DNA of 64,000 nt, taken from positions 64,381 through 128,380 of the forward strand of contig CAZLKB010000002.1 in NCBI GenBank assembly GCA_964560005.1. Reading direction: 5' to 3'. Positions 1 to 64,000 of the stretch are shown piece by piece (the first letter of the stretch is position 1; every line of letters starts with the position of its first letter). Source of the stretch: an uncultured Gammaproteobacteria bacterium. Lineage in GTDB: Bacteria > Patescibacteriota > Patescibacteriia > Patescibacteriales > GWC2-42-12. A model generated the notes under the pieces. It did no database searches. It had not been told where the DNA came from and was given only the letters and a program-made list of their open reading frames with translations. Position numbers and translations under genes: made by a program.

Positions 1-5
1 TTTAT

Positions 6-1169
6 ATGAAAAGAATATTAATTTTTTCAACTGCCTACTTGCCGTTTATCGGCGGAGCGGAAATTGCAGTAAAGGAATTAACGGATAGAATCAGCGAATA
101 TGACTTTGATCTGATAACCGCCAGACTTAACCGACGCCTGCCAAGGCGGGAAAAGGTTGGCCGGGTAAATGTGTTTAGGGTAGGCTTAGGCAATAAGTTT
201 GATAAATTTTTATTGCCGCTTTGGGGTTTATGGCTGGCGCTGCGTCTGAACCGCTCAAAGCAATACGAAATCATTTTTTCTCTAATGGCCAGCCAGGCCT
301 CAATTGCCGCGGCTTTTTTTAAAACCGCTTATCCTAACAAAATTTTAGTGTTAAATCTACAGGAAGGCGACGAAGAAGAGCACCTTAAGCGCTATGTTTT
401 TGGCAGTAATTTTTTATATAATTATCTGATCAAACCTTGGCATTTGCTGGTTTTTAAAAAAGCCGACTTGATCACCACTATCAGCGACTATTTAAAAAAA
501 CGGGCGATTGCCAATGGCGTTAAATGCCCGGTTGAGATCGTTCCGAACGGAGTAGAAGCGGAAAAATTTTTATTGAAGCCGCCAACCCGGCAGCTGGCAG
601 AAAAATTACGGAAGAAATTAAATTTTGAAGAAAGTGACGTTGTTTTAATTACTACCTCCAGGTTGGTAAAGAAGAACGCGGTAGAGGACATAATTAAATC
701 GTTATCTCAATTGCCGGCTAATGTAAAATTATTGATCTTAGGCGACGGACCGGATAGAAAAATGTTGGAAGCGTTAGCCGAAGAATTAATGTTGACGGAT
801 AGAGTTTTTTTTCTAGGCCAAGTTTCCCAAGATGATTTGCCAAAATATTTGGCTATTTCCGACATTTTCGTTCGACCTTCATTATCGGAAGGTCAGGGAA
901 TCTCGTTTTTAGAAGCTATGGCGGCCGGCGTGCCGATTATTGCCACGCCGGTCGGCGGTATTGTTGATTTTTTATCCGATAGTGAAACCGGCTTATTTTG
1001 CAGGGTTAAAAAACCCGAAAGCATCGCGGAAAAAGTAAAAATATATTTAGCTGACAAAAATTTAACTCTAAAGATAACATCGCGGGCAAAAAATTTAGTA
1101 GCAGAGTGTTATAATTGGGATTCCATTGCCCTTAAGATGGAAAACATATTAAAGAAGATAAAAAAATGA
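6..1169 (+). CDS. Glycosyltransferase, GT-B fold (GT4-like)
   Basis: 387-aa ORF. C-terminal donor-binding motif typical of GT4 (FVRPSLSEGQGISFLEAMAAGVPIIATPVGG). Its stop overlaps the next start (ATGA at 1166). Confidence 0.85.
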   Translation: MKRILIFSTAYLPFIGGAEIAVKELTDRISEYDFDLITARLNRRLPRREKVGRVNVFRVGLGNKFDKFLLPLWGLWLALRLNRSKQYEIIFSLMASQASIAAAFFKTAYPNKILVLNLQEGDEEEHLKRYVFGSNFLYNYLIKPWHLLVFKKADLITTISDYLKKRAIANGVKCPVEIVPNGVEAEKFLLKPPTRQLAEKLRKKLNFEESDVVLITTSRLVKKNAVEDIIKSLSQLPANVKLLILGDGPDRKMLEALAEELMLTDRVFFLGQVSQDDLPKYLAISDIFVRPSLSEGQGISFLEAMAAGVPIIATPVGGIVDFLSDSETGLFCRVKKPESIAEKVKIYLADKNLTLKITSRAKNLVAECYNWDSIALKMENILKKIKK

Positions 1170-2599
1170 AAGATTTACTGCGCCGCCAGATCATAAAACA
1201 TAAACGACCGATTAAATACCTTATTGCCGGCGGTACTGCCGCTCTGGTAGACTTATCATTGATTTATTTTTTTACCGATATTTTGGGAATTTGGTATTTA
1301 TACTCTGCCTGTTTGGCTTTTTCCGTGGCATTCTTCGTTAGTTTCTTTTTACAGAAGTTTTGGACTTTTAGGGATAATAATACGGAACGGATGTATCGGC
1401 AAATGACGGTGTATCTCTCCGTCGCCTTATTTAACTTAATCCTCAACGCCTTTTTCATGTATATATTGGTTGACGGTTTCAAGGTCTGGTACATGCTGGC
1501 CCAAGTTATGGCTAGCGGCTTAATCGCCTGCGAAAGTTATTTAGTTTCCAGCTTTTTTATTTTTTTTCATCATCGCTTGGATAAAAATAAATTAAAAATT
1601 ATTATCGCCACGGGCATCTATCCGCCCGATATCGGCGGGCCGGCCCAGTACGCTAAAAACTTAGCGGAGCAGTTTAAGCAAAAAGGCTCTGAAGTCGAAG
1701 TTTTGAGCTACCAGTTGGAGAAAAGATTGCCGATAATTATCAGGCATATTTATTATTTTTTTAGACTGGTTTTTAAATCGCGCGGCGCGGATTTAATAAT
1801 CGCCTTGGATACTTTTAGCGTAGGCATGCCGGCCGTAATTGCGGCTAAAATCTTTAAGAAAAAAATTATTATCCGCACCGGCGGCGATTTTCTTTGGGAA
1901 ACCTATATTGAAAGAAGCGGCAAGCTGATTACCTTGGAGAAATTTTATGAGAACCTGCCGCCTTTAAATTTTAAAGAAAAAATTATTTTTTCTTTATCAA
2001 AATATATTTTAAAAAATGCCGCCGTTGTTGTTTTTAGTACCGCCTGGCAAAAAGACATTTTTGAAAAGTACTATCAGCTAAATCCTCAAAAGAGCCGAAT
2101 TATAGAAAATTATTTCGTTGCCCAAAAAGATCAGGGTCAGCCGGTGAAAGAAAAAATTTTTTTGTGGGCCGGCCGGCCGGTGAAATTAAAAAATTTAGAA
2201 AAATTAAAGCAGGCTTTTATTGAGGCGCAAAAAAATAATCCTGATCTAAAATTAAGCATAGTTCAGAGCATGCCTTATGAAAAATTGCTGGAGGTAATAA
2301 AAAAAAGCTATGCCGTGATTTTGCCGTCGCTTACTGAAATCAGCCCGAATTATATTTTAGACGCCTTAAGCTGCTCTAAGCCGTTTATTTTAACCGAGGA
2401 AACCGGATTCAGAGAAAAATTAAGTTTATTCGGCTTGTTCGTTAATCCGCTAGACGAGGCGGATATAAAAGACAAAATATTATTTTTGGCCGATGATAAA
2501 AATTATAATGAGTATAGAAATAAAGCCATGAATTTTAATTACCGCCATACCTGGGAAGAAATTACGGAAGAATTTTTAAATATTTATAAGAATTTATGA
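1166..2599 (+). CDS. GtrA-like 4-TM membrane domain fused to a GT-B glycosyltransferase
   Basis: The N-terminal ~130 aa have four hydrophobic helices and a GtrA-family signature (IKYLIAGGTAALVDLSLIYFFTDILG ... FFLQKFWTFRD). The remaining ~340 aa look like a GT-B transferase (KIIIATGIYPPDIGGPAQY...). ATGA overlaps at both ends. Confidence 0.75.
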   Translation: MKDLLRRQIIKHKRPIKYLIAGGTAALVDLSLIYFFTDILGIWYLYSACLAFSVAFFVSFFLQKFWTFRDNNTERMYRQMTVYLSVALFNLILNAFFMYILVDGFKVWYMLAQVMASGLIACESYLVSSFFIFFHHRLDKNKLKIIIATGIYPPDIGGPAQYAKNLAEQFKQKGSEVEVLSYQLEKRLPIIIRHIYYFFRLVFKSRGADLIIALDTFSVGMPAVIAAKIFKKKIIIRTGGDFLWETYIERSGKLITLEKFYENLPPLNFKEKIIFSLSKYILKNAAVVVFSTAWQKDIFEKYYQLNPQKSRIIENYFVAQKDQGQPVKEKIFLWAGRPVKLKNLEKLKQAFIEAQKNNPDLKLSIVQSMPYEKLLEVIKKSYAVILPSLTEISPNYILDALSCSKPFILTEETGFREKLSLFGLFVNPLDEADIKDKILFLADDKNYNEYRNKAMNFNYRHTWEEITEEFLNIYKNL

Positions 2600-3714
2600 A
2601 AATTATTAGTTTAGGTTTAGATAATTCGATTTTAAATAAAAGCTCCGCCCTGGCCGGCCGGGTTTTAGAATACGGCCGATTGGTTGAAGGTTACTCGGTT
2701 ATTGTCCCGAATCAAAAAAAGGAGGTTATTGTATTATCGGATAAAGTTAAGGCGTATGGTTCCGGCGGCGTAAATAAATTGAGCCAGTTTATTAAAATTT
2801 ATCGTTTGGCGTTGAAGCTTTGGCGAGAAGATAAAGACAACCTGATTACGGTGCAAGATCAATATTATTTGGCTTTAATCGGCCTTAAATTGGCCAGAAA
2901 TTTAAACGCCGCCTTGGAAATTCAGATACATGGCTTTGAAAAGTTTTCCGGTCTGCGCGCGCTTATAGCAAAATTTGTTTTACCCAGAGCTAATGCCGTC
3001 AGATGCGTCAGCCAAAGATTAAAGAAATTGTTAATTAGAGATTTTGGGGTTAAAGAAGAAAAAATAACAGTAGTACCGATTTACACCGAATTACGAATTA
3101 CGAATTACCCGTCTCGCCAAGGCGAAGCCGAGGCGGGCGAATTACGAATTACAGAAAATAAAGGTAAATTTGTATTTTTAACTGTCGGTAGACTGGTGCC
3201 GGTAAAAAATATTGAATTACAAATTGAAGCAATGAGAGAAGTGGCAAAAAAATATCCGCAAACAGAGCTTTGGATAATCGGGGATGGACCGGAAAAAAAG
3301 AATTGTGAATTAAGAATTGTGAATTATGGGTTAAGCGATAGAGTAAAATTATTAGGTTGGAAAGATGATTTGGGAAAATATTACCGTCAAGCAGACGCAT
3401 TTTTATTGACCTCTAATTCGGAAGGCTGGGGCTTGGCAGTGATAGAGGCGGCCGGCCTTGGTTTGCCGGTTATTATGACCGATGTCGGTTGCGCCGGCGA
3501 AGTGATTGAAAATAATGAGAGCGGATTAATTATTCCGGTTGGCGACCGAAATGCCCTGGAGCAAGCCATGGTGAAAATGATTACGGATGAGAATTTACGT
3601 AAAAAATTAGCAGCCGGCGCCGAAGCGACTGTAAGTATACTGCCTAACCAGGAAGAAATTTTTAATTTATATAAATTATCCTGGCAAAAGGCAGTAAATA
3701 ATAAACAAAAATGA
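2596..3714 (+). CDS. Glycosyltransferase, GT4-like
   Basis: 372-aa ORF with the motif FLLTSNSEGWGLAVIEAAGLGLPVIMTDVGCAGE. Carries the in-frame repeat/hairpin insertion at 3087..3152 in the interdomain linker. Confidence 0.85.
   Translation: MKIISLGLDNSILNKSSALAGRVLEYGRLVEGYSVIVPNQKKEVIVLSDKVKAYGSGGVNKLSQFIKIYRLALKLWREDKDNLITVQDQYYLALIGLKLARNLNAALEIQIHGFEKFSGLRALIAKFVLPRANAVRCVSQRLKKLLIRDFGVKEEKITVVPIYTELRITNYPSRQGEAEAGELRITENKGKFVFLTVGRLVPVKNIELQIEAMREVAKKYPQTELWIIGDGPEKKNCELRIVNYGLSDRVKLLGWKDDLGKYYRQADAFLLTSNSEGWGLAVIEAAGLGLPVIMTDVGCAGEVIENNESGLIIPVGDRNALEQAMVKMITDENLRKKLAAGAEATVSILPNQEEIFNLYKLSWQKAVNNKQK
3087..3152. repeat. Heptamer tandem repeats (CGAATTA x3 and x2) flanking a GC-rich 9-bp-stem hairpin, in frame inside a GT4 gene
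   Basis: Read directly: cgaattacgaattacgaattac (3087-3108), then ccgtctcgccaaggcgaagccgaggcggg (3109-3137), then cgaattacgaattac (3138-3152). CCCGTCTCG pairs with CGAGGCGGG (one G-T wobble). Translates as ELRITNYPSRQGEAEAGELRITEN. Confidence 0.8.
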
Positions 3715-4721
3715 ATTTACTTATAATTACCCAAAAAGTTGATATCAACGACAGTATCCTTGGTTTTATGACCGCCTGGATTTTAGAATTCGCCAAGCAT
3801 TGCCGGAAGCTTACGGTTATTTGCTTAGAGAAAGGCGAATACAGTTTTCCGGAAAATGTAAAAGTTTTATCGTTAGGCAAAGAAAAATCGCGGTCAAAAA
3901 TAAATTACGTTTTAAATTTTTATAAATATATTTGGCAGGAACGAAAAAATTATGACACGGTTTTTGTCCACATGAATCCCGAATATATTGTTTTGGGCGG
4001 GTGGTTATGGAAAGTGTGGCATAAAACCATAGCGCTGTGGTATACTCATAAAAATGTGGATTTAAAATTACGGATTGCGGAAAAATTGTCCGATATTATT
4101 TTCACGGCTTCGACTAAAAGCTTCCGGCTTAAGAGTAGAAAAGTCCAGGTTATGGGGCATGGCATTGATGTCCAAAAATTTGCGCCCGCAGCCAACGCCG
4201 CACCAGAAAAAATAATCTTAAATGTTGATAGAATATCACCAGCGAAAAATCAATTAAAAATAGTTAAATTGTTTGCCGAAATAAGGCAAGAAGTTATTGC
4301 CGCGCGCCTATTTCTTGTCGGCGCGACGGCGCTGGAGGAGGATAAGGCTTATGAGATTAAATTAAAGAAATATGTTGCTGAAAATAATTTATCGGAGCAA
4401 GTCAAGTTTTTCGGTGCGGTAGCCAACAAAGATATGCCTGGCATATATCGGCAGGCAAAAGTTTTTGTCAACCTTAGCGCCACCGGCAGCCTGGATAAAA
4501 CGGTTTTAGAAGCTATGTCTTCAAGTTTGCCCGTGGTAACCACCAATGAAGCTTTTAAAAATATAATTCCCGCGGGTAATTATTGTCCCGACGCCGAAAC
4601 CGCCCGGCAGAAAATTATTGAGTTTTTACAAGCCAGTAGCACGGTGAATTTACGCGAGATTGTCGTTGCCAGCCATAGTTTAAAAAAATTGGTAGAAAAT
4701 ATAATAAAAAAACTAACTTAG
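3711..4721 (+). CDS. Glycosyltransferase, GT-B fold
   Basis: 336-aa ORF. N-terminus MNLLIITQKVDINDSILGF and C-terminal VFVNLSATGSLDKTVLEAMSSSLPVVTTN resemble GT1/GT4 enzymes. Confidence 0.75.
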   Translation: MNLLIITQKVDINDSILGFMTAWILEFAKHCRKLTVICLEKGEYSFPENVKVLSLGKEKSRSKINYVLNFYKYIWQERKNYDTVFVHMNPEYIVLGGWLWKVWHKTIALWYTHKNVDLKLRIAEKLSDIIFTASTKSFRLKSRKVQVMGHGIDVQKFAPAANAAPEKIILNVDRISPAKNQLKIVKLFAEIRQEVIAARLFLVGATALEEDKAYEIKLKKYVAENNLSEQVKFFGAVANKDMPGIYRQAKVFVNLSATGSLDKTVLEAMSSSLPVVTTNEAFKNIIPAGNYCPDAETARQKIIEFLQASSTVNLREIVVASHSLKKLVENIIKKLT

Positions 4722-4726
4722 AAATT

Positions 4727-5359
4727 ATGTTTTTTAGTATTTTAAAAAGCTTAGCTCAGAATAAAAGCTTAGTTCGTACGCTGATGAATTTGGAACTAAA
4801 GAAGTATAAAATTTCCGGCCGGGTTTTAGATATTGGCGGAGGCGTAAATCCCAGCTATCTGAATTTTCTACAAAAAGGGGAAGCCGTCAAGGTAATAAAT
4901 TTAGATAGTAAAAATTCGGCGATTAATTTTGAAAAAGACCAGCTAACGGCTGGCGACTTGAGCATTGATTGCGTCTTGATGTTTAATATTTTAGAGCATA
5001 TTTATAACCATAATTTTTTAGCCGCCGAGGCTTTCCGGGTAACGAAAAAGGGCGGCCAATTATTGGGTTTCGTGCCCTTTTTAATTAACTATCACCCCGA
5101 CCCGCACGATTATTTTCGTTATACTTCCGAGGCTTTAGAGAAGATTTTTCATCAAGCCGGCTTTAGCAATATAAAAATAAAGGCAATCGGCGGCGGTCCA
5201 TTTTTTGTTAACTTCAACAATGTTATCTTTATTTTTCCCAAGATAATCCGGCTCCTAATTTTCCCTTTTTACTACCTTTTTGACTTTGGGCTTTTAAAAT
5301 TTAGGCCCGCCATGAAGACTAGATTTGCCCTGGGATATCTCTTTACTGCCCTAAAATAA
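4727..5359 (+). CDS. Class I SAM-dependent methyltransferase
   Basis: SAM-binding motif I VLDIGGG and an Methyltransf_11-like core (VLMFNILEHI ... KKGGQLLGFVP). Confidence 0.75.
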   Translation: MFFSILKSLAQNKSLVRTLMNLELKKYKISGRVLDIGGGVNPSYLNFLQKGEAVKVINLDSKNSAINFEKDQLTAGDLSIDCVLMFNILEHIYNHNFLAAEAFRVTKKGGQLLGFVPFLINYHPDPHDYFRYTSEALEKIFHQAGFSNIKIKAIGGGPFFVNFNNVIFIFPKIIRLLIFPFYYLFDFGLLKFRPAMKTRFALGYLFTALK

Positions 5360-5363
5360 TAAT

Positions 5364-6746
5364 ATGTTAAAAAAATATAAAACAGTAATAATAATTTTTA
5401 TAGTAGCCTTGATTTTAAGGTTAATTTTTTCTTTTCTTTTTTACAGGGCGGTAAATTTTGATACCGATAAATTTTTAAATTCCACCCATTCGGATGGCTA
5501 TTATAATTACGCCTATAATTTAATTCATTATAAAGTTTTTTCTGGTTATAACCCGCCAACTATCTTGGATTCTACGAGGACTCCCGGCTACCCGCTGATT
5601 ATCGCCGCTTCCTTATTTATTTTTAATTCGCTTTGGCCCTTGGTTATTATTCAAATTATTATTAGTAGTCTTCTGCCAATACTCGGGAGGAAGATAAGCC
5701 GAGAAATAATACCTAACAATAGTATCGCCAACCTGGTGGGCTGGCTTTTAGTCTTCGAACCGGTGGGGGTGATGCTGTCTCTTTGGATGATTTCAGAATC
5801 TTTTTTTGTTTTATTTTTCTTTTTGTTTATTTTATTTATCATTAAATTTATAAAAGCTGCAGAGCAGAATGCGGCTTTCAATAATTATAAAACAATTGGC
5901 TGGTCAGCGTTTTTATTAGGCATGGCGACATTAATTAAGCCGACTACGCTTTATTTGCCGATAATTTTGATCGCCGCCTGGCTGGCTTACAGGTATTTTT
6001 TAAAAAGAAATTTTTTATTGAAACAGGTAATAATATTTTTGATAATTTTTATATTAATCTTAAGCCCTTGGTATTATAGGAACTATCGTGCTTTTGGAGT
6101 TGCCGCGCTTACCTCGAATAAAGAGGAGGTTTTGTTTACCGCTCTCGCCCCCTCCGTGCTGGCGGTAAAAAATCATGAGAGTTACAGCCAATCGCTGATT
6201 AATTTTTTTAAATCAAAAGGAATTGAGCAATATCCCATAATTAACACGGGTAACGCCGGCTGGTTTCAACAGCAAGCCATTGAGGTTTTAATAAAAAATC
6301 CCAAAGAATCAATCATTGTTGCCGGCATCAGTCTATTAACTTTTTTTACGCATGACGGCCTGCTGACATTTTTAGGTTTTCTCGGTTTCTATCAAGCCAA
6401 TGGACTGACCGTTGGACAAATATTGACGCAGCCATTGCCGGAAATGTTTGTAACTTTTAAATCCCTGTTTTTTAGCTCGGCTTTTTTTATAATATTGATG
6501 CGATTTTTATGGATTTTAATTGCCGCAATATTTTTTATTAGTATAATCCGCACGTTTTTAAGGAAAAAGTTTACCGCCCTTTCGGCTCTGGGCTTAATCT
6601 TTGTCGCTTATTTTGCTTTAACGACAATCAGCAACGGTTTCGGCGTTAACGCCCGCTTCCGTTTTCCGGTTAACATTTTTATTTTTATGTTCGCCATTGA
6701 ATATTTATTTGAAATATTTAATTCCTTTAGAAGAAAAATTTTATGA
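5364..6746 (+). CDS. Polytopic membrane glycosyltransferase, GT-C fold (ArnT/PMT-like)
   Basis: 460 aa with many TM helices. The first loop has HSDGYYNYAYNL ... TRTPGYPLIIA, typical of GT39/GT83-type enzymes. Confidence 0.7.
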   Translation: MLKKYKTVIIIFIVALILRLIFSFLFYRAVNFDTDKFLNSTHSDGYYNYAYNLIHYKVFSGYNPPTILDSTRTPGYPLIIAASLFIFNSLWPLVIIQIIISSLLPILGRKISREIIPNNSIANLVGWLLVFEPVGVMLSLWMISESFFVLFFFLFILFIIKFIKAAEQNAAFNNYKTIGWSAFLLGMATLIKPTTLYLPIILIAAWLAYRYFLKRNFLLKQVIIFLIIFILILSPWYYRNYRAFGVAALTSNKEEVLFTALAPSVLAVKNHESYSQSLINFFKSKGIEQYPIINTGNAGWFQQQAIEVLIKNPKESIIVAGISLLTFFTHDGLLTFLGFLGFYQANGLTVGQILTQPLPEMFVTFKSLFFSSAFFIILMRFLWILIAAIFFISIIRTFLRKKFTALSALGLIFVAYFALTTISNGFGVNARFRFPVNIFIFMFAIEYLFEIFNSFRRKIL

Positions 6747-7441
6747 ACATTTTATCCGTGGTAATTCCAGTTTTTAATGAAAAAGAGACTATTAAAGAAA
6801 TTATCCGCCAGGTAGAGGCGGTGGAGTTGCCGCTAAAAAAAGAAATAATTATTATTGATGATTGCTCAACCGACGGCACCAGGGAAATTCTAAAAAGCTT
6901 TGATGAAACGAAATATAAAATAATTTTTAGGGAAAAAAATGAAGGCAAGGGCGCCGCCCTGCGTGACGGATTTTTGCGGGCGACCGGGGATATTGTTGTC
7001 ATACAAGACGCTGATTTGGAATACGATCCTCAGGATTATTTAAAATTGCTCGACCCTATTTTAAAAGGCAGGGGAGATGTGGTTTACGGCTCTCGTTTCG
7101 TTACCAGCGATCCTAAGAGAGTTTTATTTTTTTGGCATCTTTTGGGCAATACTTTTTTAACTAAATTTTCTAATATGCTATCAGGTTTGACTTTCTCCGA
7201 CATGGAAACCGGCTACAAAGCTTTTAGAAAAGAAGTGGTTGATTCTTTTAAGGATAAACTAAGATCAAAGCGCTTTGGTATAGAACCGGAATTAACCGCA
7301 CTGGTTGCCAAAGGCAAATGGCGGGTATATGAAGTCGGAATTTCCTATTATGGGCGCACTTACGAAGAAGGCAAAAAAATTAATTGGCGCGACGGCTTAG
7401 CGGCGATTTGGCATATTATTAAATTTAATATTTTTTCTTAA
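6743..7441 (+). CDS. GT2 glycosyltransferase (polyprenyl-phosphate sugar synthase-like)
   Basis: Motifs LSVVIPVFNEKETI, IIIIDDCSTDGT and QDADLEYDP (GT-A DxD). Paralog of 11234..11926. Confidence 0.85.
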   Translation: MNILSVVIPVFNEKETIKEIIRQVEAVELPLKKEIIIIDDCSTDGTREILKSFDETKYKIIFREKNEGKGAALRDGFLRATGDIVVIQDADLEYDPQDYLKLLDPILKGRGDVVYGSRFVTSDPKRVLFFWHLLGNTFLTKFSNMLSGLTFSDMETGYKAFRKEVVDSFKDKLRSKRFGIEPELTALVAKGKWRVYEVGISYYGRTYEEGKKINWRDGLAAIWHIIKFNIFS

Positions 7442-7449
7442 TTCATAAT

Positions 7450-8757
7450 ATGAAAGTAACTTTGTTGGAAGTATATTCACCGCGGCCGCAATACATTAAT
7501 AAAGATGTCATGGGAGAATACGGCATGGTGGCGCAAATTGGCGATTCTTTTTTGGCTAAAATTCTTGAGGCGTCAAAAAAGAAGTCGGTTAATATTCCGG
7601 TTTTTGCCTTGGGGTATTTGGCGGCAATACTGAAGAAAAACGGCCATCAAGTTGAATATAAATTTAACGAAATTCCGGCTGATGCGGATTTGGTTATCAT
7701 TCCTTCCTCTATAGTAGATTATAAGTTCGAGCTGTCATTCGCCCGAAAAATAAAGCAAGAAAACAGCAAGGCAAAAATTGGTTTTTTTGGTCCCTTTGCC
7801 TCGGTTATGCCCGAGCCGTATCTGGCAGTCGCGGATTTTGTAATAGTCGATGAACCTGAGCAGGTGATTGATAAGATAAGCGACCATTGGCTGCCGCAGG
7901 GAAAAATAATCGGTCAGAAAGTGGAAAATTTAGACGCTTTGCCTTTTCCGGTCTGGGATATATTTCCTTTAAAAAAATATTCCTATCGGCCTCTTTTAAA
8001 ACCCCGTCCCTTTGTGACCGTATTATCAAGCCGCGGCTGCACTTTTAATTGTCCCTATTGCCCCTATAAAGCTTATTATGGACATTTAAGGCAGAGGAGC
8101 GCCGTTTCAGTGATCGGAGAATTAAAGTATTTAAAAGCAACCTATGGTATTAAATCCGTGCAATTTCGAGACCCCTTATTTACCAGCCAAAGAGACCGCG
8201 CTCTGGCCATTGCCGATGGCATAATCGCCAATCATTTGAATATATTCTGGGGCTGCGAGACTCATGTTAACTGTTTAGATTATGAATTGATTGATAAATT
8301 ATACGACGCCGGTTTAAGAAGCATAAATTTAGGTATAGAGTCGTCGGATATAGAAGTGCTGGCCGGGGCTTCGCGTTTTTCCGCGCCCAAAAGCAAGGAG
8401 GCGGATATAATTAATTATTGCCAAAAAAAAGGAGTCCGGGTCGCGGCTTTTTATGTCTTTGGTTTTCCCGAGGATACCGAGGAAACCATTGAACGTACCA
8501 TTGGTTATGCGAAGAAGTTGAATACTGTTGTGGCTCAATTTTTTATTTTAACTCCTTTCCCCGGCACCGCCCTATATCGGGAGATGGCGGATAAGATTAC
8601 AGAGAAAGATTGGGAAAAGTTTAATAGTTTTAATCCGGTTTTCAAACATCCTAATTTATCAGCTCAGCAACTTTTGTCTCTTAAAGAAAAAGCTTTTGTG
8701 TCTTATTATTTTAGGTTTAGATATTTAATAAAATATTGGTTTAAAATATTATTTTAA
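7450..8757 (+). CDS. B12-binding domain radical SAM enzyme (paralog A)
   Basis: N-terminal Rossmann-like B12-binding region followed by the CxxxCxxC cluster SSRGCTFNCPYCPY and a radical SAM core (RSINLGIESS). Confidence 0.85.
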   Translation: MKVTLLEVYSPRPQYINKDVMGEYGMVAQIGDSFLAKILEASKKKSVNIPVFALGYLAAILKKNGHQVEYKFNEIPADADLVIIPSSIVDYKFELSFARKIKQENSKAKIGFFGPFASVMPEPYLAVADFVIVDEPEQVIDKISDHWLPQGKIIGQKVENLDALPFPVWDIFPLKKYSYRPLLKPRPFVTVLSSRGCTFNCPYCPYKAYYGHLRQRSAVSVIGELKYLKATYGIKSVQFRDPLFTSQRDRALAIADGIIANHLNIFWGCETHVNCLDYELIDKLYDAGLRSINLGIESSDIEVLAGASRFSAPKSKEADIINYCQKKGVRVAAFYVFGFPEDTEETIERTIGYAKKLNTVVAQFFILTPFPGTALYREMADKITEKDWEKFNSFNPVFKHPNLSAQQLLSLKEKAFVSYYFRFRYLIKYWFKILF

Positions 8758-8780
8758 AGGATTATTCATAAACGGAAGTA

Positions 8781-8928
8781 GTTGGGGAAAAAAAATTTAT
8801 TTTGAGTGAATACAAAATTGTATTATTTTTTATTAAAATTATTACATATACTTTAAAAAATAAATATAATTTTAATAAAAAATACTCAAATTTTGTCTTG
8901 AGCAAAAAACAAATTTTTTTACCCCAAC
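8781..8928. repeat. Long imperfect palindromic intergenic element (member 1 of 2)
   Basis: Outer arms gttgggg(a)8ttt / aaa(t)7accccaac. Perfect inner 17-bp stem tattttttattaaaatt (8824-8840) / aattttaataaaaaata (8868-8884). Shares the 16-mer AAATTTGAGTATTTTT (minus strand, 8878-8893) with 49562-49577. Confidence 0.7.
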
Positions 8929-8965
8929 AACTGCATTATATTAAAATGTTTGAAGATAATGTATT

Positions 8966-9790
8966 ATGAAAATATTAATTACCGGTAGCCAAGGATTTCT
9001 AGGCAAGCATTTAATACCTCAATTAAAGGCCGATGGGCATAATTGTATTTTTTTTACTGGCGATATTCGCAATAAGAAAGATGTGATTAAGTTATGGGAA
9101 GAAAAAGTTGATATTATCGTTCATTTAGCGGCTCAGATTAAAGGTAAAGACAGCCGGTTGTTTTATGAAGTTAATCAGGCCGGGACCGAAAACATATTAG
9201 AAATATGCCGCGAAATCAAGCCCCGCAGTTTTATTTTTTTATCTAGTATTAGAGTTTTATCCGCCTATCAAAATCCCTATAGTTTATCTAAGAAGGCGGC
9301 GGAGGCGGCGGTGATTAAATCCGGAGTGCCATATATTATTCTTAGGCCAAGCCTGCTTTATGGGCCGGGTGATAAAAATAATTTAGGATTTTTTTTCTCG
9401 CTTTTAGCTCGTTTTCCGGTTGTCCCGATTCATAATTTTAAAATTCAGCCGTTGTTCGTCGGCGATTTGGTAAAAATTATCGCCGGCTGCTTAAATTATA
9501 AAACCAATCAAATTATCAATATTACCGGCGAAGAGACGGTCAGCCTCGATGATCTTTTAAGGCAAGCCAAACCATTGCTTGATCGCCATTCTTATATTTT
9601 ACGCCTGCCATGGTTTTTTATTTGGTTTTTAAAAATAATATCAAGCCTGCCCCTTTTTCCTTTCCCCTGGTGGCAAATTAGGCCGTTATTAAGCAATGAA
9701 ATTTTTAAGAGCGATCCTTGGCCGGTTCTATTTAAAATTAAGCCGACCAAGCTAAGCGATGGCTTGAAGCAGACACTGAATAATCAATAA
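8966..9790 (+). CDS. NAD-dependent epimerase/dehydratase (SDR)
   Basis: Motif ILITGSQGFLGKHL (GxxGxxG) and a YSLSK (YxxxK) catalytic motif. Confidence 0.75.
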   Translation: MKILITGSQGFLGKHLIPQLKADGHNCIFFTGDIRNKKDVIKLWEEKVDIIVHLAAQIKGKDSRLFYEVNQAGTENILEICREIKPRSFIFLSSIRVLSAYQNPYSLSKKAAEAAVIKSGVPYIILRPSLLYGPGDKNNLGFFFSLLARFPVVPIHNFKIQPLFVGDLVKIIAGCLNYKTNQIINITGEETVSLDDLLRQAKPLLDRHSYILRLPWFFIWFLKIISSLPLFPFPWWQIRPLLSNEIFKSDPWPVLFKIKPTKLSDGLKQTLNNQ

Positions 9791-9792
9791 TT

Positions 9793-11208
9793 ATGAAAAG
9801 ATTAAAAGTTTTATTATTAAAACCCTATAGTCAAGTCGATGAATTAATCCCTCCTTTTAGTCTGGGCTATTTAGCAACCGCGATTAGGGAAAAACACGAC
9901 GTAACTATTTTGGACTGCCTTAAGGAAAAGCTGCCGCCGAATAAATTGGAACCAATATTAAAAAGCCATCAGTATGATGTGGTTTGTTTGCAAGTGTTTA
10001 CCTTTCATATTCCCGTAGCTTTAGAGTATATAAAAATTATCAATAGAATTTTACCGCCAGCCAGGATAATTTTAGGCGGCCCGCATCCGTCGGCTGACCC
10101 GGAAAATATTTTTAGTTTATTTCCGCAAATCGATTGGGCTTTTATCGGCGAAGCGGAAATTGGCCTGCCAAAGTTATTGGAATTTATAGCTTTGAATAAT
10201 CCGGTATCGGAGAGTTTGAATGATATACCCGGCCTGATTTGGCGCCGGTCGGACAAGGTTATTGTCAACCAGCAAGTTTTTTGCGTAGATATTGATCAGT
10301 TCGGCATGCCGGCTTGGGACTTGATACGCCCCGACACTTATCCGTTTGCTCCCCACGGCGGTTTTTTTAAGAATTACCCGATTGCGCCGATTATTATTTC
10401 CCGGGGCTGCCCATTTTCCTGCACCTATTGCTCCGGCCGGATCGTTTCCGGGAGGAGAATTCGCTATCGCAGCGTAGTCAAGGTTATTGAAGAAATAAAA
10501 TTACTCTATCATAAATACGGAATCAGAGAAATCCACATAGAAGATGATAATTTTACTCATAACCATGAGTTGGTAAAAGAATTTTGTCGAGAGTTAAAAG
10601 AAAATAAATTGGCCATTAGCTGGACCTGCCCCAATGGCGTGCGGCTTGACAGCCTAACCGAAGATTTGCTTAAGACCATGAAAGAGGCGGGTTTATATTT
10701 TATTTCCGTGGGCATAGAATCGGGATCCGATAAGGTGCTTAAAGATATGAAGAAAAGCTTAACCACCCGGGAAATCAGAGATAAGATTAATTTAATAAAA
10801 AAATGCGGCCTGGAGGTTTCCGGATTTTTTATTATCGGGTATCCTACCGAAACTAGGGAAGATATTGAGAAAACCATTGATTTCGCCTGCAGTTTAAGTT
10901 TAACCAGGGCCGGGTTCTTTTTATTTAAACCCTTTCCTGGCTCTGATATCGCCCGCGAACTGGTTAAAAGGGGAGAATGGCAGTTTAACAATTCGGCCGA
11001 AGCTTGGAGTAAATTTATTTTGGCCGATGCGGTTTATGCTCCCCCGGGGTTTACTTTAAAAGAAATAAAACAATGGCGTAAAAAAGCTTTACGCCGGTTC
11101 TATTTGAGGCCGCGGATAATTATTAATTTTATTAAAGCTATACGCGGACCGAAACATTTTTTGCTTATTATAAAAAGAATTTATAGCTGGCTCTGGCTGG
11201 CAAAATAA
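9793..11208 (+). CDS. B12-binding domain radical SAM enzyme (paralog B)
   Basis: Cluster ISRGCPFSCTYCSG. B12-domain-like N-terminus (LGYLATAIREKHDVTILD). Core motif FISVGIESGS. Confidence 0.85.
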   Translation: MKRLKVLLLKPYSQVDELIPPFSLGYLATAIREKHDVTILDCLKEKLPPNKLEPILKSHQYDVVCLQVFTFHIPVALEYIKIINRILPPARIILGGPHPSADPENIFSLFPQIDWAFIGEAEIGLPKLLEFIALNNPVSESLNDIPGLIWRRSDKVIVNQQVFCVDIDQFGMPAWDLIRPDTYPFAPHGGFFKNYPIAPIIISRGCPFSCTYCSGRIVSGRRIRYRSVVKVIEEIKLLYHKYGIREIHIEDDNFTHNHELVKEFCRELKENKLAISWTCPNGVRLDSLTEDLLKTMKEAGLYFISVGIESGSDKVLKDMKKSLTTREIRDKINLIKKCGLEVSGFFIIGYPTETREDIEKTIDFACSLSLTRAGFFLFKPFPGSDIARELVKRGEWQFNNSAEAWSKFILADAVYAPPGFTLKEIKQWRKKALRRFYLRPRIIINFIKAIRGPKHFLLIIKRIYSWLWLAK

Positions 11209-11233
11209 ATAATAAAGAAAAAATTAATAATTT

Positions 11234-11926
11234 ATGAAACTTTCTATAATCATTCCAGCCTATAATGAAAAAGACACTATCACCCAAATTTTAAACAAAA
11301 TGGAAGGGTTGGATTTGGGCGTAGAAAAAGAAATTATTATTATTGACGACTATTCTACTGATGGCACGCGGGAGATTCTTAAGCAATACCAAAATAAGTA
11401 TCAGATCCTATATCATGATAAAAATTACGGCAAAGGCCGGGCTCTGCGCAGCGGATTAGTTAAGGCCACCGGTGATTATACCGTTATTCAAGATGCCGAT
11501 TTGGAATATGACCCAAACGATTTTAAGACCATGCTCAAGAAAATAACGGAAACTGGCGGACAGGCTGTCTATGGATCGCGCCGACTTCAACATAGTTATC
11601 TTAGAAGGCGCCATTCCGGCCATATTTTTGCTATCGGCGGAATTTTTTTAACCTGGCTGGCCAACTTTTTATACGACATCAATATTACCGATGAACCGAC
11701 CTGCTATAAGATGTTTAAAACCGATTTACTGAAGGAATTGAGTTTGGAATGCGAAGGGTTTGAGTTTTGCCCGGAGGTGACCGCCAAGATCGCTAAAAGA
11801 AAAATAAAAATTTATGAGGTGCCGATTAATTATTACCCCCGGCATAAAAATGAAGGCAAAAAGATTAAGTGGCAAGACGCGGTTACGGCCGTTCGGGTGT
11901 TATTTAAATATAGATTTAAAAAATAA
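11234..11926 (+). CDS. GT2 glycosyltransferase (polyprenyl-phosphate sugar synthase-like)
   Basis: Motifs LSIIIPAYNEKDTI, IIIIDDYSTDGT and QDADLEYDP. Paralog of 6743..7441. Confidence 0.85.
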   Translation: MKLSIIIPAYNEKDTITQILNKMEGLDLGVEKEIIIIDDYSTDGTREILKQYQNKYQILYHDKNYGKGRALRSGLVKATGDYTVIQDADLEYDPNDFKTMLKKITETGGQAVYGSRRLQHSYLRRRHSGHIFAIGGIFLTWLANFLYDINITDEPTCYKMFKTDLLKELSLECEGFEFCPEVTAKIAKRKIKIYEVPINYYPRHKNEGKKIKWQDAVTAVRVLFKYRFKK

Positions 11927-11927
11927 A

Positions 11928-13328
11928 ATGTCTAAAGTATTATTAATAAATCCGCCATGGGTGATCGGTGAAGACAGGAATTTATGGCAGGATGTCGGCA
12001 GTTGCTGGCCAAGTCTGGGTTTGGCTTATATTGCCGCGGTTTTAGAAAAATCCGGCCACCGGGTTAAATATTTGGATTATCCGGCGATGCACTACACGGT
12101 TAATGATACGGCTAAAGCCCTGGCCGATAATAAGGAAAATTTTGATTATATCGGCCTTAGCGCTACCACGCCGTTGGTTAATAACGCACTTGCGATTGCC
12201 AAGGTAGCTAAGAAAATATTTCCTAAAGCTAAAACGGTTTTCGGCGGAGTTCACCCCTCGGTTTTACCCGACGAGGTAATGGCTCATGAGGAGGTTGATT
12301 TCGTAGCCATCGATGAAGGTGAGGAGAGTATGAGCGAGCTGGCCAGCGGGAAAAATCCGGCAGAAATTTTAGGTCTCTGCTATAAATTAGACGGTCAAAT
12401 TGTTAAAAATGCTCCTCGTCCGTTGATTAAAAATTTAGATGAAATTCCGCCTCCGGCCTATCATCTCTTACCTATGGATAAATATTTTCCGGCCGTTGGC
12501 AGTTTTAAGAGGTTGCCGGTTATGATTATGTTTGCCACCCGCGGCTGTCCCGGGCGCTGCACTTTTTGCTACCGTACCTTTCGCGGGATCGTCAGAAAAC
12601 GGTCGGCTCGAAATATTATTGATGAGATAAATATATTGCAGAGAGATTATGGCATAAAAGAAGTGGCTTTTTATGACGATACTTTTACCTTGTTTAAAGA
12701 GGTAGTTCGTGAATTTTGTGATATAATTAAAAAAGAGAAAATTGACCTGACCTGGTCCTGCTTTACCCGGGTTGACCACATCAATGAAGATCTCTTAAAG
12801 ATAATGAAACAAGCGGGCTGCCATTTAATATTATTTGGTATTGAGTCGGCCGATGAGCAGATTTTAAAAAATATAAATAAAAAGATTTCTTTAGATCAAG
12901 CGATTCAAGCGGTCAGAGCCTCTCGTAAAATCGGCATTGAAACCAGAGCCTCTTTTATGATCGGCAATCAAGGCGAGACCGAAGAAACGATTAAAAAAAC
13001 CATTGCATTCGCCATTAAATTGGACCCGGATGAAGTGCAGTTTAATATTGCTACGGCCTATCCGGGAACCGAATTATTCGCTTGGGCTAAAGAGCTGGGG
13101 TACATAAAAAGTTTTAATTGGGACGACTATAGCATGTCAAATGTAGTTTTAGAAATTCCGGGATTACCTCGTGAGAAAATGCAGTATTATTACGAGCTGG
13201 CTCATCGCAAATTTTATTTTCGGCCTAAAGTAATAATCCGCCGCCTCGCCCATATCAGAAGCTGGGAGCAATTTATTCAGGAAATTAAGGGCGGTTTGGC
13301 TTTAATAAAATTAATTTTTAAATTTTAA
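11928..13328 (+). CDS. B12-binding domain radical SAM enzyme (paralog C)
   Basis: I place the start at the ATG at 11928 (MSKVLLINPPW), 1 nt after the upstream stop. The track ORF from 11814 overlaps the GT2 gene. Cluster ATRGCPGRCTFCYR. Confidence 0.85.
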   Translation: MSKVLLINPPWVIGEDRNLWQDVGSCWPSLGLAYIAAVLEKSGHRVKYLDYPAMHYTVNDTAKALADNKENFDYIGLSATTPLVNNALAIAKVAKKIFPKAKTVFGGVHPSVLPDEVMAHEEVDFVAIDEGEESMSELASGKNPAEILGLCYKLDGQIVKNAPRPLIKNLDEIPPPAYHLLPMDKYFPAVGSFKRLPVMIMFATRGCPGRCTFCYRTFRGIVRKRSARNIIDEINILQRDYGIKEVAFYDDTFTLFKEVVREFCDIIKKEKIDLTWSCFTRVDHINEDLLKIMKQAGCHLILFGIESADEQILKNINKKISLDQAIQAVRASRKIGIETRASFMIGNQGETEETIKKTIAFAIKLDPDEVQFNIATAYPGTELFAWAKELGYIKSFNWDDYSMSNVVLEIPGLPREKMQYYYELAHRKFYFRPKVIIRRLAHIRSWEQFIQEIKGGLALIKLIFKF

Positions 13329-13331
13329 CCC

Positions 13332-14048
13332 ATGAAAGAACTGTCAATTATAATCCCGGCGTATAATGAGGAATTAATTTTAGAGGAAGAAATGAAAAAA
13401 ATTATTTTTTCCATGGGAAAAATTTTGGCCGGAGCGGAGTATGAAATATTAGTTGTTGAAAACGGCAGCACCGATCGAACCAAGGAAATAATTTTAAAGC
13501 TTGTGAAAGAATATCCGATTATTAGGGCGATAAATCTTCCTCGGGCCGGTTATGGTTTGGCTTTAAAGGCCGGCCTTTTAGCAGGCGATGGAAAAAATTT
13601 AGCTATTTTTAATGTTGATTTTTGGGACGTAGAATTTATTAAGCAGGCGCTGGGGTTAATTGCTGATTACGATCTGGTGATTGGTTCAAAAAATATGCCG
13701 GGCGCACGCGACCAGCGGAATCTACTAAGGCGATTTGTCACTAAAGCATTTAATATTTTTTTAAGCTTATTTTTTGGTTTCAAGGGCACGGATACGCACG
13801 GAATTAAGCTCGCCTCCAGGGAGAAAATTATTTCTGTTGTGGCTGAATGTAAAACCGACCGAGCCGTATTTGACACGGAGTTTGTGCTTCGGTCCCAGCG
13901 GGCCGGTTTAAGGCTGACTGAAATCCCGGTAAATTGCGTTGAAAAAAGAAAAACCAGGTTTAAGATTATGAGAAGCACCTGGCAGACGGTTAAAGATTTA
14001 ATTATTCTTTTTATAGTTTTGCATAAACATGATGATAAACAATATTAA
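13332..14048 (+). CDS. GT2 glycosyltransferase
   Basis: Motifs LSIIIPAYNEE and ILVVENGSTDRT, with a GT-A fold pattern. Overlaps the next gene by 20 nt. Confidence 0.8.
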   Translation: MKELSIIIPAYNEELILEEEMKKIIFSMGKILAGAEYEILVVENGSTDRTKEIILKLVKEYPIIRAINLPRAGYGLALKAGLLAGDGKNLAIFNVDFWDVEFIKQALGLIADYDLVIGSKNMPGARDQRNLLRRFVTKAFNIFLSLFFGFKGTDTHGIKLASREKIISVVAECKTDRAVFDTEFVLRSQRAGLRLTEIPVNCVEKRKTRFKIMRSTWQTVKDLIILFIVLHKHDDKQY

Positions 14049-15474
14049 AAAGATAATGCCGGAAGGCAAATGGTTTAATTTTTGCCTGGGTTTTATTTTC
14101 ATAATTTTTTTAGCCTTAATTTTAAAAGGTTTTCCGGATAGCCCTTCGCCCTGGTATGACGAAGGCATAAATTTAAACCTAGCAAAAAATTTGGCGCAAA
14201 ACGGGGTTTATGATTTTTCTACGGGCCCGGGCCAGTCTACCGGCAAGCCCTATTTATTGATTACTACCAATTATCCGCTTTTGGCTCCAATGGCAATATT
14301 TTTTAAATTGTTTGGTGCGGGATTACATCAGGAAAAAATCGTTATGGCCGTTTTTTTAATCGCCTTCTTCTGGTTGTTTTATTTGGCGGCAAAAAAATAT
14401 TATGGTAAGAAGGCGGCGTTAATCGGTTTAATATTAGTAACCGGTTTTTTGCCTTTGTATGGCAATGGCAAAGGCGCTTTAGGCGAAATACCGGGTATAG
14501 TTTATTTTTTATCCGGCTTATTAATTTTAGATAAGAAAAAATGGTGGCAGTTGATTTTAGCCGGGCTGTTATTTGGCCTGGCAGCCGCTACCAAGTCGTT
14601 ATATATGCTTTTTATTCCGGCCTTAGCCGGCGGTGAAATTTGGCTGGCGATAAAAAATAAAAAAATTGACTGGCGCAGATGGTGCTATCTGGCGGCCGGA
14701 GGCCTTTTACCCGTCTGCCTTTGGGTTTGGACCATACTACCGGCCAGTTTAAACCAGCAATCGTTTTCTGAATTTATCGCTTATTATTCTAATCCATATA
14801 ATGTGGCCCCCCAGGGCGTCATGTTTAAAAATTTTCTAAGATTCTTTACCGAAACAACCCCGCTACACTTTCTTTCATTGTTCGCCGTATTCCTGATTAG
14901 TAAGATTATCAAGCGGAGGATCAGCCAAATGGAAATTATAGTATGTTTTTTTATTGCTCTTGACTGGTTTTTTTATCTAAAAACTCCGGGTTGGTATAGA
15001 TATTTTTTCCCGGCGCATATCTTGCTTTTTATTTTATTTCCTTTTGCCCTTATGGAAATAGCCGGTAGCCTTTGGGGCGGCAAATTTAGAAAACAGACTA
15101 TATTTATTGCCGTAACCGTAGTTCTTTTGTCGCAAATGGCTCCTATGTTTACCAATATCAACACCAAGCTTTATTATAATCCGACGCCGAGGATTTTCGC
15201 TAATTATATAAATAAAAATATTCCTGCCGATAAGGATATTTTAGTGGTGAATAATCCGGCAGTCGCCTTTATGATAGATCGGGATAAAGTTTGGCAGCGT
15301 TTGGCTATCAATCCCTATCTAACGGTCGGCCGCGATTGGTTCGGCAGAAGCGAGTACCCGGATTACGTGGTTTTAAATGACGGTGGCAACGAGCTTTTGG
15401 GGGAAAATGATTTAACGCCTAAATACAAAAAAGCCTATCAGGCCGATAATGCCATATTGTGGCAGAAACAATAA
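14029..15474 (+). CDS. Polytopic membrane glycosyltransferase, GT-C fold (ArnT-like)
   Basis: 481 aa, multi-TM. First loop SPSPWYDEGINLNLAKNLAQNGVY has an acidic DE motif typical of GT-C enzymes. Confidence 0.7.
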   Translation: MMINNIKKIMPEGKWFNFCLGFIFIIFLALILKGFPDSPSPWYDEGINLNLAKNLAQNGVYDFSTGPGQSTGKPYLLITTNYPLLAPMAIFFKLFGAGLHQEKIVMAVFLIAFFWLFYLAAKKYYGKKAALIGLILVTGFLPLYGNGKGALGEIPGIVYFLSGLLILDKKKWWQLILAGLLFGLAAATKSLYMLFIPALAGGEIWLAIKNKKIDWRRWCYLAAGGLLPVCLWVWTILPASLNQQSFSEFIAYYSNPYNVAPQGVMFKNFLRFFTETTPLHFLSLFAVFLISKIIKRRISQMEIIVCFFIALDWFFYLKTPGWYRYFFPAHILLFILFPFALMEIAGSLWGGKFRKQTIFIAVTVVLLSQMAPMFTNINTKLYYNPTPRIFANYINKNIPADKDILVVNNPAVAFMIDRDKVWQRLAINPYLTVGRDWFGRSEYPDYVVLNDGGNELLGENDLTPKYKKAYQADNAILWQKQ

Positions 15475-15482
15475 TTTTTTTT

Positions 15483-16817
15483 ATGTCTGGAGTTAAGCAA
15501 ATTTATAAACATACCATATTTTGGATAATCATAGGGTCATTTTTAGTCTCTGCTCTTTACGCCTTTCATTTTAAGATTGAGCCGTCGGTAGACGCGCGAG
15601 CCTATAATCAGATTGCCTGGAATCTAGTGACCGGAAACGGTTACCGCGAAAATTTAGAAACCGACTTGGCTCACGATTACGCGATTGCCCGTGTCGGACC
15701 GCTGTATGAATATTTTTTAGCCGGTATTTATAAAATCTTCGGCCATCACTACGAGCCGGTTTGGCTGATCCAGGCCTTACTTCACGCTTTAAGCGCCTGG
15801 TTGGTTTATCTTGCTACAATATTAATATTGGTGGATAACCAAAAGAAAAAAACAGCCGGTTTGTGGGCGGCAGCAATTTTTGCCTTTTATCCTGATTTAA
15901 TAGAAATTTCGGCCATGCTGATGACGGAAACCTTTTCTTTATTCTTTATTTGTCTGATGGTTTATCTTTTTTTTCGTGTTGTTGGGCGGCCCGATTATCG
16001 GCTGATAGCGGTGCTGGGGCTAACGGCCGGGTTGGCGGTATTGGCGCGGCCGCCGGTGATTTTTTTGATTCCGGTTATGTTATTTTATTTTTGGAGAAAA
16101 AAATTGTGGCGCCAGGCAACCCTATTTACATTAATTATTATTTTGGTTTTTATTCCCTGGACCTGGAGAAATTACCAAGCTTACGGACAGCTAATGCCCT
16201 TCGGCGCAGCCGGCAATTTTAATTTTTGGATCGGCAATCGCCATGGCGGCGACGGCGAACAGGGGCCGACCAAGGAACAGATTGAATTCGTCACTACCCG
16301 CGAGCTTAAAGAAGTTAACGGCGAATCCATGAAGCAGTTTAAAAGTTTTTTATATAGCCACCCCTTTGAATTTATTAAATTGACCTGCTTAAGGATAAAC
16401 AAATATTTTAGCGTAATCAGGCCTATGGGGTTTTGGTTTTATCAGGAAGGGCTGGGGCAATTGTTATTTCTTTTATCTTCGGCGGCCGCTTCGGTTATAT
16501 TATTTGTCCTTGGTTTAGGCGGAATTTTAAAAACCGTTTTCTTAAGAGATAAACGGCTTTATTATTTATTAGCCATGGCGGCGTTTACCCCTTTAATTAT
16601 TTTTGTCACTGTTGTAGAAACCAGATATCGTTTTCAGATTTATCCGCTCTTAGCCATTTTCGCCGGTTATTTTATGGTCACACCACCGAAAGACCAGCCA
16701 AGGTGGTGGCAGGGAAGAATTTTTTGGTTGGCGGCCGGTTTAGTTTTTTTAAATGGCCTGATTGACGCGTTTTTGAGCCTGGAAAGACTTAAGGAAAGAT
16801 TCGGTTTATTTTTTTAA
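15483..16817 (+). CDS. Polytopic membrane glycosyltransferase, GT-C fold (GT39-like)
   Basis: Start moved to the ATG at 15483 (MSGVKQ), which avoids overlap; the track start is 15459. First loop VDARAYNQIAWNLVTGNGY, many TM helices. Confidence 0.7.
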   Translation: MSGVKQIYKHTIFWIIIGSFLVSALYAFHFKIEPSVDARAYNQIAWNLVTGNGYRENLETDLAHDYAIARVGPLYEYFLAGIYKIFGHHYEPVWLIQALLHALSAWLVYLATILILVDNQKKKTAGLWAAAIFAFYPDLIEISAMLMTETFSLFFICLMVYLFFRVVGRPDYRLIAVLGLTAGLAVLARPPVIFLIPVMLFYFWRKKLWRQATLFTLIIILVFIPWTWRNYQAYGQLMPFGAAGNFNFWIGNRHGGDGEQGPTKEQIEFVTTRELKEVNGESMKQFKSFLYSHPFEFIKLTCLRINKYFSVIRPMGFWFYQEGLGQLLFLLSSAAASVILFVLGLGGILKTVFLRDKRLYYLLAMAAFTPLIIFVTVVETRYRFQIYPLLAIFAGYFMVTPPKDQPRWWQGRIFWLAAGLVFLNGLIDAFLSLERLKERFGLFF

Positions 16818-16843
16818 TCTATTAAATCACTGGCTAAATTTTT

Positions 16844-17881
16844 ATGACGATTTGTTTTTTTGGAATATATAATCCGGACTATAGCCGCAATAGCATTCTG
16901 ATTAAGGGGCTCGAGCAGAATGGGGTTAAAATATTATTTTGTAATTCCAGAAGCGGCAGAATTAAGAAATATCTTTCTTTGGTGGCTAAGCATTGGCAGA
17001 TTAGGAAAAAATATGATGTTATGCTGGTGGCGTATCCAGGATATCAGGCAGTGATTTTAGCAAAACTGTTAACCAGAAAGACGATAATCCTTGACGCCTT
17101 TTTTTCCCTTTACGATTGCCAGGTTTGCGACAGGAAAATTAATAAGCCGCATAGTTTAAAAGCTTTTTATTATTGGTTTTTAGACTGGTTATCCTGCAGT
17201 CTGGCGGATAAGGTTTTACTCGATACTCAGGCGCAGATAAGGTATTTTTGCCGGCTATTTCATCTAAAAGAAAAAAAATTTATGAGAGTTTTGGTTGGCG
17301 CGGATAATGAATTTATTAAACCTAGGCAACCGAAAGACAAAGATTGTTTGCTGATTCATTTCCATGGCTACGCCACCCCGCTGCAGGGCGTAAGCACAAT
17401 AGTGGCGGCTGCCCATTTGCTTGAACACGAGAATATTAAGTTTAATTTAGTCGGAAATAAAATTAAAAGATATGATGCTAAAGCAGGGCTGGCCGGAAAT
17501 ATAAACTATATTATGACGGCGCCTTATCCGGAATTAGTAAAGATAATGGCCGAAGCCGATGTTTGCTTGGGGATTTTCGGCGACACCACAAAAACACAAG
17601 TGGTTATTCCCAATAAAGTTTATGAAGCGCTGGCCGCCGGCAAGGCCGTTATTACCGCCGATACCCCGGCAGCCAGAGAATTGTTAATTGATCATGAGAA
17701 CTGCTTGTTTTGTCGAACCTCTGACCCGAAAGATTTGGCGGAAAAAATCATGATTTTAAAAAATAACCCTGAACTGCTGAAGACGATTGCCGAAAAGGGT
17801 TACAATTTGTTTATTAACCGGTTAACGCCGCAAAAAGTTACTGCCGAATTAGCGGCTTTAATTGAACAATATGGAAATTAG
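16844..17881 (+). CDS. Glycosyltransferase, GT-B fold
   Basis: 345 aa. C-terminal IPNKVYEALAAGKAVITADTPAARELL resembles a GT1/GT4 donor-binding region. Confidence 0.7.
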   Translation: MTICFFGIYNPDYSRNSILIKGLEQNGVKILFCNSRSGRIKKYLSLVAKHWQIRKKYDVMLVAYPGYQAVILAKLLTRKTIILDAFFSLYDCQVCDRKINKPHSLKAFYYWFLDWLSCSLADKVLLDTQAQIRYFCRLFHLKEKKFMRVLVGADNEFIKPRQPKDKDCLLIHFHGYATPLQGVSTIVAAAHLLEHENIKFNLVGNKIKRYDAKAGLAGNINYIMTAPYPELVKIMAEADVCLGIFGDTTKTQVVIPNKVYEALAAGKAVITADTPAARELLIDHENCLFCRTSDPKDLAEKIMILKNNPELLKTIAEKGYNLFINRLTPQKVTAELAALIEQYGN

Positions 17882-17922
17882 TGAATATTACGATAAAAAA
17901 TTAAGCAGTAATTAATAAATAT

Positions 17923-18603
17923 ATGTTTTATTTCGTGGGAATGAGAAAACCTGATTTTAAAAACGTTAAACTTTTTGATTATGAAGAATATTGGCGTTTT
18001 CGGGGCTTAAAAATAAGAGAGAAATTAAGGGATAGGGAGAGAATTTTTATTGATTGGATTAAAGAGGGTTCTTCAGTTTTAGACATTGCCTGCGGCGATT
18101 CACCGCTTCTAGCGGAGCTAAAAAAAAGAAAAAATTGTCAGGTTGAGGGTTATGATTTGTCTTCTTTAATTGTTGGGGAGCAGAAGAAAAAGGGGGTTGA
18201 GGCTAAAGTTAAAGACATTGGCGCTAAAGATTTTCGCTTAGAAAAAAAATATGATTATATTGTTTTAAGCGAGATTGTAGAGCATTTAGTGCTGCCGGAA
18301 GAGTTGATTAATAAAATAAAGAATCAGGCTAAGTATTTAATTATTTCCATTCCCAACTCCGCCTTCTATCGTTATCGCTTAGATTTTTTATGGAAGGGTC
18401 GATTCTTTACCCAATGGGCATATCATCCTTCTGAACACTTAAGGTTTTGGAGCCATCTTGATTTTACGGATTGGCTTAAGGCGCTAGATTTACGCTTAGT
18501 TGATTGTCGGGCTTCAAACGGCCTGACCCTTGGTCCGTTAAAGATTTTTAAATGGAGGAAAAACTTATTTGGTTATCAGATTTGTTACTTAATTAAAACC
18601 TGA
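17923..18603 (+). CDS. Class I SAM-dependent methyltransferase (MetW-like)
   Basis: Motif I VLDIACGDSPLL and a YDYIVLSEIVEHL core. Confidence 0.7.
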   Translation: MFYFVGMRKPDFKNVKLFDYEEYWRFRGLKIREKLRDRERIFIDWIKEGSSVLDIACGDSPLLAELKKRKNCQVEGYDLSSLIVGEQKKKGVEAKVKDIGAKDFRLEKKYDYIVLSEIVEHLVLPEELINKIKNQAKYLIISIPNSAFYRYRLDFLWKGRFFTQWAYHPSEHLRFWSHLDFTDWLKALDLRLVDCRASNGLTLGPLKIFKWRKNLFGYQICYLIKT

Positions 18604-18621
18604 CGGGTGTTTTCTGAATTT

Positions 18622-19755
18622 ATGAAAATAATATATTTAACTAATGCGAGAATCCCCACCGAGAAGGCGCATGGCTACCAAATTTGTAAAATGTGCGAGG
18701 AATTTAGCAATCTCGGAGCCGAAGTTGAACTTTGGCTGCCGGGGAGAAAAAACCATATTAAGGCCGACCCCTTTTCTTTTTATGGTATTAAAAGTAATTT
18801 TAAAATAAAAAAAATAAACAGCTTTGACTTTTATCAGTACATTAAATATTTAGGCGGTCTAGGTTTCTGGCTTAATAGTCTATGGTTTTTATTTCATTTA
18901 TTTTTTATTAAGATTGATAAACCATCGGTAATTTATACTAGAGACCCGGAGATAGGCTGGCTTTTAAATATAAGAGGATATAAGACAGTTTATGAAGCCC
19001 ACACTTGGCCGGAAAAAAGACCCAGACTTTATAGATTTTTATTTAAAAAAATTAATAAAATAATCACCATTACTGACGGTTTAAAAAGATTTTTTGTTCA
19101 AACCGGCTATCCTGAAGGTAATATTTTCACCGCTCCTGACGGCGTTGATTTAAATGAATTTAACATTAATTTGGATAAAGTATCGGCCAGAAAAAAATTG
19201 AATTTGCCGTTGTCAAAAAAAATTATCCTCTACACCGGGCATTTATACGGCTGGAAGGGCGCTCAGGATTTAGCCGAAGCCGCGGTTTTACTAGATAACA
19301 GCAATCAGGTAATTTTTGTCGGCGGACTCGAGGCTGATGCCGCTAAATTTAAAATAAAAAATCAAGAATCAATCGCCAGCGGTAAAATTGCCATTTATCC
19401 GCACCAGCGCCATGATTATATGCCGGTTTGGCTTAGGGCCGCCGACGTCTTAGTGCTACCGAATAAGTCGGGAGAAAATATTTCAAAATATTTTACATCT
19501 CCCCTGAAGCTATTTGAATATATGGCCGCGGGCAGGCCGATCGTAGCCTCAAGCCTGCCCTCAATCTCCGAGATATTAAATGAAAATAATTCTGTTTTAG
19601 TTGATTCCGATAACCCTCTAAGCTTGACCCGGGGGATAAATAAAATTTTAGAAGATGACGCTTCGGCCGAAGTTTTGGCTAAGCAAGCCCTGGTGGACGT
19701 TAAAAAATATAGCTGGAAAAAACGCGCGGAGAAAATTATAGAATTTATTGCTTAG
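18622..19755 (+). CDS. Glycosyltransferase, GT4-like
   Basis: The ATG at 18622 (MKIIYLTNARIPTEKAHGYQ) is preferred over the GTG at 18607. C-terminal LKLFEYMAAGRPIVAS. Confidence 0.8.
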   Translation: MKIIYLTNARIPTEKAHGYQICKMCEEFSNLGAEVELWLPGRKNHIKADPFSFYGIKSNFKIKKINSFDFYQYIKYLGGLGFWLNSLWFLFHLFFIKIDKPSVIYTRDPEIGWLLNIRGYKTVYEAHTWPEKRPRLYRFLFKKINKIITITDGLKRFFVQTGYPEGNIFTAPDGVDLNEFNINLDKVSARKKLNLPLSKKIILYTGHLYGWKGAQDLAEAAVLLDNSNQVIFVGGLEADAAKFKIKNQESIASGKIAIYPHQRHDYMPVWLRAADVLVLPNKSGENISKYFTSPLKLFEYMAAGRPIVASSLPSISEILNENNSVLVDSDNPLSLTRGINKILEDDASAEVLAKQALVDVKKYSWKKRAEKIIEFIA

Positions 19756-19789
19756 ATATTTTTTATTTGGTTTCTTAATCTTTCGAATA

Positions 19790-19825
19790 GGGGGGGGTTG
19801 CTATTTTTTCTAATTATGCTATATT
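19790..19825 (+). promoter_or_regulatory. Sigma70-like promoter with an upstream G8 tract and extended -10
   Basis: G8 (19790-19797), TTGCTA (19798-19803), 16-nt spacer, TGcTATATT (19817-19825). By hand alignment 31/38 positions are identical to the promoter at 21084. Confidence 0.55.
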
Positions 19826-19864
19826 TATTTAGTTATTTTATATACTTACTAATTTTAAATAAAT

Positions 19865-20476
19865 ATGCAATATATCAGTAAATATCTAGAAGAGGTTGCG
19901 CTTATTACTAGGTTAATAGACCGCCAAGCGATAAGGAGAGTAGTCGGAATTTTGCATGATTTAAGAGATAAAAAGGGCCGTCTTTTTATTATCGGCGTTG
20001 GCGGTTCAGCGGCTAATGCTTCGCACGCGGCCAACGATTTTAGAAAAATTACTCACATTGAAGCGTACAGCCCGACGGATAATGTCGCCGAGCTGACCGC
20101 CAGAGTAAACGACGATGGCTGGGATTCGGTTTTCGCTCGCTATCTTGAACGGAGCAATTTTGGGCAGAATGATGCGGTTATGGTTTTGTCGGTCGGGGGT
20201 GGGAATGCGGAGAAGAATATCAGTAAAAATATTGTGTGCGCCTTGGATTACGCTAAAGAAATGGGCGCCAAGGTAATTGGCATCGTTAGCCGAGATGGCG
20301 GATATACGGCTAAAGTTGCCGATGCCTATGTGCTAGTGCCGGTTGTCAATCCGGAAAATGTGACGGCGCACGCCGAGGCTTGGCAGGCAGTGGTTTGGCA
20401 CGCGATTGCGTTTCATCCGGACTTAAAAATGATTGAAGGCAAATGGGAATCAGCAGAAAAATTAAAAATCATTTAA
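19865..20476 (+). CDS. gmhA: Phosphoheptose (sedoheptulose-7-phosphate) isomerase, SIS domain
   Basis: SIS-domain motifs (GRLFIIGVGGSAANASHAANDF, VLSVGGGN). Sits next to the gmhB-like phosphatase. Confidence 0.85.
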   Translation: MQYISKYLEEVALITRLIDRQAIRRVVGILHDLRDKKGRLFIIGVGGSAANASHAANDFRKITHIEAYSPTDNVAELTARVNDDGWDSVFARYLERSNFGQNDAVMVLSVGGGNAEKNISKNIVCALDYAKEMGAKVIGIVSRDGGYTAKVADAYVLVPVVNPENVTAHAEAWQAVVWHAIAFHPDLKMIEGKWESAEKLKII

Positions 20477-21021
20477 GGCAGGCGGTTTTTTTTGACCGCG
20501 ACGGCGTGATCAATAATGCTATCGACCGCGGCAATGATTTTTTTGTGGCTGGAAAAAAGGTGCGCTGGACCGCCCCCTTTAATCTCGGGGAGTTTAAATT
20601 AAAAGTTGGAACAGAAGAAGCGTTAAAACAGATAGGCGAGTTGGGATTTCTGCGCATCTTGGTTACTAATCAACCCGATATCGCTTATAAGACAATGACT
20701 CAGGCTGAACACGACCGCATCATGACAAAGGTAAAGAAGTTGCCGTTTGATGACATTTTTGTCTGCGTTCATGGCCGGGATGACGGCTGTGAGTGCAAAA
20801 AACCCAGACCCGGTATGTTGCTGGAGGCCGCTGAAAAATGGGGAATTGACCTGGGCACATCCTTTATGATCGGCGATACGGCCTGTGATATGGGAGCCGC
20901 CAAAGCGGTTGGCTGCCGGATGATTTTGATTGACGGTGATTATAATAAAACATTAGCGGCGGATATTCGGGTGTCTGATCTGCGGGAAGCGGCGCTGGTC
21001 ATAAAAAATCATCAAATTTAA
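20443..21021 (+). CDS. gmhB: D,D-heptose 1,7-bisphosphate phosphatase (HAD-IIIA)
   Basis: HAD motif I FFDRDGVIN, Zn-loop CECKKPRPGM and motif IGDTACDMGAA. The 34-nt overlap with gmhA makes the exact start uncertain. Confidence 0.85.
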   Translation: MGISRKIKNHLRQAVFFDRDGVINNAIDRGNDFFVAGKKVRWTAPFNLGEFKLKVGTEEALKQIGELGFLRILVTNQPDIAYKTMTQAEHDRIMTKVKKLPFDDIFVCVHGRDDGCECKKPRPGMLLEAAEKWGIDLGTSFMIGDTACDMGAAKAVGCRMILIDGDYNKTLAADIRVSDLREAALVIKNHQI

Positions 21022-21043
21022 GAATTTGAATTCCATAATTTAT

Positions 21044-21079
21044 ATCCCTCAATAATTTTTTAGGGATTTTTTATTTTTG
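21044..21079 (+). terminator. Weak intrinsic terminator candidate
   Basis: atccct (21044-21049) / agggat (21062-21067), 12-nt loop, followed by a T-rich run. Confidence 0.35.
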
Positions 21080-21083
21080 TGCA

Positions 21084-21116
21084 GGGGGTTGTTATTTCTT
21101 GCTGTTATGCTATATT
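21084..21116 (+). promoter_or_regulatory. Sigma70-like promoter, twin of the one at 19790
   Basis: G5 (21084-21088), TTGTTA (21089-21094), 16-nt spacer, TGcTATATT (21108-21116). Confidence 0.55.
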
Positions 21117-21185
21117 TATTCTAGATGTTTTATTTATAATTATTAGCAGAAACCCATGGATAGACCCCACGGGTAGACATAAATT

Positions 21186-21920
21186 ATGAAAATATTTATT
21201 GACAGCGCTAATTTAGCTGATTTAGAAGCGGGCCTTAAAAGAGGTTTTGCCCAGGGCATAACAACCAATCCTTCTTTATTGGCTAAAGAGCCGAAATCAT
21301 CATTTGAGGGGCATGTCGGGAAAGTTATCGACCTGATAAACAAATATCAGCCGGGGATACATCTTAGTGTTGAAGTTTTTTCTCGCGATGCGGAAGAAAT
21401 TGTTCAGCAGGCCAAGCGATTTGTTGAGCAATTTGCCTATCCAGCCATGAGTATTAAAATACAGGTCGGCTGGAATGAGTTGGAAACCATAAAGCAGTTA
21501 AGCCAGTTAGGAATTTCAGTCAATTGCACGGCTTGTATGACGGCCACCCAGGCGATTATGGCGGCTAATGCTGGCGCCAGGTATGTAAGTTTATTTTGGG
21601 GGCGAATCAGAGACGGAAAAACCGATCCCGACATGGCCGTTGCCCGAGATCAAGCGCTGGCTAAAAAAGCTTTAGATGAGAAAGATTTTGATCCGGCTTT
21701 TGTCGTTGGAGCTACTCGCCAATGGTTGGATAAATCAAAAAGTCCGGCTGAAATCATCGCCGGCAGTATCCGCGGGGTTACGGATATTAGGGATGCGGCT
21801 TTGGCCGGCGTTCATATTGTTACTGTGCCGCCTAAATTTTTTCCCGAGATGATGCAACATTTTAAAACCGACCAGATTGTCGATCAATTTTTAGCGGAAT
21901 TTAATAAATGGCTGAGTTAA
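21186..21920 (+). CDS. Transaldolase / fructose-6-phosphate aldolase family (TalC/Fsa type)
   Basis: MKIFIDSANLADLEAGLKRGFAQGITTNPSLL and the short (244 aa) length are typical of the Fsa/TalC subfamily. Confidence 0.85.
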   Translation: MKIFIDSANLADLEAGLKRGFAQGITTNPSLLAKEPKSSFEGHVGKVIDLINKYQPGIHLSVEVFSRDAEEIVQQAKRFVEQFAYPAMSIKIQVGWNELETIKQLSQLGISVNCTACMTATQAIMAANAGARYVSLFWGRIRDGKTDPDMAVARDQALAKKALDEKDFDPAFVVGATRQWLDKSKSPAEIIAGSIRGVTDIRDAALAGVHIVTVPPKFFPEMMQHFKTDQIVDQFLAEFNKWLS

Positions 21921-21957
21921 TAAGCGTTGAATGACGATTAAATAAAAATAATTTACC

Positions 21958-22650
21958 ATGTCGCTTCAAAGATCCGATTTTTGGCGCGCAGCAATCGCGG
22001 GTGAGGCAATTGCTTGGCTTAGTTGGCCGATTTTAAAAAATTTAAACCTTTTTGATTACTTGAATTTACATTACAGAGAATTGTCATATCTGTTTTTTGT
22101 TATTTGGTTAATCCTGGTGCCGGTAATTTTATTAGTTTGGCTTTATTCGACCTATCGGTTATCTGTATGGCGTTGGCCCGTTATGTTTGAAGTAGGAAAA
22201 TATGGCGTGGTGGGCTGGCTGAATGTTTTTTTAAATACCAGCCTCTTTAATTTTTTTATTTTAATTAGCGGAATAGCCAGAGGCTGGTTGGTTGATTTGT
22301 TTTTCATAATCTCTGTCGTTATTACCATTACCTCGGCATTTTTTTGGAATAAATTTTGGACCTTTTCGTCCGGCCAAAGCGGCCGAGCGAAGTTGGAGTA
22401 TGGTAAATTTTTCGCCGTAATCGCCGCTACTTCCGGTTTGAATGTTTTTTTGTTACATTTAATCGTCAATATCATTGGAGCGCCGGCCGGTTGGGATTCT
22501 GAAATTTGGGCTAATATTGCCTTGGTGATTATGCTACCCGTTTCGATTTTTGGTAATTTTTTTGGCAGCAAATTGTTAGTATTTAAAAAATATGAAAATC
22601 AAGCTTATAAACTTAAGCCGCCAATACCAGATTTACAAAAAAGAAATTGA
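21958..22650 (+). CDS. GtrA-like membrane protein with N-terminal TM extension
   Basis: Multi-TM. GtrA-type motifs YGVVGWLNVFLNTSLFNFF and FFWNKFWTFSS. Confidence 0.7.
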   Translation: MSLQRSDFWRAAIAGEAIAWLSWPILKNLNLFDYLNLHYRELSYLFFVIWLILVPVILLVWLYSTYRLSVWRWPVMFEVGKYGVVGWLNVFLNTSLFNFFILISGIARGWLVDLFFIISVVITITSAFFWNKFWTFSSGQSGRAKLEYGKFFAVIAATSGLNVFLLHLIVNIIGAPAGWDSEIWANIALVIMLPVSIFGNFFGSKLLVFKKYENQAYKLKPPIPDLQKRN

Positions 22651-23695
22651 TCAAGCTATTCAGTCTGTTTTGTTGAGCGGAAATTTTATTTTAGGCAAAG
22701 AAGTAGATAATTTTGAAAAAGATTTTGCTAAATTCTGTGGAGCTAAATATTGTATTGGCCTTGCCTCTGGCACAGATGCCTTATTTTTATCGCTAAAGGC
22801 ATTGGGGATTGGTGCGGGAGACGAGGTAATTACGGTTCCTAATTCTTTTATTGCTACAGCCTTGTGTATTTCAATGACCGGTGCCAAGCCGGTTTTTATT
22901 GATATTGATCCGGACACTTATAATATTGATATTAAAAAAATTGTAGCTAAGATTAATTTTAAAACCAAAGCGATTATTCCGGTGCATTTATATGGTCAGC
23001 CCGCTGACATGGATAACATTAAACGGCTGGCGAAAAAGTATAGTTTGTTTGTTTTGGAAGATGCTTGTCAGGCTCATGGAGCTTATTATAGAAACACAAG
23101 AGTGGGTGCGCTTGGTCAGATTGCGGCCTTTAGTTTCAACCCTCCTAAAAATCTAGGCTGTTACGGGGACGGAGGGGCAGTGGTTACTAATGATAGTTCT
23201 TTGGCTAAAAAGGTTTTATTATATCGAGAATATGGTTCAAAGAAAAAATATCTTCATTTAATTAAAGGCTTTAATTCTCGATTAGACGCGCTTCAAGCGG
23301 CAATTTTAAGCGTAAAGTTAAAACACCTGGATACCTGGAATATAAGTCGGAGCCATAATTGCCGACTTTACGATCAGCTGCTGGCCGGATTGCCGATCGT
23401 TAAGCCGACAGTTTTAAAAAACGCGCGGCCGGTATGGCATCAATATGTTATCAGGACAAAGCGGAGAAAGGCTTTGATGAAATATTTAGGGGATAGGCAA
23501 ATCTCCACCATGATTCATTACCCGGTGCCGATTCATCTGCAGCCGGCCTATAAAGATTTGGGTTATAAGAGGGGAGATTTTCCGGTCACCGAAGCCGCGG
23601 CTGGTGAAATTTTATCTCTGCCTGTATGTCCACAGCTCAAAGACGAGGAAATCAGGTATGTGGCGAAAAATATAGCAGCTTTTTTTAAAAAATAA
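22592..23695 (+). CDS. DegT/DnrJ/EryC1/StrS-family PLP sugar aminotransferase
   Basis: Family-typical N-terminus (LSRQYQIYKKEIDQAIQSVLLSGNFILGKEVDNFEKDFA), EDACQAHGA and a FSFNPPKNLG lysine region. Confidence 0.85.
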   Translation: MKIKLINLSRQYQIYKKEIDQAIQSVLLSGNFILGKEVDNFEKDFAKFCGAKYCIGLASGTDALFLSLKALGIGAGDEVITVPNSFIATALCISMTGAKPVFIDIDPDTYNIDIKKIVAKINFKTKAIIPVHLYGQPADMDNIKRLAKKYSLFVLEDACQAHGAYYRNTRVGALGQIAAFSFNPPKNLGCYGDGGAVVTNDSSLAKKVLLYREYGSKKKYLHLIKGFNSRLDALQAAILSVKLKHLDTWNISRSHNCRLYDQLLAGLPIVKPTVLKNARPVWHQYVIRTKRRKALMKYLGDRQISTMIHYPVPIHLQPAYKDLGYKRGDFPVTEAAAGEILSLPVCPQLKDEEIRYVAKNIAAFFKK

Positions 23696-23769
23696 AATTG
23701 ATTGATTAGTAAAGGCATGCTTGTCCTACGACATTAGTCCGTTAGATGTGTGTGTCTTTTTTAAAATCC

Positions 23770-23798
23770 TTGGCAAAAAGATGAATATGTTCTATTAT
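23770..23798 (+). promoter_or_regulatory. Sigma70-like promoter for the NUDIX gene
   Basis: TTGGCA (23770-23775), 17-nt spacer, TATTAT (23793-23798). A GGAAG Shine-Dalgarno-like site lies upstream of the ATG at 23902. Confidence 0.45.
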
Positions 23799-23901
23799 AA
23801 TTAATCCAGTTCTTTTAGAAATTAAGCCGTGAAAAAGTATTAAGAAGGTTAAATTAATCTTTTTAATGCTAATTTTTAACCTGAATCGAAAAAGGAAGCT
23901 A

Positions 23902-24483
23902 ATGAAAATTGAAATACAATGCCGGGTGAATATTTTGAACATTATCCACGATGACCCCTGGGTGCAAGCTCAGCAGGCGGCAGTTACCTACGACAGCGGC
24001 AAGATGTTGCCTGCCCCGTATTTGATGCTAAAGCTAAAAGGCGGCGGTTTTGTGATGGTCGCCGCCAGGCTCGAGGATGGAAGATTTCTCTTGGTCGAGC
24101 AGTGCAAGCCGGCAGCCGGCTATTCGATTGAGGCGGTGGCCGGCGGAAGAAAAAAAGGTGAGAGTTGGGAAAGAGCTGCCAGGCGGGAGCTGGCTGAAGA
24201 AACCGGATATAAGCCGGGGAAAATGGTTCCCTTTAATCGGACCGGGTTTCATACCCAGACAGACAGAATTCTCGGTAAGTGTCATCTGTTTCTGGCGTTT
24301 GATTGCGTACCGGAGGCTAGGAGAGCCAAGTTGGCAGAAGATGAGGTTCAGGGCATTAAAACCCTTAAGCTCACTCCGGCGCAAGTGCTGGTAAAAATCC
24401 GCCAAGGCGAGGTTAGGGATGCCAGCACTATTGCATGTATTTTTTTTCACCTCTGGCTGGACAAAGGGCCGGGGAGCTGGTGA
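23902..24483 (+). CDS. NUDIX hydrolase
   Basis: Nudix box GGRKKGESWERAARRELAEETGY (Gx5Ex7REUxEExGU). The ATG at 23902 has an SD-like site; the track start is 23866. Clearly more GC-rich than its neighbours. Confidence 0.8.
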   Translation: MKIEIQCRVNILNIIHDDPWVQAQQAAVTYDSGKMLPAPYLMLKLKGGGFVMVAARLEDGRFLLVEQCKPAAGYSIEAVAGGRKKGESWERAARRELAEETGYKPGKMVPFNRTGFHTQTDRILGKCHLFLAFDCVPEARRAKLAEDEVQGIKTLKLTPAQVLVKIRQGEVRDASTIACIFFHLWLDKGPGSW

Positions 24484-24510
24484 GTAAGAATATAGCCTAG
24501 TTAATAGGTT

Positions 24511-24542
24511 GAGCCATTCTTTCGCGAGAATGGCTTTTTTAT
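24511..24542 (+). terminator. Rho-independent terminator
   Basis: gccattct (24513-24520) / agaatggc (24527-24534), 6-nt loop, followed by T7. Confidence 0.7.
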
Positions 24543-24560
24543 TTTTTAAATATTTAAATA

Positions 24561-24589
24561 TTGACCTAAATGAAAATATAAGAGATAAT
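24561..24589 (+). promoter_or_regulatory. Sigma70-like promoter
   Basis: TTGACC (24561-24566), 17-nt spacer, GATAAT (24584-24589). An alternative extended -10, TGTATAAT, lies at 24596-24603. Confidence 0.5.
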
Positions 24590-24626
24590 AGATTATGTAT
24601 AATTTGAACTAAATTATCCGAATATT

Positions 24627-25301
24627 ATGAAAGCAGTTATTCTTGCCGCCGGACGAGGGAAAAGGATGGGGGAGCTGACGGAAAAATTTCCTAAGCCGCT
24701 TTTGCGTGTTGGTGATAAAACTTTATTGGATTATATTATTGAAGTGTTGCCGCCGAAGAAGGTAGAAGAGATAATTATTGTGATTGGTTATTTTGGCGAA
24801 AAAATCAGGGAGCATTGCCGTAAATATCACTCAGGCAGGAAAATAGTTTTTGTGGAGCAAAAGGAATTAAACGGTACTGCCGGCGCGGTGCTTTTGGCCA
24901 GGCCGTATATTAAGGAAGGGGAGCGATTCGCCATAATTTATGGCGACGAAAAAACCACTCGTGAGCAGATGGCCGAGTGCCTGGCCCATGAATTTAGCTG
25001 GCTCTGCCGCGAGATGTCCGACCCATCGCAATCCGGGGTGGCCACGGTATCCGCTGACGGCCGCGTAATTGAAGTTATAGAGAAGCCGACCAAGCCGAAA
25101 TCAAATTTTGTGGCGGCCGGGGTTATGGTAGTTAATTCCGATTTGTTTAAATATCCGCCGGTACGGCATCCTAACGGCGAATATTATTTGACCAGCCTGA
25201 TGGATGGTTTTATAACAAGACATGCCGTTTATATGGTTGAGGGTACAAAAGACGCAGCCTTCAGTTATCCGGAAGATATTTACAAGTTTAAGGAAAATTA
25301 G
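24627..25301 (+). CDS. Sugar-1-phosphate nucleotidyltransferase (HddC-like heptose-1-P guanylyltransferase candidate)
   Basis: N-terminal MKAVILAAGRGKRMG ... KPLL signature of NTP_transferase enzymes. The ~224-aa size matches HddC-type enzymes. Confidence 0.75.
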   Translation: MKAVILAAGRGKRMGELTEKFPKPLLRVGDKTLLDYIIEVLPPKKVEEIIIVIGYFGEKIREHCRKYHSGRKIVFVEQKELNGTAGAVLLARPYIKEGERFAIIYGDEKTTREQMAECLAHEFSWLCREMSDPSQSGVATVSADGRVIEVIEKPTKPKSNFVAAGVMVVNSDLFKYPPVRHPNGEYYLTSLMDGFITRHAVYMVEGTKDAAFSYPEDIYKFKEN

Positions 25302-25337
25302 TAAAGTATCTAAATTAAGAAGGAGATAAATATTAGA

Positions 25338-26855
25338 ATGACAAAAGAGCCAAAAATACTGTTAATCTATCCACCCAATCAATTATTACCCATGGAGACG
25401 CCCAGGCCTGACGGTTCCCTGGGGCTATTATATTTAGCCGGCGCTTTGGAACAGGCAGGTTTTAAAACCGATGTTTTGGATGCCTCGGTCGGCGCGAAAG
25501 ATGATAATTTAGAAGACACTTTTAATCATCAGGTTAGGCAAACTAATGGTTTAATTAGAATTGGCATGTCGCCTGAAAGAATTAAGGAGTTTATGATTAA
25601 GGGCGAGTATGATATTATCGGCATAAACTCAAATTTTACTTCGCAGACCAGCATGGCTTTTGATGTCGCCCGGATCGCTAAAAGCGTTAACCCGGATATT
25701 TTAGTTATTGTCGGCGGAGTTAACGCGCGCAGTTTATCGGAACGTTTTTTGGATAATGGAAACATAGATATAGTTTGCCTTAGCGAAGGCGAAAAAATAA
25801 TAGTTCGGCTGGTTCGTGACTGGAGCCGGGGACACGGCTATGAGCATATTTCGGGTATAAAATATAAAAAAGACGGCCAGTATATAACCAATCCGACTAC
25901 TCGCGATGATATTTATTTAAATCTTGATGAATTGCCGTTTCCCGCCTGGCATAAGCTTAATTTTGATCATTATGACAAAATCGCTTTTTCGCGCGGCGGC
26001 GGCTTAAATCCTAAAGAAGCGCGCTACGCTTCGCTGATGACATCGCGAGGCTGTCTTTTTAAATGCCATTATTGCCATATTTCTTTAGAAAAGGAAGGCA
26101 GTTTAAATACCGGTCAGATCGGCTTTATCCGTTTTAAATCAGTTGAACGGGTTTTAGAAGAAGTTAAAAGACTGCGCCAGTTAAAAGTTAAAAAACTTTA
26201 TTTTGAGGATGATTGTTTATTGGCGAAAAAGGACAGGATCAAAACTATCTTTGAAAGCGTCATAGATATGGGCTTGGAAATTGCCGCTATCAACGGCGTT
26301 AACCTTATTCATTTTCAGCGCAAAAACGAACAAGGTCGGTTAGAAATAGACATTGAATTTTTAAAACTTTTACGGCGAGCCGGGTTTACGGAAATTACTT
26401 TTCCCATTGAATCAGGCTGCCAGCGCATTATTAATAAATATGCCACCGCTAAACTGGATTTGGCAACTTTAGACATTATTAAGCTTATTCAAATTGCTTC
26501 CGGCCTCGGCATAAAATGTCCGATAAATATAATGATTGGTTTTCCCGATGAAACCGAAGTAGAGATAATGCAGAGCATAGAATTAGGGAAAAAATTAGTG
26601 GCAGCCGGCGCGGATTACTGCTCTTTTTTTATACCTACTCCATTTCCCGGAAGCAAACTGTTTGATCTGGCCATTTCCGGCGGGTATTTGGATAAAGATT
26701 TCAATCATGATGCCATGAATTATCATAATCCGGTCATGAAAAACACTTTGGTTCCGCCGGAAAGAATTTTGGAGTTGCGCGAATGGGCCTGGCGGACGGT
26801 AAATCGCCCGGAGTATGTCCGGGCTCGGCTAAAGGTAAGCGTTAAAAATTTATAA
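25338..26855 (+). CDS. B12-binding domain radical SAM enzyme (paralog D)
   Basis: Cluster TSRGCLFKCHYCHI. B12-domain-like N-terminus (LGLLYLAGALEQAGFKTDVLDA). A good SD (AAGGAG) lies upstream. Confidence 0.85.
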   Translation: MTKEPKILLIYPPNQLLPMETPRPDGSLGLLYLAGALEQAGFKTDVLDASVGAKDDNLEDTFNHQVRQTNGLIRIGMSPERIKEFMIKGEYDIIGINSNFTSQTSMAFDVARIAKSVNPDILVIVGGVNARSLSERFLDNGNIDIVCLSEGEKIIVRLVRDWSRGHGYEHISGIKYKKDGQYITNPTTRDDIYLNLDELPFPAWHKLNFDHYDKIAFSRGGGLNPKEARYASLMTSRGCLFKCHYCHISLEKEGSLNTGQIGFIRFKSVERVLEEVKRLRQLKVKKLYFEDDCLLAKKDRIKTIFESVIDMGLEIAAINGVNLIHFQRKNEQGRLEIDIEFLKLLRRAGFTEITFPIESGCQRIINKYATAKLDLATLDIIKLIQIASGLGIKCPINIMIGFPDETEVEIMQSIELGKKLVAAGADYCSFFIPTPFPGSKLFDLAISGGYLDKDFNHDAMNYHNPVMKNTLVPPERILELREWAWRTVNRPEYVRARLKVSVKNL

Positions 26856-26888
26856 AAGGTAGGGATAAAGATAAAAAAATTAAACCAT

Positions 26889-27815
26889 ATGATATCAATT
26901 ATTGTTCCAATTTATAATGAAGAGGAAACTGTAGCTGAATTACATCGGCGGATTGTGGCGGCTATGCAAAAGGAAAATAAGTCTTACGAAATAATTTTTG
27001 TTGATGATGGTTCCACCGATAGGACGCGGGAGATTATGAAGACTTTGCATCCGCTCAAGGCGGTATTTCTGCAAAAAAATTATGGTGAAACGCCAGCCTT
27101 AGAAATGGGCGTTCAGGAAGCCAATGGCGATATTGTCGTTTTTTCCGATGCCGACCTGCAGGATGATCCGGCGGAAATTCCGAAAATGCTAAAGAAAATC
27201 GAAGAGGGTTATGACGTGGTGGTTGGCTGGCGTAAAGATAGAATAGATCGTTGGACTCGTCGCTTATTTTCATACTTCGCCAATCGAATGCTAAATTATA
27301 TTTCCGGCATGGATATACATGATTTTGGCTGCGGTTTAAAAATTTACCGGAGTATTTTTATTAAGGATTTTAAACTTTTCGGCCATGCGCAAGTATTTTT
27401 GCCGGCGGTAGCCAAAGAAAAGGGGGCTAAAATATATGAAATGGGAGTAAGGCACTCTTCCCGCCAGTCGGGCGATTCAAAATTTAATATCTCTCATATG
27501 CTTAAGGGGATATTTGATTTGATCAGTGTAGTTTTTTTCATTAAATATTTTTTCAAGCCTTTAAGATTTTTTGGCGGTTGGGGAGCGGCGTCGGTTTTAT
27601 TGGCTATATTAATGTTCGGCGCCGCTATTGTTTTGCGGCTCTTCGGCATTTTAAATTTTACCGAAACGCCATTGCCGATTGTCGGGTCTTTGTTTGCTAT
27701 GCTCGGTATTTTGCTTTTTATGATGGGGCTATTAGCGGAAATTTTGTTAAGAACTTTTTACCTTAGCACCAATCGCTCCCCCTATATCGTTAAAGAAGTA
27801 AAAGAAAATAAATGA
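26889..27815 (+). CDS. GT2 polyprenyl-phosphate glycosyltransferase with C-terminal TM pair (GtrB/ArnC-like)
   Basis: Motifs ISIIVPIYNEEETV, IIFVDDGSTDRT and SDADLQDDP, plus two C-terminal TM helices. This is the GtrB/ArnC/DPM1-type architecture. Confidence 0.85.
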   Translation: MISIIVPIYNEEETVAELHRRIVAAMQKENKSYEIIFVDDGSTDRTREIMKTLHPLKAVFLQKNYGETPALEMGVQEANGDIVVFSDADLQDDPAEIPKMLKKIEEGYDVVVGWRKDRIDRWTRRLFSYFANRMLNYISGMDIHDFGCGLKIYRSIFIKDFKLFGHAQVFLPAVAKEKGAKIYEMGVRHSSRQSGDSKFNISHMLKGIFDLISVVFFIKYFFKPLRFFGGWGAASVLLAILMFGAAIVLRLFGILNFTETPLPIVGSLFAMLGILLFMMGLLAEILLRTFYLSTNRSPYIVKEVKENK

Positions 27816-28927
27816 AAAAAAATAGAAAATTAGAGGTGGCCATTATAGGCGGGGGCATTTTCGGCATAACTTCGGCTTTAATTTTAAGTGAAGATTTTAA
27901 GGTGACTATTTTTGAAAGGCGTGAAGATATTTTGGGGGAAGCGACTTGGGCTAATCAATACCGCCATCATGCCGGCTATCATTATTTAAGAAGCCCCCAA
28001 ACAATTAGAGAAATTCAAGAGACGGCAAAAGATTTCGAACAATTTTATAAAAATATTATTATAAAAAAATTTCCGAGTTTTTACGCAGTGGCGAAAGAAA
28101 ACTCTCTCGTTTCGGCTGTCCAATTTTTAAGTGTTTGCGATAAATTTGATTTAAAATTTAAAGAGGGCTGGCCGCCACCGGAATTTTTAAATAGAGAGAA
28201 GATTAGCCTTTGCGGAAAGACCAGCGAAGCGATTTATGATTGGCGCGGCTTAAAGAAGTTTTTAAAAACGAAAATCAAACAAAATGAAGCCGTGCGTTTG
28301 TCTTTGACCAGTAAGGTAATTGGAGTAAAAGTCAATCAAGACGGCGTTAAAACTTTAACAATTGCAAAAAACGGTAAAGAAACTAAGCAAAATTTTGATT
28401 TTGTGGTCAATACCACTTACGTTAATTTTAATAGTCTTAGCCAGTGGCTGGGGATTTCTCGGCCGGAAATCCATTATCGTCTAAAGGAAATAGTGGTGGT
28501 TAAGATAAATCAACCGGAAAAAATTGGCGTGACGATTGTTGACGGTCCCTTTGCCACTTATTTGCCGACCGGGCAGGGCGATCTTTATACCTTCGGCGAT
28601 GTGCCATTATCAATCCATGAAGATTATTTTTCAAAAAACGACGCCTCCAAAATAGAAAATAAGTTGTTAAAGTTGAAGACTCGCTGGCCAGAAATGCGGG
28701 AACGCTGCCGCCAATGGTTTCCCCTGGTTGATAAAATGCGTTATAGTTATTCCATGTTCGTTATTCTGCCGGTAGAACCTAAGTCCGATAAAACCGACGC
28801 CCGCCCCACCAGAGTAGAAAACCACGGTTCCGGTTGCTGGTCGATATTAAGCGGTAAAATTATTACTTGCGTAACAAACGCTAAAAGTTTACAAAAAGAG
28901 ATAAAAAATGAAGCTGGTATTTTATGA
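27812..28927 (+). CDS. FAD-dependent oxidoreductase (DAO-like)
   Basis: N-terminal dinucleotide fold VAIIGGGIFGITSALIL...IFE. ATGA overlaps on both sides. Confidence 0.65.
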   Translation: MKKNRKLEVAIIGGGIFGITSALILSEDFKVTIFERREDILGEATWANQYRHHAGYHYLRSPQTIREIQETAKDFEQFYKNIIIKKFPSFYAVAKENSLVSAVQFLSVCDKFDLKFKEGWPPPEFLNREKISLCGKTSEAIYDWRGLKKFLKTKIKQNEAVRLSLTSKVIGVKVNQDGVKTLTIAKNGKETKQNFDFVVNTTYVNFNSLSQWLGISRPEIHYRLKEIVVVKINQPEKIGVTIVDGPFATYLPTGQGDLYTFGDVPLSIHEDYFSKNDASKIENKLLKLKTRWPEMRERCRQWFPLVDKMRYSYSMFVILPVEPKSDKTDARPTRVENHGSGCWSILSGKIITCVTNAKSLQKEIKNEAGIL

Positions 28928-29922
28928 AAAAATTTAATGTTTCACCGATTATTTTCAGCCGGACGCCTTTTCGTTTATCGCTTGGCGGCGGTTCAACCGA
29001 TTTGCCATCGTATTATCAAAAGTACGGCGGTTTTATTTTTGCTGTTTCGATTAATATGTATATGGATATTTTTGTTAAAAAGCCGGTAACCGACGATCTG
29101 GTCCATATGCATTATTTAAAATATGAAAATGAAACGTCGGCTGATAAAATAAAACACACTATTGGCCGAGAGTCATTGCGATTGCTTGGCATTAAAAATA
29201 AAATTTTAGTTTCTTTCAACGCCGATACGCCGTCCGGCACCGGACTGGGTTCTTCAGGCGCTTGCGCGATCGGTTTGCTCAAAGCCTTGTCGTTATTTAA
29301 GGGCAGGGAGATGAATAATTTAAAAGCTGCCCAGACAGCTTTTAAATTGACCCAGAACTTAGGATTGCCTGACGGCAAGCAAGATCCTTATATTTGCGCT
29401 TTGGGAGGGTTTGCGGTTTTAGAAATTGCTAAAAACGGTTTAGTTAAAATAATCAAACCTAAAATTTCTACCGGTACAGCTAATAGATTTTTAAAAAATA
29501 CCCTCTTGCTTTATACCGGTGTCAATCGCGACAGCGCACCGATTTTAGCCGCCCAAGACGTTAAAAAAGTTTTAGAATTAAAACATCAGACTAAAAAAAT
29601 CGGGCAAGAGATTTATCGATGTTTTTTAAAAGGCGACTTAGATAAATTCGGTAGATTAATGGACAAGCACTGGCAGATAAAAAAAGCGATGTCAGCCGAT
29701 ATGAGCAACAGTAATTTTGACCAAGTTTATAATTTGGCTAAACGGGCCGGCGCGCTGGGCGGTAAGATAATCGGCGCGGGCGGAGGAGGCTATTTTATGT
29801 TTTATTGTCCCGCCGAGTCGGCTAAAGAGCGCGTACGCCTTTCCTTAAAACCGTTTAATCTGCGAGAAATAAATTTTGGTATTGATGAAAAAGGATCGAG
29901 GGCAAAAGCGTTGTATTTTTAG
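28924..29922 (+). CDS. GHMP-family sugar kinase (HddA-like D-glycero-D-manno-heptose 7-phosphate kinase candidate)
   Basis: RTPFRLSLGGGSTDLPSYY N-terminus and GHMP motif II PSGTGLGSSGACAIG. Confidence 0.8.
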   Translation: MKKFNVSPIIFSRTPFRLSLGGGSTDLPSYYQKYGGFIFAVSINMYMDIFVKKPVTDDLVHMHYLKYENETSADKIKHTIGRESLRLLGIKNKILVSFNADTPSGTGLGSSGACAIGLLKALSLFKGREMNNLKAAQTAFKLTQNLGLPDGKQDPYICALGGFAVLEIAKNGLVKIIKPKISTGTANRFLKNTLLLYTGVNRDSAPILAAQDVKKVLELKHQTKKIGQEIYRCFLKGDLDKFGRLMDKHWQIKKAMSADMSNSNFDQVYNLAKRAGALGGKIIGAGGGGYFMFYCPAESAKERVRLSLKPFNLREINFGIDEKGSRAKALYF

Positions 29923-29999
29923 GAATAGTTAAGCAATCCGTAGTAGATAAGATTATGTTGCAATCCCCAGAAAATTTGTTTTCGGGAAAAAATATGCGT

Positions 30000-30030
30000 G
30001 GGGGGGGTAATACAGAAAATAATTTATAAT
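30000..30030 (+). promoter_or_regulatory. G8 homopolymer tract occupying the -35 position of a TATAAT promoter
   Basis: G8 at 30000-30007, a 17-nt spacer, TATAAT at 30025-30030, then the ATG at 30054. Confidence 0.4.
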
Positions 30031-30053
30031 TTGATGGATTTAGTCGGAATTAA

Positions 30054-30905
30054 ATGAAAGAAAATTTTTTAAATTTTTTAATTTGTCCTTATTGCCGCGG
30101 CGCGTTGATTTCCGGCGCTGAAGGTTTTCGCTGTGCGGCCTGCGCTAGGGATTACTACCTAAGAAACGGCGTGATTTTTTTTCGGAAGGAAGGATCCGTA
30201 GAAAATGAGGGATCCGGCGACCGCCTTATTTTTGCTTTAAAGAATTTTGTTAAACGCTCGCCAAAGCTTTTTCATTTTTTAAACAATATTTTGGGCGTTT
30301 ATTTGATGTCAGCTCGCAAAGTCATCGGTCGTTTGCCTAAAAATTGCTTAATTATTAATTTGGGCTCTGGTTCAGAAATTTTAAGGGAAGATGTTATTAA
30401 TGTTGATTACGAGCCTTACCCCGGCGTAAAAATAGTGGGGGACGCTCAGTATTTGCCGTTAGCCGACAGCAGTGTCGACGCCTTAGCGGCAGAATCGCTT
30501 TTAGAACATGTGCGGGATCCTAAGCTTGTTATTGAAGAAATTTACCGCGTGCTTAAGCCTGGCGGACTGGTTTATTTAACCGTGCCTTTTATTATCGGAT
30601 TTCATTCATCCCCTGAGGATTATTGGCGTTGGACCAGCCAGGGTTTGCACCACTTTCTGGCTGAAAAATTTCATGAAGAGAATATTGGTATAGCTGTCGG
30701 TCCGACTGCGGCTTTTACATATATTTTACGCGAATGGTTGGCGACCTTGTTGTCTTTTAATTCTAACTTTGTTCATCAAATTTTAGTTTTGATTTTTATG
30801 GTTCTTTTTGCGCCGTTGAATTTGCTTGATTATTTTTTAGCAAATTATAAATCAGCAAAAAATATCGCCCACATTTTTTATTTTATCGGCGTTAAAAGGC
30901 AATGA
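30054..30905 (+). CDS. Zinc-ribbon (Trm112-like) domain fused to a class I SAM methyltransferase
   Basis: CPYCRG...FRCAACARDY four-Cys ribbon, then an Methyltransf_11-like core (DALAAESLLEHV...LKPGGLVYLTVP) and a hydrophobic tail. Confidence 0.75.
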   Translation: MKENFLNFLICPYCRGALISGAEGFRCAACARDYYLRNGVIFFRKEGSVENEGSGDRLIFALKNFVKRSPKLFHFLNNILGVYLMSARKVIGRLPKNCLIINLGSGSEILREDVINVDYEPYPGVKIVGDAQYLPLADSSVDALAAESLLEHVRDPKLVIEEIYRVLKPGGLVYLTVPFIIGFHSSPEDYWRWTSQGLHHFLAEKFHEENIGIAVGPTAAFTYILREWLATLLSFNSNFVHQILVLIFMVLFAPLNLLDYFLANYKSAKNIAHIFYFIGVKRQ

Positions 30906-30906
30906 T

Positions 30907-32751
30907 ATGAAAATTATTGAGTTTATTAAAAAAGAATTTAAACAGCATTATTTAGCCATTCTTTTTGCTGTTTTAGTCGGGCTGATTTATGTCAGCCCCT
31001 ACTTATTTTTTAGCTGGTCGTTAGGTAGTAAATATCAGGGGATACAGATGATTGCGACCGCCAACGAAGATGCCTACCTAGGGATTATGCAAGAAATAAT
31101 CGACGGCCATCCAGCAGTGGGCTCTTTTCCTTTTTTTGAGTATAAAGACAACTGGCCGTTAACTCCGCCGGTTGTCGCTTATTTCTACGCGTTGCCGGCG
31201 TTGCTGCTCAATATTTCAATAGTTAAAATTCTAATCTTAAGCAAGTTTATCCTGCCTTTTGTTTTGTTTATTTTAGTCTACTTTTTAATTAATAAGCTCA
31301 CGGAAAATTCGTGGTTGTTATCCAATAAGATGAATGCGATAGCCGGAGCAATGCTCGTAACTCTCGGTTATGATTTAGTGGATTTTCGCAGTCTGCTAAT
31401 TTTTTTAAAGGGCCAGATTACTCTAGGGGGTAAATTTTTAATTTGGGCCCGGCCGGTTAATCCCATTTTTGGGGCAATTTTTTTATTTTCATTTTTAATC
31501 TGCCTCTGGCTGCTTATTGAGAAATCAAAATACAGAAAAAGCTTAATATTTTTTTCTTCTTTGTTTTTAGCTTTGATGGTTTCCAGTTATTTTTTTAGCT
31601 GGGGCATGGCTTTATCGGTTTTATCCGTGGTAACTTTAATATATTTATTTAAGAAAGAATTTCAGGTCGTAAAAAATTCATTTTGGATCTTAGCTTGGGC
31701 GATTATTATGACTTTACCTTATTGGTATATATCTTTTAAGGCTAGCCAGAGCCCATGGTATCATGATTCCGTACTAAGGAGCGGGCTGTTTTATACCCAT
31801 TATCCCTTATTAAACCTATTAGTTTTGGCAACGTTGGCGGTTTATTTAATTATGGTTTTTGGTTCCATCTTTAAGATAGAAAAGTCAGCCGCTGATCGAA
31901 GGGGCCCCATAGCGCTTAATTTCCTCAAGCTTAAAAATTGGCATTGGTTTTGCCTGTCATTGCTTTTAGGCTCTGTTTGGGCATATAGTCAGCAGATAAT
32001 TACCGGCCTAACTATCTGGCCTTTTCATTTTGTCCAATACACCATTCCTTTATCAATGGTAGTAATCTGCGTTTTGTTTTATAATATCGTTAAAAAGTGG
32101 CGGCCGTTTTTATGGGCTTTGGTAATATCGGTTATGATTAGCTTGTCTTTTATTTTTGGCGTTATAGTCCAGGTAGAGACTTACAAAATGAACTTTGATA
32201 ATTATGCCAGACTGCAATCTTATAAACCGGTTTTTAACTGGCTGAATCAGCAAGAAAAAGACAGTGTGATTTTGGTAAGCGACCAAAATCAGGGCGCGAC
32301 CCCTTTGCCATTTAATTTCGGCACCCTGATATTGGCTCTCACCCATTGTAATGTTTATATAGATACTGACACCTTTTCTATAATGCCCACAGATCGGTTG
32401 CTTCATAATTATTTAGTTTTATTGCGCCTAAAGGGCGTAACCGCCCAGACAATTGAACCATACTTAAAAAACAACCAGTCCGAAGCCGAGAGCTATCTCT
32501 ATTCTAATTGGAAGGGCGTTTATAAGGTTAAGCAATTCCCGGATTTTACCGATGCCATACTTCCGGAGAGGCTGGAAGAATTACCCGAAGATTTTCGCCA
32601 ATTCATGAAACAAGATTTTTCTGAAGAGCTGAAGAAATATCGGCTGGATTATATTTTATCCGTAGGCACGTTGCCGGACGGCCTGCAAAGGGACTTGCCG
32701 AATTTAAAGAGGATTTTTCAGCATAAGGATATACAAATTTATAAATTTTAA
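30907..32751 (+). CDS. Large polytopic membrane protein with C-terminal soluble domain (GT-C-like candidate, function unknown)
   Basis: 614 aa. The first ~430 aa hold roughly a dozen hydrophobic helices, with an acidic first loop (ATANEDAYLGIMQEIIDGHP). The last ~190 aa are hydrophilic. No family motif recognised. Confidence 0.5.
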   Translation: MKIIEFIKKEFKQHYLAILFAVLVGLIYVSPYLFFSWSLGSKYQGIQMIATANEDAYLGIMQEIIDGHPAVGSFPFFEYKDNWPLTPPVVAYFYALPALLLNISIVKILILSKFILPFVLFILVYFLINKLTENSWLLSNKMNAIAGAMLVTLGYDLVDFRSLLIFLKGQITLGGKFLIWARPVNPIFGAIFLFSFLICLWLLIEKSKYRKSLIFFSSLFLALMVSSYFFSWGMALSVLSVVTLIYLFKKEFQVVKNSFWILAWAIIMTLPYWYISFKASQSPWYHDSVLRSGLFYTHYPLLNLLVLATLAVYLIMVFGSIFKIEKSAADRRGPIALNFLKLKNWHWFCLSLLLGSVWAYSQQIITGLTIWPFHFVQYTIPLSMVVICVLFYNIVKKWRPFLWALVISVMISLSFIFGVIVQVETYKMNFDNYARLQSYKPVFNWLNQQEKDSVILVSDQNQGATPLPFNFGTLILALTHCNVYIDTDTFSIMPTDRLLHNYLVLLRLKGVTAQTIEPYLKNNQSEAESYLYSNWKGVYKVKQFPDFTDAILPERLEELPEDFRQFMKQDFSEELKKYRLDYILSVGTLPDGLQRDLPNLKRIFQHKDIQIYKF

Positions 32752-32756
32752 CATTC

Positions 32757-33827
32757 ATGGTGGTACACTTTTTTACCAAGGGGGATATTAATAGCGCCAC
32801 AGCCAGGTATAGAGGGTTTTTAGTGGCTAGCGAATTAAACTCAAGAGGCTTTGAAACTATTATCTATCAGCCGCCGATCTGGCAGCCGTTTTTTAAAATA
32901 AGCGTGGCTAGGCTAAAAGAGCTATGGCGGCACGCTAGAATTTTATTTTTTGTTAAGCGAGGCGACGTCATTTACCTAGTTAGAACCGTTTATCAATATG
33001 ATTTTTTATTACTGGTGATTTTTTTTAAGATATTTTTTGGAAAAAAAATTATTTTTGATTTTGACGATCCGATTTTTTTAAGGCGGAACTTCAGGTTGAG
33101 AATGATAATTTTAACCAAACTAGCCGATGCTGTTATCGTCGGCAGCCACTATTTGGCTGAATGGGCAAAAAGATACAATAAAAAAGTTTTTATAGTGCCG
33201 ACATCAATTCCTTTTGATATTTACGCTAAAAACAGCAAATTGTATAACCATGGCGACGGCAGCAAGCTGATGATTGGCTGGGTTGGCAACGCCCCGGCTC
33301 ATTATGAAAATTTAAAGATTTTAGTACCGGTTTTTAAAGAATTAGTAAAAATCGGCGTTCAATTTAAATTTACTTTGGTTGGCTCCCTTAGGGACAACAG
33401 GATTTATCAGCTTTTTAAATCAATCAATGGTTTAGAAGTTATTTTTATTGATAGTTTGGACTGGAAAAATCCAGAAAACATTGCCAGACAGATTAGTCAG
33501 TTTGATCTCGGGCTGATGCCCCTAGTGGAAAGCGAGTGGAATAAGGGGAAGTGCGCCTTTAAAGCGATTGAGTATATGGCTTGCGGCGTGGCGCCGATAG
33601 TGTCGGCGGTAGGAGAGAATAATTACCTTATTCAAGAGGGAAAGAATGGTTTTTTGGCAAGCTCAAGCCAGGCTTGGGTGAATAAAATTTACAATTTGTC
33701 TAAAGACAGGGCATTGCTCAAACAAATAGGCCGAAGAGCGCAGTTAACCATAAAAGATAATTACTCTTTTTCGGCCAATCTGCCGGAAATAATAAAAATA
33801 ATCAAAAGCTTAGTAAAGCCGCAATAA
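32757..33827 (+). CDS. Glycosyltransferase, GT-B fold
   Basis: C-terminal motif KCAFKAIEYMACGVAPIVSAVGEN, typical of GT1/GT4. Confidence 0.75.
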   Translation: MVVHFFTKGDINSATARYRGFLVASELNSRGFETIIYQPPIWQPFFKISVARLKELWRHARILFFVKRGDVIYLVRTVYQYDFLLLVIFFKIFFGKKIIFDFDDPIFLRRNFRLRMIILTKLADAVIVGSHYLAEWAKRYNKKVFIVPTSIPFDIYAKNSKLYNHGDGSKLMIGWVGNAPAHYENLKILVPVFKELVKIGVQFKFTLVGSLRDNRIYQLFKSINGLEVIFIDSLDWKNPENIARQISQFDLGLMPLVESEWNKGKCAFKAIEYMACGVAPIVSAVGENNYLIQEGKNGFLASSSQAWVNKIYNLSKDRALLKQIGRRAQLTIKDNYSFSANLPEIIKIIKSLVKPQ

Positions 33828-33841
33828 AAATTTTAAGAAAC

Positions 33842-35341
33842 ATGACCGTAATTTTGTTTTCATTTGAATTAAGATCAGTGAATAGCCGTCTGTTAGCTGC
33901 ATATTTGAAGGAGCGCGGGCACAAAGTATTTATCATTTTTTGCCTTGGCGCTGTTTCCAAAAAAATGGCTAGCGCAGCTTTAGAATTTGTCAAAGCCAGT
34001 GATGTTGGTCTAATCGGAATAAGCCTAGTAACCGATGACTTTGAAAAAGCAAAACTTCTAACCGACGTTATTAAACAGGACGTGAAGGTTCCGATAATTT
34101 GGGGAGGGGCGCACCCTAGCATTCGTCCAGACGAGTGCCTTAAATACGCGGATATGGTTTGCCAGGGAGAAGGCGAGGAGGCGCTAGCTGAGTTATGCGA
34201 GAGCATAGATAAGAAGCAGAATCGTTTGGATATTAAAAATATTGTTTTTAAAAAAGACGGCCAGACCATAAGAAACGACATTCGCTGTTTGACGGAGGAT
34301 CTAGATGCTCTGCCCTTCGAGGACGTGGAGATAAAAGACCACTTAGTTTTGACGGAAGAGGGGATAAAACCATTTGGCGAAGATTTTTTAAGAGGACAAT
34401 ACAGTATTATGTGTTCTCGCGGTTGCCCTTTTTCTTGCAGTTATTGTTATAATAATGAACGGCGGAGAAAGTATTCAAATAAAGGAAAATATCTGCGGGA
34501 GAGATCGATTGAAAGTGTCTTGGAGGAATTAGTTAAAGTTAAAAGAAGATTTCCCTCGTTAAAACTTGTCAATTTTTGGGATGATAATTTTTTTAGTAGA
34601 GACGAAAAACAGCTGGCCGCCTTTGCCGAAGGCTACAGAAGGTTAATTAATTTGCCATTTTTCTGCTTGGCTAATCCTAGTAATGTTAGCGAAGAGAAAA
34701 TAAAACTATTAAAGTCGGCCGGGTTATTTAAGATGCAAATCGGCGTACAAACCGGAAGCGAGCGAGTTAATTTTAAAGTTTACCATCGTCCGATTTTAAA
34801 TAAAAACGTTATTCAGCTGGCTTTCTTGTTGAAAAAATATAAAATAACGCCTGTTTATGACATTATTTTTAATAATCCTTATGAAGCCAAAGAAGATTTA
34901 AAAGAGACGATTAAACTACTGGCTCGTTTTCCTAAGCCGTTTGTCTTGCAAGGGTTTAATTTGATTTTTTATCCAGGCAGTGATATCACTGATCAAGCAA
35001 TCAAAGATTCGTATATACAAACGACTTCGCGAATAGATGAGTTGGCGAAAATACAGTCATCGGAAAATACTCCCTTAGGCGAAACTGGCGAGGTGTTAGT
35101 TAGCGAAAGATTTTATAAAGTTCTTTATTCAGTTAAAGAAAAGGAATATCTTAATTCTCTAATTGTTCTTATCCAGCATTATCCGGCGTTTTTAATAATA
35201 CTTTTATCATTTCAAGAGAATTTTTTAACAAGAAGGTGCGTGTTTTTTCTTTTCTGGTTTAGAAGGACGGCCGCTAGAATGAAGTTTTGGCTGAGGCAGA
35301 TTGTTAACCGCGCGAAAAATTCGGTTAGGGCAAAAGTATAA
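33842..35341 (+). CDS. B12-binding domain radical SAM enzyme (paralog E)
   Basis: Cluster CSRGCPFSCSYCYN, B12-like N-terminal domain, core motif MQIGVQTGSE, hydrophobic C-terminal segment. Confidence 0.8.
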   Translation: MTVILFSFELRSVNSRLLAAYLKERGHKVFIIFCLGAVSKKMASAALEFVKASDVGLIGISLVTDDFEKAKLLTDVIKQDVKVPIIWGGAHPSIRPDECLKYADMVCQGEGEEALAELCESIDKKQNRLDIKNIVFKKDGQTIRNDIRCLTEDLDALPFEDVEIKDHLVLTEEGIKPFGEDFLRGQYSIMCSRGCPFSCSYCYNNERRRKYSNKGKYLRERSIESVLEELVKVKRRFPSLKLVNFWDDNFFSRDEKQLAAFAEGYRRLINLPFFCLANPSNVSEEKIKLLKSAGLFKMQIGVQTGSERVNFKVYHRPILNKNVIQLAFLLKKYKITPVYDIIFNNPYEAKEDLKETIKLLARFPKPFVLQGFNLIFYPGSDITDQAIKDSYIQTTSRIDELAKIQSSENTPLGETGEVLVSERFYKVLYSVKEKEYLNSLIVLIQHYPAFLIILLSFQENFLTRRCVFFLFWFRRTAARMKFWLRQIVNRAKNSVRAKV

Positions 35342-35350
35342 TCAAAAATT

Positions 35351-36265
35351 ATGATAAAAATAGCCTGCAATATTTGCGGTTCAAATGATTACGATTTTTT
35401 ATTCAGCGGCCGAGATCGGTTTTGCCGGGTGGATAATCAATTATTTGACGTGGTAAAATGCCGTAATTGCGGCTTGGCGTATATTAATCCCCAGCCAACT
35501 CAATCAGAGTTAAAAAAGTATTACCCCGAGGATTATTCACCATACGAAAATAATTTAAATACGTTTAAGCTTGGTTGGTTTAGTAAAACATTGAAGAAGA
35601 CCCGGGATAAATTTAGAAAAAACAACCCCCCTTTAAAAGTTAACGGCCAGACTATAATTAAAGAAACGCCGATAAATTATCTTGATTTTGGTTGTGGCGG
35701 AGGGTTTAACTTAGAAAGAATTAAAAAAGATCATCCAACCTGGAATTTATACGGTCTTGATAATAACGATTTTGCTTGCGCCAAGACCAGGCAAAAGGGC
35801 TTTACAGTTTTTTGCGGCGATATTTCTGAAATAGAAATACCCGAAGGTTTCTTTGATGTGGTTAATATGAGGCAGGTTTTAGAGCACTTGAACGATCCTA
35901 AAGCCGTGCTTTTAAAAATCAACAAAATATTAAAAAGTGACGGCCAGCTGATAATCTCCCTGCCTAATTTTAATAGCCTGGCAGCCAGATTATTCAGGCA
36001 ATATTGGTACGATCTGGATGTCCCGCGGCATCTGTTCTTTTTTACCCCCGAGACTCTGGCAGTTTTACTAGAAAAAACCGGCTTCTCCGTTAAAAAAATT
36101 GAATACGAAAAAGAATTAAAAGCGGAGATAATCAGTCTATATTATTTATTAGGCAGAACAGACTTAAGGATTAATCCGATAATTTGGAGGATGTTAAGGC
36201 CAATCGCCTCAATTTTACATAAATTTAAAAAAACCAGCGTAATGGTGGTTCACGCCGTAAAATAA
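35351..36265 (+). CDS. Zinc-ribbon plus class I SAM methyltransferase
   Basis: CNICGS...VKCRNCGLAY ribbon, motif I YLDFGCGGGFNL, and VVNMRQVLEHL. Confidence 0.8.
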   Translation: MIKIACNICGSNDYDFLFSGRDRFCRVDNQLFDVVKCRNCGLAYINPQPTQSELKKYYPEDYSPYENNLNTFKLGWFSKTLKKTRDKFRKNNPPLKVNGQTIIKETPINYLDFGCGGGFNLERIKKDHPTWNLYGLDNNDFACAKTRQKGFTVFCGDISEIEIPEGFFDVVNMRQVLEHLNDPKAVLLKINKILKSDGQLIISLPNFNSLAARLFRQYWYDLDVPRHLFFFTPETLAVLLEKTGFSVKKIEYEKELKAEIISLYYLLGRTDLRINPIIWRMLRPIASILHKFKKTSVMVVHAVK

Positions 36266-36294
36266 TTTTTGAGATGGATTTTCTAGTATTAATT

Positions 36295-37806
36295 TTACCT
36301 GCTAGTTAGGTTCAATTTTTTCGCTATCAGATCGGTTATAGGAAGTAGTTGGTCCTTTTTGGTTTTAAGCTGACCGCCGCCTTCAATATCCCAAAGTTGT
36401 ATTAAGTCAACATCAACGCTTTCAGAATGAATAGCCGTTAAAAAATTAACCAGGGAGTCTTCGTTGTGTTTGAAATTTTCCAATTGCCCCTTAACGATAA
36501 AAGGCAGTTGTTCTATAGCAACGCATTTTTTAACCATAGGCAGGCGGCTATAAAAAACGTCGCTAAAAACAATAACCGGTTTTTTTAGCTGAACAGCCTC
36601 CCAGCCGGCCGTGCCACTGATTGTGATGATTAATTTAGCCTTATTTATTAAAGAAAGGCCGTCAACCTCCGGTTTTATCAGTTTTACATTAGGTATTTTT
36701 TTAAGCTCTTTGTAAAAGCTTCTTGAACGATTGCCGTGCATGCTCGGATGTTCTTTGATATAGAGTTTAAAATTTAAGGGCAAAGAACGCGCCGTTTGCT
36801 TTATCAGCCAGAGCTGGTCTTTGTAGAAAGGGGCGAAAAGCAGAATGGCAATTTCCGGCTCTTGATGAATGGGATAGTAGGCGAAGTCTTCGCCAGGCGT
36901 CATTTCGTCATAAAGATCATTGTAGCCGATTAAAACCCTGATTTTCTTTTTAAAATTATCCCAGATTTGCACAAAGGGATTGATATTGCTATAGTCTTTT
37001 CGGTTCGGGTTGTTTAAATAGCGAATAATTGTTTTTAGGCGCCAAAAAATGGACCAGATTAATTTTTGAGGAAGCAGGAAATTAAATTGTCGGCGCCGAT
37101 TTATTGGCCTGGACTGAGGCAAATCGATTGAGCAATAAGGCTGAAGATTTTCGCGGAATTTTTTTAATTCCGCAGTGGCGCAGGCTTGTTTTTCGGGGAG
37201 CGAAACTTGGCCAGACTGGAGTCTTTCAAATAGGCCGTTGACGTAACTGAAATTAAAAGGATTATCGCTTAGAGTGTGTTTAATCTTAGTGCGGGTGTTG
37301 TGGATAATAAGAGTTTTTATATTTTTTTTCTTCGCCATTTCATATAAAAGCAGTCCGCTGATCGATCCGACAACAGAAAAAATAATTGCGTTAGGTTTTT
37401 CTTCGTCTAAGAATCTAATTATTGCTTTAGCCGTGACCTGGATAATTTTTATCATCTCCTCATGAGAGTAGGGGGGAGTATCGTGAGGCAGAGCCCTGAT
37501 GAATTGGCCATAGCGGATAATTCGGTCAAGCTCGAGGTAGGGCCATAAATTAGGCAGGCCGTATTCAGACTCTAATTTTTTGATGAATTTCCAGTTAAGA
37601 GTTTCGGTTTTATATCGGCCGATGATATCCTCATCTAATAGAATTTTACTAAAGCTGGGCGAGGTTTGATTTTTAATAAAATTATAACTTTCTCGCGTAA
37701 GAATGTAACCGCAAAATCCCGAGATATTATACTTTTGGTATAGTTGAGCGGCTAGGACGTATCCGATATAGGCAAAACGACGTTGTAAAAAAAAACAAAT
37801 TTTCAT
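36295..37806 (-). CDS. Capsule-synthesis (KpsC/KpsS-like, HP-motif) GT-B glycosyltransferase
   Basis: YIKEHPSMHG (HP motif) and TISGTAGWEAVQLKKPVIVFSDVFY resemble the KpsC/KpsS HP and S-x-x-G-F/W-E-A-L signatures. Paralog of 48106..49521. One of only two minus-strand genes in the locus. Confidence 0.6.
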   Translation of the reverse strand: MKICFFLQRRFAYIGYVLAAQLYQKYNISGFCGYILTRESYNFIKNQTSPSFSKILLDEDIIGRYKTETLNWKFIKKLESEYGLPNLWPYLELDRIIRYGQFIRALPHDTPPYSHEEMIKIIQVTAKAIIRFLDEEKPNAIIFSVVGSISGLLLYEMAKKKNIKTLIIHNTRTKIKHTLSDNPFNFSYVNGLFERLQSGQVSLPEKQACATAELKKFRENLQPYCSIDLPQSRPINRRRQFNFLLPQKLIWSIFWRLKTIIRYLNNPNRKDYSNINPFVQIWDNFKKKIRVLIGYNDLYDEMTPGEDFAYYPIHQEPEIAILLFAPFYKDQLWLIKQTARSLPLNFKLYIKEHPSMHGNRSRSFYKELKKIPNVKLIKPEVDGLSLINKAKLIITISGTAGWEAVQLKKPVIVFSDVFYSRLPMVKKCVAIEQLPFIVKGQLENFKHNEDSLVNFLTAIHSESVDVDLIQLWDIEGGGQLKTKKDQLLPITDLIAKKLNLTSR

Positions 37807-37840
37807 AAACTATAAAAATAATCTGGTAAATTATATTTTT

Positions 37841-37869
37841 AATATATCATTTAAAATCGCTAAGGTCAA
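37841..37869 (-). promoter_or_regulatory. Sigma70-like promoter for 36295..37806
   Basis: On the minus strand: TTGACC (plus 37864-37869), 17-nt spacer, TATATT (plus 37841-37846). Confidence 0.45.
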
Positions 37870-37886
37870 GTAAAATTAAATGACCG

Positions 37887-37925
37887 TTGACACCAGTTGA
37901 CACTTTTTGCTACTTCGATTAAAAT
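37887..37925 (+). promoter_or_regulatory. Promoter with tandem TTGACAC repeat; near-leaderless start for the HTH gene
   Basis: TTGACAC (37887-37893), cag, TTGACAC (37897-37903). From the second TTGACA, a 17-nt spacer leads to TAAAAT (37920-37925), and the ATG lies 8 nt further on at 37934. Confidence 0.6.
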
Positions 37926-37933
37926 AGCAGTAT

Positions 37934-38182
37934 ATGACTGAAGAAATAAAATCAAACGCGGTTTATACCACATCTGAAACGCAAAAATTGCTTAAGATAA
38001 GCAATAGCACGATTAAGCGCATGCTTAAGAAGGGCCTGATTAAAGCTAATAAAGTCGGCGGACAATATCGTATTATGGGTAAAGAAATTCTTCGCTTAGT
38101 CTCACCAGAGATTGAAAAACGAGCAATACAATCTTATTTAAATATTAAGCAGAAAGTCGTTGATAGGATAAATAAGTGGTAA
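37934..38182 (+). CDS. Small helix-turn-helix DNA-binding protein (excisionase/MerR-like HTH_17)
   Basis: 82 aa. YTTSETQKLLKISNSTIKRMLKKGLIKANKVGGQYRI matches the excisionase-family HTH pattern. Confidence 0.75.
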   Translation: MTEEIKSNAVYTTSETQKLLKISNSTIKRMLKKGLIKANKVGGQYRIMGKEILRLVSPEIEKRAIQSYLNIKQKVVDRINKW

Positions 38183-38185
38183 ATT

Positions 38186-39982
38186 GTGTATTTATTTATG
38201 GTGATAAAAAATAAATTTTTCAATTTTTCTAAAATTTTTTATCGGGCTTATTGGGGATATAAGAAACAAATTTTAGCCCTAACCGTTTTGGGATTTTTAA
38301 GCACCTTACTCGAGGGTATCGGCATCAATGCCGCTATCCCCATCTATTCTTTTATCACCGGTACCGGCAGTAAAGCTAACGATATAATTTCCAAGCTAAT
38401 CGTAAAGTTTTTTAATTTTTTTCATTTAAATTATAGCTTGAAATTTTTATTCATTTTTGTCTGTTTTTTGCTCATCTTCAGGGTGCTGATTCTGCTATTA
38501 TCGAATTATATTAAAATCAGAATTGCCGCAGTTTATGAAGAAAAAACCAGAATAAAGCTGTTTAAGCTTACGGCCGAAGCCAACTGGCAATTTCTTTTAA
38601 AGCAAAAATTGGGTTATCTGGATACAATTTTAATAACTAATGTTCAGTATGGCAGCCTGTTATTGCAATATATAAGCAACAGTTTAATGATAATTGCCAG
38701 TTTGGTAGTTTTCCTTTTAGTAGCTATAAATATTTCTTGGTTTATTACTCTTATCACCATAGCTTTGGGGGGCGTGGTGTTTTTTATTTTTAAGCCTTTT
38801 TTATATAAAACCAGATCTTTATCTCGGGAGCGGGAAAAAATCAACCGGCTGACCGCTCATCATGTCAATGAAAATATTTTAGGCATGAAAACCATTAAAG
38901 TAATGTCGGCCGGCGGCAATATTATCGATAAAGCCAGAGAATACTTTGAAAAACTAAGAGAGCTGGCTATTAAAACTACTTTTTTAAGCATAATTACCGA
39001 CGCCTTAATTCAGCCGATCGGTTTATTTTTTGTCTTTATTATTTTTGCCATTTCCTATAAAACCAACTCATTTAATTTCGCCGCCTTAGCCGCTATCATC
39101 TATTTGATTTCCAGGATATTCACTTATACTCAGCAGCTGCAAAGCACTCTTTATGCCGCGGTTACCGCTGTCCCGTATGTGCAAAAGATGCTTGATTATA
39201 GCGACGATGTATTGAAGCATAGGGAAATCGATAACGGCGCCTCTAGTTTTAAATTTGAAGACTCGCTGGAGTTAAAACATATCGGATTTAATTATGTTGA
39301 CGGAAAAAATGTTCTGGCCGATGTAAATTTTATTTTAAAAAAGGGAGAAATGGTGGGTTTGATCGGTCCGTCGGGCGCGGGAAAAACCACTATCGTTGAT
39401 ATAATGCTAAGGTTATTCAACCCGGTAAAAGGAGAAATTTTACTGGATGGAAAAAATATCGACGAAATCCATCTTGATGAATGGAGAAAAAACATCGGTT
39501 ATGTCTCGCAAGACATTTTTCTAAAAAACGATACCATCGCCAATAATATAAAATTTTATAGCGGATCGATAACCGATCAAAAAATGGAACAAGCCGCTAA
39601 AATGGCCAATATTGATGAGTTTATCCAAAGTTGTCCGGAAAAGTATGGCACGGTTATCGGCGAGCGAGGCTTACTTTTATCTGCCGGGCAAAGGCAAAGA
39701 ATAATTATCGCCAGAATTTTAGCCCGACAACCAAAAATTTTAATTCTTGATGAAGCCACCAGCGCGCTGGACAATGAGTCGGAAGTTCAAATCCAGGGAG
39801 TAATAGAAAATTTAAAGAATAAGGTTACCGTTTTATTGATTGCCCATCGTTTATCTACGGTGATGAATTGCACTAAACTATTGGTCTTGCAGGAGGGAGA
39901 AATTAAAGAGCAGGGTTCTCCCTTTGAATTGCTTAAGGACAAAAACTCCTATTTTTATAAAGTCAGTAATATTAGGCAATAA
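38186..39982 (+). CDS. ABC exporter, fused permease-ATPase (MsbA/PglK-like)
   Basis: Six-TM N-terminal half. Walker A GPSGAGKTT, signature LSAGQRQR, Walker B ILILDEATSALD. Start is the GTG at 38186 or the in-frame ATG at 38198. Confidence 0.9.
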   Translation: MYLFMVIKNKFFNFSKIFYRAYWGYKKQILALTVLGFLSTLLEGIGINAAIPIYSFITGTGSKANDIISKLIVKFFNFFHLNYSLKFLFIFVCFLLIFRVLILLLSNYIKIRIAAVYEEKTRIKLFKLTAEANWQFLLKQKLGYLDTILITNVQYGSLLLQYISNSLMIIASLVVFLLVAINISWFITLITIALGGVVFFIFKPFLYKTRSLSREREKINRLTAHHVNENILGMKTIKVMSAGGNIIDKAREYFEKLRELAIKTTFLSIITDALIQPIGLFFVFIIFAISYKTNSFNFAALAAIIYLISRIFTYTQQLQSTLYAAVTAVPYVQKMLDYSDDVLKHREIDNGASSFKFEDSLELKHIGFNYVDGKNVLADVNFILKKGEMVGLIGPSGAGKTTIVDIMLRLFNPVKGEILLDGKNIDEIHLDEWRKNIGYVSQDIFLKNDTIANNIKFYSGSITDQKMEQAAKMANIDEFIQSCPEKYGTVIGERGLLLSAGQRQRIIIARILARQPKILILDEATSALDNESEVQIQGVIENLKNKVTVLLIAHRLSTVMNCTKLLVLQEGEIKEQGSPFELLKDKNSYFYKVSNIRQ

Positions 39983-39994
39983 AATTACGTAATT

Positions 39995-40735
39995 ATGGAT
40001 TTTAATAATAAAAAATTAAAATTTTTAGCTGTGATTCCGGCTCGATCGGGCAGCAAGGGAATTAAAGGAAAAAATATTCGGCTGTTTGGCGGAAAATCTT
40101 TAATAGCTCATGCTATCGGCTGCGCAAAAAAATCTAAGTATATCAATCGTTTGATCGTATCAACTGATTCCAATGAAATTGCCGTGGTTTCAAAAAAATA
40201 TGGCGCCGAGGTTCCATTTTTGCGCCCGGCAAAATTAGCCAAAGACGACAGTCCGGTAGTGGAGTCGGTTCTGCATCTGTTATCTTTTTTGGGTAAAAAA
40301 GAAAATTATTTTCCGGATTTTTTAATTTTACTGCAAACCACTTCGCCCCTTAGAATGCCGGAAGATATAGACGGTGCGATTGAGTTATTGCTTAACGGCG
40401 GATGCAATGCGGTGGTTACCGTTTGCGCTACCGAACAGCTACTTTTTATTAAAGACGAGTTTAAGAGATTAAAATTGGTTTCTAAAAAAGATTTTATGAA
40501 AACATCCAATCGTCAGTATCTGCCGACTACTTACAAACTCGATGGTTCGATGGTCTATGCAATAAAGACTAAAGAATTTTTAAAAAGAAAGTCCTTTTTA
40601 AAGGGGAAATTGGCCGGTTATGTTATTCCGCGATGGCGTGCTTTGGATTTAGATGAACCGCAGGATTTTGTCACCGGAGAAATAATTTTTAAAAAATTTG
40701 AGCAAATTAATAAATTAATTAACACTTTTAAATAA
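39995..40735 (+). CDS. CMP-nonulosonic acid synthetase (acylneuraminate cytidylyltransferase family)
   Basis: AVIPARSGSKGIKGKNI and LLQTTSPLR motifs of the CTP_transf_3/NeuA family. Confidence 0.85.
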   Translation: MDFNNKKLKFLAVIPARSGSKGIKGKNIRLFGGKSLIAHAIGCAKKSKYINRLIVSTDSNEIAVVSKKYGAEVPFLRPAKLAKDDSPVVESVLHLLSFLGKKENYFPDFLILLQTTSPLRMPEDIDGAIELLLNGGCNAVVTVCATEQLLFIKDEFKRLKLVSKKDFMKTSNRQYLPTTYKLDGSMVYAIKTKEFLKRKSFLKGKLAGYVIPRWRALDLDEPQDFVTGEIIFKKFEQINKLINTFK

Positions 40736-40753
40736 AAATTAATTAAGAATTTT

Positions 40754-42067
40754 ATGCTAGTTAAAGAAGTTAAACAATTATTGGCTCGTCGTCATGATTT
40801 AATTCCCGGTGGCGCCCATACCTACTCAAAAGGTGATGATCAATTTCCCGCTAATGCACCCAAGGCGATCTTAAAAGGGAAAGGCTGCTATGTTTGGGGA
40901 GATGACGGGAAAAAATACTTGGATTGGTGTATGGGATTAAGAGCGGTTTCTTTAGGGCACTGCTATCCGGCGGTTAATAAAGCCGTTTTGGCACAAATGA
41001 ATGAAGGGACAAATTTTGGTCGTCCTCATATTAGCGAGTTTGAGCTAGCAGACTTTTTGACAAAAATTTTACCTAATGCGGAAATGGTTAAATTTACTAA
41101 AAATGGCTCAACGGCAACTTCAGCCGCTACTAAATTAGCGCGAGCCTATACCGGACGAAAATATATTGCGGTTTGTAGCAGTCATCCGTTTTTTAGCTAT
41201 GACGATTGGTTTATAGGCACAACTGCCTGTAGCGCGGGCATACCGGAAGAGATAAAAAAATTAACGCTGACTTTTCAATTTAATGACATTGCTAGCTTGG
41301 AAATTTTATTTAAAAAATATCCGGGCCAGATAGCCTGTGTAATTATGGAGGTGGTTACTACCGAAGAGCCGCGGGATAATTTTTTAATTAAGGCGCAAAA
41401 TTTAGTGAAAAAAATGGGTGCTGTTTTTATTCTAGATGAAATGATTACCGGTTTTAGATTTGACCTTAAAGGGGCACAATATCTCTATGGCCTGGAGCCG
41501 GATTTAACTACTTATGGAAAAAGCATCGCCAACGGATATTCATTGGCTGTTTTGGCGGGAAAAAAGAAAATAATGAAGCTTGGCGGATTGCAGCATAATA
41601 AAGAAAAAGTGTTTTTAATCTCAACTACTCATGGAGCGGAAACTATTGCGCTGGCGGCGGCTATGGCGACTATCAAAGAAATGAAGCTAAAAAGAGTGCA
41701 GACCAATTTTTGGAAAATGGGAGAAAAATTAAAAAGTGGTTTGGCCGGAATAATAAAAAATCATGGCTTGGAAAATTCGGTCAAAGTGATTGGGTTCGCT
41801 CCTAATTTAAGTATGAGTTTTACGGATAACCGAGGAGCCATATCGTTGGAGTTGAAGACGATTTTTTTGCAGGAGGTCATAAAACGAGGTATTCTCTTTC
41901 AAGGGTATTTCGCCATTTCATACTCGCATAAAGAAAAAGAAATTGCTAAGACCCTGTCGGTTATGGACGAAGCTCTAGCCGTTTACAAGAAAGCTTTTGC
42001 TTGCGGAGACTATAAAAAGTTTCTTACAGGAGAAGCGGTTAAGCCAGTTTTTAGGAAATATAATTAA
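40754..42067 (+). CDS. Class III PLP aminotransferase (glutamate-1-semialdehyde aminomutase-like)
   Basis: LIPGGAHTYSKG, FILDEMITGFR and TYGKSIANGY (PLP lysine region) resemble HemL-like enzymes. Paralog at 55458. Confidence 0.8.
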   Translation: MLVKEVKQLLARRHDLIPGGAHTYSKGDDQFPANAPKAILKGKGCYVWGDDGKKYLDWCMGLRAVSLGHCYPAVNKAVLAQMNEGTNFGRPHISEFELADFLTKILPNAEMVKFTKNGSTATSAATKLARAYTGRKYIAVCSSHPFFSYDDWFIGTTACSAGIPEEIKKLTLTFQFNDIASLEILFKKYPGQIACVIMEVVTTEEPRDNFLIKAQNLVKKMGAVFILDEMITGFRFDLKGAQYLYGLEPDLTTYGKSIANGYSLAVLAGKKKIMKLGGLQHNKEKVFLISTTHGAETIALAAAMATIKEMKLKRVQTNFWKMGEKLKSGLAGIIKNHGLENSVKVIGFAPNLSMSFTDNRGAISLELKTIFLQEVIKRGILFQGYFAISYSHKEKEIAKTLSVMDEALAVYKKAFACGDYKKFLTGEAVKPVFRKYN

Positions 42068-42079
42068 TTTAGAATAAAT

Positions 42080-42883
42080 ATGATTGGTGGAAAAATAAAA
42101 GCGGCTCTGGGTCAGATGAAAATTATTTGGCAAGACAAAAGGAAAAATAGCGACAAATGCGAAATTATGGTACAACGGGCTTCGCGAGCGAAAGCTGATG
42201 TCGTTATATTTCCGGAACTTACCTTAACCGGATTTACAATGAATGTAAGAAAGGCGGCTGAGGATGTTGGCCATAGCCCCACCGTATCATTTTTTAAAGG
42301 GTTAGCCATAAAATATAAAATTAATATTGTTTTCGGTGTTGCTTTTAAATTTAAAGATGGAAAAAGGGGGCGGAATATGGCAATGATGATTGATGCTTCA
42401 GGCAGACTGCGCGCTAAATATCAGAAGATCCACCCGTTTAGTTTTGCTCGAGAGGAAAAATATTACCTTCCAGGAGATAAATTATCTTTGTTCAAAATAA
42501 AAAGATTTAAATGCGCCTTGGCTATTTGTTATGATTTGCGTTTCCCCGGTCTTTTTGAGGCGCTGGCGAAGCATCGGCCGGACATCGTAATAATTATAGC
42601 CAATTGGCCGAAAGCTAGGATCAGGCATTGGCAAACTCTTTTATCCGCCAGGTCGCTTGATATGCAATCTTATATCATCGGAGTTAATCGGGTTGGCAAG
42701 GGAATAAATTTGGAATATAACGGATATTCAAGCGTTTATTCTTTTAAGGGAGAAAAATTGGTAGAATACAAAAATAAAGAAACGTTGGGTTTTGTTAATT
42801 TAGAAAAAAAAGCAGTTGACCATTATAGGCGCGTCTTTACTTCCTTGCGAGATAAAAGGCATTATTTATATTTATCATTATAA
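42080..42883 (+). CDS. Carbon-nitrogen hydrolase (nitrilase superfamily)
   Basis: E-K-C triad contexts FPELTLTGF, YQKIHPF and ALAICYDLRFP. Confidence 0.8.
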   Translation: MIGGKIKAALGQMKIIWQDKRKNSDKCEIMVQRASRAKADVVIFPELTLTGFTMNVRKAAEDVGHSPTVSFFKGLAIKYKINIVFGVAFKFKDGKRGRNMAMMIDASGRLRAKYQKIHPFSFAREEKYYLPGDKLSLFKIKRFKCALAICYDLRFPGLFEALAKHRPDIVIIIANWPKARIRHWQTLLSARSLDMQSYIIGVNRVGKGINLEYNGYSSVYSFKGEKLVEYKNKETLGFVNLEKKAVDHYRRVFTSLRDKRHYLYLSL

Positions 42884-42893
42884 AATTAACATT

Positions 42894-43895
42894 ATGAAAT
42901 TTTTGCAAATCGGTTTAGGATCAATGGGTAAAAGAAGAATCAGAAATTTATTATTTCATAAAATAAATAAGGATAATATTTATGGTTTTGATATTTCCTC
43001 TAAGCGATGTGATGAAGTCGCTAAAGAGTATGGGATTAAAACTATAAATAATTTCAATCAGGCGCTTAAAGAATTCAAGCCGGACGCTTTTATAATCTCC
43101 ACGCCGCCCGACTTGCACGAGCGATACTTTTTATATGCCGCCAAGCATAAATTGCATTTTTTTACGGAAGTACCGACCACCGATAAGGGTTATAAAGAAT
43201 TAATGCCGCTGTTAAATAAAAGCTTCGTAGCCGCGCCGTCCTGCACTTTCCGCTACGTTCCGGCGATAAAAAAGATCAAAGAATTGTTATATAAAGGCAC
43301 AATCGGAAAAGTGTTGTCTTTTAATCATTATTTAGGTCAGTATTTGCCCGATTGGCATCCTTATGAGGATTATCGCCGGATATATTTTGCCCAGAAAGAA
43401 ACCGGCGGTTGTCGTGAGTTTTTACCGCATGAGCTTGTTTGGCTGGCTGACATTTTTCGAAGCAAAACAGATAAAGCGATTGGAGTATATAATAAAATTT
43501 CTAAACTAAAAATTTCAGCCGATGATATTTATTGCGTTATCGTGCAATTTAAAAATGGCGTTATCGGCAACATGATGATTGATCTATTAAACAGAGCGGC
43601 ATCCAGGACTTTGCGCATTATCGGTAGTGAAGGAACTTTAGATTGGGACTGGTTGAATTATGAAATAAAATTGCATTTACCAGATAAAAAAGAAAAAATA
43701 ATAAAGTTACCAAACATAAAAAAACTTGCCCATTATAATACAACGGAAGACATATATAGAGCGGAAATGAAAGATTTTTTATTAGCAATTGCGAGGCGCA
43801 AAAAATTTCCGTATACTTTCAAGGAAAATTGGGGGATGTTAAAAGTTTTTTATAAAGTTGACGGTAACCACAAAAAGTATTTTGTTAAAGTTTAA
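42894..43895 (+). CDS. Gfo/Idh/MocA-family oxidoreductase
   Basis: I place the start at the ATG at 42894 (MKFLQIGLGSMGKRR, Rossmann N-terminus). The track start at 42816 overlaps the upstream gene. Confidence 0.75.
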   Translation: MKFLQIGLGSMGKRRIRNLLFHKINKDNIYGFDISSKRCDEVAKEYGIKTINNFNQALKEFKPDAFIISTPPDLHERYFLYAAKHKLHFFTEVPTTDKGYKELMPLLNKSFVAAPSCTFRYVPAIKKIKELLYKGTIGKVLSFNHYLGQYLPDWHPYEDYRRIYFAQKETGGCREFLPHELVWLADIFRSKTDKAIGVYNKISKLKISADDIYCVIVQFKNGVIGNMMIDLLNRAASRTLRIIGSEGTLDWDWLNYEIKLHLPDKKEKIIKLPNIKKLAHYNTTEDIYRAEMKDFLLAIARRKKFPYTFKENWGMLKVFYKVDGNHKKYFVKV

Positions 43896-43904
43896 TTTAA
43901 GTTT

Positions 43905-44945
43905 ATGACAAATTATGTTACTATAGGGAAACGTAAAATTGGATCCAGTTTTCCACCATTGGTAATAGCGGAAATTGGTATTAATCATGAAGGCAGCATA
44001 CTAAAAGCCAGGCGGATGATTAGGGACGCGTATTTAGCTGGCGCCGAATGTGTTAAATTCCAATGCCATATAGTGGAAGATGAAATGGTGCCGATTGCCA
44101 AAAAAATTATTCCCGGCCACGCCAAAGAATCTATCTGGGACATCATGAAAAAATGCGCCTTTTCCGAGAGACAAGACCGCGAGCTTAAAAAATACGTTGA
44201 AAGCCTGGGTATGATTTATTTGTCCACGCCTTTTTCCCGCGCCGGCGCTGATCGCCTGCAGAAGATGAAAGTTAAGGCTTTTAAAATCGGTTCAGGCGAA
44301 TGCAATAATTATCCTCTGGTTGAGCATATTGCCAAATTCGGCCGGCCGGTAATTCTAAGTACGGGCATGAATAATCTGGCATCCATAAAAAAGAGCTTGG
44401 CGATTATTGGAAAACATAAAATACCGTACGCCATTTTAAATTGCACCTCCATGTACCCGGCGCCGTATGAAAAAGTGCGTTTAGGCGTGATTTTAGAACT
44501 GGAAAAGGCCTTTCCTAAAGCTGTTATCGGTTTAAGCGACCATTCAATCGGTAATTACGCTTGTTTCGGGGCCGTGGCCTTAGGCGCGAGCATACTGGAA
44601 AAGCATTTTACCTCATCAAAAAAATGGCCGGGTCCGGATATCGCTTTGTCGATTAACCCCCGTGAATTAAAAGATTTAATTTTTGGGGTAAAAGCGGTTT
44701 GGCAATCTCTGGGCGGCGAAAAAAATATTTTGCCGGAAGAAGAAGGAATTATTAAATTCGCTTACGCCTGCGTGGTTTCAATCAAAGATATTAATAGGGG
44801 CGAGAAATTAAGCGAAAAAAATATTTGGGTTAAGCGACCGGGAACCGGAGAAATCAAAGCGATTGAATATGATAAAATTATAGGCAAACATGCTAGTAAA
44901 GATATAAAAAAAGACGTTCAGTTAAAATTCAAAGATATCTTATGA
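43905..44945 (+). CDS. neuB: N-acylneuraminate (nonulosonate) synthase, NeuB family with SAF domain (LegI-like)
   Basis: LVIAEIGINHEGS, KFQCH, KIGSGECNNYPL and LSDHS motifs. The C-terminal SAF-like tail ends in an ATGA overlap with neuC. Confidence 0.9.
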   Translation: MTNYVTIGKRKIGSSFPPLVIAEIGINHEGSILKARRMIRDAYLAGAECVKFQCHIVEDEMVPIAKKIIPGHAKESIWDIMKKCAFSERQDRELKKYVESLGMIYLSTPFSRAGADRLQKMKVKAFKIGSGECNNYPLVEHIAKFGRPVILSTGMNNLASIKKSLAIIGKHKIPYAILNCTSMYPAPYEKVRLGVILELEKAFPKAVIGLSDHSIGNYACFGAVALGASILEKHFTSSKKWPGPDIALSINPRELKDLIFGVKAVWQSLGGEKNILPEEEGIIKFAYACVVSIKDINRGEKLSEKNIWVKRPGTGEIKAIEYDKIIGKHASKDIKKDVQLKFKDIL

Positions 44946-46102
44946 AACAAAACCGAAAAAGAAAAATTTTATTCGTGACCGAACGCCGGGCTGATTATTC
45001 AAGATTAAAGCCGATTATGAAAGCCGTTCAGAGGAGCAAAAAACTTGAATTACAGCTGGTAGTTACGGGTAATCATTTACTTAAAAATTTTGGTGAAACT
45101 AAAAAAGTGGTTGACGCCGATAGCTTTAAAATTAACGCTATTTTTCCGATTTTTTACGAAAACGATCAGGATGATGCTATCCATATGGTAAAAGCCATGG
45201 GCAAGGCTTTAATCGGCCTGGCTGATATTTTTACCCGCTTAAAACCGGACATTGTGTTTTGCGGCTTTGATTTAGGTACTCATCTGGCAGCCGCTATCGC
45301 CGGCTGCCACCTTAATATCCATGTCGCCCATATCCAAGGCGGTGAAGTCAGCGGCACGATTGACGAAATTATTCGCCATGCTACCACAAAATTTTCCCAC
45401 ATTCATTTCGCCGCTACTGCCAAGAGCATTAAAAGAATAATAAAATTAGGCGAAAACCCTGAATATGTTTATAATGTTGGCAGCCCGAGCCTGGATACTA
45501 TTAAGAGTATAAAATATTATTCGAAGAAGAAGATAATCGAGAAATACGGCCTTGATCCAAAGAAAAAGCTGATAATTTTTTCCCAGCACCCGGTAACCAC
45601 GGAAGTTGATGAAGTAGGAAGTCAAATACAAAGCAGCATTAACGCCCTGAAGCGGGTTAATAAAAAATATGGCACGCAAGTTTTAGCCATTTATTCAAAT
45701 AATGACGCCGGCGGAAAGAGAATTATCCGCCAGTTGAAGCGGTCAGGTATAAAGGTGGTTCCGCATATAGTATATGAAGATTATTTGCGTCTATTTAAAG
45801 TGGCGGATCTATTGGTTGGAAATTCCAGCGCCGGTTTTCATGAAGCTCCCTCGTTCGGTTTGCCTACGGTAAATATCGGCACCAGGCAAAGGCTAAGGGA
45901 GCGTGGCGATAATATTATTGACGCAGATAATGATGAAAAAAAAATTATTAAAGCTATTACTAAGGGATTATTCGATAAGAAATTTATAAAAAAAGTTAAG
46001 GTCGGGAAAAATCCATACGACAACGGGATTACCTCGGAAAAAATTGTCAAGATTTTAGAAAATATTGATTTGCCGCCTATTCAAAAAAACATAACCTATT
46101 AA
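44942..46102 (+). CDS. neuC: UDP-N-acetylglucosamine 2-epimerase (hydrolysing), NeuC/LegG-like
   Basis: VTERRADYSRLKP and HIQGGEVSGTIDEIIRHATTKFSHIHF are signatures of hydrolysing NeuC-type epimerases. Confidence 0.9.
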   Translation: MKQNRKRKILFVTERRADYSRLKPIMKAVQRSKKLELQLVVTGNHLLKNFGETKKVVDADSFKINAIFPIFYENDQDDAIHMVKAMGKALIGLADIFTRLKPDIVFCGFDLGTHLAAAIAGCHLNIHVAHIQGGEVSGTIDEIIRHATTKFSHIHFAATAKSIKRIIKLGENPEYVYNVGSPSLDTIKSIKYYSKKKIIEKYGLDPKKKLIIFSQHPVTTEVDEVGSQIQSSINALKRVNKKYGTQVLAIYSNNDAGGKRIIRQLKRSGIKVVPHIVYEDYLRLFKVADLLVGNSSAGFHEAPSFGLPTVNIGTRQRLRERGDNIIDADNDEKKIIKAITKGLFDKKFIKKVKVGKNPYDNGITSEKIVKILENIDLPPIQKNITY

Positions 46103-46153
46103 ATAGCCGTTTTATTTAAAGATAAATCTAAGGGATGCTAACGCGATAAAGTT

Positions 46154-47044
46154 ATGAAGAAACAAAAGTTAAAAATTTTCCAGGAGTTGAAAGTATTGCT
46201 TTTAGGCGGGACCGGTTTTGTTGGTGAATATGTTATTAAGCAATTAATAAAAAATAGAAACTGTCGAATAGCGGTGGCGCATAATTCGCCGGGCACATTA
46301 ATAAAGATCAAAAATCTAGTATATGTAAAAATGGATTTAGCTAAACAGCCAGTCCGGTTGAAAAAACTGACCAACAGTACTGATATAATCGTGGTAATGA
46401 CGCAGCCGAATATCAAAATTATTGAAAATTTATTAGGTTCCATAAAAGCTAATTCGCAATTAAAAAAAATTGTCTATCTTTCTACTTTATTGCTGTATGG
46501 CGACTCGGTTACAAGACAAGATGAAACATCACCCTTAGAACCACAAGGAGATTATGAAATAGGGAAGTATTTGGAAGAGCAGAGGCTAAGAAATTTTTGC
46601 CTTAAGAATAAGACTAAGCTATGCATTATTAGGTTGGCCAATGTTTACGGCGATATCAAAAACAGGGGCATCATAGGCAAGATATTCCAGTCCATAAAGA
46701 ATCATCAGGTTTTGACGGTAAATAACCAGGGCCAAGCAATCAGGGATTACATTTTTGTGGAAGACGCGGCACGATTAATTAAATTTTTAATATTTTTTAA
46801 GCAAAAGGCAGGCAAAGAAACCTTTAACGTGTGCGCCTCCAGAGGCTATAGCGTTTTAGCATTAATAAAAAAAATTCAAAGGATTACCGGTCAGAAGGTC
46901 GGTTTTAAAAATGGCGGCCGAGTTAGAGAAAAAAAGAAAATTATTGGAGATAATAAAAAAATACTAAAATTATTAGGAGGTAAATTAATATATAATTTAG
47001 ATAGAGGTTTAAAGAAAACTTGCCATAATTTACTAAAATATTAA
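46154..47044 (+). CDS. NAD-dependent epimerase/dehydratase/reductase (SDR)
   Basis: Motif LLLGGTGFVGEYV and a YEIGK (YxxxK) catalytic motif. Confidence 0.7.
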   Translation: MKKQKLKIFQELKVLLLGGTGFVGEYVIKQLIKNRNCRIAVAHNSPGTLIKIKNLVYVKMDLAKQPVRLKKLTNSTDIIVVMTQPNIKIIENLLGSIKANSQLKKIVYLSTLLLYGDSVTRQDETSPLEPQGDYEIGKYLEEQRLRNFCLKNKTKLCIIRLANVYGDIKNRGIIGKIFQSIKNHQVLTVNNQGQAIRDYIFVEDAARLIKFLIFFKQKAGKETFNVCASRGYSVLALIKKIQRITGQKVGFKNGGRVREKKKIIGDNKKILKLLGGKLIYNLDRGLKKTCHNLLKY

Positions 47045-47052
47045 TTAAATTT

Positions 47053-48093
47053 ATGATTAATCAATTCAAAAATAAAAGAATTCTGGTGACCGGCGCTACC
47101 GGCTCGATCGGTTCGGTGATTGTTAAGGAGCTCTTAGAATTTGAACCATATCAGGTCCGGGTCTTTAGCCGCGACGAGACCAAGCAATTTGAATTACACC
47201 ACGAAATCGGACCGTCGCTGCTGGTAAATTATTTGATTGGCGACACCAGGGATAAAGAGCGCCTAAATTTGGCGATGGAGAATATCGATATTGTCTTTCA
47301 CGTCGCTGCTCTGAAACATGTCGTCGCTTGCGAGAAAAATCCTTTTGAAGCGATTAAAACCAACATTCAGGGGACGCAGAATGTAATCGACTGCGCTTAT
47401 GCCAATAAAGTCGATAAAGTCATTATGATTTCTACGGACAAAGCTACCGATCCGACCAATGTCATGGGCTGCACCAAGCTTTTGGCGGAAAAATTAATTT
47501 TAGCCAGCTTTCTTTATAAGGGAGATAAAAAGACCAAGTTTTGTTGCGTTCGGTTCGGCAATGTTATCGGTTCCAGAGGCTCGGTTGTGCCTTTGTTCAT
47601 AAATCAATTAAAGCGCCGCCAGCCGATTACCATTACTGACCCTAAAATGACAAGATTTATTATGTCGATTCATCAGGCGGTTCAGTTGGTTTTTAAATCG
47701 GTTGAACTAATGAGGAACCGAGAAATTTTTGTGCTGAAGATGCCAGTGGTCAATTTAAAAGATTTGTCCCGGGCGGTCATTGAAGTATATCAGGAAAAAA
47801 ATAAAGTTAAACAGAAAGTAGAAACGAAAATTATCGGCAAGAAACAGGGTGAGCGTATTCATGAGAGGTTATTAACGGCGGAAGAATCCGCCGGCGCTTT
47901 GGAAACGGCCGAGATGTATATTATTTTACCCAACCTGTTGGATCCGGATTCCGGTTACGAGCCTGTTAAAGGTATGTGTTATCCTAAAGCCAAACGAGCA
48001 AAAGTGGGCGATTATTCATCAAAAAATGTAAAAAAAATGTCTGTAAACAAGATAAAAGAAATGCTAAAGTCTAACGGTGATTTGAATTTTTAA
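47053..48093 (+). CDS. UDP-sugar 4,6-dehydratase, CapD/PseB/PglF family
   Basis: ILVTGATGSIGS, SRDETKQ, HVAALKHV, STDKATDP and RFGNVIGSRGSVVP. Paralog of pseB at 51138. Confidence 0.85.
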   Translation: MINQFKNKRILVTGATGSIGSVIVKELLEFEPYQVRVFSRDETKQFELHHEIGPSLLVNYLIGDTRDKERLNLAMENIDIVFHVAALKHVVACEKNPFEAIKTNIQGTQNVIDCAYANKVDKVIMISTDKATDPTNVMGCTKLLAEKLILASFLYKGDKKTKFCCVRFGNVIGSRGSVVPLFINQLKRRQPITITDPKMTRFIMSIHQAVQLVFKSVELMRNREIFVLKMPVVNLKDLSRAVIEVYQEKNKVKQKVETKIIGKKQGERIHERLLTAEESAGALETAEMYIILPNLLDPDSGYEPVKGMCYPKAKRAKVGDYSSKNVKKMSVNKIKEMLKSNGDLNF

Positions 48094-48105
48094 CCTTTGA
48101 TAAAT

Positions 48106-49521
48106 ATGAAATTGCTTTTGGTTTTTCCGGATAAAATCGAAGTAACTTACAATCTGGTCTCTGGCTTAAAACAAAGCGGCCATGAGGTGGTTTATTTAGT
48201 GGGCACCGGGAAAAAAGAAGATAAATTCCCCGGGATTATTTTTCACGACCATTGGGATGCTTGGGTCGGCGTACCCCCCAAAGAGCTGACCGAAGCAAAA
48301 TTTGATCCGCCCGGAGAGGAGTTGATAAAAAAGCTGGCTGATGTTGAATCTATCATTATCACCATGATGAATAAGCATTTTGAGAAAATGGGCGTGGATG
48401 AACGAAAACTTGTCTATTATAATTTATTAGGTTATTGGCACGGAGTGCTAAACAAATATAAACCCGAAGCGATTGTTTTTTCTTCAGTTCCGCACCCGGG
48501 TTATAGCTATTTGATATTTGAGCTGGCGCGGATGCTTAATATAAAAACGCTTATTCTCCAGCATATAACCGATCTTGACAGGCTAGTTTGGTATAATGAT
48601 TTTTGGCAGGGAAGCCGGGTGCTTCAGGAAGAATTAATAAAAAATCGCGGCAAAAATTTTGCTTTAAATGATTTAGACAGAGATCTGCAGGCTTATCTGG
48701 AATATTATGCCAATGACGATCACGACGCTACCCCGGAGTATTTTAGAGAGGTCTTAAAAAAACATAATTTTAAACGCCAGGTTATTTTAAAAATTAGGTT
48801 GGGGCTTAAAAGCATAGCAGATTTTACTTTTGCCAAAAGAGTATTTTCATATTTTAAAAAATTGTTTTTCAATAATATCCGAAAAGACTATCGCCGTTAT
48901 TATAATCCTTCTCCGGATTTTTCCAAGAAGTTTATTTACGTGCCTTTGCATTATCAGCCGGAGTGCAATACCAGTCCGCAGGGCGGGGTTTTCGTCAGTC
49001 AAATATTTTTGGTTAAAACCTTATCGGCGGCTTTGCCTAAAGACTGGATTATTTATGTTAAGGAGCATCCGGGTCAATGGCTGGCGCTGGGTTTAAATTA
49101 TAATGGCTATCGCTTTCCCGGTTATTACCGGCAACTCGTCGAAATAAATAACGTTCAATTAATTCCCATCGAAACTAACAGTTTTTCTCTGATTAATCAG
49201 TCGCAAGCTGTAGCGACAGTGACCGGCTCGGTCGGCTGGGAAGCGATTCTCCGCCATAAACCGGCGTTGATTTTCGGCAGCGCCTGGTACAACGATTACC
49301 CCGGAATATTCAAAATAGATGGCGTTCTATCGTGCCGATCGGCCTTAAAAAAAATTGAAAGCGGTTATTCCCAGGATAATCAATCGGTGATTAATTATCT
49401 TAAGTGTTTAGAGTTATCCAGCATTAAAGGTCCGCTTGATAAATTGGCGGAGCCGGGAAGCGCAAAAGAGATTATAAAGATTATAAATCAAGAGCTGAAA
49501 AAAGTTATCAATGGCACATAA
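48106..49521 (+). CDS. Capsule-synthesis (KpsC/KpsS-like, HP-motif) GT-B glycosyltransferase
   Basis: YVKEHPGQW (HP motif) and TVTGSVGWEAILRHKPALIFGSAWY. The ATG at 48106 is preferred over the TTG at 48097. Paralog of 36295..37806. Confidence 0.6.
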   Translation: MKLLLVFPDKIEVTYNLVSGLKQSGHEVVYLVGTGKKEDKFPGIIFHDHWDAWVGVPPKELTEAKFDPPGEELIKKLADVESIIITMMNKHFEKMGVDERKLVYYNLLGYWHGVLNKYKPEAIVFSSVPHPGYSYLIFELARMLNIKTLILQHITDLDRLVWYNDFWQGSRVLQEELIKNRGKNFALNDLDRDLQAYLEYYANDDHDATPEYFREVLKKHNFKRQVILKIRLGLKSIADFTFAKRVFSYFKKLFFNNIRKDYRRYYNPSPDFSKKFIYVPLHYQPECNTSPQGGVFVSQIFLVKTLSAALPKDWIIYVKEHPGQWLALGLNYNGYRFPGYYRQLVEINNVQLIPIETNSFSLINQSQAVATVTGSVGWEAILRHKPALIFGSAWYNDYPGIFKIDGVLSCRSALKKIESGYSQDNQSVINYLKCLELSSIKGPLDKLAEPGSAKEIIKIINQELKKVINGT

Positions 49522-49524
49522 AAA

Positions 49525-49623
49525 TGGCAGAGGCAAGGATATCGCCTTCTCGCTTAAGACGAAATTTGAGTATTTTTCTTAAAATTATTAAATTTTAAGA
49601 AAAATAATACAATGCCTCTGCCA
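49525..49623. repeat. Palindromic intergenic element (member 2 of 2)
   Basis: Outer stem tggcagaggca (49525-49535) / tgcctctgcca (49613-49623). Perfect inner 16-bp stem tatttttcttaaaatt (49571-49586) / aattttaagaaaaata (49591-49606), loop atta. Shares AAATTTGAGTATTTTT (49562-49577) with element 1. Confidence 0.7.
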
Positions 49624-49655
49624 GCCGCGGTTAAATTAATTGTAGAAGTTATTTT

Positions 49656-51053
49656 ATGAATAAATTGAAAATTTTAGCGATAAATGTTTGCTTAAGGCCG
49701 TATATGGAAAAAATTTTATTTCCCCTGGGTTTATCATATATAACCGGAGCGGTTCGCCGCGCCGGGTATAATTTAGAGCTTCTGGATTTAGATAAAGACA
49801 GAAAAACCGACGCGGAAATTGAAGAATTTTTAAAAAATCAAGATTTTGACGTCGTGCTTTTAGGCTGCATCGTAACAGGCTATAAAATGGTTAAAGAGTT
49901 AAGCGCCATTATCAGGAAAATAAATAAGCAAGCGGTGATAGTCGTCGGTAATTCGGTAGCGGATTCAATTCCCAGTATATTATTGGAAAAAACCGAGGCA
50001 GATATTGCGGTTATGGGAGAAGGCGAAATAACTATCGTGGAAGTTCTTGATAAATTAAGCCAAGGCCAGACGCTGGAATCAGTTAGAGGGATTTGGTATA
50101 AAAAAGGAAAAAAAATATTTAATAATCCCAGGCGATCTGAAGTGGTGGATATTAACGCCCTACCATTTCCTGATTGGGAAAGTTTTGACATGGAGTCCTA
50201 TATTGAAAAAATGAAATTAGCTTCCACATCTTTTCCTCTGCCGCAGGAAAAAGTCAGGCCTTTTTTAATCAACACCGCCAGAGGCTGTCCCTTCCGCTGC
50301 ACTTTTTGCTATCAGGTTTTTCAGGCCTACCCCTACCGGCATCGTTCGGTTGATTCAATTATTGCTGAAATAAAAGAGTTGCAGAAAAGATATGGGGTAA
50401 ATAGCATATTTTTTAATGATGAGCTGTCTTTTCCGACCAAAGAGAGTGTAAAAGAATTCGTTGATAAGATATTGAGTGAAAAATTAACTTTTTTTTGGTT
50501 GGCCGATTGCCGTTCTAATCTTTTCAACACGGAAGCTGACTTGCCATTACTTAAGAGATTAAAAGAATCTGGTTGCATCGGGTTAGGCTATTCGTTAGAA
50601 TCAGCTAACCAGGAAATTTTAAAGGTCATGAATAAACGGCTGAATATTAACGATTTTATTACCCAGAAAAAACTTCTAGATAGGGCCGGGATTATCAGCT
50701 GGACCAGTCTGGTTTTCGGCTATCCGCCGGAGACTAAAGAAACCATTAAACAAACCATGGATTTATGTTTAGAGCTGGGTATTTATCCCAGTACCGGTTA
50801 TCTTTTGCCTCAGCCGGGCACGCCCATGTACGATTATATTGTTAAAAAGGGGCTGGTGAAAGACGAAGAAGCGTATCTTCTCTCAATGGGGGATCGCCAG
50901 GATTTAAGAATTAATTTAACTAAAATGGCGGACGATGAATTTCAGGATGAAGTAAAAAAGCATTTACAACGAATTTCCGATAAATTAAATTTATGCTTGT
51001 CGGCCGAAACACTGATTAAAACGATTAATTATAAAGTAGTTGATAAAAAATAG
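49656..51053 (+). CDS. B12-binding domain radical SAM enzyme (paralog F)
   Basis: Cluster TARGCPFRCTFCYQ, B12-like N-terminus (LGLSYITGAVRRAGYNLELLDL), core motif GLGYSLESAN. Confidence 0.85.
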   Translation: MNKLKILAINVCLRPYMEKILFPLGLSYITGAVRRAGYNLELLDLDKDRKTDAEIEEFLKNQDFDVVLLGCIVTGYKMVKELSAIIRKINKQAVIVVGNSVADSIPSILLEKTEADIAVMGEGEITIVEVLDKLSQGQTLESVRGIWYKKGKKIFNNPRRSEVVDINALPFPDWESFDMESYIEKMKLASTSFPLPQEKVRPFLINTARGCPFRCTFCYQVFQAYPYRHRSVDSIIAEIKELQKRYGVNSIFFNDELSFPTKESVKEFVDKILSEKLTFFWLADCRSNLFNTEADLPLLKRLKESGCIGLGYSLESANQEILKVMNKRLNINDFITQKKLLDRAGIISWTSLVFGYPPETKETIKQTMDLCLELGIYPSTGYLLPQPGTPMYDYIVKKGLVKDEEAYLLSMGDRQDLRINLTKMADDEFQDEVKKHLQRISDKLNLCLSAETLIKTINYKVVDKK

Positions 51054-51137
51054 AGTAATAAATATATTTTGATAATTAGGCGGGAAATTAACAGGCAAAA
51101 ACAATTTTAAATAATTAAATAATTACTTAAATAATTT

Positions 51138-52127
51138 ATGTCAACCGATGTTTTAAAAAATAAAATCATATTAATTACCGGCGGAACCGGGTCATTCGGT
51201 AAAAGCTTCGTCAAGTATTTATTAAAAAATTCCCAAGCCAAAAAAATCATTATTTTTAGCCGGGATGAGCTTAAGCAATCGCAGATGCAGTCAGAATTGA
51301 AAAATGACCAACGGCTAAGGTTTTTTATCGGCGACGTCAGAAGTTTACACCGGTTAGAGCGTGCTTTAAATGGCGTTGATATAGTCGTTCATGCGGCCGC
51401 CTTAAAACAGGTTACCACCATGGAATATAACCCTTTTGAAGCCGTGGAAACCAATATCTTGGGCAGTCAAAACGTAATTGACGCGTCTATTGACCAGGGA
51501 GTAGATAAGGTTATATTAATTTCTACCGATAAGGCCGCACAACCGACCAGTTTGTATGGTTCAACGAAACTTTGCGCCGAGAAATTATTTATCAGCGGAA
51601 ATTCTTATTCCGGCGGTAAAACTAAATTCAGCTGCGTTCGTTACGGCAATGTTATCGGCAGCCGAGGTAGTGTCGTAGACAAACTTTTAACCCATCAGCC
51701 GGTAGGCATCACCGACAAAAGAATGACTAGATTTTGGATTACGCTGGAGCAAAGCTTTAAACTGGTAATGTTTGCCTTAGAAAATATGGAAAAAGGCGAA
51801 ATTTTTATTCCCAAATTACCCAGCATGAAACTGCTTGATTTGTTTGAGGCGGTCGAACCGGGTGTAAAAAGAAAAACCATTGGCATATTACCGGGAGAGA
51901 AAATACATGAAATGCTATTATCGAAAGAAGAGGCTAGACATACGGTAGAATTGGGTGATTACTATGTTATTTTAAGTGAATGCTATAATTTGTTTCCCGA
52001 TGCTTACCAAAAATATCGCGAGTTAGGAAAAGAAATGCAACCGGATTTCTGTTACGAAAGCCACACCAATAATGACTGGTTAACGGGTAAACAGTTAAAT
52101 AAAATTATTAAAGGATTAAAAAAATAG
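51138..52127 (+). CDS. pseB: UDP-N-acetylglucosamine 4,6-dehydratase (inverting), PseB/FlaA1
   Basis: End-to-end resemblance to PseB/FlaA1: ILITGGTGSFGK, SRDELKQ, FFIGDVR, HAAALKQV, STDKAAQPTSLYGSTKL, RYGNVIGSRGSV, RMTRFWITL, GEIFIPK, PGEKIHE. Confidence 0.9.
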   Translation: MSTDVLKNKIILITGGTGSFGKSFVKYLLKNSQAKKIIIFSRDELKQSQMQSELKNDQRLRFFIGDVRSLHRLERALNGVDIVVHAAALKQVTTMEYNPFEAVETNILGSQNVIDASIDQGVDKVILISTDKAAQPTSLYGSTKLCAEKLFISGNSYSGGKTKFSCVRYGNVIGSRGSVVDKLLTHQPVGITDKRMTRFWITLEQSFKLVMFALENMEKGEIFIPKLPSMKLLDLFEAVEPGVKRKTIGILPGEKIHEMLLSKEEARHTVELGDYYVILSECYNLFPDAYQKYRELGKEMQPDFCYESHTNNDWLTGKQLNKIIKGLKK

Positions 52128-52137
52128 TAGATACATT

Positions 52138-53253
52138 ATGATATCTTACGGCCACCAATTTATAGATAAAAAGGATATAGACGAAGTAGTAAAGGTTTTG
52201 AAATCTAATTGGCTTACCCAGGGCCCGAAGGTTTTAGAATTTGAAAAGGCCTTGGCTAAATATTGCGGTGCGAAATATGCCGTGGCCGTTTCCAATGGTA
52301 CGGCCGCCTTGCACTTAGCTTATCTAGCGGCTGGCCTTAGAAAAGGAGATGAAGTAATCACTACTCCTAATACTTTCGCCGCAACTTCGAATATGCTTAT
52401 GGTTTTTGGAGTTAAGCCGGTATTTTGCGATATCAGGCTGGATACTAATAATATTGATGAAACTAAAATTGAAAAATTGGTTACCGGTAAAACTAAAGCG
52501 GTTATAACGGTTCATTTTTCCGGACAGCCATGCGAAATGGATAAAATAATAAAAATTGCCAAAAAAAATAAGTTGAAAGTAATCGAAGATGCCTGCCATG
52601 CCCTGGGTGCCAGATATAATAATCGAAAACTTGGTTCACTCGGAGTTGATATGACGGTTTTCAGTTTTCACCCGGTAAAAAGCATTACTACCGGCGAAGG
52701 CGGCGCCATCATAACTAATCATAAAAATTATTATGATAAGCTCAGGCTTTTACGAAGCCACGGTATTTATAAAGATAAGACAGGCAAAAACGTCATGATC
52801 GAAATGGGTTTTAATTACCGCCTGACCGATATTCAGGCAGCCCTTGGTTTAAGCCAGTTAAAGAAAGCCGATCAGTTCATTAAGCAGAGGCATATAATTG
52901 TTAGTTGGTATGAGAGAGAATTACGGGAAGTAAAAGAGATAATTTTACCTCAGGAATTAAAAAATAATTATTCCGCCTGGCATATTTATGTTATAAGAAC
53001 GGTTGACCCGAAAGACAGGGATAAGTTATCGGCTTATTTAAAAAGCCAGGGCGTAGGAGTTAATTTTCACTATCCGGCAGTTTATTCTCACCCCTATTAC
53101 CGGGCCAACGGGTATCGAGACGTTAAATTGGCTGATGAAGAAATTTATCATAGCTCCTGCATAACTTTGCCTTGCTATGTCGGCCTCAAGTCATCCGAAG
53201 TTAAATTTATTTGCGATAAAATTAAAAGTTACTATGACAGAAAAGATAATTAA
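52138..53253 (+). CDS. pseC: UDP-4-amino-4,6-dideoxy-sugar aminotransferase, PseC-like (DegT family)
   Basis: ISYGHQFIDKKDIDEVVKVLKSNWLTQGPKV N-terminus, EDACHALGA, FSFHPVKSITTGEGG. Lies immediately downstream of pseB. Confidence 0.85.
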   Translation: MISYGHQFIDKKDIDEVVKVLKSNWLTQGPKVLEFEKALAKYCGAKYAVAVSNGTAALHLAYLAAGLRKGDEVITTPNTFAATSNMLMVFGVKPVFCDIRLDTNNIDETKIEKLVTGKTKAVITVHFSGQPCEMDKIIKIAKKNKLKVIEDACHALGARYNNRKLGSLGVDMTVFSFHPVKSITTGEGGAIITNHKNYYDKLRLLRSHGIYKDKTGKNVMIEMGFNYRLTDIQAALGLSQLKKADQFIKQRHIIVSWYERELREVKEIILPQELKNNYSAWHIYVIRTVDPKDRDKLSAYLKSQGVGVNFHYPAVYSHPYYRANGYRDVKLADEEIYHSSCITLPCYVGLKSSEVKFICDKIKSYYDRKDN

Positions 53254-53788
53254 AAAATTTAAAAATAATTCAGCTTTAATTATTGGTAAAAGAATATATT
53301 TAAAAATATTGAAGGAGGAAAACGCCACCGCCGATTACTCCGGCTGGCTGAATGACGCGGAAGTAAACAAATACTTAGTAACTAAAAATGCAACTATTCA
53401 AGAGCTTAAAAATTATATCGCTGAAAAATTAGCTGACGATAATTGTCTGTTTTTTGGTATTTTTATTAAGTCTAACCATTGGCATATCGGCAATTTAAAA
53501 TTAGAGACGATCGATTGGCGGAAAAAATCAGCCGACTTCGGCATTTTAATCGGGGATAAAAATTATTGGGGTAAAGGCCTGGCAACCGAGGCTACAAAAT
53601 TAATAGTTGATTTTGCTTTCAATAAATTAAAATTGGTCATATTGGAGCTTGGCGTTATAGCAGATAATTTGGTTGCCTTAAAAGTTTATGAAAAAATCGG
53701 TTTTAAAGTTGATAAAATAAATAAAGAAGAGATTAGACATAATGGCAGGTCTATGGATCAAATAATCATGACTATTAAAAATGAATAA
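53234..53788 (+). CDS. GNAT N-acetyltransferase (PseH-like)
   Basis: I place the start at the ATG at 53234 (MTEKII); the track start is 53177. RimL-type GNAT core IGDKNYWGKGLATEA. Position after pseB-pseC matches pseH. Confidence 0.7.
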   Translation: MTEKIIKKFKNNSALIIGKRIYLKILKEENATADYSGWLNDAEVNKYLVTKNATIQELKNYIAEKLADDNCLFFGIFIKSNHWHIGNLKLETIDWRKKSADFGILIGDKNYWGKGLATEATKLIVDFAFNKLKLVILELGVIADNLVALKVYEKIGFKVDKINKEEIRHNGRSMDQIIMTIKNE

Positions 53789-54689
53789 TTTATTAAACAA
53801 ATTAGCCCTGGGAACAGTTCAATTCGGCCTGGATTATGGGATAAATAATCCCGTCGGCAAACCGTCACGGGAAAAATCTCTGGCCATGATTGATTTTGCT
53901 TACGAAAAGGGTGTTCGGATTTTTGATACGGCCAACGCTTATGGCGAGGCGGAAGAAATATTAGGTGAATTTACAAAAAGCCGGGGGCTGGCAGGAAAAA
54001 TTAAAATAATTACCAAGTTAAACGCCGATATCACTGGAGAACCTCCGGATAAAATAGAAAAAATTATTACGAAAAATTTAGCCGAGTCTTTAAAGCGATT
54101 AGGCAGCGAATACGTAGACGGCTATCTCTTACACAATCCTGAACATGTCAGAGAGGATAAAATCGTTAATATTTTGCACGGTTTTAAAAAACAGGGGCTG
54201 GTTAGAAATATCGGCGTTTCCATTTATGAGGAAGCGGACGCGATTCATGCCGCTAAAATAAAAGAGATTGATTATATCCAGGTGCCTTATAATATTTTCG
54301 ACCAGCGTTTGGATAAAACGGATTTTTTTAAACTGGCAAAGAGAAATGGTAAAACAGTTTTCGCTCGCAGTACATACTTACAGGGTTTATTTTTCATGCC
54401 GGAAGAAAAAATTCCGCAGGCTTTGGCCGCAGCTAAAATTTATTTAAGCAAATTAGATAAAATTATTGGAAAATATGATTTAACCAGACAGCAGGCCGCC
54501 TTAAGATTTTCTCTGAGTAACGAAAGTATTGATTATGTAGTCTTGGGCGTTGATGATATGAATCAGCTGGCCGAATGCATTGATATCGCCAAGCAAGACA
54601 TTTATTACGGAAAATGCGCCGACGAGTTAAGAATAGAGTTTGCCGATACCGATAAGAAAATAATTTCGCCAAATTTATGGGGAAAGTAA
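53781..54689 (+). CDS. Aldo/keto reductase
   Basis: LALGTVQFGLDYG, FDTANAYGEAEEILG and YLLHNPE, typical AKR motifs. Confidence 0.8.
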   Translation: MNNLLNKLALGTVQFGLDYGINNPVGKPSREKSLAMIDFAYEKGVRIFDTANAYGEAEEILGEFTKSRGLAGKIKIITKLNADITGEPPDKIEKIITKNLAESLKRLGSEYVDGYLLHNPEHVREDKIVNILHGFKKQGLVRNIGVSIYEEADAIHAAKIKEIDYIQVPYNIFDQRLDKTDFFKLAKRNGKTVFARSTYLQGLFFMPEEKIPQALAAAKIYLSKLDKIIGKYDLTRQQAALRFSLSNESIDYVVLGVDDMNQLAECIDIAKQDIYYGKCADELRIEFADTDKKIISPNLWGK

Positions 54690-55480
54690 AAAATTTATGC
54701 ATAATCCAGGCCCGCCTGGGGTCAACTAGGCTGCCGGGCAAAGTTCTTATGAAGGTCCGCGGTATAACCTTGCTTGAATATCAATTACAGCGTCTTGCTT
54801 TAGCAAAAAAAATTGATAAAATTGTAGTTGCCACCTCGATTAAAAAGCAGAATGACAAAATTGAAAAGCTATGCAAGAAAATTGGCGTTGACTGCTTCCG
54901 CGGCTCCGAGGACGATGTGCTGGATCGCTATTACCGTTGCTCCTTGGTTTATCCTCGATATGATAATATAATTAGAGTAACCGGTGATTGCCCACTAATT
55001 GACCCAGTTGTAACTGACGAAATTATAACATTATTTGAAAAAACTGGCGGTGATTACGCCAGCAATGTTAAAACCGGAAAAGAGTCATATCCCGACGGTA
55101 TGGACGTAGAAATTTTTAAAGCCAGTGTTTTGCATGAAGCGGCGCTAAAGGCGGAGCTACCCTCCGATCGCGAAGGCGTCAATGAATATATTTTTCGCCA
55201 GAATAAATTTAAAAAATATTATTTATCATCCGAATACGATTGGCCGCATTTTAGGCTGACAGTAGATAATCCGGAAGATTTAGAGGTAGTAAAATTTTTA
55301 ATTGAAAATTGTAAAATTACCGACGGTTATTTAAAATACATTTCCGTTTTAACTAAGCATCCGGAGATAATGATTAAGAATATGCATATTAAAAGAAACG
55401 AAGGCACGTTTAAAATGCTGGAAAACGATAAAATATATTTAAGCAATAAGAAAAAACATGGTAAATTTAAAAAACCTTAA
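54677..55480 (+). CDS. Cytidylyltransferase, SpsF/PseF-like (CMP-ulosonic acid synthetase family)
   Basis: IIQARLGSTRLPGKVL and TGDCPLIDP motifs of the CTP_transf_3 SpsF-type proteins. Confidence 0.8.
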   Translation: MGKVKNLCIIQARLGSTRLPGKVLMKVRGITLLEYQLQRLALAKKIDKIVVATSIKKQNDKIEKLCKKIGVDCFRGSEDDVLDRYYRCSLVYPRYDNIIRVTGDCPLIDPVVTDEIITLFEKTGGDYASNVKTGKESYPDGMDVEIFKASVLHEAALKAELPSDREGVNEYIFRQNKFKKYYLSSEYDWPHFRLTVDNPEDLEVVKFLIENCKITDGYLKYISVLTKHPEIMIKNMHIKRNEGTFKMLENDKIYLSNKKKHGKFKKP

Positions 55481-56783
55481 AAAGGGCCAGGCGCTCTGGC
55501 GCCAAGCCAAAAAAATAATTCCCGGCGGTTCGCAATTGTTATCAAAGCGCGCCGAACTGTTTTTGCCTGATAATTGGCCGTCATATTTCAAGAAAGCCAA
55601 GGGAGTTTATGTCTGGGATTTGGACGGCAATAAATATATTGATACTTGCGCCAGTATCGGCGCCAGTATTTTAGGATATGCGGATGAAGAGGTGAACAAG
55701 GCGGTGATAAAGGCGATTAAACAAAGCAATGTATCCACTTTGAATGCGCCGGAAGAAGTTGAATTGGCAAAACTGCTTTGCCACCTTCATCCTTGGGCCG
55801 AGATGGTGAGATATGCTCGGGGCGGCGGGGAAGCCATGGCCGTGGCGGTTAGAATTGCGAGAGCTTACAGCGGCAAAGATAAAATCGCTTTTTGCGGCTA
55901 TCATGGCTGGCAGGATTGGTATTTGGCGGCTAATTTAGCCAATGATAAAAATTTAGACGGCCATTTATTGCCCGGGCTTAAGCCTAAGGGTACGCCGCGC
56001 TCCCTGATCGGCACTGCCATCCCGTTTAATTATAATAATTTGGATGAGCTGGAAAAGATCATAGCTGAAAATAATGACATCGGCGTTATCGTTATGGAGC
56101 CGACGAGAGACCATGAGCCGAAAAATGGATTTTTAGAAAAAGTCAGAAAAATCGCTGATAGAATCGGCGCGGTATTAATTTTTGATGAAGTGACAATTGG
56201 CTGGAGATTCTTGGTAGGCGGCGCGCATCTAAAATACGGCGTTAATCCTGATATTGCTGTCTTTGCCAAGGGCATGAGCAACGGTTATCCTATGGCCGCG
56301 ATTATAGGTAAGAGCGAAGTTATGCAAGCGGCCCAGGATTCATTTATTTCCAGTTCCTCCTGGAGCGAGCGCATCGGCCCGACCGCGGCTTTGGCGACTA
56401 TTAGGAAAATGAAAGATAAAAAAGTGCCTGAACATCTAGAAAAAATCGGCTTTAAAATTAAGAATGGCCTCAACGAACTGGCAGAAAAATCGGGAGTCAA
56501 GCTGGAAATAACCGGTTTTCCCCAACTGATTTGTTTTTCTTTTAATTACGGTTCGGCTAGCCAAGCAGTAATGACGTTGTTTACTCAAGAAATGCTAAAA
56601 CGCGGTTTTTTAGCCAACGGCAGCATCGATATAAGTTATGCCCTAAAAGAAGAGCAGGCCAAAAAATATTTACGAGCAGCTGAGGAAGTTTTTGCCATAA
56701 TTAAACAGGCGGTAAAGAAAAATAATGAAGAGAAATTATTGGAGGGGCCGGTGGCGCATACTAAGTTTGTCAGACTGACTTAA
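55458..56783 (+). CDS. Class III PLP aminotransferase (glutamate-1-semialdehyde aminomutase-like), second copy
   Basis: IIPGGSQLLSKR, LIFDEVTIGWR and VFAKGMSNGYP. Paralog of 40754..42067. Confidence 0.8.
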   Translation: MVNLKNLKKGQALWRQAKKIIPGGSQLLSKRAELFLPDNWPSYFKKAKGVYVWDLDGNKYIDTCASIGASILGYADEEVNKAVIKAIKQSNVSTLNAPEEVELAKLLCHLHPWAEMVRYARGGGEAMAVAVRIARAYSGKDKIAFCGYHGWQDWYLAANLANDKNLDGHLLPGLKPKGTPRSLIGTAIPFNYNNLDELEKIIAENNDIGVIVMEPTRDHEPKNGFLEKVRKIADRIGAVLIFDEVTIGWRFLVGGAHLKYGVNPDIAVFAKGMSNGYPMAAIIGKSEVMQAAQDSFISSSSWSERIGPTAALATIRKMKDKKVPEHLEKIGFKIKNGLNELAEKSGVKLEITGFPQLICFSFNYGSASQAVMTLFTQEMLKRGFLANGSIDISYALKEEQAKKYLRAAEEVFAIIKQAVKKNNEEKLLEGPVAHTKFVRLT

Positions 56784-56791
56784 TAAATTTT

Positions 56792-57406
56792 ATGGTAAAG
56801 GCCGGTAAAAAAGTAATTTTTGTTTTAGGGGGAGCTTTAGTAAATGATGCCGGCACTTGGCGGACAACCAATTATGACGAAGGCGATAATTTCGGTATAA
56901 GCGGGGATCGGTTGAGAGTTTTAGCGGCCGCTTATTTATATAGAGACAACAATGATGCGTCTATTATTGTTTTAGGCGGCCGAGGCCAATTAAAGAATAT
57001 TTCTGGATCACCGCCTGTGGCGAAGGTAATCAAGCGGGAGTTAATTGATTTAGGCGTTCCTGCCGGAAAAATTGCCATTGAGACGAAGTCGGGCAATACC
57101 TATGAACAGCTAAAAGCTTTAATAAATGTTTTAAAAAAAATAAAAATTAAAGAAATCTCGATTATATCCAATCAGCATCATTTTAAAAGAATTAAAGCGA
57201 TGCTAGCAACGGCTCCGGGACTGGAAAATTTAAAAAGCGCAACGATAAAATTTATTTCTGCAGAGGCTGTAACCATAAAATATGGCGAAAAGAAATGGAA
57301 AAAAATAATTGATCGGGCTTATGCGAGTCAGACAATGAAAGAGAGGATCGCTTTAGAGAAAAAGGGCGTCAAGCAAATTAGGGCGGGAACATATAATTTT
57401 AAATAA
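56792..57406 (+). CDS. DUF218 / YdcF-ElyC-like protein
   Basis: VIFVLGGAL ... IIVLGGRGQ ... IETKSGNTYEQ pattern resembles the DUF218 family. Confidence 0.6.
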   Translation: MVKAGKKVIFVLGGALVNDAGTWRTTNYDEGDNFGISGDRLRVLAAAYLYRDNNDASIIVLGGRGQLKNISGSPPVAKVIKRELIDLGVPAGKIAIETKSGNTYEQLKALINVLKKIKIKEISIISNQHHFKRIKAMLATAPGLENLKSATIKFISAEAVTIKYGEKKWKKIIDRAYASQTMKERIALEKKGVKQIRAGTYNFK

Positions 57407-57450
57407 TCATTTAACACTGCGGTCTCTGCCGCAGGGTAATTATCGTCACT

Positions 57451-58509
57451 ATGGAAATTAAAATAGGCAATAAAACAATAGGCAACGGACGACCGGTTTT
57501 CATCGTGGCCGAACTAGGTTTAAACCATAATGGCCGCCTGGCTTTAGCTAAAAAAATGATTATAGCGGCTAAGAAAGCCGGAGCCGACGCGGTAAAAATC
57601 CAATCTTTTACCACGGAGGATTTTGTAGGCAATAAAAAATTGACTTATACTTATAAAAGCCAAGGCAAGACGGTTACCGAATCCCAGTATAAGATGTTTA
57701 AGCGTTATGAGCTAAATTACGAAAGGCAGAAAGAATTATTTAATTTTGCCAAAAAAACCGGCATTATTATTTTTTCCACACCCCAGGATAATAGCTTTAA
57801 AGCCGTTGATTATTTGTGCGATAATCTAAAAATGCCGCTGGTGAAGGTCGGTTCGGACGACCTGACCAATTTATTTATGCTCGAGTATTATGCGAGCAAA
57901 AGCAAGCCCATGGCTATTTCCACGGGCATGGCTGATTTAGATGAAGTTAAGGATGCAGTCAAAACCATAAAGAAGGCCGGTAATAATAAAATTGTTATAC
58001 TAAAATGCACCTCGCTTTATCCGACCCCGTCCCAGCAAGCGAATTTGGCTCAAATTAAAACCCTGCAAAGCACTTTCAAAGATTGCCTGATAGGTTTTTC
58101 TGACCACACCCAGGGTTCAACCGCGGCGGCAGTGGCCGCGGCTATGGGCGCAGTAATGGTAGAAAAACATTTTACTTTAAATCATAATTTACCCGGTCCG
58201 GATCATTGGTTCGCCGCCGATCCGAAAGAGCTGTCCGAACTAGTCCGCCGAGTGCGTGAAGCCGAGAAGATGCCGGGTAATCCACAACTGATTTTATCAA
58301 AGGCAGAGCAAGCCATAAAAAACATCGCCCGTCGTAGCATTGTCGCCGTTAAGCCGATAAGAATAGGCCAAAAAATCAATGCCGAAGATTTAGATGTTAA
58401 AAGGCCGGGCGCAGGATTACCGCCGAAGTATTTGCCAAAGTTAATCGGCAGGATCGCTAAAAAAAATTATAAGCTAGGTTATATATTTACAAAAGCTGAC
58501 ATAAAATAA
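57451..58509 (+). CDS. Nonulosonate synthase, NeuB family with SAF domain (PseI/LegI-like), second copy
   Basis: FIVAELGLNHNG, KIQSF, KVGSDDLTN, FSDHT and a C-terminal SAF-like domain. Confidence 0.9.
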   Translation: MEIKIGNKTIGNGRPVFIVAELGLNHNGRLALAKKMIIAAKKAGADAVKIQSFTTEDFVGNKKLTYTYKSQGKTVTESQYKMFKRYELNYERQKELFNFAKKTGIIIFSTPQDNSFKAVDYLCDNLKMPLVKVGSDDLTNLFMLEYYASKSKPMAISTGMADLDEVKDAVKTIKKAGNNKIVILKCTSLYPTPSQQANLAQIKTLQSTFKDCLIGFSDHTQGSTAAAVAAAMGAVMVEKHFTLNHNLPGPDHWFAADPKELSELVRRVREAEKMPGNPQLILSKAEQAIKNIARRSIVAVKPIRIGQKINAEDLDVKRPGAGLPPKYLPKLIGRIAKKNYKLGYIFTKADIK

Positions 58510-58510
58510 T

Positions 58511-58945
58511 ATGATTAAAAAAATAATCGCTAAACTTATCGGTATGCCGGTAAATGAATTTCACCCCCTGGTCTATATCGGCGGTAAACCGGAATTCGGC
58601 AAAAATGTGTATATCGGGCTGATGTCCGAAGTTAACGCCAAAGGAGCTAGAGTAAAAATAGGGGATAACTGCGATATTGCCTCCTTCGTCAGCATTAACG
58701 CGGCCGATTCGCATAAAAAAACTATTGGGCTGGAAAGAGAAATTCAAAGAAAGGATATTACTTTGGAAGATAATGTCTTCGTCGGTTCCCACTCTTTTAT
58801 CGGCGGCGGAGTTAATATCGGCCATCACAGTGTAGTAGCCGCCGGCACCATCATCGCTAAGTCGTGTAAAATTCCTCCTTATTCTTTAGTAGTTGGCAAC
58901 CCTTTTGTTGTGAAAAATAATTATTATAATAGCGGTAAAAATTAA
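58511..58945 (+). CDS. Hexapeptide-repeat (left-handed beta-helix) acyl/acetyltransferase
   Basis: Repeating [LIV]-G-x4 units: IGDNCDIASFVSI, EDNVFVGSHSFIGGGVNIGHHSVVAAGTII. Confidence 0.75.
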   Translation: MIKKIIAKLIGMPVNEFHPLVYIGGKPEFGKNVYIGLMSEVNAKGARVKIGDNCDIASFVSINAADSHKKTIGLEREIQRKDITLEDNVFVGSHSFIGGGVNIGHHSVVAAGTIIAKSCKIPPYSLVVGNPFVVKNNYYNSGKN

Positions 58946-58948
58946 TAA

Positions 58949-59638
58949 ATGAAAAGTTTTAATCAAACCTGGGAAAAAAAAATATATTCTAAGGGTAGGC
59001 AAATAAACAATTATCCTTACGATTTGGTAGTGAGCTTGATCGCCAAGAATTTTTTTTCTATACCCATAAATGAAAGAAAAAAAATTAGCATGCTAGATTT
59101 AGGATGTGGAGCAGGCAATCACGCGAAATTTTTTGCTGAAAACGGTTTTTCAGTTTATGGTATAGATGGGTCAATCACCGCGATTAAGCATTGCCGCGAG
59201 AAATTTAAAAGTTTAGGACTTAAAGGAAATTTTATTCAAGGTGATTTTTTAAATTTGCCTTTTAAGGATAATTTTTTTAATTGCGTTTTGGACCGCGAAA
59301 GTGTTTACGCCAATGAATACGCAACTATAAAAGAGGCGGTTGATCAGGTTTATCGAAAATTAAAGGTTGGCGGACTATTTATTAGTTTTATGTATAATAA
59401 TTATCATCCGGATATAAAGTATGGTAAAAAAATTGAGCTGAATACTTATAATGATTTTACAATTGGCACAAGTTTCAGTAACGCCGGCGCTGCCCACTTT
59501 ACTAATCTAAAGGAGATAAAAACATTATTTAGTAAATTTAAAATTCAAAATATAATCCGCCACACTTTAAATGAAATTTACGATAAAAAACATGCTTTCA
59601 TGCAATATGACGAATATATAATAATCGCTAAAAAATAA
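58949..59638 (+). CDS. Class I SAM-dependent methyltransferase
   Basis: Motif I MLDLGCGAGNH and the post-I acidic residue YGIDGS. Confidence 0.75.
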   Translation: MKSFNQTWEKKIYSKGRQINNYPYDLVVSLIAKNFFSIPINERKKISMLDLGCGAGNHAKFFAENGFSVYGIDGSITAIKHCREKFKSLGLKGNFIQGDFLNLPFKDNFFNCVLDRESVYANEYATIKEAVDQVYRKLKVGGLFISFMYNNYHPDIKYGKKIELNTYNDFTIGTSFSNAGAAHFTNLKEIKTLFSKFKIQNIIRHTLNEIYDKKHAFMQYDEYIIIAKK

Positions 59639-59639
59639 A

Positions 59640-60704
59640 ATGAAATCAAAAATTATACAACATAATCAGCCAAGCCTAGGTCAAGAAGAAATTTCGGCTT
59701 CAGCCAAAGTAATGAATAACGGTTGGGTAGCACAAGGCGAAGAGGTATTAAAATTTGAAAATGAATTCAGCCGCTATCTCGGCGGAAAAGACAGCCAAGC
59801 CGTTGCCGTCGCCAGCGGTACCGCCGCCTTATATTTGGCATTATATGGTTTAAATATTAAAAAGGGTGACGAAGTGATAGTACCGACTTACGTTTGTTCA
59901 GCTGTGTTAAACGCTATCTTTTTGGCCGGCGCTAAACCGATTTTAGTAGATATAAATGAAGGAGATTTGAATATTTCTTATTCCGAAACCATAAAAAAAA
60001 TAAATAAAAAAACTAAAGCCATTATTATTACTCATACTTTCGGTTACCCGTCCGACCTGGATAAATTTATTAATTTAGGCATTCCCTTAATTGAAGATTG
60101 CGCTCAGGCGCTGGGTTCGCGCTGGAAAGGAAGAGCGGTAGGCGGCTTCGGTCGAGTAGCGGTTTTTTCATTTTACGCCTCAAAGGTCATAACCACGGGT
60201 TATGGCGGCCTGGTTTATTCAAAAAATAAAAATTTAATAAATAAAATAAGGGATTATAGAGAGTTTGATTGTCGCCGTGATTATAGACCAAGATTTAATT
60301 TTAAGATGTCCGATTTACAGGCTGCCATAGGTAGGGAGCAGTTAAAAAAAATGCCCGGATTTTTGAAAAGACGCAGACAAATTGCGGCAGTTTACAAAAA
60401 GGCAGTATCGGAAAATAAATATTGGCCAATCGAAAGCGAAGGCGGGCAGTCTAATTATTATCGTTTTTTGCTTAAAACCGGTAAAGCTAAGGCAGTAAAA
60501 AATTATCTAATTAAACATGGCGTTAAAACGATTGTGCCTATAGAGACTTACGAATTATTGCACCGTTACTTAAAGCAGAGTCCGAAAGATTTTCCGGTTA
60601 GCGAAAAGATTGCCAAGACTGCCTTGTCGCTGCCGATTTATCCCTCCTTATCAACCGTGGAGGTTGATAAAATAAAGCGGGCCTTATTAGAAATAAATTT
60701 ATGA
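59640..60704 (+). CDS. DegT/DnrJ/EryC1/StrS-family PLP sugar aminotransferase
   Basis: EDCAQALGS and FSFYASKVITTGYGG (PLP lysine), with a family-typical N-terminus. Confidence 0.85.
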   Translation: MKSKIIQHNQPSLGQEEISASAKVMNNGWVAQGEEVLKFENEFSRYLGGKDSQAVAVASGTAALYLALYGLNIKKGDEVIVPTYVCSAVLNAIFLAGAKPILVDINEGDLNISYSETIKKINKKTKAIIITHTFGYPSDLDKFINLGIPLIEDCAQALGSRWKGRAVGGFGRVAVFSFYASKVITTGYGGLVYSKNKNLINKIRDYREFDCRRDYRPRFNFKMSDLQAAIGREQLKKMPGFLKRRRQIAAVYKKAVSENKYWPIESEGGQSNYYRFLLKTGKAKAVKNYLIKHGVKTIVPIETYELLHRYLKQSPKDFPVSEKIAKTALSLPIYPSLSTVEVDKIKRALLEINL

Positions 60705-61414
60705 TACTCACCGCTCATCAACCCGTCTATCTCCCTTGGCTGGGCTTATTTCATAAAATAGCTTTGAGTGATGCATTTTGCTATTTTAACGATGTCCAAT
60801 ATCAGATTAAGGATTATAATAATCGGAGCAAGATTAAGATCGGAGATGGCGGAACCTGGCTTACCGTGCCGGTTTTAAATAAAGGTTATCGCGAGAAAAA
60901 AATCAGGGAAATTGAGATTAATAATTCAATCGGTTGGCGCAAGAAGCATTGGAAATCCATTTATCTAAATTATAAAAAGGCGCCGTTTTTTGATAAGTAT
61001 GCGCCGTATCTTGAAGGGGTATATAAAAGTGATTGGCAATATTTAAGTGATTTGAACGAATCAATGCTTAAGTGGTTTTTGACCATGCTGGGAATTAAAG
61101 TAGATTATTTCAGGGCGTCGGAATTAAATTTTCAAGGCTATAAATCCGAATTAGTATTGGATATGTGCAAAAAGCTAAAAGCCGATACTTATATTTTTGG
61201 AGCTTTAGGCAGGGACTATGCTGAAGCAAGAAAATTTGCTCAAGCCGGTATAAAGATATACTTTCAAGATTATAAACATCCGGAATATAAACAGGCAGGG
61301 AAAGACTTTTTGCCTTATATGAGTATTATTGATTTATTATTTAATGAAGGGGATAAAAGCTTAGAAATTTTAATGTCAGATAATATTACAAAAAAAGATT
61401 TATTATTAAAATAA
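60701..61414 (+). CDS. WbqC-like family protein
   Basis: N-terminal ILTAHQPVYLPWLGLFHKI and the overall ~235-aa size match the WbqC-like family. Biochemical role not established, as far as I know. Confidence 0.7.
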   Translation: MILTAHQPVYLPWLGLFHKIALSDAFCYFNDVQYQIKDYNNRSKIKIGDGGTWLTVPVLNKGYREKKIREIEINNSIGWRKKHWKSIYLNYKKAPFFDKYAPYLEGVYKSDWQYLSDLNESMLKWFLTMLGIKVDYFRASELNFQGYKSELVLDMCKKLKADTYIFGALGRDYAEARKFAQAGIKIYFQDYKHPEYKQAGKDFLPYMSIIDLLFNEGDKSLEILMSDNITKKDLLLK

Positions 61415-61420
61415 AATTAT

Positions 61421-62092
61421 ATGAATAATGTATTAATAGTCGCCGCCCACCCGGACGATGAGGTTTTGGGGGCTGGCGGAACGATTGCAAAACATGCTCA
61501 AGCCGGCGACCGGGTAAGCATCTTGCTCTTAGGCGATGGCGTAACCTCTAGAGGGGCTAGCGCCCCCGACATCAAAAAGAGAGCTGATCAGGCTAACGAA
61601 GCGGCGAAAACATTGGGTGCTATAAAAGTAATTCTAGAAGCTTTGCCTGATAATAAATTTGACTCTTTACCTCTTCTGGAGATTGTTAAAATAGTTGAAA
61701 AGATAATCTTTAGCGTAAAGCCGAATGTAATTTATACTCACTTCGGCGAAGATTTGAATATTGACCATCAGCTGACATATAAAGCGGTCATAACCGCTTG
61801 CCGGCCGCAGCCGGATTTTTTCGTTAAAAAGATTTTGGCTTTTGAGGTTTTATCTTCTACCGAATGGCAAGCCAAAAAGAAAAATAAGATGTTTTGTCCT
61901 ACTTTTTATAACGATATAAGTAATTTTATTGATAAAAAAATAAAATCCGTGGAAATGTACAGAGAAGAACTTAGGCCTTACCCCCACTCGAGATCTAAAG
62001 AAGGCATAAAAATTCTTGCCCAATACCGGGGACTGGAAGTCGGTCTCAGATATGCCGAAGCTTTTCAAGTCGTGCGTTGGTTAAATAATTAG
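61421..62092 (+). CDS. PIG-L / LmbE-family N-acetylsugar deacetylase
   Basis: VLIVAAHPDDEVLGAGGT and HxDH-type (NIDHQ) zinc-binding motifs. Confidence 0.85.
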   Translation: MNNVLIVAAHPDDEVLGAGGTIAKHAQAGDRVSILLLGDGVTSRGASAPDIKKRADQANEAAKTLGAIKVILEALPDNKFDSLPLLEIVKIVEKIIFSVKPNVIYTHFGEDLNIDHQLTYKAVITACRPQPDFFVKKILAFEVLSSTEWQAKKKNKMFCPTFYNDISNFIDKKIKSVEMYREELRPYPHSRSKEGIKILAQYRGLEVGLRYAEAFQVVRWLNN

Positions 62093-62232
62093 GCAGTAAA
62101 AATAATTTTAATAAAACGCCAGTTATCTTTTTCAGCTCCGAGGCAGGCACCGAGGAGCCCCAAATTTTGTCTAAGCGAAAAATAAATTTCTTTGTCCGAT
62201 TTAATACAGTACAAACCAAACTTTGATAAACT

Positions 62233-63582
62233 CTACACGCCTTGTCTGGAAATTACCGTGGCCACCGTTTTTAAAATTATCGACAGGTCCAAATAAATTG
62301 ACCTGTTTTTTATATAGAAGAGGTCGTATTGTAATTTTTTCAAACTGTCTTCGCAAGATGGCGAGTGATATTCGCCGGAAATTTGATCCGAACCGGTTAG
62401 CCCGGGCTTGATTAAGGTTCTTTGGCCGTAGAAGGGGATTTGGTTTTCTAAATCGCATGACAACTCCGGCCGTTCCGGTCTGGGGCCGACGAAGCTCATT
62501 TCGCCGAGCAAAATATTTATCACTTGAGGCAGTTCATCAATCCTGGATTTTCTAAGTAAATGGCCGAACCTGGTGATGCGCGGGTCGTTGGCGCGCGTGG
62601 GAGAGCGGTCGTTGCCTTCTTCTCTCATGGTCCGGAATTTTATTAATTTAAAAATTTTATTATTTCTGCCTAACCGCTCCATGATAATAAAGATCGGTCC
62701 CCGGCTTTCTAATTTAATAATTAGCGCGATAACCAGCCAGATAGGCGCGGTTATGATAAAAATAAGTAAAGCTAAAATAAAGTCATATACCAGCTTGACG
62801 CGGTCAAACCAAATTTTATTATTTTCATTTAAATTTTCTAAAAACCACATCTGATTTATGGTATCCAGGGGGATTTTGCCGGTGATGGCTTCGTAAAAAT
62901 TAGGCAAGCTGACATAATTAATTTTATAGCGCAGATAGTTGAATAAGGTGGTTCTTAGATTTTCCGATTGATGCGGGTCGTGAGAAAGAATTATAGTGTC
63001 TAATCTACTATCGCGAATTAATTTTCCCAACTCCGAGATCGGTTTAATGCCCGGCGCTTGATCAAGGTTTTTGTCGTCCACTATGAAAGCGATCTTATAA
63101 CCCAGGTGGGGCTTTTGCTTGAATTCGTTAACGATTTCAGCGACCAGGTTATTGTAGCCGACAATGCCGATGTTATTTTTAGGCAGATACGATTTCAGCG
63201 ACCAATTATAAAAATAGCGCCAAAGATAGAATAAGGTGGCGAAGATAACGACATAGATAAATAAATTTCTTTTAGGAGCAATGCCGATTTGAGGCAAAAG
63301 GTAAAAGAAGGCAAACGAAATTAAGCCGGCGATAACCAAGGCCCGTCCGCTGGCTTGATAAAATTTTAGATTATTCACCGCCAAGCCGAGGCTGTATAGG
63401 TCAGAGATGTAAAAAACTATGATCCATAGAGCAAAGATTATGGTAAACGGCCAAAAATGATTTGACCAGATTGTCTCGGTAAAATTTCCCCAATATCTTA
63501 TCGCCAGGGTTAAATATAAGGAAAAATACAAGGCCATCAGGTCGCCTCCCAATAAAACGAGTTTTTTAAGATTTGAATTCAT
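62233..63582 (-). CDS. Polyprenyl-phosphate phosphoglycosyl transferase (WbaP/Bac_transf type, initiating enzyme)
   Basis: N-terminal TM bundle plus a C-terminal Bac_transf domain: KFRTM, DELPQ, MSFVGPRPERPE. Confidence 0.9.
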   Translation of the reverse strand: MNSNLKKLVLLGGDLMALYFSLYLTLAIRYWGNFTETIWSNHFWPFTIIFALWIIVFYISDLYSLGLAVNNLKFYQASGRALVIAGLISFAFFYLLPQIGIAPKRNLFIYVVIFATLFYLWRYFYNWSLKSYLPKNNIGIVGYNNLVAEIVNEFKQKPHLGYKIAFIVDDKNLDQAPGIKPISELGKLIRDSRLDTIILSHDPHQSENLRTTLFNYLRYKINYVSLPNFYEAITGKIPLDTINQMWFLENLNENNKIWFDRVKLVYDFILALLIFIITAPIWLVIALIIKLESRGPIFIIMERLGRNNKIFKLIKFRTMREEGNDRSPTRANDPRITRFGHLLRKSRIDELPQVINILLGEMSFVGPRPERPELSCDLENQIPFYGQRTLIKPGLTGSDQISGEYHSPSCEDSLKKLQYDLFYIKNRSIYLDLSIILKTVATVISRQGV

Positions 63583-63588
63583 GCCACA

Positions 63589-63658
63589 ATAATACTAATT
63601 TTGGATGAAAAAGTCAATAATATCATATTTTGACTTTTGTTTATTAAAAAGTTATAAT
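63589..63658. promoter_or_regulatory. Palindromic pair of divergent, apparently leaderless promoters
   Basis: AAAAGTCAA (63609-63617), N12, TTGACTTTT (63630-63638). Plus strand: TTGACT, 17 nt, TATAAT (63653-63658), then the ATG 6 nt later (63665). Minus strand: TTGACT, 17 nt, TATTAT (plus 63589-63594), then the ATG 6 nt later (63582). Confidence 0.55.
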
Positions 63659-63664
63659 CTAATC

Positions 63665-64000
63665 ATGGAAAAGAATATAAGCAAATCAGATTGGCCATTG
63701 GTGGGCAATAGCCATATTTTTGAGTTTTTAACAAAGAGTTTGCGTAATAAAAATATTTCCGGCAGCTATATCTTTACCGGTCCGGCTAATATCGGCAAGA
63801 CTACGGCCGCCCATTTTTTCGCCAAAAGCCTGGTTTGCCAGGCTAAAGATCGCTCTGCCTTGCCTTGCGGAAAATGTTCGGCTTGCCGGCAGGCGGCCAA
63901 AGGCATTCATAGCGATATTTATTTAATCAAGAAAGCGGCGGATAAAAAAAATATTTCAATTGATCAAATCAGAGAGTTTATAAAAAGTTTGAGCCTGAGT
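63665..64000 (+). CDS. holB: DNA polymerase III delta-prime subunit (partial, runs off window)
   Basis: Open frame from the ATG at 63665 to the window end. YIFTGPANIGKTTAAHFFAKSLVC and CGKCSACRQ are typical HolB AAA+ and Zn-module motifs. Confidence 0.8.
   Translation, partial: MEKNISKSDWPLVGNSHIFEFLTKSLRNKNISGSYIFTGPANIGKTTAAHFFAKSLVCQAKDRSALPCGKCSACRQAAKGIHSDIYLIKKAADKKNISIDQIREFIKSLSLS

Follow-up and report, generated by a model that had tools for sequence, protein, structure and literature searches.

Radical SAM enzymes are encoded within a conserved glycosyltransferase cassette and may remodel polyprenyl-phosphate-linked sugars before GT-C transfer

What are radical SAM enzymes (rSAMs) doing between a GT2 that resembles polyprenyl-phosphate sugar synthases and the GT-C enzymes that follow it? 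The window, by which we mean the whole 64-kb stretch of DNA analysed, from a candidate-phyla bacterium (64,000 nucleotides, whose positions are used throughout), contains 16 or more glycosyltransferase genes, together with six genes for rSAMs of the B12 type, as a preliminary description had counted them, all on one strand and in a locus rich in NDP-sugar enzymes. The reading that we favour, with a little more confidence than doubt, is that the rSAMs remodel polyprenyl-phosphate-linked sugars before their transfer by GT-C enzymes, in an extracytoplasmic glycosylation system. This system would, with the same modest degree of confidence, belong to the lipid-carrier-dependent class of GtrB/GtrC, ArnC/ArnT and Dpm1/PMT, with radical SAM enzymes built in. 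Our literature search found no published description of radical SAM enzymes within a lipid-linked glycosylation cassette, in agreement with the earlier suggestion of an undescribed kind of glycan tailoring system, and the presence of the cassette in many uncultured bacteria and tiny archaea points to an undescribed remodelling of surface sugars.

All genes of the unit lie on the + strand. The gene order and ORF coordinates proposed previously were borne out by ORF calls and Pfam, except that the unit probably begins one gene earlier, with a GT-C-like polytopic membrane protein of 460 aa (5364..6746). This is followed by GT2a (6743..7441; Pfam Glycos_transf_2, 124 bits), a soluble protein of 232 aa that belongs to the polyprenyl-phosphate hexose synthase type of GT2; rSAM-A (7450..8757; Radical_SAM, 58 bits), which has a degenerate B12-like N-terminal domain; and, after a 208-nt gap, the SDR (8966..9790; Pfam Epimerase, 78 bits), a short extended-type protein of 274 aa. 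Downstream are rSAM-B (9793..11208; B12-binding, 63.5 bits; Radical_SAM, 102 bits), GT2b (11234..11926), a soluble 230-aa GT2 of the polyprenyl-phosphate sugar synthase type, rSAM-C (11928..13328; B12-binding, 89 bits; Radical_SAM, 108 bits), GT2c (13332..14048; Glycos_transf_2, 62 bits), a divergent GT2 of 238 aa, and two GT-C genes, GT-C1 (14029..15474; PMT_2, 32.4 bits against a threshold of 26.1) and the GT39/PMT_2-like GT-C2 (15459..16817; PMT_2, 52.8 bits; PMT, 36.1 bits). Both GT-Cs score above the Pfam threshold, and the junctions are as tight as first described (11926/11928, 13328/13332 and the 14029/14048 overlap). Beyond this region, rSAM-D (25338-26855, +; B12-binding and Radical_SAM domains) is directly followed by the ArnC-like GT2d (26889-27815, +), the pair spanning 25338..27815. 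GT2 and rSAM genes recur together, not as iterations of one module but as two different conserved sets, GT2b/rSAM-C/GT-C2 and GT2/rSAM-A/SDR, with a separate GT2c/GT-C1 pair inserted between them; pairwise identity among the rSAMs is only 24-31%.

The core of the cassette is GT2b, rSAM-C and GT-C2. The best solved relative of GT2b is the Dol-P-Man synthase of P. furiosus (full length, E 2e-17), followed by three ArnC structures and then GtrB, and the top NCBIfam matches of GT2a and GT2b, which are 46% identical to each other, are AglJ, ArnC, PpgS, Dol-P-hexose transferase and PgfS, those of GT2a all falling below the cutoffs. The whole length of GT2d fits the ArnC model (181 bits), and its C terminus carries membrane helices, which are missing from the other three of the four GT2s. 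These solved relatives and model matches uphold the assignment of the GT2s to the polyprenyl-phosphate sugar synthase type. For rSAM-C, the earliest in-frame start is at 11814, but the orthologs and the public gene call all start at 11928, giving a protein of 466 aa. It has more than 2700 homologs, the best 120 of which are 59-82% identical (the window's own sequence aside), and the motif CPGRCTFC is invariant; we regard rSAM-C as founding a conserved family that has no name as yet. GT-C2, which normally follows rSAM-C, is called a "glycosyltransferase family 39 protein" in public sources, where it begins with an ATG at 15483, 9 nt past the GT-C1 stop, and has 444 aa; this is likely its true start. 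A search of the PDB with its AF2 model (pLDDT 87.5, pTM 0.90) returned exclusively GT-C enzymes as top matches (AglB, PglB, ArnT, STT3, Pmt4, Emb and ALG9/12), and a first-loop Asp is invariant in the GT-C2 family.

With so many glycosyltransferase and radical SAM genes on one strand, some GT2, radical SAM and GT-C genes would be expected to adjoin by chance in a 64-kb glycan locus, without any specific relation between them. Our ortholog census refutes this explanation, to which we give almost no credence. Among rSAM-C orthologs that share 53% identity or more and have sufficient upstream DNA (n = 29, from Patescibacteria, DPANN archaea and Elusimicrobia), a GT2b ortholog precedes rSAM-C on the same strand in 29 of 29 loci, and in 25 it lies within 120 nt. 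GT2b orthologs lying directly upstream (25/29 loci) are 45-72% identical to GT2b, and their identity drops in parallel with that of rSAM-C. We regard GT2b as the cognate partner of rSAM-C. A BLAST-detectable GT-C starts no more than 150 nt past the rSAM-C stop in 17 loci. The GT2-rSAM-C-GT-C trio was found in Patescibacteria, DPANN archaea, Elusimicrobia and Omnitrophota; in a DPANN locus, genes for two sugar SDRs and for a pair of half-size EamA/SMR proteins resembling ArnE/F lie ahead of it, and the protein encoded downstream in archaea can be aligned with the GT-C2 family starting at the conserved Asp of the first loop (hhalign E 5.6e-5). The co-occurrence of GT2 and rSAM genes and their linkage with GT-C are thus strongly conserved in related genomes; with GT2-rSAM adjacency in dozens of genomes of two domains, order conserved and spacing minimal, the arrangement goes far beyond what chance would produce. 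We consider the protein families and folds, and this conserved coupling of genes, established.

A further alternative is that the rSAMs have a target that is not a sugar, for example the polyprenyl carrier, a different lipid, or an acceptor peptide or protein, and are simply co-regulated with glycosylation genes. Among relatives sharing roughly 30% identity are lipid enzymes (ladderane, HpnR/P), the chlorophyll enzyme BchE, the protein enzyme MgmA and RiPP enzymes, one relative at 31% identity sitting in a peptide (RiPP) cluster, and more distant rSAM-C orthologs may be orphan genes. For example, in the branch of 40-52% identity (Planctomycetes, Desulfomonile), an immediately upstream GT2 occurs in only 3 of 20 loci, and several of these relatives are orphans next to FtsK, FeoB or Opp genes. 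We nevertheless hold a non-sugar substrate to be quite improbable, given the tight GT2 coupling kept across two domains and the association of rSAM-A with a sugar-type SDR. In addition, Pfam annotation of the window's genes revealed neither a precursor peptide nor RiPP machinery, and the acceptor of a GT-C is extracytoplasmic while the rSAMs, which have no membrane segments, are cytoplasmic.

Compared with curated families, the six radical SAM proteins in the window all fall short of every family threshold. None joins a characterised family in the tree or clusters robustly with one of known non-glycan function. The deep nodes of this tree have bootstrap values of 26% or less, so likeness to HpnJ or AprD4 leaves the chemistry unfixed. 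The best curated model for both rSAM-C and rSAM-A is HpnJ, of the HpnI/HpnJ/HpnK pathway that converts bacteriohopanetetrol glucosamine to the cyclitol ether, where a GT2 and a B12-type radical SAM enzyme are likewise translationally coupled. rSAM-C is 34% identical to HpnJ across 95% of its length, and the rSAMs share with HpnJ a basic, aromatic C-terminal tail. The substrate of HpnJ is a sugar on a membrane lipid, on which it works after its GT2 according to published genetics (PMC13459092). Membership of the locus in this pathway, as the earlier analogy could be read, was rejected: rSAM-C matches the HpnJ model at full length with 292 bits, half the cutoff of 577.6, and its orthologs form a clade apart from HpnJ (100% bootstrap); the GT2s have no relationship to HpnI; and the PIG-L gene, although present at 61421 as reported, is 45 kb away. 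The gene order is also reversed, a GT-C follows that the hopanoid pathway does not have, and no hopanoid genes were found in the window.

A related proposal is that the end product of GT2 and rSAM is itself a membrane glycolipid, its head group rearranged to something like that of BHT cyclitol ether or calditol lipids, with the GT-Cs belonging to parallel GT2/GT-C pathways. CPR and DPANN organisms are believed to obtain lipids by scavenging, so that remodelling of head groups could be useful to them, and hpnJ, whose product gives the top curated model for rSAM-C, overlaps its GT2 gene. An HpnJ-type ring contraction would, moreover, yield a carbocyclic phosphate, which does not suggest itself as a donor for a GT-C and would be a poor one, and ring contraction of a lipid-linked sugar has been proposed for both HpnJ and the archaeal Cds (PMC13459092). 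We consider such a glycolipid improbable, however, because the GT2s resemble Pren-P sugar synthases with no similarity to HpnI, rSAM-C falls outside the HpnJ clade at half the cutoff score, GT-C2 orthologs directly follow rSAM-C in 17 loci and co-vary with it, and no PIG-L deacetylase is adjacent, PIG-L being absent from all seven related neighbourhoods examined in full.

By sequence, the closest solved structure for rSAM-A, rSAM-B and rSAM-C is AprD4, the radical SAM 1,2-diol dehydratase that acts with the NADPH reductase AprD3 in deoxygenating C3' of an aminoglycoside sugar. It is also the best fold match of the rSAM-C AF2 model (pLDDT 82.7), followed by TsrM, MgmA, CysS, OxsB and TokK. The N-terminal B12-like domain of AprD4 is not known to bind cobalamin. 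rSAM-A, for which AprD4 scores 103 bits, has a comparably degenerate domain (20.7 bits, under the Pfam threshold of 32.1), and a precomputed PF02310 match is present in 8 of its best 120 homologs. This pattern suggests that rSAM-A probably does not bind cobalamin, contrary to the earlier description of the rSAMs as B12 enzymes. Likeness to AprD4 extends to a conserved adjacent partner of reductase type, in keeping with the published account of AprD4 as a sugar-acting dehydratase with an NADPH reductase partner (PMC5461906). In contrast, identity to AprD4 is only 21-28%, the AprD4 NCBIfam model reaches 114 against a cutoff of 500, rSAM-A carries CxxxCxxC where AprD4 has CxxxCxxxC, and the genes around it belong to a GT2/GT-C pathway, not to an aminoglycoside cluster.

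The SDR (motifs GSQGFLG and YSLSK; PDB relatives among NDP-sugar epimerases and reductases) is a conserved partner of rSAM-A, whose orthologs group with 98% bootstrap. It adjoins them in seven further loci (L014, L017, L021, L022, L075, L076 and L078), and in L018 the two form one ORF, a single case from an automatically binned MAG that is missing from the best 120 rSAM-A homologs. Four further unrelated contigs hold rSAM-A and the SDR with GT2 and GT-C genes nearby, and the GT2/rSAM-A/SDR set adjoins GT-C genes in archaea and Omnitrophica. The GT2 next to rSAM-A orthologs is of the GT2a type in L075 and L078 and GT2d-like in L076 and L077. L078 has the window's order of gene families, but with one GT-C at its end, and a PMT-family gene at the position matching the 5364-6746 protein, ahead of GT2/rSAM-A/SDR. 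That protein has about 10 hydrophobic segments and no Pfam match, a weak NCBIfam match to the LA_3751/LA_3752 putative glycosyltransferase family, weak BLAST similarity to GT-C2, and 31% identity over 252 aa to a PMT_2-bearing ORF of L004 (16089-17417).

For rSAM-A and the SDR, a deoxygenation or an oxidation/reduction epimerisation fits better than the C-methylation or rearrangement suggested initially. Conversion of a sugar on its lipid has a precedent in mycobacteria, where the DprE1 oxidase and the SDR reductase DprE2 convert a polyprenyl-phosphate sugar whose product is used by the GT-C enzymes Emb and Aft. A similar logic may apply to rSAM-A and the SDR between Pren-P sugar synthase and GT-C genes, a likeness in function only, as DprE1 is a flavoenzyme without sequence relationship to radical SAM enzymes.

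Our preferred reading, remodelling on the lipid, would run as follows. The soluble, DPMS/ArnC-like GT2a, GT2b and GT2c would load monosaccharides from nucleotide sugars on polyprenyl phosphate at the cytoplasmic face, and the rSAMs would then alter the sugar still on the lipid. rSAM-C, translationally coupled to GT2b and probably cobalamin-dependent, may carry out a radical C-H functionalisation, either C-methylation, the commonest class B reaction, or an HpnJ-like skeletal change; rSAM-A, probably without cobalamin, and the SDR may perform a two-step radical/NAD(P)H transformation, either a deoxygenation as by AprD4/AprD3 or an epimerisation that would be the anaerobic equivalent of the DprE1/DprE2 oxidation-reduction. 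The modified lipid-linked sugar would be flipped and passed to a surface acceptor, with GT-C2 serving rSAM-C, GT-C1 going with GT2c, and the 5364 protein probably going with GT2a/rSAM-A/SDR. What we infer is the attachment of the substrate to the lipid, the sequence of the steps, the type of chemistry (including the C-methylation or rearrangement proposed earlier) and the acceptor.

Gene order alone fits equally an action of the rSAMs on nucleotide-activated sugars in the cytoplasm, in the manner of DesII, GenK-type or AprD4-type enzymes, with the GT2 loading a sugar already modified. To our knowledge, all characterised sugar-active radical SAM enzymes use soluble substrates, and AprD4 itself binds a soluble pseudodisaccharide; the SDR has NDP-sugar enzymes as relatives, the rSAMs are soluble, and NDP-sugar enzymes fill the surrounding locus. 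We think this alternative unlikely, though it deserves more weight than the others, since the rSAM gene lies between GT2 and GT-C and its tight junctions, often overlapping or of 1-20 nt, are with the GT2 and not with NDP-sugar genes. In some loci (for example L028 and L030), the trio are the only recognisable glycan genes, many of the neighbouring ORFs there being unidentified. The nearest characterised relative, HpnJ, also follows its GT2, on a lipid-bound sugar (PMC13459092).

Among systems that likewise place a DPMS/ArnC/GtrB-type GT2 beside a GT-C are GtrA/GtrB/GtrC, ArnC/ArnD/ArnE-F/ArnT, Dpm1 or Ppm1/PMT and CsbB/YfhO. In the Arn pathway, ArnD is a tailoring step on the lipid-linked sugar. 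We know of no radical SAM enzyme in the Gtr, Arn, Dpm1/Ppm1-PMT or CsbB/YfhO systems, and our literature search found none; the cassette differs from these in having one or more rSAMs between GT2 and GT-C, in its three helix-less GT2s out of four, and in its short GT-Cs (444-481 aa, no large soluble domain). There is no flippase gene within the cassette region. The archaeal version has its ArnE/F-like pair, and the window locus has two GtrA-domain genes (PF04138, 51.7 and 78.4 bits), one encoding a GtrA/DPMS-type membrane protein (21958..22650, +), which may be a flippase or may anchor the soluble GT2s in the membrane, and one a GtrA domain fused to a GT4 (1166-2599). As neither adjoins the module, their assignment to the cassette is tentative.

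GT2c and GT-C1 form a pair of their own. GT2c is 27% identical to both GT2a and GT2b, and GT-C1 has 8 hydrophobic segments; in L004 the pair sits downstream of GT-C2, with a GT-C1 ortholog of 50% identity after the GT2c ortholog. For rSAM-B, the top NCBIfam matches are BchE (184) and HpnJ (174), both well under their cutoffs, and no close ortholog was seen beside rSAM-C in other genomes, so that no conserved context backs a role for it.

The palindromic element noted earlier between rSAM-A and the SDR is real. It is long, AT-rich and imperfect (8765..8944, no strand), with arms of 39 nt each (8765-8803 and 8906-8944) that are 79% complementary, and the 181-nt stretch has a computed folding energy of -43.3 kcal/mol (z = -7.9). 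It is present once in the window and has no match in Rfam. Elsewhere the genes for rSAM-A and the SDR lie end to end or overlap, and the palindrome therefore has the look of an inserted sequence or of a regulatory element acting locally.

The 64-kb window is a single glycan biosynthesis locus with a GC content of approximately 0.38, in which nearly all genes lie on the plus strand. Our Pfam searches confirmed the gene list drawn up from the sequence alone in the preliminary description, with the family 2 glycosyltransferase GT2a (6743-7441), the radical SAM protein rSAM-A (7450-8757), the short-chain reductase/epimerase SDR (8966-9790), rSAM-B (9793-11208), GT2b (11234-11926), rSAM-C (11928-13328), GT2c (13332-14048), and the two membrane GT-C glycosyltransferases GT-C1 (14029-15474, PMT_2) and GT-C2 (15459-16817, PMT_2 and PMT) all encoded on the plus strand. 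The very tight junctions reported between several of these genes are present exactly as described. A mechanically called open reading frame for rSAM-C begins at 11814, but 11928 is the start used in the public annotation and in every ortholog; the public call starts GT-C2 at the ATG at 15483. We place the start of the unit at an upstream open reading frame (5364-6746), since this gene, which has no Pfam match, encodes approximately 10 hydrophobic segments, and its product shares weak similarity with both GT-C2 and a protein of a related locus that carries PMT_2. Elsewhere in the window there are genes for GT4 enzymes, methyltransferases, an ABC exporter, and a PIG-L protein at 61421. The description of the cassette as iterated modules needs revision. 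The rSAM proteins are only 24-31% identical to one another, and GT2c has 27% identity with GT2a and GT2b; a recent tandem duplication was rejected on these values.

To see whether this gene arrangement is conserved, we scanned one genome per species and obtained 61 loci, where we called open reading frames and compared them with the window proteins. Within this set, 33 distinct loci contain an rSAM-C ortholog that is at least 53% identical, and 29 of these have enough upstream DNA to be judged. A GT2b ortholog is present upstream and on the same strand in all 29, with no more than 120 nt separating the end of the GT2 gene from the beginning of the rSAM gene in 25 and no more than 1.5 kb in the other 4. 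The adjacency of GT2 and rSAM genes, which the preliminary description proposed to check across related genomes, is therefore strongly conserved. The identity of GT2b tracks that of rSAM-C, falling from 72% to 45% as rSAM-C falls from 79% to 56%. Downstream, 17 loci have a GT-C gene recognizable by BLAST whose start is no more than 150 nt from the rSAM stop codon. The genes that belong together emerge from comparing the arrangements: GT-C2 directly follows rSAM-C in most genomes, but in Portnoybacteria-like genomes and the window the two are separated by an inserted, independent pair of GT2 and GT-C genes (GT2c and GT-C1 in the window).

These loci of at least 53% identity occur in Patescibacteria, DPANN archaea, and Elusimicrobia/Endomicrobiales, and the homologs most similar to rSAM-C, rSAM-A, and GT-C2 belong to Patescibacteria (CPR), including Portnoybacteria and Staskawiczbacteria; judged by these relatives, the source organism is probably a Portnoybacteria-like Patescibacterium. 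We assigned loci to the archaea based partly on their neighboring genes, for example those encoding RNA polymerase subunit N and Rpr2, and did not rely on labels such as "Gammaproteobacteria," "Methanosarcinales," or "Saccharibacteria," which result from the automatic binning of metagenome-assembled genomes. In archaeal loci, the gene downstream of rSAM-C encodes a membrane protein of 560-630 amino acids with no match in Pfam and no sequence match in the PDB; the profile of this family aligns with the GT-C2 profile from a conserved Asp onwards, with moderate support (hhalign probability of 66%, E 5.6e-5). A more distant branch, 40-52% identical to rSAM-C and present in Planctomycetota, Desulfomonile, and others, has an immediately upstream GT2 gene in only 3 of 20 loci; by our reading, a GT2 or PMT_2 gene is still no more than two genes away in approximately two-thirds of these loci, and some of the rSAM genes stand as orphans next to FtsK, FeoB, or Opp genes. 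No fusion proteins of the Rosetta-stone type were present among the best 120 homologs of rSAM-C or the best 120 homologs of rSAM-A.

A second conserved set comprises a GT2, rSAM-A, and the SDR. The rSAM-A family contains 503 homologs at E < 1e-30, distributed across CPR, DPANN, Omnitrophica, and Chloroflexi, and the SDR adjoins rSAM-A in the window and in seven other loci (L014, L017, L021, L022, L075, L076, and L078). In one locus (L018, 1872-3914), a 680-amino-acid open reading frame contains both an rSAM-A ortholog (residues 1-429) and an SDR (residues 464-679); the alignment of its SDR part begins only at residue 53 of the window SDR, with the nucleotide-binding start not recovered. Either a true fusion or an artefact of assembly or frameshift may account for this reading frame. 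The window SDR itself contains an intact NAD motif (GxxGxxG) and YxxxK, and the solved structures related to it are those of NDP-sugar epimerases and reductases. We analyzed four further rSAM-A contigs, picked only for their length, and the association was present in all four. For example, an Aenigmarchaeota contig (L075) encodes rSAM-A, SDR, a phosphodiesterase/sulfatase-like protein, a GT2, and two PMT proteins, and an Omnitrophica contig (L076) encodes rSAM-A, SDR, a GT2, a homolog of a 614-amino-acid membrane protein of the window, and another B12 rSAM. In the third contig (L077), genes for a PMT_2 protein, a GT2, and rSAM-A are present, and an adh_short SDR gene lies opposite. The fourth (L078), which looks archaeal, has the order PMT, GT2, rSAM-A, SDR, rSAM, rSAM, GT-C, i.e., the gene-family order of 5364-16817 in the window without the second and third GT2 genes and with one terminal GT-C gene instead of two. 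The L075 contig also carries, beside its rSAM-A locus, a gene for a HypF/NodU-like carbamoyltransferase (4229-6943) with matches to an intein and a LAGLIDADG endonuclease.

In the window, rSAM-A and the SDR gene are split by a hairpin of approximately 180 nt (8765-8944), an AT-rich imperfect palindrome with 39-nt outer arms and a fold z of -7.9, whereas the two genes abut or overlap in other genomes. This element, which could be an insertion or a regulatory hairpin, matches no Rfam family, and the window contains no further copy of its arm. The Rfam scan of the entire window gave no match, and scanning the region for promoters and terminators gave nothing above shuffled sequences.

GT2a and GT2b are 46% identical, soluble proteins of approximately 230 amino acids with at most one weak hydrophobic segment. 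The best solved relative of GT2b is the Dol-P-Man synthase of P. furiosus (5mlz, full-length, E 2e-17), followed by three ArnC structures and GtrB, and the top NCBIfam models are AglJ, ArnC, PpgS, and Dol-P-hexose transferase, with every score below the equivalog cutoff. Judged by these relationships, GT2a and GT2b are enzymes of the polyprenyl-phosphate sugar synthase type. For the GT-C proteins, the PMT_2 and PMT matches are above the Pfam thresholds, and an Asp in the first loop of GT-C2 is invariant. A sequence search of the PDB with GT-C2 gave no match, and the GT-C2 family profile matched only Pmt1 (E 0.0018). The AlphaFold model of GT-C2 (pLDDT 87.5, pTM 0.90) settled the question of its fold where sequence searches had given little, in that the top matches of a PDB fold search were exclusively GT-C enzymes (AglB, PglB, ArnT, STT3, Pmt4, Emb, DPY19, and ALG9/12), and we class GT-C2 as a GT-C enzyme.

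This combination of a polyprenyl-phosphate sugar synthase-type GT2 encoded alongside a GT-C transferase is also that of the GtrB/GtrC, ArnC/ArnT, and Dpm1/PMT systems, and the cassette would be expected to work in the same way; the features that could be compared are all present except for a flippase within the cassette. No flippase gene is located within 5364-16817, and the two genes for GtrA-domain proteins (1166-2599 and 21958-22650) are both outside this region. At the archaeal locus L005, a half-size EamA/SMR pair that recalls ArnE/ArnF is located, together with two sugar SDR genes, directly before the GT2 gene. Our survey of the full-text literature, the coverage of which is incomplete, found no radical SAM enzyme described inside a polyprenyl-phosphate sugar/GT-C pathway.

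All six rSAM proteins of the window contain a Radical_SAM domain in Pfam. The cysteines of the CxxxCxxC motif (C207, C211, and C214) are invariant in the rSAM-C family, and the same motif is visible in rSAM-A. With this motif, a radical SAM core, and an N-terminal B12-binding domain, these proteins resemble class B radical SAM enzymes, rSAM-A being the exception with regard to the B12 domain: B12-binding scores are 63.5 bits for rSAM-B, 89.1 for rSAM-C, and 56-62 for rSAM-D, rSAM-E, and rSAM-F against a threshold of 32.1, and 20.7 bits for rSAM-A, where the domain is called in only 8 of the best 120 homologs. rSAM-A is thus a probable non-B12 radical SAM protein. All six score below the cutoff of every NCBIfam model. 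The closest solved protein by sequence to rSAM-A, rSAM-B, and rSAM-C is AprD4, a sugar 1,2-diol dehydratase, which is also the best fold match of the rSAM-C model (pLDDT 82.7) over its full length (TM 0.74-0.77), followed by the cobalamin enzymes TsrM, MgmA, CysS, OxsB, and TokK. Membership of rSAM-A in the AprD4 family was rejected, since it scores 113.8 bits against a cutoff of 500 and its link to AprD4 in our tree has 12% bootstrap support. This neighbor-joining tree compared the window rSAMs with HpnJ and BchE (annotated, from plasmid records), AprD4, MgmA, and others; OxsB and TokK appeared only as weak PDB matches. The rSAM-C family (100%), the rSAM-A family (98%), and a group of HpnJ with a Lawsonia protein (94%) are well supported, and all deeper nodes have bootstrap values of 26% or below, so that no window rSAM joins a characterized family, glycan-related or otherwise, and the tree assigns no chemistry. 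Robust clustering with a family of known non-glycan function, which the preliminary description had named as evidence that would count against its reading, was therefore not found.

The analogy drawn previously with the hopanoid enzymes HpnI/HpnJ/HpnK, including the PIG-L gene, does not hold in that form. rSAM-C scores highest with the HpnJ model (292 bits, with BchE second at 205 bits), only half of the cutoff of 577.6, and forms its own 100% clade; rSAM-B (174.5 bits) and rSAM-A (165 bits) score lower still. The HpnI of Paraburkholderia graminis matches the GT2 proteins of the window only at BLASTP E values of 0.25 or worse. The PIG-L gene is 45 kb away from the cassette, beside genes for WbqC and an aminotransferase and among amino sugar genes; no PIG-L gene is present in the neighborhoods of L002, L004, L005, or L075 to L078, and no hopanoid genes are among the Pfam matches of the window. 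The gene hpnJ overlaps the GT2 gene hpnI. On the P. graminis plasmid pPHS1_P (L070, 3926-6516), where the rSAM gene precedes the GT2 gene, this overlap is 4 bp, hpnI is followed by a gene with a lysyl-PG synthase domain, and hpnK is absent within 4 kb. Deletion of hpnJ removes the cyclitol ether but leaves other extended hopanoids, and the proposed substrate of HpnJ is BHT glucosamine (PMC13459092).

Our analysis shows that GT2, rSAM, and GT-C genes, in some cases together with an SDR gene, are coupled in a conserved manner, and establishes the families and folds of their products. In the pathway that we propose, the GT2 would make a polyprenyl-phosphate sugar, cytoplasmic rSAM proteins would remodel this sugar on the lipid, and the remodelled product would be flipped and then transferred by the GT-C enzyme. 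Remodelling on the lipid is suggested by the gene order and translational coupling to the GT2 gene, by the HpnJ precedent, by the on-lipid tailoring steps known in other pathways (ArnD and DprE1/DprE2), and, more weakly, by a basic, aromatic C-terminal tail common to rSAM-A, rSAM-B, rSAM-C, and HpnJ. The central proposal of the preliminary description, that lipid-linked sugars are radically modified before GT-C transfer, is the best available reading, with its substrate and chemistry being putative. We consider it highly probable that the rSAM proteins are functional parts of the GT2/GT-C pathway, and slightly favor a lipid-linked sugar as their substrate. The fuller proposal, that they act on polyprenyl-phosphate monosaccharides at the membrane to give C-methylated, deoxygenated, epimerized, or ring-rearranged sugars that form only on the carrier and that the GT-C enzymes install on the surface, we judge to be evenly balanced.

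Each single candidate chemistry is tentative, the best of them falling somewhat short of an even chance. rSAM-A, with its dedicated, predicted NAD(P)H-dependent reductase (the SDR) adjoining, resembles AprD4/AprD3, where dehydration and reduction lead to deoxygenation (PMC5461906). rSAM-A and the SDR could accordingly carry out an equivalent deoxygenation, or alternatively an epimerization by oxidation and reduction; both would fit a probable non-B12 radical SAM protein with a dedicated reductase. For rSAM-C, we suggest C-methylation, the commonest reaction of class B enzymes (PMC12931638). The alternative of an HpnJ-like rearrangement has the difficulty that a carbocyclic phosphate would be a poor GT-C donor.

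A large part of microbial diversity consists of CPR bacteria and DPANN archaea, which are thought to be host-attached and whose surface chemistry is hardly known. The radical SAM core of the cassette is 53-80% identical across the two domains, and this high conservation points to a surface sugar modification that is important to the CPR/DPANN lifestyle. DPANN-type orthologs of rSAM-C and rSAM-A are 55-64% identical to the bacterial proteins with their neighbors unchanged (archaeal examples being L005 10001-11401, L035, L075 7001-8296, and L078 7001-8305), which implies that the entire cassette has moved between CPR bacteria and DPANN archaea. If our proposal is correct, the cassette would represent an oxygen-independent route to unusual surface sugars, spread horizontally among CPR, DPANN, and other anaerobes, and would establish two or more new families of radical SAM enzymes whose substrates are lipid-linked carbohydrates; radical chemistry would also be added to the few reactions known to occur on the carrier. 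For enzymology, these two unnamed families have a predicted new substrate class, lipid-linked sugars, and their defined partners (GT2, SDR, and GT-C) make reconstitution feasible.

Glycan loci with B12 rSAM genes are also present on plasmids of the cultured species Lawsonia intracellularis and Solidesulfovibrio carbinolicus, and these may offer a genetic entry point, although their rSAM proteins are distant (28-34% identical to rSAM-C) and no GT2-rSAM-GT-C trio was shown on either plasmid. The locus on pDCAR1 of S. carbinolicus (L068, record positions 66129-83555) contains four radical SAM genes, one of which comes after a glycosyltransferase gene and encodes a protein with 34% identity to rSAM-C. 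As a model, this cultured sulfate reducer could be tractable.

The remainder of the window contains further sugar pathways. A fourth rSAM/GT2 pair, rSAM-D and the ArnC-like GT2d (25338-27815; GT2d matches the ArnC model over its full length with 181 bits), is located inside a heptose-type nucleotide sugar set (19865-29922) of SIS isomerase, HAD phosphatase, transaldolase, NTP transferase, and GHMP kinase genes, which also surrounds a GtrA-like gene. Plasmid 1 of L. intracellularis (L069) has a similar mix of SIS, rSAM, methyltransferase, GT2, HAD, and GHMP kinase genes. The 614-amino-acid polytopic membrane protein (30907-32751) has no Pfam match, and its homolog in L076 (10274-12034; 22% identity over 616 amino acids, E 3e-24) is encoded directly after a GT2; these proteins may represent another unrecognized GT-C-like family. 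Finally, nonulosonic acid synthesis is represented twice in the region 39995-60704, by distinct pathways that each include NeuB, a CMP-transferase, aminotransferases, and PseB-like dehydratases, and among these genes are two encoding KpsS/C-like Capsule_synth proteins and one encoding the sixth B12 rSAM (49656-51053).

Follow-up and report, generated by a model that had tools for sequence, protein, structure and literature searches.

We put somewhat better than even odds (a probability of about 0.55) on the reading that the six radical SAM genes described here encode sugar-tailoring enzymes and form part of a single, very large operon for a surface glycan in a Patescibacteria (CPR) genome. The six are uncharacterised subfamilies within a known superfamily and they are not redundant, as each is a conserved subfamily of its own in its own sub-pathway. 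One of them (R1) is AprD4-like with degraded cobalamin motifs and three others (R2, R4 and R6) are intermediate, therefore only some two to five of the set are plausible cobalamin users. In at least one, B12 binding is almost certainly lost.

Six radical SAM paralogs in a glycan operon

The window, which is the whole 64-kb stretch of DNA analysed, is occupied by one glycan operon of ~62 kb with ~60 co-oriented genes, and its coding density is 96.6%. About 20 glycosyltransferases of GT4, GT2 and GT-C types are encoded in the window, together with a heptose pathway, two nonulosonic-acid pathways and an ABC exporter. NeuB, CMP-transferase and PseB-like genes are found in two sets, Capsule_synth, Bac_transf and GtrA genes are also present, and the two GtrA domains score 51.7 and 78.4 bits against PF04138. 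Homologs bear the names Portnoybacteria, Staskawiczbacteria, Niyogibacteria, Giovannonibacteria and Patescibacteria. The sequence-only reading was right in its gene-level description, and the locus is a glycan locus of a reduced-genome lineage.

The six genes (R1 to R6; Table 1) are all present on the + strand where that reading had placed them, and the cluster motifs that it quoted are exact (in gene order CTFNCPYC, CPFSCTYC, CPGRCTFC, CLFKCHYC, CPFSCSYC and CPFRCTFC). Each combines a radical SAM barrel with an N-terminal B12-type Rossmann region, and no CX3CX2C or CX3CX3C motif is found in the other ORFs of the window. Radical_SAM (PF04055) is matched by all six (E 5e-12 to 7e-31). The B12-binding-like region, which had been claimed for all, scores above the PF02310 gathering score (32.1 bits) in five of six (56–90 bits) and only 20.7 bits in R1. 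Pairwise identity among the six is 24–31% over nearly the full length; therefore their divergence is ancient, in agreement with the earlier statement that they did not arise by recent tandem duplication. Not one of them looks like a degenerate pseudo-enzyme: all three cluster cysteines are kept in 6 of 6, R1, R3 and R4 have more than 100 homolog clusters each (jointly spanning 45–82% identity), and for R5 the number of representative clusters is 2,446 at E<=1e-30. The five class I methyltransferases were confirmed as well, and eleven is therefore the correct number of SAM-using enzymes.

Six genes of this type within 44 kb are far more than chance would place in such a genome, and related loci in other genomes likewise contain 3–4 such genes per 15–21 kb. 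None of the six, nor any of the GT2s, reaches an NCBIfam equivalog cut-off, and therefore every functional name used here is an analogy.

Table 1. Coordinates of the features discussed, in positions of the window (the Methyltransf_23/11/25 and MetW matches are those of the methyltransferases taken together)
Feature	Position	Strand	Matches
GT4 with fused second GtrA domain	1166-2599		PF04138
Class I methyltransferase (1 of 5)	4727-5359	+	Methyltransf_23/11/25, MetW
GT2, polyprenyl-phosphate-sugar synthase type, directly upstream of R1	6743-7441	+	PF00535
R1, AprD4-like radical SAM, decayed B12-type N-domain	7450-8757	+	PF04055 58 bits
SDR, NAD-dependent epimerase/reductase family	8966-9790	+	PF01370, RmlD_sub_bind
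R2, class-B-type radical SAM, probable cobalamin binder	9793-11208	+	PF02310 63.5 bits, PF04055 102 bits
GT2, polyprenyl-phosphate-sugar synthase type, conserved upstream partner of R3	11234-11926	+	PF00535
R3, class-B-type radical SAM	11928-13328	+	PF02310 89.5 bits, PF04055 108 bits
Second GT2 of R3 module	13332-14048	+	PF00535
Two GT-C (PMT_2 / ArnT-like) polytopic glycosyltransferases	14029-15474, 15459-16817	+	PF13231 PMT_2
Class I methyltransferase	17923-18603		Methyltransf_23/11/25, MetW
GmhA-like SIS isomerase, GmhB-like HAD phosphatase, transaldolase (heptose precursor genes)	19865-21920	+	PF13580, PF13419, PF00923
GtrA-family membrane protein, candidate polyprenyl-P-sugar flippase	21958-22650	+	PF04138
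Sugar-1-phosphate nucleotidyltransferase, directly 5' of R4	24627-25301	+	PF00483; NCBIfam matches include HddC
R4, class-B-type radical SAM amid heptose pathway genes	25338-26855	+	PF02310 56 bits, PF04055 46.6 bits
ArnC-like GT2 with C-terminal TM segments	26889-27815	+	ArnC model NF007986
FAD oxidoreductase	27812-28927	+	PF01266
HddA-like heptose kinase	28924-29922	+	HddA 139.8 bits, GHMP domains
Class I methyltransferase	30054-30905		Methyltransf_23/11/25, MetW
R5, class-B-type radical SAM	33842-35341	+	PF02310 62.4 bits, PF04055 81 bits
Class I methyltransferase adjoining R5	35351-36265	+	PF13489 89.8 bits
R6, class-B-type radical SAM, nonulosonic-acid sub-cluster	49656-51053	+	PF02310 61.9 bits, PF04055 70.8 bits
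Class I methyltransferase	58949-59638		Methyltransf_23/11/25, MetW

Partner genes and proposed reactions

The first module consists of a GT2, R1, an SDR reductase and R2, and such modules recur in other genomes. The best NCBIfam matches of its GT2 are AglJ, ArnC, PpgS and a Dol-P-hexose transferase, all under cut-off, and the weak best matches of the SDR include RmlD and a 4-keto-sugar reductase. For R1, the best PDB sequence match is AprD4 (6FD2, E 1.2e-28), which covers the barrel alone, and the AF2 model (pLDDT 95.3) also has AprD4 as its best Foldseek match (E 2e-26, TM 0.79), followed by QCMT (E 7e-17, TM 0.61). AprD4 is a cobalamin-independent sugar diol dehydratase with a reductase partner (the AprD4/AprD3 chemistry is described in PMC5461906), and R1 resembles it, with an SDR adjoining. 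The resemblance is supported by 14 of 80 relatives, in which the motif is CX3CX3C as in AprD4. However, R1 itself has the canonical CX3CX2C motif, and its score is 165 bits with the HpnJ model but only 114 bits with the AprD4 model. By analogy, we propose R1 as a cobalamin-independent sugar 1,2-diol dehydratase and the SDR as its ketoreductase partner in an AprD3-like role.

An SDR homolog is located directly downstream of R1-like genes in loci L004, L017 and L018, and in 26 of the 43 metagenome loci that could be evaluated the gene after R1 is an SDR. For example, the order is GT2-R1-SDR-rSAM-rSAM-GT-C in L017 and R1-SDR-rSAM in L018 (Omnitrophica). R2 orthologs (55–57% identity) come immediately after R1 in L019 and L036. 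In a sister subfamily of R1 this place is taken by a DegT aminotransferase gene in 8 of 18 cases; both partner types, SDR and DegT, act on a keto sugar. In the proposed route, the GT2 would make a polyprenyl-phosphate sugar, from which R1 would take a hydrogen atom via the 5'-deoxyadenosyl radical and, like AprD4 and without cobalamin, dehydrate the vicinal diol to a deoxy-keto sugar; the SDR next door would reduce the ketone as AprD3 does, and R2 would modify the product further.

The second module is built around R3, whose start is 11928 and not 11814, since its homologs share an MSKVLLINPPW start and the upstream GT2 ends at 11926. This GT2 has NCBIfam matches of AglJ/PpgS/ArnC type, and its orthologs lie directly 5' of R3 orthologs in L002-L005 and L015 (66–72% identity), with counterparts in L016 (52%) and L006 (44%). 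More than 120 homolog clusters of R3 were found in Patescibacteria (59–82% identity). HpnJ (TIGR03471) is the nearest named family, but membership was rejected as the score (292 bits) is far below the cut-off (577.6). The second GT2 has a 54% identical ortholog in the same block of L015, each GT-C has 8 predicted hydrophobic segments, and a protein resembling the one at 15459 (57–65% identity) is encoded 1–3 genes 3' of R3 in L002-L005 and L015. The order in these loci is GT2-R3-(GT2)-PMT_2, and in L016 and L006 GT2-R3 is followed by a 10–11-TM protein. As a lead, this conserved order of GT2, rSAM and GT-C genes is more novel than the radical SAM subfamilies themselves. In this module, another GT2 would make a polyprenyl-P-sugar and R3 would modify it, most likely by either cobalamin-dependent C-methylation or another change that spares the anomeric centre; GtrA may then flip it, and the GT-C enzymes may attach the modified sugar to an acceptor on the outer side of the membrane. 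Neighbouring GT2 and GT-C genes are no proof of a lipid-linked substrate, and nucleotide sugars or the finished glycan are other conceivable targets.

Homologs of R4 (more than 100 clusters, 53–75% identity) are spread across Patescibacteria classes, and heptose genes surround them each time: in L099 (Candidatus Niyogibacteria, CP066691.1) and L100 they are located amid GHMP kinase, HAD, SIS, TAL_FSA and NTP-transferase genes. The ArnC-like GT2 downstream of R4 has 3 hydrophobic segments and matches NF007986 with 181 bits over 8–312 of 316 positions, which is under the cut-off. R4 may tailor the heptose that the GmhA/HddA/GmhB/HddC-like genes around it would supply. R6, neighboured by Capsule_synth and PseB-like dehydratase genes, may act within the nonulosonic-acid pathway, and R5 could act together with the class I methyltransferase that adjoins it. 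Fusion of such a pair does occur, as in a B12-rSAM::Methyltransf_23 protein of 721 aa in L015 (3334-5499), although the rSAM half of that protein has R3 and not R5 as its nearest match.

Cobalamin binding and alternative functions

Cobalamin sits base-off in class B radical SAM enzymes and has no histidine as its ligand there, and AprD4 and ArsL belong to the same sequence network although they do not bind cobalamin (PMC12931638). As this class has no diagnostic ligand, it is unsafe to conclude heavy cobalamin dependence from a "B12-binding-like domain". Three cobalamin-binding motifs have been published (G-x-S/T-x-X, Gly-Gly and Gly-Glu; PMC9204698), and we scored them, by definitions from only three or four crystal structures, on a MAFFT alignment of the six sequences with AF2 secondary structure. 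All three are present in R3 (GLSAT, GG, GE) and R5 (GISLV/GG/GEGE). They are partly present in R2 (GG and GE, with a downstream motif CLQVF that is GIQIF in orthologs), in R4 (GINSN/GG/GE) and in R6 (GE, with GN at the GG position, which is GG in relatives), and they are degraded in R1 (IIPSS/FG/PE), in whose family PF02310 is found at E<=0.01 in only 21 of 44 members. The heavy cobalamin dependence proposed earlier is thus supported in part only. Cobalamin binding is likely for R3, the best candidate among the six, and for R5, and plausible for R2, R4 and R6, while cobalamin use by R1 is unlikely.

If all six were genuine cobalamin-dependent class B enzymes, mostly C-methyltransferases, there would be six B12 steps and scavenging would be obligatory. 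We consider this unlikely, although five of six exceed the PF02310 gathering score, the R1 N-domain is homologous to that of R3 (hhalign 98%), and C-methyltransferases are scattered across every characterised group of the class (PMC12931638). Moreover, wherever PDB sequence matches of R2 (QCMT from residue 70, TokK from 61, CysS from 48), R3 and R6 (CysS from 47, TokK from 64, TsrM from 21) cover residues of the N-domain, the matched protein is a proven cobalamin binder. However, R1 fails the Pfam threshold and the three motifs and is clearly closest to cobalamin-free AprD4, and the models closest to the six are those of BchE, HpnJ and ladderane, which fall in the SSN group containing the non-methylating members. 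There is also no cobalamin transporter or salvage gene among the genes of the 64-kb window, and no cobalamin riboswitch in it, since no Rfam family reaches its gathering score there. It seems similarly unlikely that none of the six uses cobalamin, the Rossmann region being a leftover with a structural or substrate-binding role, like that of AprD4 and ArsL, and the chemistry a cobalamin-independent sugar dehydration, epimerisation or rearrangement. The network position of those two non-binders would suit this, a small genome might gain by avoiding a scarce cofactor, and AprD4 is the top PDB sequence match for 5 of 6 and the top fold match for both modelled proteins. But the sequence matches to AprD4 are limited to the barrel. 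Also against this reading are the three contact motifs kept in R3 and R5, of which G106, G107 and E132 are invariant over 41 R3-family sequences down to 58% identity, and the R3 N-domain profile, which finds the TokK cobalamin domain (E 4.3e-4) and not the AprD4 N-domain. Two points speak against our own reading of R1: its N-domain profile has no match in the PDB, the AprD4 N-domain included, and AprD4 is also the leading fold match of R3 (TM 0.77, with QCMT at 0.67/0.74; AF2 model of R3 with pLDDT 84.5), so that overall fold does not separate cobalamin binders from non-binders.

Glycans as the modified material fit the gene content better than membrane lipids, whose head groups or chains could be changed by enzymes of HpnJ, ladderane or calditol-synthase type, with co-location as mere envelope-gene clustering. 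HpnJ (for R1 and R3) and a ladderane-lipid rSAM (for R5) are indeed the best NCBIfam matches, HpnJ follows the GT2 HpnI in hopanoid side-chain synthesis (PMC13459092), and R5 has a C-terminal hydrophobic segment (about residues 436–454). Lipid modification is nevertheless quite improbable, because these scores are far under the family cut-offs (292 against 577.6, 109 against 360), no squalene-hopene cyclase or other lipid-synthesis gene is found in the 64 kb, and the partner genes (SDR, DegT, heptose, NulO and GT-C) encode sugar enzymes; an HpnJ-type ring contraction would also be expected to break the glycosyl-phosphate bond needed by the downstream GT-C. RiPP and antibiotic clusters, too, commonly contain class B rSAM enzymes, and weak matches to ApyD and RiPP C-methyltransferase models were obtained, but tailoring of a peptide or small molecule in a natural-product cluster is very improbable here. 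The window has no gene for a precursor peptide, a PKS, an NRPS or RiPP recognition, its genes are those of a polysaccharide locus, and this glycan context is shared by hundreds of Patescibacteria contigs over which the families are conserved.

Gene content of the glycan locus and the six radical SAM genes

Pfam and NCBIfam scans of every gene were used to summarize the content of the window. It contains about 60 genes at a coding density of 96.6%, nearly all of them in one + strand operon (two genes are on the - strand), and by its predicted gene content the locus is a giant glycan-biosynthesis cluster. GT4 glycosyltransferases are present together with five GT2s, whose best models are polyprenyl-phosphate-sugar synthases (AglJ, ArnC, PpgS and Dol-P-hexose transferase), with all model scores below cut-off, the top one being 181 bits vs 529. 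Two PMT_2/ArnT-like GT-C enzymes are found at 14029 and 15459 (PMT_2 PF13231 above the gathering score), and two GtrA domains (PF04138) also score above gathering. The glycero-manno-heptose pathway is represented by a SIS isomerase, an HAD phosphatase, an HddA-like kinase, a nucleotidyltransferase and a transaldolase, and there are two complete sets of nonulosonic-acid genes (for NeuB, CMP-transferase, PseB-like dehydratase and aminotransferases). An ABC exporter, a pair of Capsule_synth proteins and Bac_transf as initiating enzyme are also encoded. The five class I methyltransferases (MTs) counted in an earlier sequence-only reading of this DNA were borne out by the domain scans.

That reading had named six radical SAM (rSAM) ORFs, here numbered R1 to R6 in window order. 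All six were found at the claimed positions with the exact CxxxCxxC strings quoted, and among the ORFs of the window this type of motif is confined to them; the description of the genes was accurate and the finding is real. Each ORF combines a CX3CX2C motif with the Radical_SAM domain PF04055 at 46.6–108 bits (gathering score 29.5 bits). The six align end to end, near full length, with a pairwise identity of 24–31%, which agrees with the claim that their sequences have diverged.

Such low identity counts against recent tandem duplication, a reading that we gave little or no weight. The same applies to a set of pseudogenes, against which the conservation of the families counts. At least 120 clusters were found for R3 (59–82% identity), R1 (45–82%) and R4 (53–75%) among the matches listed, and R5 has 2,446 representative clusters at E<=1e-30. 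Judged from these homologs, the six are not decaying copies; each represents a conserved family. The homologs of R1, R3 and R4 carry the names of Patescibacteria groups (Portnoybacteria, Staskawiczbacteria, Giovannonibacteria, Niyogibacteria, Parcubacteria and Patescibacteria), and therefore the guess of a reduced-genome lineage was right.

Positions of the six radical SAM ORFs and their residues at the three cobalamin-contact motifs
ORF	Coordinates	Strand	Cluster motif	beta3-alpha3 loop	beta4	alpha5 start	Contact motifs present
R1	7450-8757	+	CTFNCPYC (CX3CX2C)	IIPSS	FG	PE	none
R2	9793-11208	+		CLQVF (orthologs GIQIF)	GG	GE	
R3	11928-13328	+		GLSAT	GG	GE	all three
R4	25338-26855	+		GINSN	GG	GE	
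R5	33842-35341	+		GISLV	GG	GE	all three
R6	49656-51053	+		LLGCI	GN (relatives GG)	GE	

Cobalamin-contact motifs and named-family scores

An N-terminal B12-binding-like region had been ascribed to all six ORFs. With PF02310 (gathering score 32.1 bits), it is found in R2–R6 at 56–90 bits, while R1 stays below the threshold at 20.7 bits, though its N-domain is homologous to that of R3 (hhalign 98%, E 1e-13). In the R1 family, no more than 21 of 44 members get as far as E<=0.01 on this model. Domain-level similarity is insufficient to indicate cobalamin use, as AprD4 and ArsL exemplify (PMC12931638). In the structures of OxsB, TsrM, TokK and QCMT, cobalamin is bound base-off without a histidine ligand (PMC9204698; PMC12931638). 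Three contact motifs have been described: G-x-S/T-x-X in the beta3-alpha3 loop, Gly-Gly on beta4, making the pocket that takes the dimethylbenzimidazole tail, and Gly-Glu where alpha5 begins (PMC9204698). To locate these motifs, as defined from OxsB, TsrM and TokK, in R1–R6, we used the six-way alignment together with AF2 secondary structure for R3 and R1. In R1, bulky residues stand in place of the glycine pocket. In the R3 family, G106, G107, H109, E130 and E132 are invariant in 41 sequences.

Single-sequence searches of the PDB with the N-domains alone were weak (noise and TokK at E 0.45 for R3, no match at E<=10 for R1), and therefore profiles were needed. The R3 N-domain profile matches the cobalamin-binding domain of TokK (E 4.3e-4) and weakly OxsB, and AprD4 is not matched in this PDB search. 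The overall fold was rejected as a separator of cobalamin binders and non-binders, because AprD4 tops both the R1 and the R3 models; for R3 the Foldseek score is TM 0.77 with AprD4 and 0.67/0.74 with QCMT.

Compared with the characterised enzymes (TokK, QCMT/MgmA, TsrM, CysS and OxsB), the window proteins share an N-terminal five-stranded Rossmann domain followed by a barrel, with a fold TM of 0.6–0.74, and R3 and R5 hold all three contact motifs. However, the identity is only 16–22%, the C-terminal domains are unlike theirs, no TokK-type Trp follows the Cys motif, and the substrates would presumably be sugars, not carbapenems, peptides or nucleosides. We read R3 and R5 as likely users of cobalamin, R2, R4 and R6 as plausible ones, and R1 as an unlikely one. 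The heavy cobalamin dependence proposed in the sequence-only reading is only partly supported overall, and it does not hold for at least one enzyme, in which the motifs are lost. For genome-scale metabolic inference this calls for caution, since counts of Pfam "B12-binding" radical SAM genes overestimate cobalamin dependence when at least one of six has lost the binding motifs.

The Rfam scan of the window gave no family at the gathering score, so the window has no cobalamin riboswitch, and no recognisable corrinoid gene was found in it. According to a paper on groundwater CPR, most MAGs lack the vitamin pathways "except cobalamin and thiamin", a wording too ambiguous to count either way.

None of R1–R6 approaches an NCBIfam equivalog cut-off. 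HpnJ (TIGR03471, cut-off 577.6 bits) is the best-scoring named family for both R3 (292 bits, near full length) and R1 (165 bits). With the BchE anaerobic cyclase (TIGR02026, cut-off 481), which is the best-scoring model for R2 (184 bits) and R6 (155), the top score is 205 bits, for R3; the window offers no photosynthesis context. The AprD4 model (NF033070, cut-off 500) gives 113.8 bits for R1, in the barrel only, and 104.3, 101.4, 55.9, 53.3 and 21.6 bits for R3, R2, R6, R4 and R5, respectively. The best score of R4 is 153 bits with the Sden_1168 P-methyltransferase model (cut-off 575), and that of R5 is 109 bits with the ladderane-lipid radical SAM model (cut-off 360).

With every score far under its cut-off, membership in the BchE, HpnJ or AprD4 equivalogs was not adopted. 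Synthesis of hopanoid or ladderane lipids, to which the best scores of R3, R1 and R5 might otherwise point, was rejected or down-weighted on the same scores, and the Pfam and NCBIfam scans found no hopanoid genes in the window. A RiPP cluster likewise received little or no weight, as the gene content is that of glycan biosynthesis.

The AprD4-like gene and conserved modules in other genomes

AprD4, a radical SAM 1,2-diol dehydratase, takes the 3'-OH off an aminoglycoside sugar, and the ketone that it makes is then reduced by AprD3, its NADPH-dependent partner (PMC5461906); the two form the C3'-deoxygenation system of apramycin. AprD4 does not bind cobalamin, yet in sequence networks it falls among the B12 radical SAM enzymes (PMC12931638). 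The best PDB sequence match of R1 is AprD4 (6FD2, E 1.2e-28, barrel region). The R1 AF2 model (pLDDT 95.3) also has 6FD2 as its best Foldseek match (TM 0.79, E 2e-26, 447 columns), and the next-best structure, QCMT, reaches TM 0.61 with an E value nine orders of magnitude worse.

R1 thus resembles AprD4 in overall fold, with the same Rossmann-like N-domain and barrel architecture, and an SDR (NAD-dependent epimerase/reductase family) gene lies directly downstream of it, the reductase gene being a conserved neighbour. Its substrate would also be a sugar, and the lack of cobalamin in AprD4 is paralleled by the lost motifs of R1. The cluster motif of AprD4 itself, CPYPCRFYC (CX3CX3C), is of a type common to some R1 relatives (e.g. 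CPYSCSFYC), found in two related loci (L004 and L005) and in 14 of 80 metagenome homologs, whereas the window R1 has the canonical CX3CX2C. The structure-based identity is only 22%, the model score is 114 bits vs a cut-off of 500, and R1 belongs to a CPR cell-surface glycan locus with GT2 and GT-C, while AprD4 comes from an actinomycete aminoglycoside cluster. By analogy, we take R1 to work like AprD4, but we do not call it an AprD4, because its score is below the cut-off, its motif is canonical, and its N-domain profile has no match in the PDB, the AprD4 N-domain included.

The neighbourhood of R1 was compared across related loci from genome and metagenome collections. In the 80 R1-family metagenome loci, SDR is the next gene after R1 in 26 of the 43 evaluable ones, and in a sister subfamily the next gene is a DegT aminotransferase in 8 of 18. 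Either neighbour would be expected if the product were a keto-deoxy sugar. This sister subfamily (L067-L098, e.g. L072:8001-9284) comes mostly from soil metagenomes, is 36–41% identical to R1 and has the invariant cluster motif CPE[FH]CTYC; the replacement of SDR by DegT aminotransferase hints at a route to amino-deoxy sugars by a radical dehydratase and a transaminase.

The R3 module consists of a 11234-like GT2 (66–72% identical) directly ahead of an R3 ortholog (73–79%) in 5 Patescibacteria loci (L002-L005, L015), with a 15459-like GT-C (57–65% identical) 1–3 genes downstream in all of them. In L016 and in L006 from Endomicrobiales, GT2-R3 is followed by a 10–11-TM protein of ~610 aa. The L017 locus has the order GT2, R1-like gene (57%), SDR, two B12-type rSAM genes and GT-C, which matches the gene order of the window at 6743-16817, and an Omnitrophica locus (L018) has R1-like gene, SDR and B12-type rSAM. 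R2 orthologs (55–57% identity) come right after R1 in L019 and L036. R4 has the same heptose genes around it in L100 and in L099, which belongs to a complete Cand. Niyogibacteria genome (CP066691.1). Other glycan loci of 15–21 kb hold 3–4 rSAM genes, one of them from an Iainarchaeum archaeon; on this gene content, multi-rSAM glycan loci are common.

Several observations were made in these related loci. A 721-aa fusion of B12-binding, radical SAM and class I Methyltransf_23 domains is encoded in a Patescibacteria glycan locus (L015:3334-5499), which suggests that a class B (cobalamin-dependent) radical SAM enzyme is directly coupled in function to a conventional SAM methyltransferase; its rSAM half is nearest R3, not R5, and in the window it is R5 that adjoins an MT gene (35351). 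Near-identical Patescibacteria-type GT2-R3-GT-C modules (74–79% identity) occur in L003 and L005, whose MAG titles are "Saccharibacteria" and "Gammaproteobacteria"; the latter title probably reflects mis-binning or mislabelling, not real taxonomy. Non-B12 radical SAM genes (Radical_SAM with SPASM, or Fer4_12) were also found (L016:20040-20951, L018:6129-7097 and L018:13665-14822), and therefore radical chemistry in glycan clusters exceeds class B.

Lipid-linked sugar tailoring and further branches of the locus

In three-component periplasmic glycosylation, GtrA and GtrB act with a Gtr-type GT-C, and the corresponding set in the Arn pathway is ArnC, ArnD, ArnE-F and ArnT, with ArnD modifying the lipid-linked sugar before transfer. 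Like them, the locus combines a GtrA-family protein and a GT-C with a GT2 that is a candidate polyprenyl-P-sugar synthase. A lipid-linked substrate is inferred. The locus differs in that the candidate modifiers between GT2 and GT-C are radical SAM enzymes. Another analogy is the hopanoid side chain, where the GT2 HpnI adds GlcNAc, the deacetylase HpnK follows, and HpnJ then contracts the ring to a cyclitol ether (PMC13459092). The same logic, a GT2 putting a sugar on a lipid and a B12-domain rSAM enzyme remodelling it, is proposed here. However, R3 scores half the HpnJ cut-off, hopanoid genes were not found in the window, and the downstream GT-C implies that the anomeric linkage is kept; the mechanism and cofactor need of HpnJ are themselves uncharacterised.

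By these analogies, GT2 6743 would load a sugar onto polyprenyl phosphate, and R1 would use radical chemistry to dehydrate a vicinal diol, leaving a ketone for SDR 8966 to reduce, as the AprD4 comparison and the conserved partners suggest; R2 may modify the product further. GT2 11234 and R3 could form a second lipid-linked tailoring step, probably a cobalamin-dependent C-methylation, because GT-C enzymes need a donor bond that an HpnJ-type ring contraction would destroy. GtrA-family proteins would flip the lipid-linked sugar and the GT-C enzymes 14029 and 15459 would transfer it outside the membrane, as in the Gtr and Arn systems. From their context, R4 may tailor heptose, R5 may work with the methyltransferase 35351, and R6 may act in the nonulosonic-acid branch. 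R5 ends in a hydrophobic segment (residues ~436-454), and the C-termini of R1–R3 share a conserved basic-aromatic tail (FYFRP.../YYFRFRYL...); these segments are possible membrane-association elements, which would fit lipid-linked substrates.

A bolder reading is that GT2, AprD4-like rSAM, SDR, one or two B12-type rSAM and GT-C form an undescribed cassette in Patescibacteria, DPANN archaea, Omnitrophica and Endomicrobia. In it, radical chemistry on the cytoplasmic face would first deoxygenate a polyprenyl-P-sugar and next C-alkylate or rearrange it, ahead of GT-C transfer to the surface, with at least part of the pathway tied to external cobalamin. We regard this as tentative, with a probability of roughly 0.3. 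If true, it would be a radical-SAM-driven variant of three-component glycosylation, making unusual sugars in ultra-small episymbiotic cells. In our literature search, no description of these radical SAM families was found, nor of a radical SAM enzyme between a polyprenyl-P-sugar synthase and a GT-C, and nothing relevant turned up on CPR with B12 radical SAM or on radical SAM with heptose.

In our view, a more interesting result than the B12 claim is that the modular arrangement is conserved across CPR, DPANN-like archaea, Omnitrophica and Endomicrobia and includes an AprD4/AprD3-like pair far outside antibiotic biosynthesis. CPR and DPANN cells have a host-attached lifestyle, in which their surface glycans probably play a central part; to our knowledge, the chemistry of this surface has hardly been described. 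Here sugar tailoring in a single locus draws on six radical SAM enzymes and on five methyltransferases, with modules that recur across phyla, and the locus offers testable assignments: the AprD4/AprD3-like deoxygenation pair, the heptose-linked B12-type enzyme and the GT2-rSAM-GT-C unit. If two or more of the enzymes need cobalamin, glycan synthesis in an organism of minimal biosynthesis would depend on community-supplied B12, which is the ecological point of the sequence-only reading in a weaker and testable form.

Other features of the locus were also recorded. The nonulosonic-acid genes form two separate sub-clusters, at 39995-46102 and 51138-60704, both carrying NeuB, a CTP_transf_3 CMP-transferase, a class III aminotransferase and PseB-like or DegT enzymes, with CN_hydrolase, GFO/IDH/MocA oxidoreductase, aldo-keto reductase, GNAT, DUF218 and hexapeptide acyltransferase as extras; this gene content suggests that a single glycan contains two different nine-carbon sugars. 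A transaldolase/FSA-family gene (21186-21920) lies amid the heptose genes, as it does in L099 and L100, and presumably gives a local supply of sedoheptulose-7-phosphate; the pentose-phosphate pathway is often incomplete in this kind of organism. Large polytopic membrane proteins without a Pfam match are encoded at 5364-6746 and 30907-32751 (10 and 8 hydrophobic segments, respectively), the former 30% identical to a PMT_2-annotated protein of L015, and both are probably further GT-C or polymerase/ligase-type proteins. The widest intergenic gap (379 bp, 37807-38185), probably a divergent promoter region, has the - strand Capsule_synth gene on one side and the ABC exporter on the other, and a 208-bp gap (8758-8965) separates R1 from its SDR partner. 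At the operon end (60701-62092), a WbqC-like protein and a PIG-L family de-N-acetylase are encoded, and a WbqC homolog is also found near the R1-like gene of the Omnitrophica locus L018.

Follow-up and report, generated by a model that had tools for sequence, protein, structure and literature searches.

To our knowledge, few nonulosonic acid (NulO) transferases are known outside flagellin glycosylation, and KpsS1 (GT118) is the sole one of the modified GT-B fold with biochemical proof. KpsS1 of Acinetobacter baumannii KL2 is a retaining Pse5Ac7Ac pseudaminyltransferase (Walklett et al. 2024, as cited in PMC12887879), a role predicted earlier by Kenyon et al. 2014/2015 (PMC4487303). The idea that a PF05159 protein encoded beside a NulO module is a NulO transferase has been in print since 2015 (PMC4487303). 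WbbB and KrkA are retaining, double-displacement Kdo transferases; besides a (K/R)xHP motif, they have two Ser residues that bind the phosphate and one Glu that binds the ribose (PMC12887879). An HP motif is also carried by GT-B sialyltransferases (PMC9587256), and Tanf_01245 / TFUB4_00887 of Tannerella forsythia (BFO_1060 family) are genetically implicated as transferases of Pse and Leg derivatives (PMC5420450). As for nonulosonic acids in Patescibacteria, a literature search found nothing.

In the 64,000-nucleotide stretch of DNA analysed here (the window), two open reading frames, A on the minus and B on the plus strand, are present where the original prediction had placed them (Table 1), and a family HMM run on the window reports these two members only. 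According to BLASTP they share 26% identity over about 370 aa (E 2e-26), and on sequence grounds they are true paralogues. Translation confirms that KEHP, (S/T)G(T/S)xGWEA, and KP..F(S/G)..(F/W)Y are common to both, the third block being KPVIVFSDVFY in A and KPALIFGSAWY in B. For gene B, TTG at 48097 is an alternative start. The two genes lie in a very large surface-sugar locus of an uncultured, ultra-small patescibacterium and most likely encode transferases that place NulO, nine-carbon sugars resembling sialic acid, on a surface glycan; this is a known enzyme type, in a large uncharacterised clade.

Table 1. Positions of genes A and B, of their motifs, and of the neighbouring features in the window
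Feature	Coordinates	Strand	Details and basis
Paralogue A	36295..37806	minus	503 aa ORF; PF05159, GT118-like predicted CMP-nonulosonate glycosyltransferase, KpsS1-like
A Glu68	37603..37605	minus	N-terminal-domain Glu, candidate acceptor-activating base (inference); 238/240 conserved
A H314-Q-E-P-E318	36853..36867	minus	QxxxD-variant motif, candidate catalytic Glu318; translation, family conservation, alignment
A K351-E-H353-P354	36745..36756	minus	(K/R)xHP CMP-phosphate motif; translation, alignment; role from PMC9587256, PMC12887879
A S397-G-T-A-G-W-E403-A	36595..36618	minus	Phosphate/ribose-binding block; translation; Ser-Ser and Glu roles from PMC12887879
Paralogue B	48106..49521	plus	471 aa ORF; KpsS1-like predicted CMP-nonulosonate (probably CMP-Pse) glycosyltransferase
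B Glu81	48346..48348	plus	Counterpart of A Glu68; 120/120 in B family
B H282-Y-Q-P-E286	48949..48963	plus	QxxxD-variant motif, candidate catalytic Glu286; translation, alignment
B K319-E-H321-P322	49060..49071	plus	Translation, alignment, family conservation
B T373-G-S-V-G-W-E379-A	49222..49245	plus	Translation, alignment, family conservation
Polytopic membrane protein	30907..32751	plus	614 aa, at least 7 TM segments; convergent neighbour of A
Divergent intergenic region, A/ABC exporter	37807..38185		379 bp; outward-facing sigma-70-like sites
ABC exporter	38186..39982	plus	Fused TMD-NBD, HepA/MsbA/PglK-like, type IV; conserved partner of A and B; Pfam
NulO module 1	39995..48093	plus	NeuC/NeuB type, Leg- or Neu-like: CMP-transferase, class-III aminotransferase, CN-hydrolase, GFO oxidoreductase, NeuB, NeuC, SDR, PseB-like dehydratase; family profile scores
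NulO module 2	51138..58509	plus	Pseudaminic-acid type: PseB, PseC, GNAT, AKR, CMP-transferase, class-III aminotransferase, DUF218, NeuB/PseI-like; family profile scores

Capsule_synth (PF05159) scores are 33.5 bits for A and 39.8 bits for B, both above the gathering cutoff of 20, with a match that spans profile positions 176-267 of 310 only. The AF2 models (pLDDT 89.4 and 88.6, respectively) begin with an alpha/beta domain at the N-terminus, continue with a long insert of helices (about residues 187-293 in A), and end in a C-terminal Rossmann domain, so that both proteins are predicted to adopt the modified GT-B fold, in which a helical subdomain separates two alpha/beta domains. Among solved structures KpsC is the nearest in sequence, and the conserved blocks of A and B match HP, S(S/T)xxGFEAL, and KP..FG..Y of the solved KpsC structures column for column. 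The membership in a KpsC/KpsS-like family that had been claimed for the pair is thus supported by profile, sequence, and predicted fold. The clade containing A and B comprises 4,611 clusters at 50% identity (E<=1e-30), mostly from Patescibacteria, and members of the A and B subfamilies are labelled hypothetical in most sources.

According to Foldseek, the best global fit of A is KpsC (TM 0.50-0.58), and for B WbbB has the highest TM (0.39) among the 50 PDB matches listed. When ranked by E-value, generic GT-B proteins (UDP-GlcNAc 2-epimerases) come first for both. This ranking, a weak Pfam Epimerase_2 match for A (E 0.0018), and a Pse module in which no PseG is recognisable would suit enzymes that process nucleotide sugars and are not transferases, e.g., a replacement of the PseG UDP-sugar hydrolase or a 2-epimerase-like protein. 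Such a function is very improbable, however, as superposition on the epimerases is poor (TM 0.24-0.35, rmsd 15-19 Å) and KpsC and WbbB fit better by TM, the CMP-type motifs (KxHP, S/T-G-T, and GWE) are complete and conserved, both proteins are homologous to the proven transferase KpsS1, and A often lies beside NeuC-type modules that already have a hydrolysing epimerase.

PF05159 and KpsC as the best PDB sequence match would also agree with beta-Kdo (octulosonic) transferases, and in tblastn Bacillus genes carrying the annotation CDP-glycerol glycerophosphotransferase family are faintly similar (E 3e-4), as might be expected of TagF-like CDP-glycerol or CDP-ribitol polyol-phosphate transferases. 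Either identity is hardly credible. Regarding the former, neither KdsA (DAHP_synth_1) nor the rest of a Kdo pathway is found in the window, where the only synthases are of NeuB type, and the Asp of QxxxD, invariant in known Kdo transferases (PMC9587256, PMC12887879), is Glu in A and B. Regarding the latter, the original prediction was to fall if the proteins belonged to the CDP-glycerol glycerophosphotransferase family or another non-CMP-sugar family and HP was not conserved; PF04464 (TagF/TagB) gives no match at E<=1 for A or B, and HP is kept. Moreover, KpsS1, a Pse transferase, is a much nearer relative of both proteins and the closest one that has been characterised.

The A. baumannii protein used for this comparison (P0390) is probably KpsS1 itself, judging from its Tyr-Glu132 fingerprint, its place after the Pse module, and its LipB/KpsS-family naming. 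Its ORF (L164:11263-12705) comes after PseB-PseC-CMP-transferase-NeuB and has Tyr131-Glu132, as published for KpsS1 (PMC12887879). BLASTP identity to this protein is 36% over 165 aa for A (E 3e-23) and 25% over 269 aa for B (E 4e-14). In hhalign the family profile aligns with KpsS1 over 334 columns (99.6%, E 5.4e-24), versus 77 columns with E. coli KpsC-N and 87 with KpsS, both in the CMP half only; A and B thus appear much closer to GT118 than to the Kdo transferases. KpsS1 Glu132, the proposed general base (PMC12887879), aligns in hhalign to Ser144 of A, a Ser in the family consensus as well, so that the acceptor half-site of A is unlike that of KpsS1; the N-terminal 120 residues give no reliable alignment with KpsS1, a forced global alignment of the N-terminal domains having zero confidence.

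As for the candidate catalytic residues, Glu318 of A is invariant both in the family alignment (240/240) and among diverse representatives (136/136), and Asp never occurs there. It is followed by K351 (239/240), E403 and E68 (238/240 each), H353 (233/240), and P354 (229/240), the last two values agreeing with the conserved His-Pro motif originally proposed. Where Kdo transferases have QxxxD, the family of A and B has (H/Q/N)xxPE. Glu318 corresponds to the position of the nucleophilic Asp, since it aligns in HMMER with Asp165 of KpsC-C (6mgd), Glu precedes His by 35 residues in A, B, and KpsS1 and Asp precedes it by 34 in both KpsC modules, the beta-strand context and KpsS1 agree, and the Gln of QxxxD is kept in 55 of 120 A-family members. 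Glu instead of Asp at this position suggests a sequence mark that sets the NulO-associated members examined apart from Kdo transferases.

Compared with the residues that define the GT99/GT107/GT118/GT140 superfamily, both proteins have KEHP for (K/R)xHP, and SGTAGWE or TGSVGWE for the phosphate Ser/Thr pair and the ribose Glu. HxxPE placed 35 residues before K-x-H, typical of GT118, is found in both as well, whereas both lack the GT118 YE-motif Glu132 and the QxxxD of GT107/GT99/GT140 with its Asp about 34 residues before HP. The HP histidine is absent from 23 of the 136 diverse representatives, so it may be dispensable in the wider family. Such His-less (H353N) forms might have been the second copies in B-B tandems, an explanation rejected because both copies carry the full signature.

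The window contains two NeuB genes (43905 and 57451) and two CTP_transf_3 genes (39995 and 54677), which agrees with the two synthases and two CMP-transferases announced for it. In module 1 NeuC_NnaA scores 387.6 (cutoff 235.9) and NeuB 371, below its cutoff of 399.65, and in module 2 PseB and PseC score 433.8 (cutoff 407.75) and 437.9 (cutoff 423.5). The exporter reaches 325 bits for HepA, 302 for MsbA, and 220 for PglK in NCBIfam, all under the cutoffs. Profile searches of the window ORFs of at least 150 aa report no Maf, GT29/38/42/52/80-type, or KdsA family, in line with the earlier statement that neither Maf nor a classical sialyltransferase is encoded. With neither these nor a Kdo pathway found in the window, A and B have no competing NulO transferase candidate there.

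Orthologue loci show strong co-occurrence with NulO genes, the check that had been asked for. Among the A-centred loci whose upstream flank reaches 8 kb or more, NulO-pathway genes are present in 45/47 and NeuB or a CMP-transferase in 37/47; among B-centred loci, NulO genes are present in 60/80. A tight layout recurs, in which A points away from the ABC exporter, and the exporter is followed in its own direction by one B or two. In 49 of 61 loci the exporter precedes B in the same direction at a distance of up to 2 kb, and PseB is the first gene downstream of B in 27 of 43. B-B tandems occupy 19 of the 80 B-centred loci, with all catalytic residues kept in both copies, and in three loci (L041, L051, and L080) A and B lie together beside a single Pse module. 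On a Rhizobium plasmid, a B-like gene is accompanied by NeuB, NeuC, CMP-NulO synthetase, and ABC transporter genes; a homologue in Rhizobium sp. WL3 is WP_147885253.1.

The notion of one paralogue per nonulosonic acid did not hold up: in loci of 20 kb or more paralogue number and NeuB number are unlinked, with, e.g., one paralogue and two NeuB in 3 loci and two paralogues and one NeuB in 6, so "one enzyme per sugar" is unproven. Together with the tandems, the exporter upstream of B, and the A-B pairs beside a single Pse module, this independence would fit an initiator and an extender, A and B (and B-B pairs elsewhere) using identical or mixed CMP-NulO donors one after the other to give a lipid-bound NulO oligomer or primer for recognition by the adjacent ABC exporter, much as KpsS and two KpsC modules build the group 2 poly-Kdo linker (PMC12887879, PMC10148158). 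This arrangement is unlikely, however. The exporter is a fused MsbA/PglK/HepA-type half-transporter and not KpsMT-like, the many GT2/GT4 enzymes of the window and its polyprenyl-phosphate phosphoglycosyltransferase point to a complex heteroglycan instead of a NulO homopolymer, and the 10-kb flanks of the loci may conceal second pathways.

Regarding the donors, a preference for module type is seen for B only, toward the Pse module. Because B orthologues lie directly upstream of PseB, B most likely uses a CMP-Pse derivative in this window. The NeuC/NeuB-type (Leg-like) sugar is the most likely donor of A, although weakly so: members of the A subfamily occur beside both module types, which makes the assignment one of adjacency, and the A subclades carry no donor-type signal, their tracking of NulO module type having been rejected (Mann-Whitney p 0.24, Fisher p 0.43). 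Of the original prediction of two NulO transferases, the family, the His-Pro motif, and NulO co-occurrence are supported, with the KpsS1 kinship as an additional finding, and the allocation of one enzyme to each sugar is not.

Gene A is, as had been noted, the sole internal minus-strand gene of the window, which has 57 plus and 2 minus genes, the other one (62233-63582) lying at the window end. The local inversion or later insertion proposed to explain this is contradicted by the divergent orientation of A to the exporter/NulO block, which is conserved across Patescibacteria (genes upstream of A are divergent in a ratio of 179:39 across loci). The GC content of A is equal to the mean (0.392 in both cases), and in codon usage it lies within 0.5 SD in distance. 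The skew of the coding strand is -0.123 for A and +0.123 for the other genes, i.e., the plus-strand GC skew of A is the same as that of its neighbours and is equilibrated. No inverted repeats flank A, and inverted-repeat/terminator scans gave AT-rich chance-level matches only. Given this divergence, native composition, equilibrated skew, and lack of flanking repeats, the minus-strand orientation of A represents the ancestral state, divergent from the exporter operon. The sigma-70-like sites between the two genes are at 37897-37925 on the plus strand (11/12 match) and 37869-37841 on the minus strand (10/12, TG), their number not exceeding the shuffle expectation. On the other side of A, the polytopic protein of 30907..32751 has no Pfam, NCBIfam, or PDB match, and its homologue is located 3' of A in 24 of 55 loci; it is a possible GT-C-like partner of A, tentatively included in the system.

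Overall, A and B probably transfer CMP-NulO from the two NeuB pathways to a lipid-linked glycan that is then exported by the ABC transporter. The observed basis comprises KpsS1 homology, the full set of CMP-binding residues, the invariant Glu, and linkage to NulO and exporter genes. As soluble or peripheral cytoplasmic enzymes of the KpsS1/KpsS/KpsC/WbbB superfamily (modified GT-B with an inserted helical subdomain), they would receive CMP-activated donors from the two adjacent pathways and add NulO to the lipid-linked glycan, which the exporter encoded between them would carry across the membrane. Double displacement may be expected by analogy with retaining KpsS1 and with the covalent Asp-sugar adduct of GT99/GT107/GT140, Glu318 (A) or Glu286 (B) being the putative nucleophile and His353 or His321 presumably aiding the departure of the CMP phosphate. 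As a guess, E68 or E81 of the N-terminal domain would be the base that activates the acceptor hydroxyl.

A broader proposal, namely, a mainly patescibacterial pathway (A, B, the exporter, and the 30907-32751 protein, with relatives in Alphaproteobacteria) in which two to three GT118-like enzymes with a Glu nucleophile make a glycan with two different NulOs, possibly with KpsS/KpsC-like NulO-NulO linkages, using an acceptor-activating base relocated to E68/E81, is doubtful. If true, the clade of about 4,600 clusters would merit its own CAZy family and offer a handle on surface decoration by ultra-small episymbionts. The clade shares the HxxPE/KxH signature of KpsS1 and is tied to Pse- and Leg/Neu-type pathways and to the ABC exporter, which provides an annotation rule for "hypothetical" genes in thousands of uncultured genomes. 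Such bacteria, ultra-small episymbionts, also appear to devote resources to surface sugars resembling sialic acid, with a possible bearing on contact with host cells.

In comparison with known systems, GT52 NST/Lst, GT80 PmST1, GT38 polysialyltransferases, and Maf/FlmG share CMP-activated NulO donors with the proposed activity; the GT-B sialyltransferase, Maf, and FlmG families have no sequence-family match in A, B, or the rest of the window, and Maf/FlmG have folds unrelated to A and B and act on flagellin. The T. forsythia enzymes are likewise HP-motif proteins for terminal NulO, with weak similarity in the same C-terminal region (NCBIfam BFO_1060, 29.0 and 15.3 bits, far under the 200-bit cutoff), but a TagB-like domain is described for them and they serve general O-glycosylation in Bacteroidota. 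[quoted passage not shown] KpsC (GT107) and KpsS belong to the same Pfam family, align at HP, S(S/T)xxG(F/W)EA, and KP..FG..Y, and also combine several paralogous modules with an ABC exporter; they differ in aligning over 77-87 columns, in QxxxD versus (H/Q)xxPE, in their Kdo donor (probably a 9-carbon NulO for A and B), and in exporter ABC class. KpsS1 differs in its identity of only about 22% to A and B, in K-D-H-K instead of K-E-H-P, in the YE-motif Glu132, which is Ser in A and B, where Glu68/81 is invariant instead, and in its diderm Wzx/Wzy capsule locus, the partner of A and B being an ABC exporter in Patescibacteria. Nevertheless, KpsS1 is likewise a PF05159 member whose gene adjoins a Pse module, is homologous across the helical subdomain and the C-terminal domain, has the S-T-x-G-(Y/W)-E-A and KP..G..FY blocks, and shares HxxPE with its Glu 35 residues ahead of K-x-H (H299FHPE303...H338).

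The original prediction took two KpsC/KpsS-like HP-motif proteins, A and B (see table), as paralogues and as the best candidates for transferring two nonulosonic acids (NulOs). The ORFs and all quoted motifs are confirmed at the checked coordinates, and BLASTP supports the paralogy (26% identity over ~370 aa, E 2e-26), while a family HMM search of the window gives no third member. Both proteins also pass the proposed scan for PF05159 Capsule_synth (33.5 bits for A and 39.8 for B, Pfam gathering score 20), with matches confined to positions 176-267 of the 310 in the profile. Neither protein has an NCBIfam model of its own (best BFO_1060_trans, 29 and 15 bits, cutoff 200). The top PDB sequence match is KpsC (GT107; E 3.5e-5 for A and 8e-4 for B, improving to 9.5e-10 with a 60-sequence family profile), and WbbB (GT99) is matched faintly. 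In these alignments HP falls onto HP and SGTAGWEA/TGSVGWEA onto S(S/T)xxGFEAL.

Features of the window and the A. baumannii ORF compared with A and B
Feature	Coordinates	Strand	Remarks
A	36295..37806	-	503 aa ORF
B	48106..49521	+	471 aa ORF
ABC exporter	38186..39982	+	fused TMD-NBD
NulO module 1	39995-48093	+	NeuC/NeuB-type; NeuC_NnaA 387.6 vs cutoff 235.9
NulO module 2	51138-58509	+	Pse pathway; PseB 433.8 vs 407.75, PseC 437.9 vs 423.5
Class-III aminotransferases	40754-42067, 55458-56783	+	one per NulO module; resemble glutamate-1-semialdehyde aminomutase
GFO-family gene	42816-43895	+	listed TTG start
Radical-SAM genes	7450-8757, 9793-11208, 11814-13328, 25338-26855, 33842-35341, 49656-51053	+	five B12-binding, one plain
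Polytopic membrane protein	30907-32751	+	614 aa, at least 7 hydrophobic segments
Polyprenyl-phosphate phosphoglycosyltransferase	62233-63582	-	
KpsS1 candidate ORF	L164:11263-12705		480 aa; after PseB-PseC-CMP-transferase-NeuB (A. baumannii)

AF2 predicts both structures with confidence (pLDDT 89.4 and 88.6, pTM 0.89 and 0.88 for A and B, respectively): a small alpha/beta domain at the N-terminus is followed by a long insert of helices and then by a Rossmann domain at the C-terminus, a predicted layout that is the modified GT-B known from WbbB and KpsC (PMC12887879). Generic GT-B 2-epimerases lead the Foldseek E-values, which might suggest nucleotide-sugar processing, yet they superpose poorly (TM 0.24-0.35, rmsd 15-19 Å), and such a role is very improbable. 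The best global fit of A is KpsC (TM 0.50-0.58, rmsd 7-11 Å); for B, WbbB has the top TM among the matches listed (0.39).

According to tblastn against a plasmid collection, A and B have matches in two A. baumannii chromosomes that are wrongly filed there. The ORF found there, present on at least 1,000 contigs, is treated as KpsS1 because it follows a Pse module, carries 'LipB/KpsS family' among its source names, and has Tyr131-Glu132, the KpsS1 fingerprint published in PMC12887879. Judged by sequence, the CHARACTERISED relative of A and B is KpsS1 (GT118). BLASTP of KpsS1 gives 36% over 165 aa with A (E 3e-23), 25% over 269 aa with B (E 4e-14) and 29% over 98 aa with E. coli KpsS (E 3e-7), and hhalign aligns the family profile with KpsS1 over 334 columns (99.6%, E 5.4e-24), compared with 77 for KpsC-N and 87 for KpsS. 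As a rival reading, an initiator/extender series of the KpsS/KpsC kind is unlikely.

GT99, GT107 and GT140 enzymes use double displacement, with the invariant Asp of QxxxD forming a covalent sugar adduct (PMC12887879, PMC9587256). In these families the His of (K/R)xHP touches the CMP phosphate (PMC9587256, PMC12887879), a Ser pair and a Glu grip phosphate and ribose, and a Glu on the N-terminal side activates the acceptor (PMC12887879). At the segment equivalent to QxxxD, the A and B families (120 orthologues each) have a beta-strand followed by (H/Q/N)-x-x-P-E, the first position being H in 64 and Q in 55 A-family sequences, and H in 60, N in 20 and Q in 16 of the B family. The Glu is present in 240/240, with the His 35 residues later (34 from D to H in each E. 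coli KpsC module, 38 in KpsS), and is kept in all 136 diverse full-length family representatives (P0241-P0389); HMMER places it on Asp165 of KpsC-C (6mgd). The Asp-to-Glu change thus also occurs outside the window, in the proven Pse transferase KpsS1, whose motif and spacing agree (H299-F-H-P-E303 ... H338), and by alignment it sets the NulO-associated proteins examined apart from Kdo transferases. Kdo or TagF-like activity is scarcely credible. The CMP-binding set is complete and conserved (K351 239/240, H353 233/240, E403 238/240). By analogy with KpsS1 and the Kdo enzymes, retention would proceed through an adduct on Glu318 (A) or Glu286 (B), and the candidate base is an N-terminal Glu, E68 in A and E81 in B (238/240). 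As for variants, the HP His is Asn, often with the Pro missing, in 23 of the 136 representatives; the second copy of a B-B tandem is not such a form, both copies keeping the catalytic signature.

Both orthologue families are large, mostly annotated 'hypothetical', and found entirely in MAGs, the taxon, where titled, being Patescibacteria/CPR; a profile search returns 12,074 clusters (50% identity) at E<=1e-3, of which 4,611 reach E<=1e-30. Co-occurrence, which the original prediction proposed to check for neuB, is borne out in 80 A-centred loci from GTDB species representatives: where at least 8 kb lies 5' of A, 45/47 loci have NulO-pathway genes and 37/47 NeuB or a CMP-transferase. The commonest nearest upstream neighbours of A are a CMP-transferase (14), the ABC exporter (7) and PseB (7). 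Among 80 B-centred loci from metagenome contigs, 49/61 have an exporter on the same strand as B and no more than 2 kb upstream of it. Downstream, the gene recognised first is PseB in 27/43, and NeuC lies there in only 2/43; B-B tandems, with the signature intact in each copy, occur in 19/80. The core module is A, divergent from an exporter that is followed by one or two B genes, within NulO genes.

It is likely that A and B are cytoplasmic KpsS1-type CMP-NulO glycosyltransferases, which would load NulO from CMP-NulO onto a lipid-linked glycan that the neighbouring ABC exporter would then flip. The transferase part of the original claim therefore stands, but its pairing with two NulOs does not gain from the paralogue number, which does not follow the number of NeuB genes in loci of 20 kb or more. 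A subclades have no preference for NeuC-type vs PseB-type modules (15 vs 20; Fisher p 0.43). B is probably a Pse transferase, according to gene position across loci, and A probably uses a NeuC/NeuB-type sugar, to judge from adjacency alone.

In five loci (L112, L113, L120, L132, L137) the gene standing in A's place, next to the exporter-B pair or divergent from it, belongs to a third PF05159-like subfamily, which is more divergent (~160 bits with the A-family HMM) and begins the motif with Gln. A B-like gene (509 aa; LHYQPE, KEHP, TGSVGWD) has a culturable alphaproteobacterial host, Rhizobium sp. WL3 (plasmid NZ_CP042825.1, 613206-634507, L165), where the order is ABC-2 transporter, several hypothetical genes of ~450-510 aa including the B-like one, NeuB, KpsF, NeuC and CMP-NulO synthetase. 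The C-terminal region of A is faintly similar (E 3e-4 to 8e-4, ~33%, 120 aa) to Bacillus cereus-group plasmid genes (CP046512.1, NZ_CP142671.1, NZ_CP085410.1) annotated 'spore coat protein' or 'CDP-glycerol glycerophosphotransferase family protein', which may be mis-annotated HP-motif transferases tied to spore-surface glycans.

Regarding orientation, the strand count (57 plus, 2 minus) agrees that A is the only internal strand break, but the local inversion or later insertion proposed for it is contradicted. Recognised genes upstream of A are divergent in 179 cases vs 39 across the phylum; GC of A (0.392) equals the window mean, and its codon-usage distance is ordinary (0.202 vs 0.185 +/- 0.036). 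On its coding strand A has a GC skew of -0.123 (+0.123 +/- 0.072 for plus-strand genes), so its plus-strand skew matches the neighbours, unlike a recently flipped segment. No inverted repeats flank A, and its nearest-relative contigs are common to B. The 379-bp spacer between A and the exporter has outward-facing promoter-like sites, their number no greater than chance. A and the exporter gene are an ancestral pair in divergent orientation.

When all ORFs of 150 aa or more are scanned with Pfam and NCBIfam models, the window emerges as a glycan locus of more than 60 kb, with many GT2 and GT4 and two PMT_2 GT-C proteins; as originally noted, Maf or a known sialyltransferase is not among them, nor are GT29/38/42/52/80 or KdsA families reported. 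Module 2 also has a PseH-like GNAT, a CMP-transferase and a PseI-like NeuB, and no recognisable PseG, in whose stead stand an aldo-keto reductase, a class-III aminotransferase and a DUF218 protein. Because the order aminotransferase-DUF218-NeuB recurs in other Patescibacteria loci (L083, L086, L097, L108, L138), DUF218 might stand in for PseG or modify the sugar. Module 1 additionally encodes a CN-hydrolase and a GFO oxidoreductase; the latter overlaps the upstream CN-hydrolase gene by 68 bp, and its true start is probably downstream, since the Pfam match begins at residue 28. These two and the class-III aminotransferases (NF004856 592 bits, over cutoff 486, in module 1) probably tailor NulO N-acyl side chains. 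The radical-SAM set, whose best NCBIfam likeness is to P-/C-methyltransferase-type B12-rSAM (all under cutoff), suggests that sugars are C-methylated in an unusual way or otherwise tailored by radical chemistry. The polytopic membrane protein ('NEDAY' in the first loop, C-terminal soluble domain of ~180 aa) matches nothing in Pfam, NCBIfam or PDB by sequence; in 24/55 loci its homologue is a conserved convergent neighbour of the A-family gene, and it lies upstream of the exporter-B pair in L083, L090, L093 and L094, and it may be a GT-C-like enzyme working after export.

In comparison with known systems, A. baumannii KpsS1, described in PMC12887879 as a retaining Pse5Ac7Ac transferase, and T. 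forsythia Tanf_01245/TFUB4_00887 (PMC5420450) are the two literature precedents for NulO transferases with an HP motif, and NulO addition by PF05159 proteins adjoining NulO modules was already generalised by Kenyon et al. in 2015 (PMC4487303). KpsS1 differs in having K-D-H-K, with no Pro, where A and B have KEHP, and Glu132, the base proposed for it, corresponds in the alignment to Ser144 in A, the first 120 residues giving no dependable alignment with the family. A and B are thus an already known kind of enzyme, rightly called; the novelty lies in the phylum, in the module's linkage to an exporter, in how large the unannotated clade is and in recognising that HxxPE takes the place of QxxxD.
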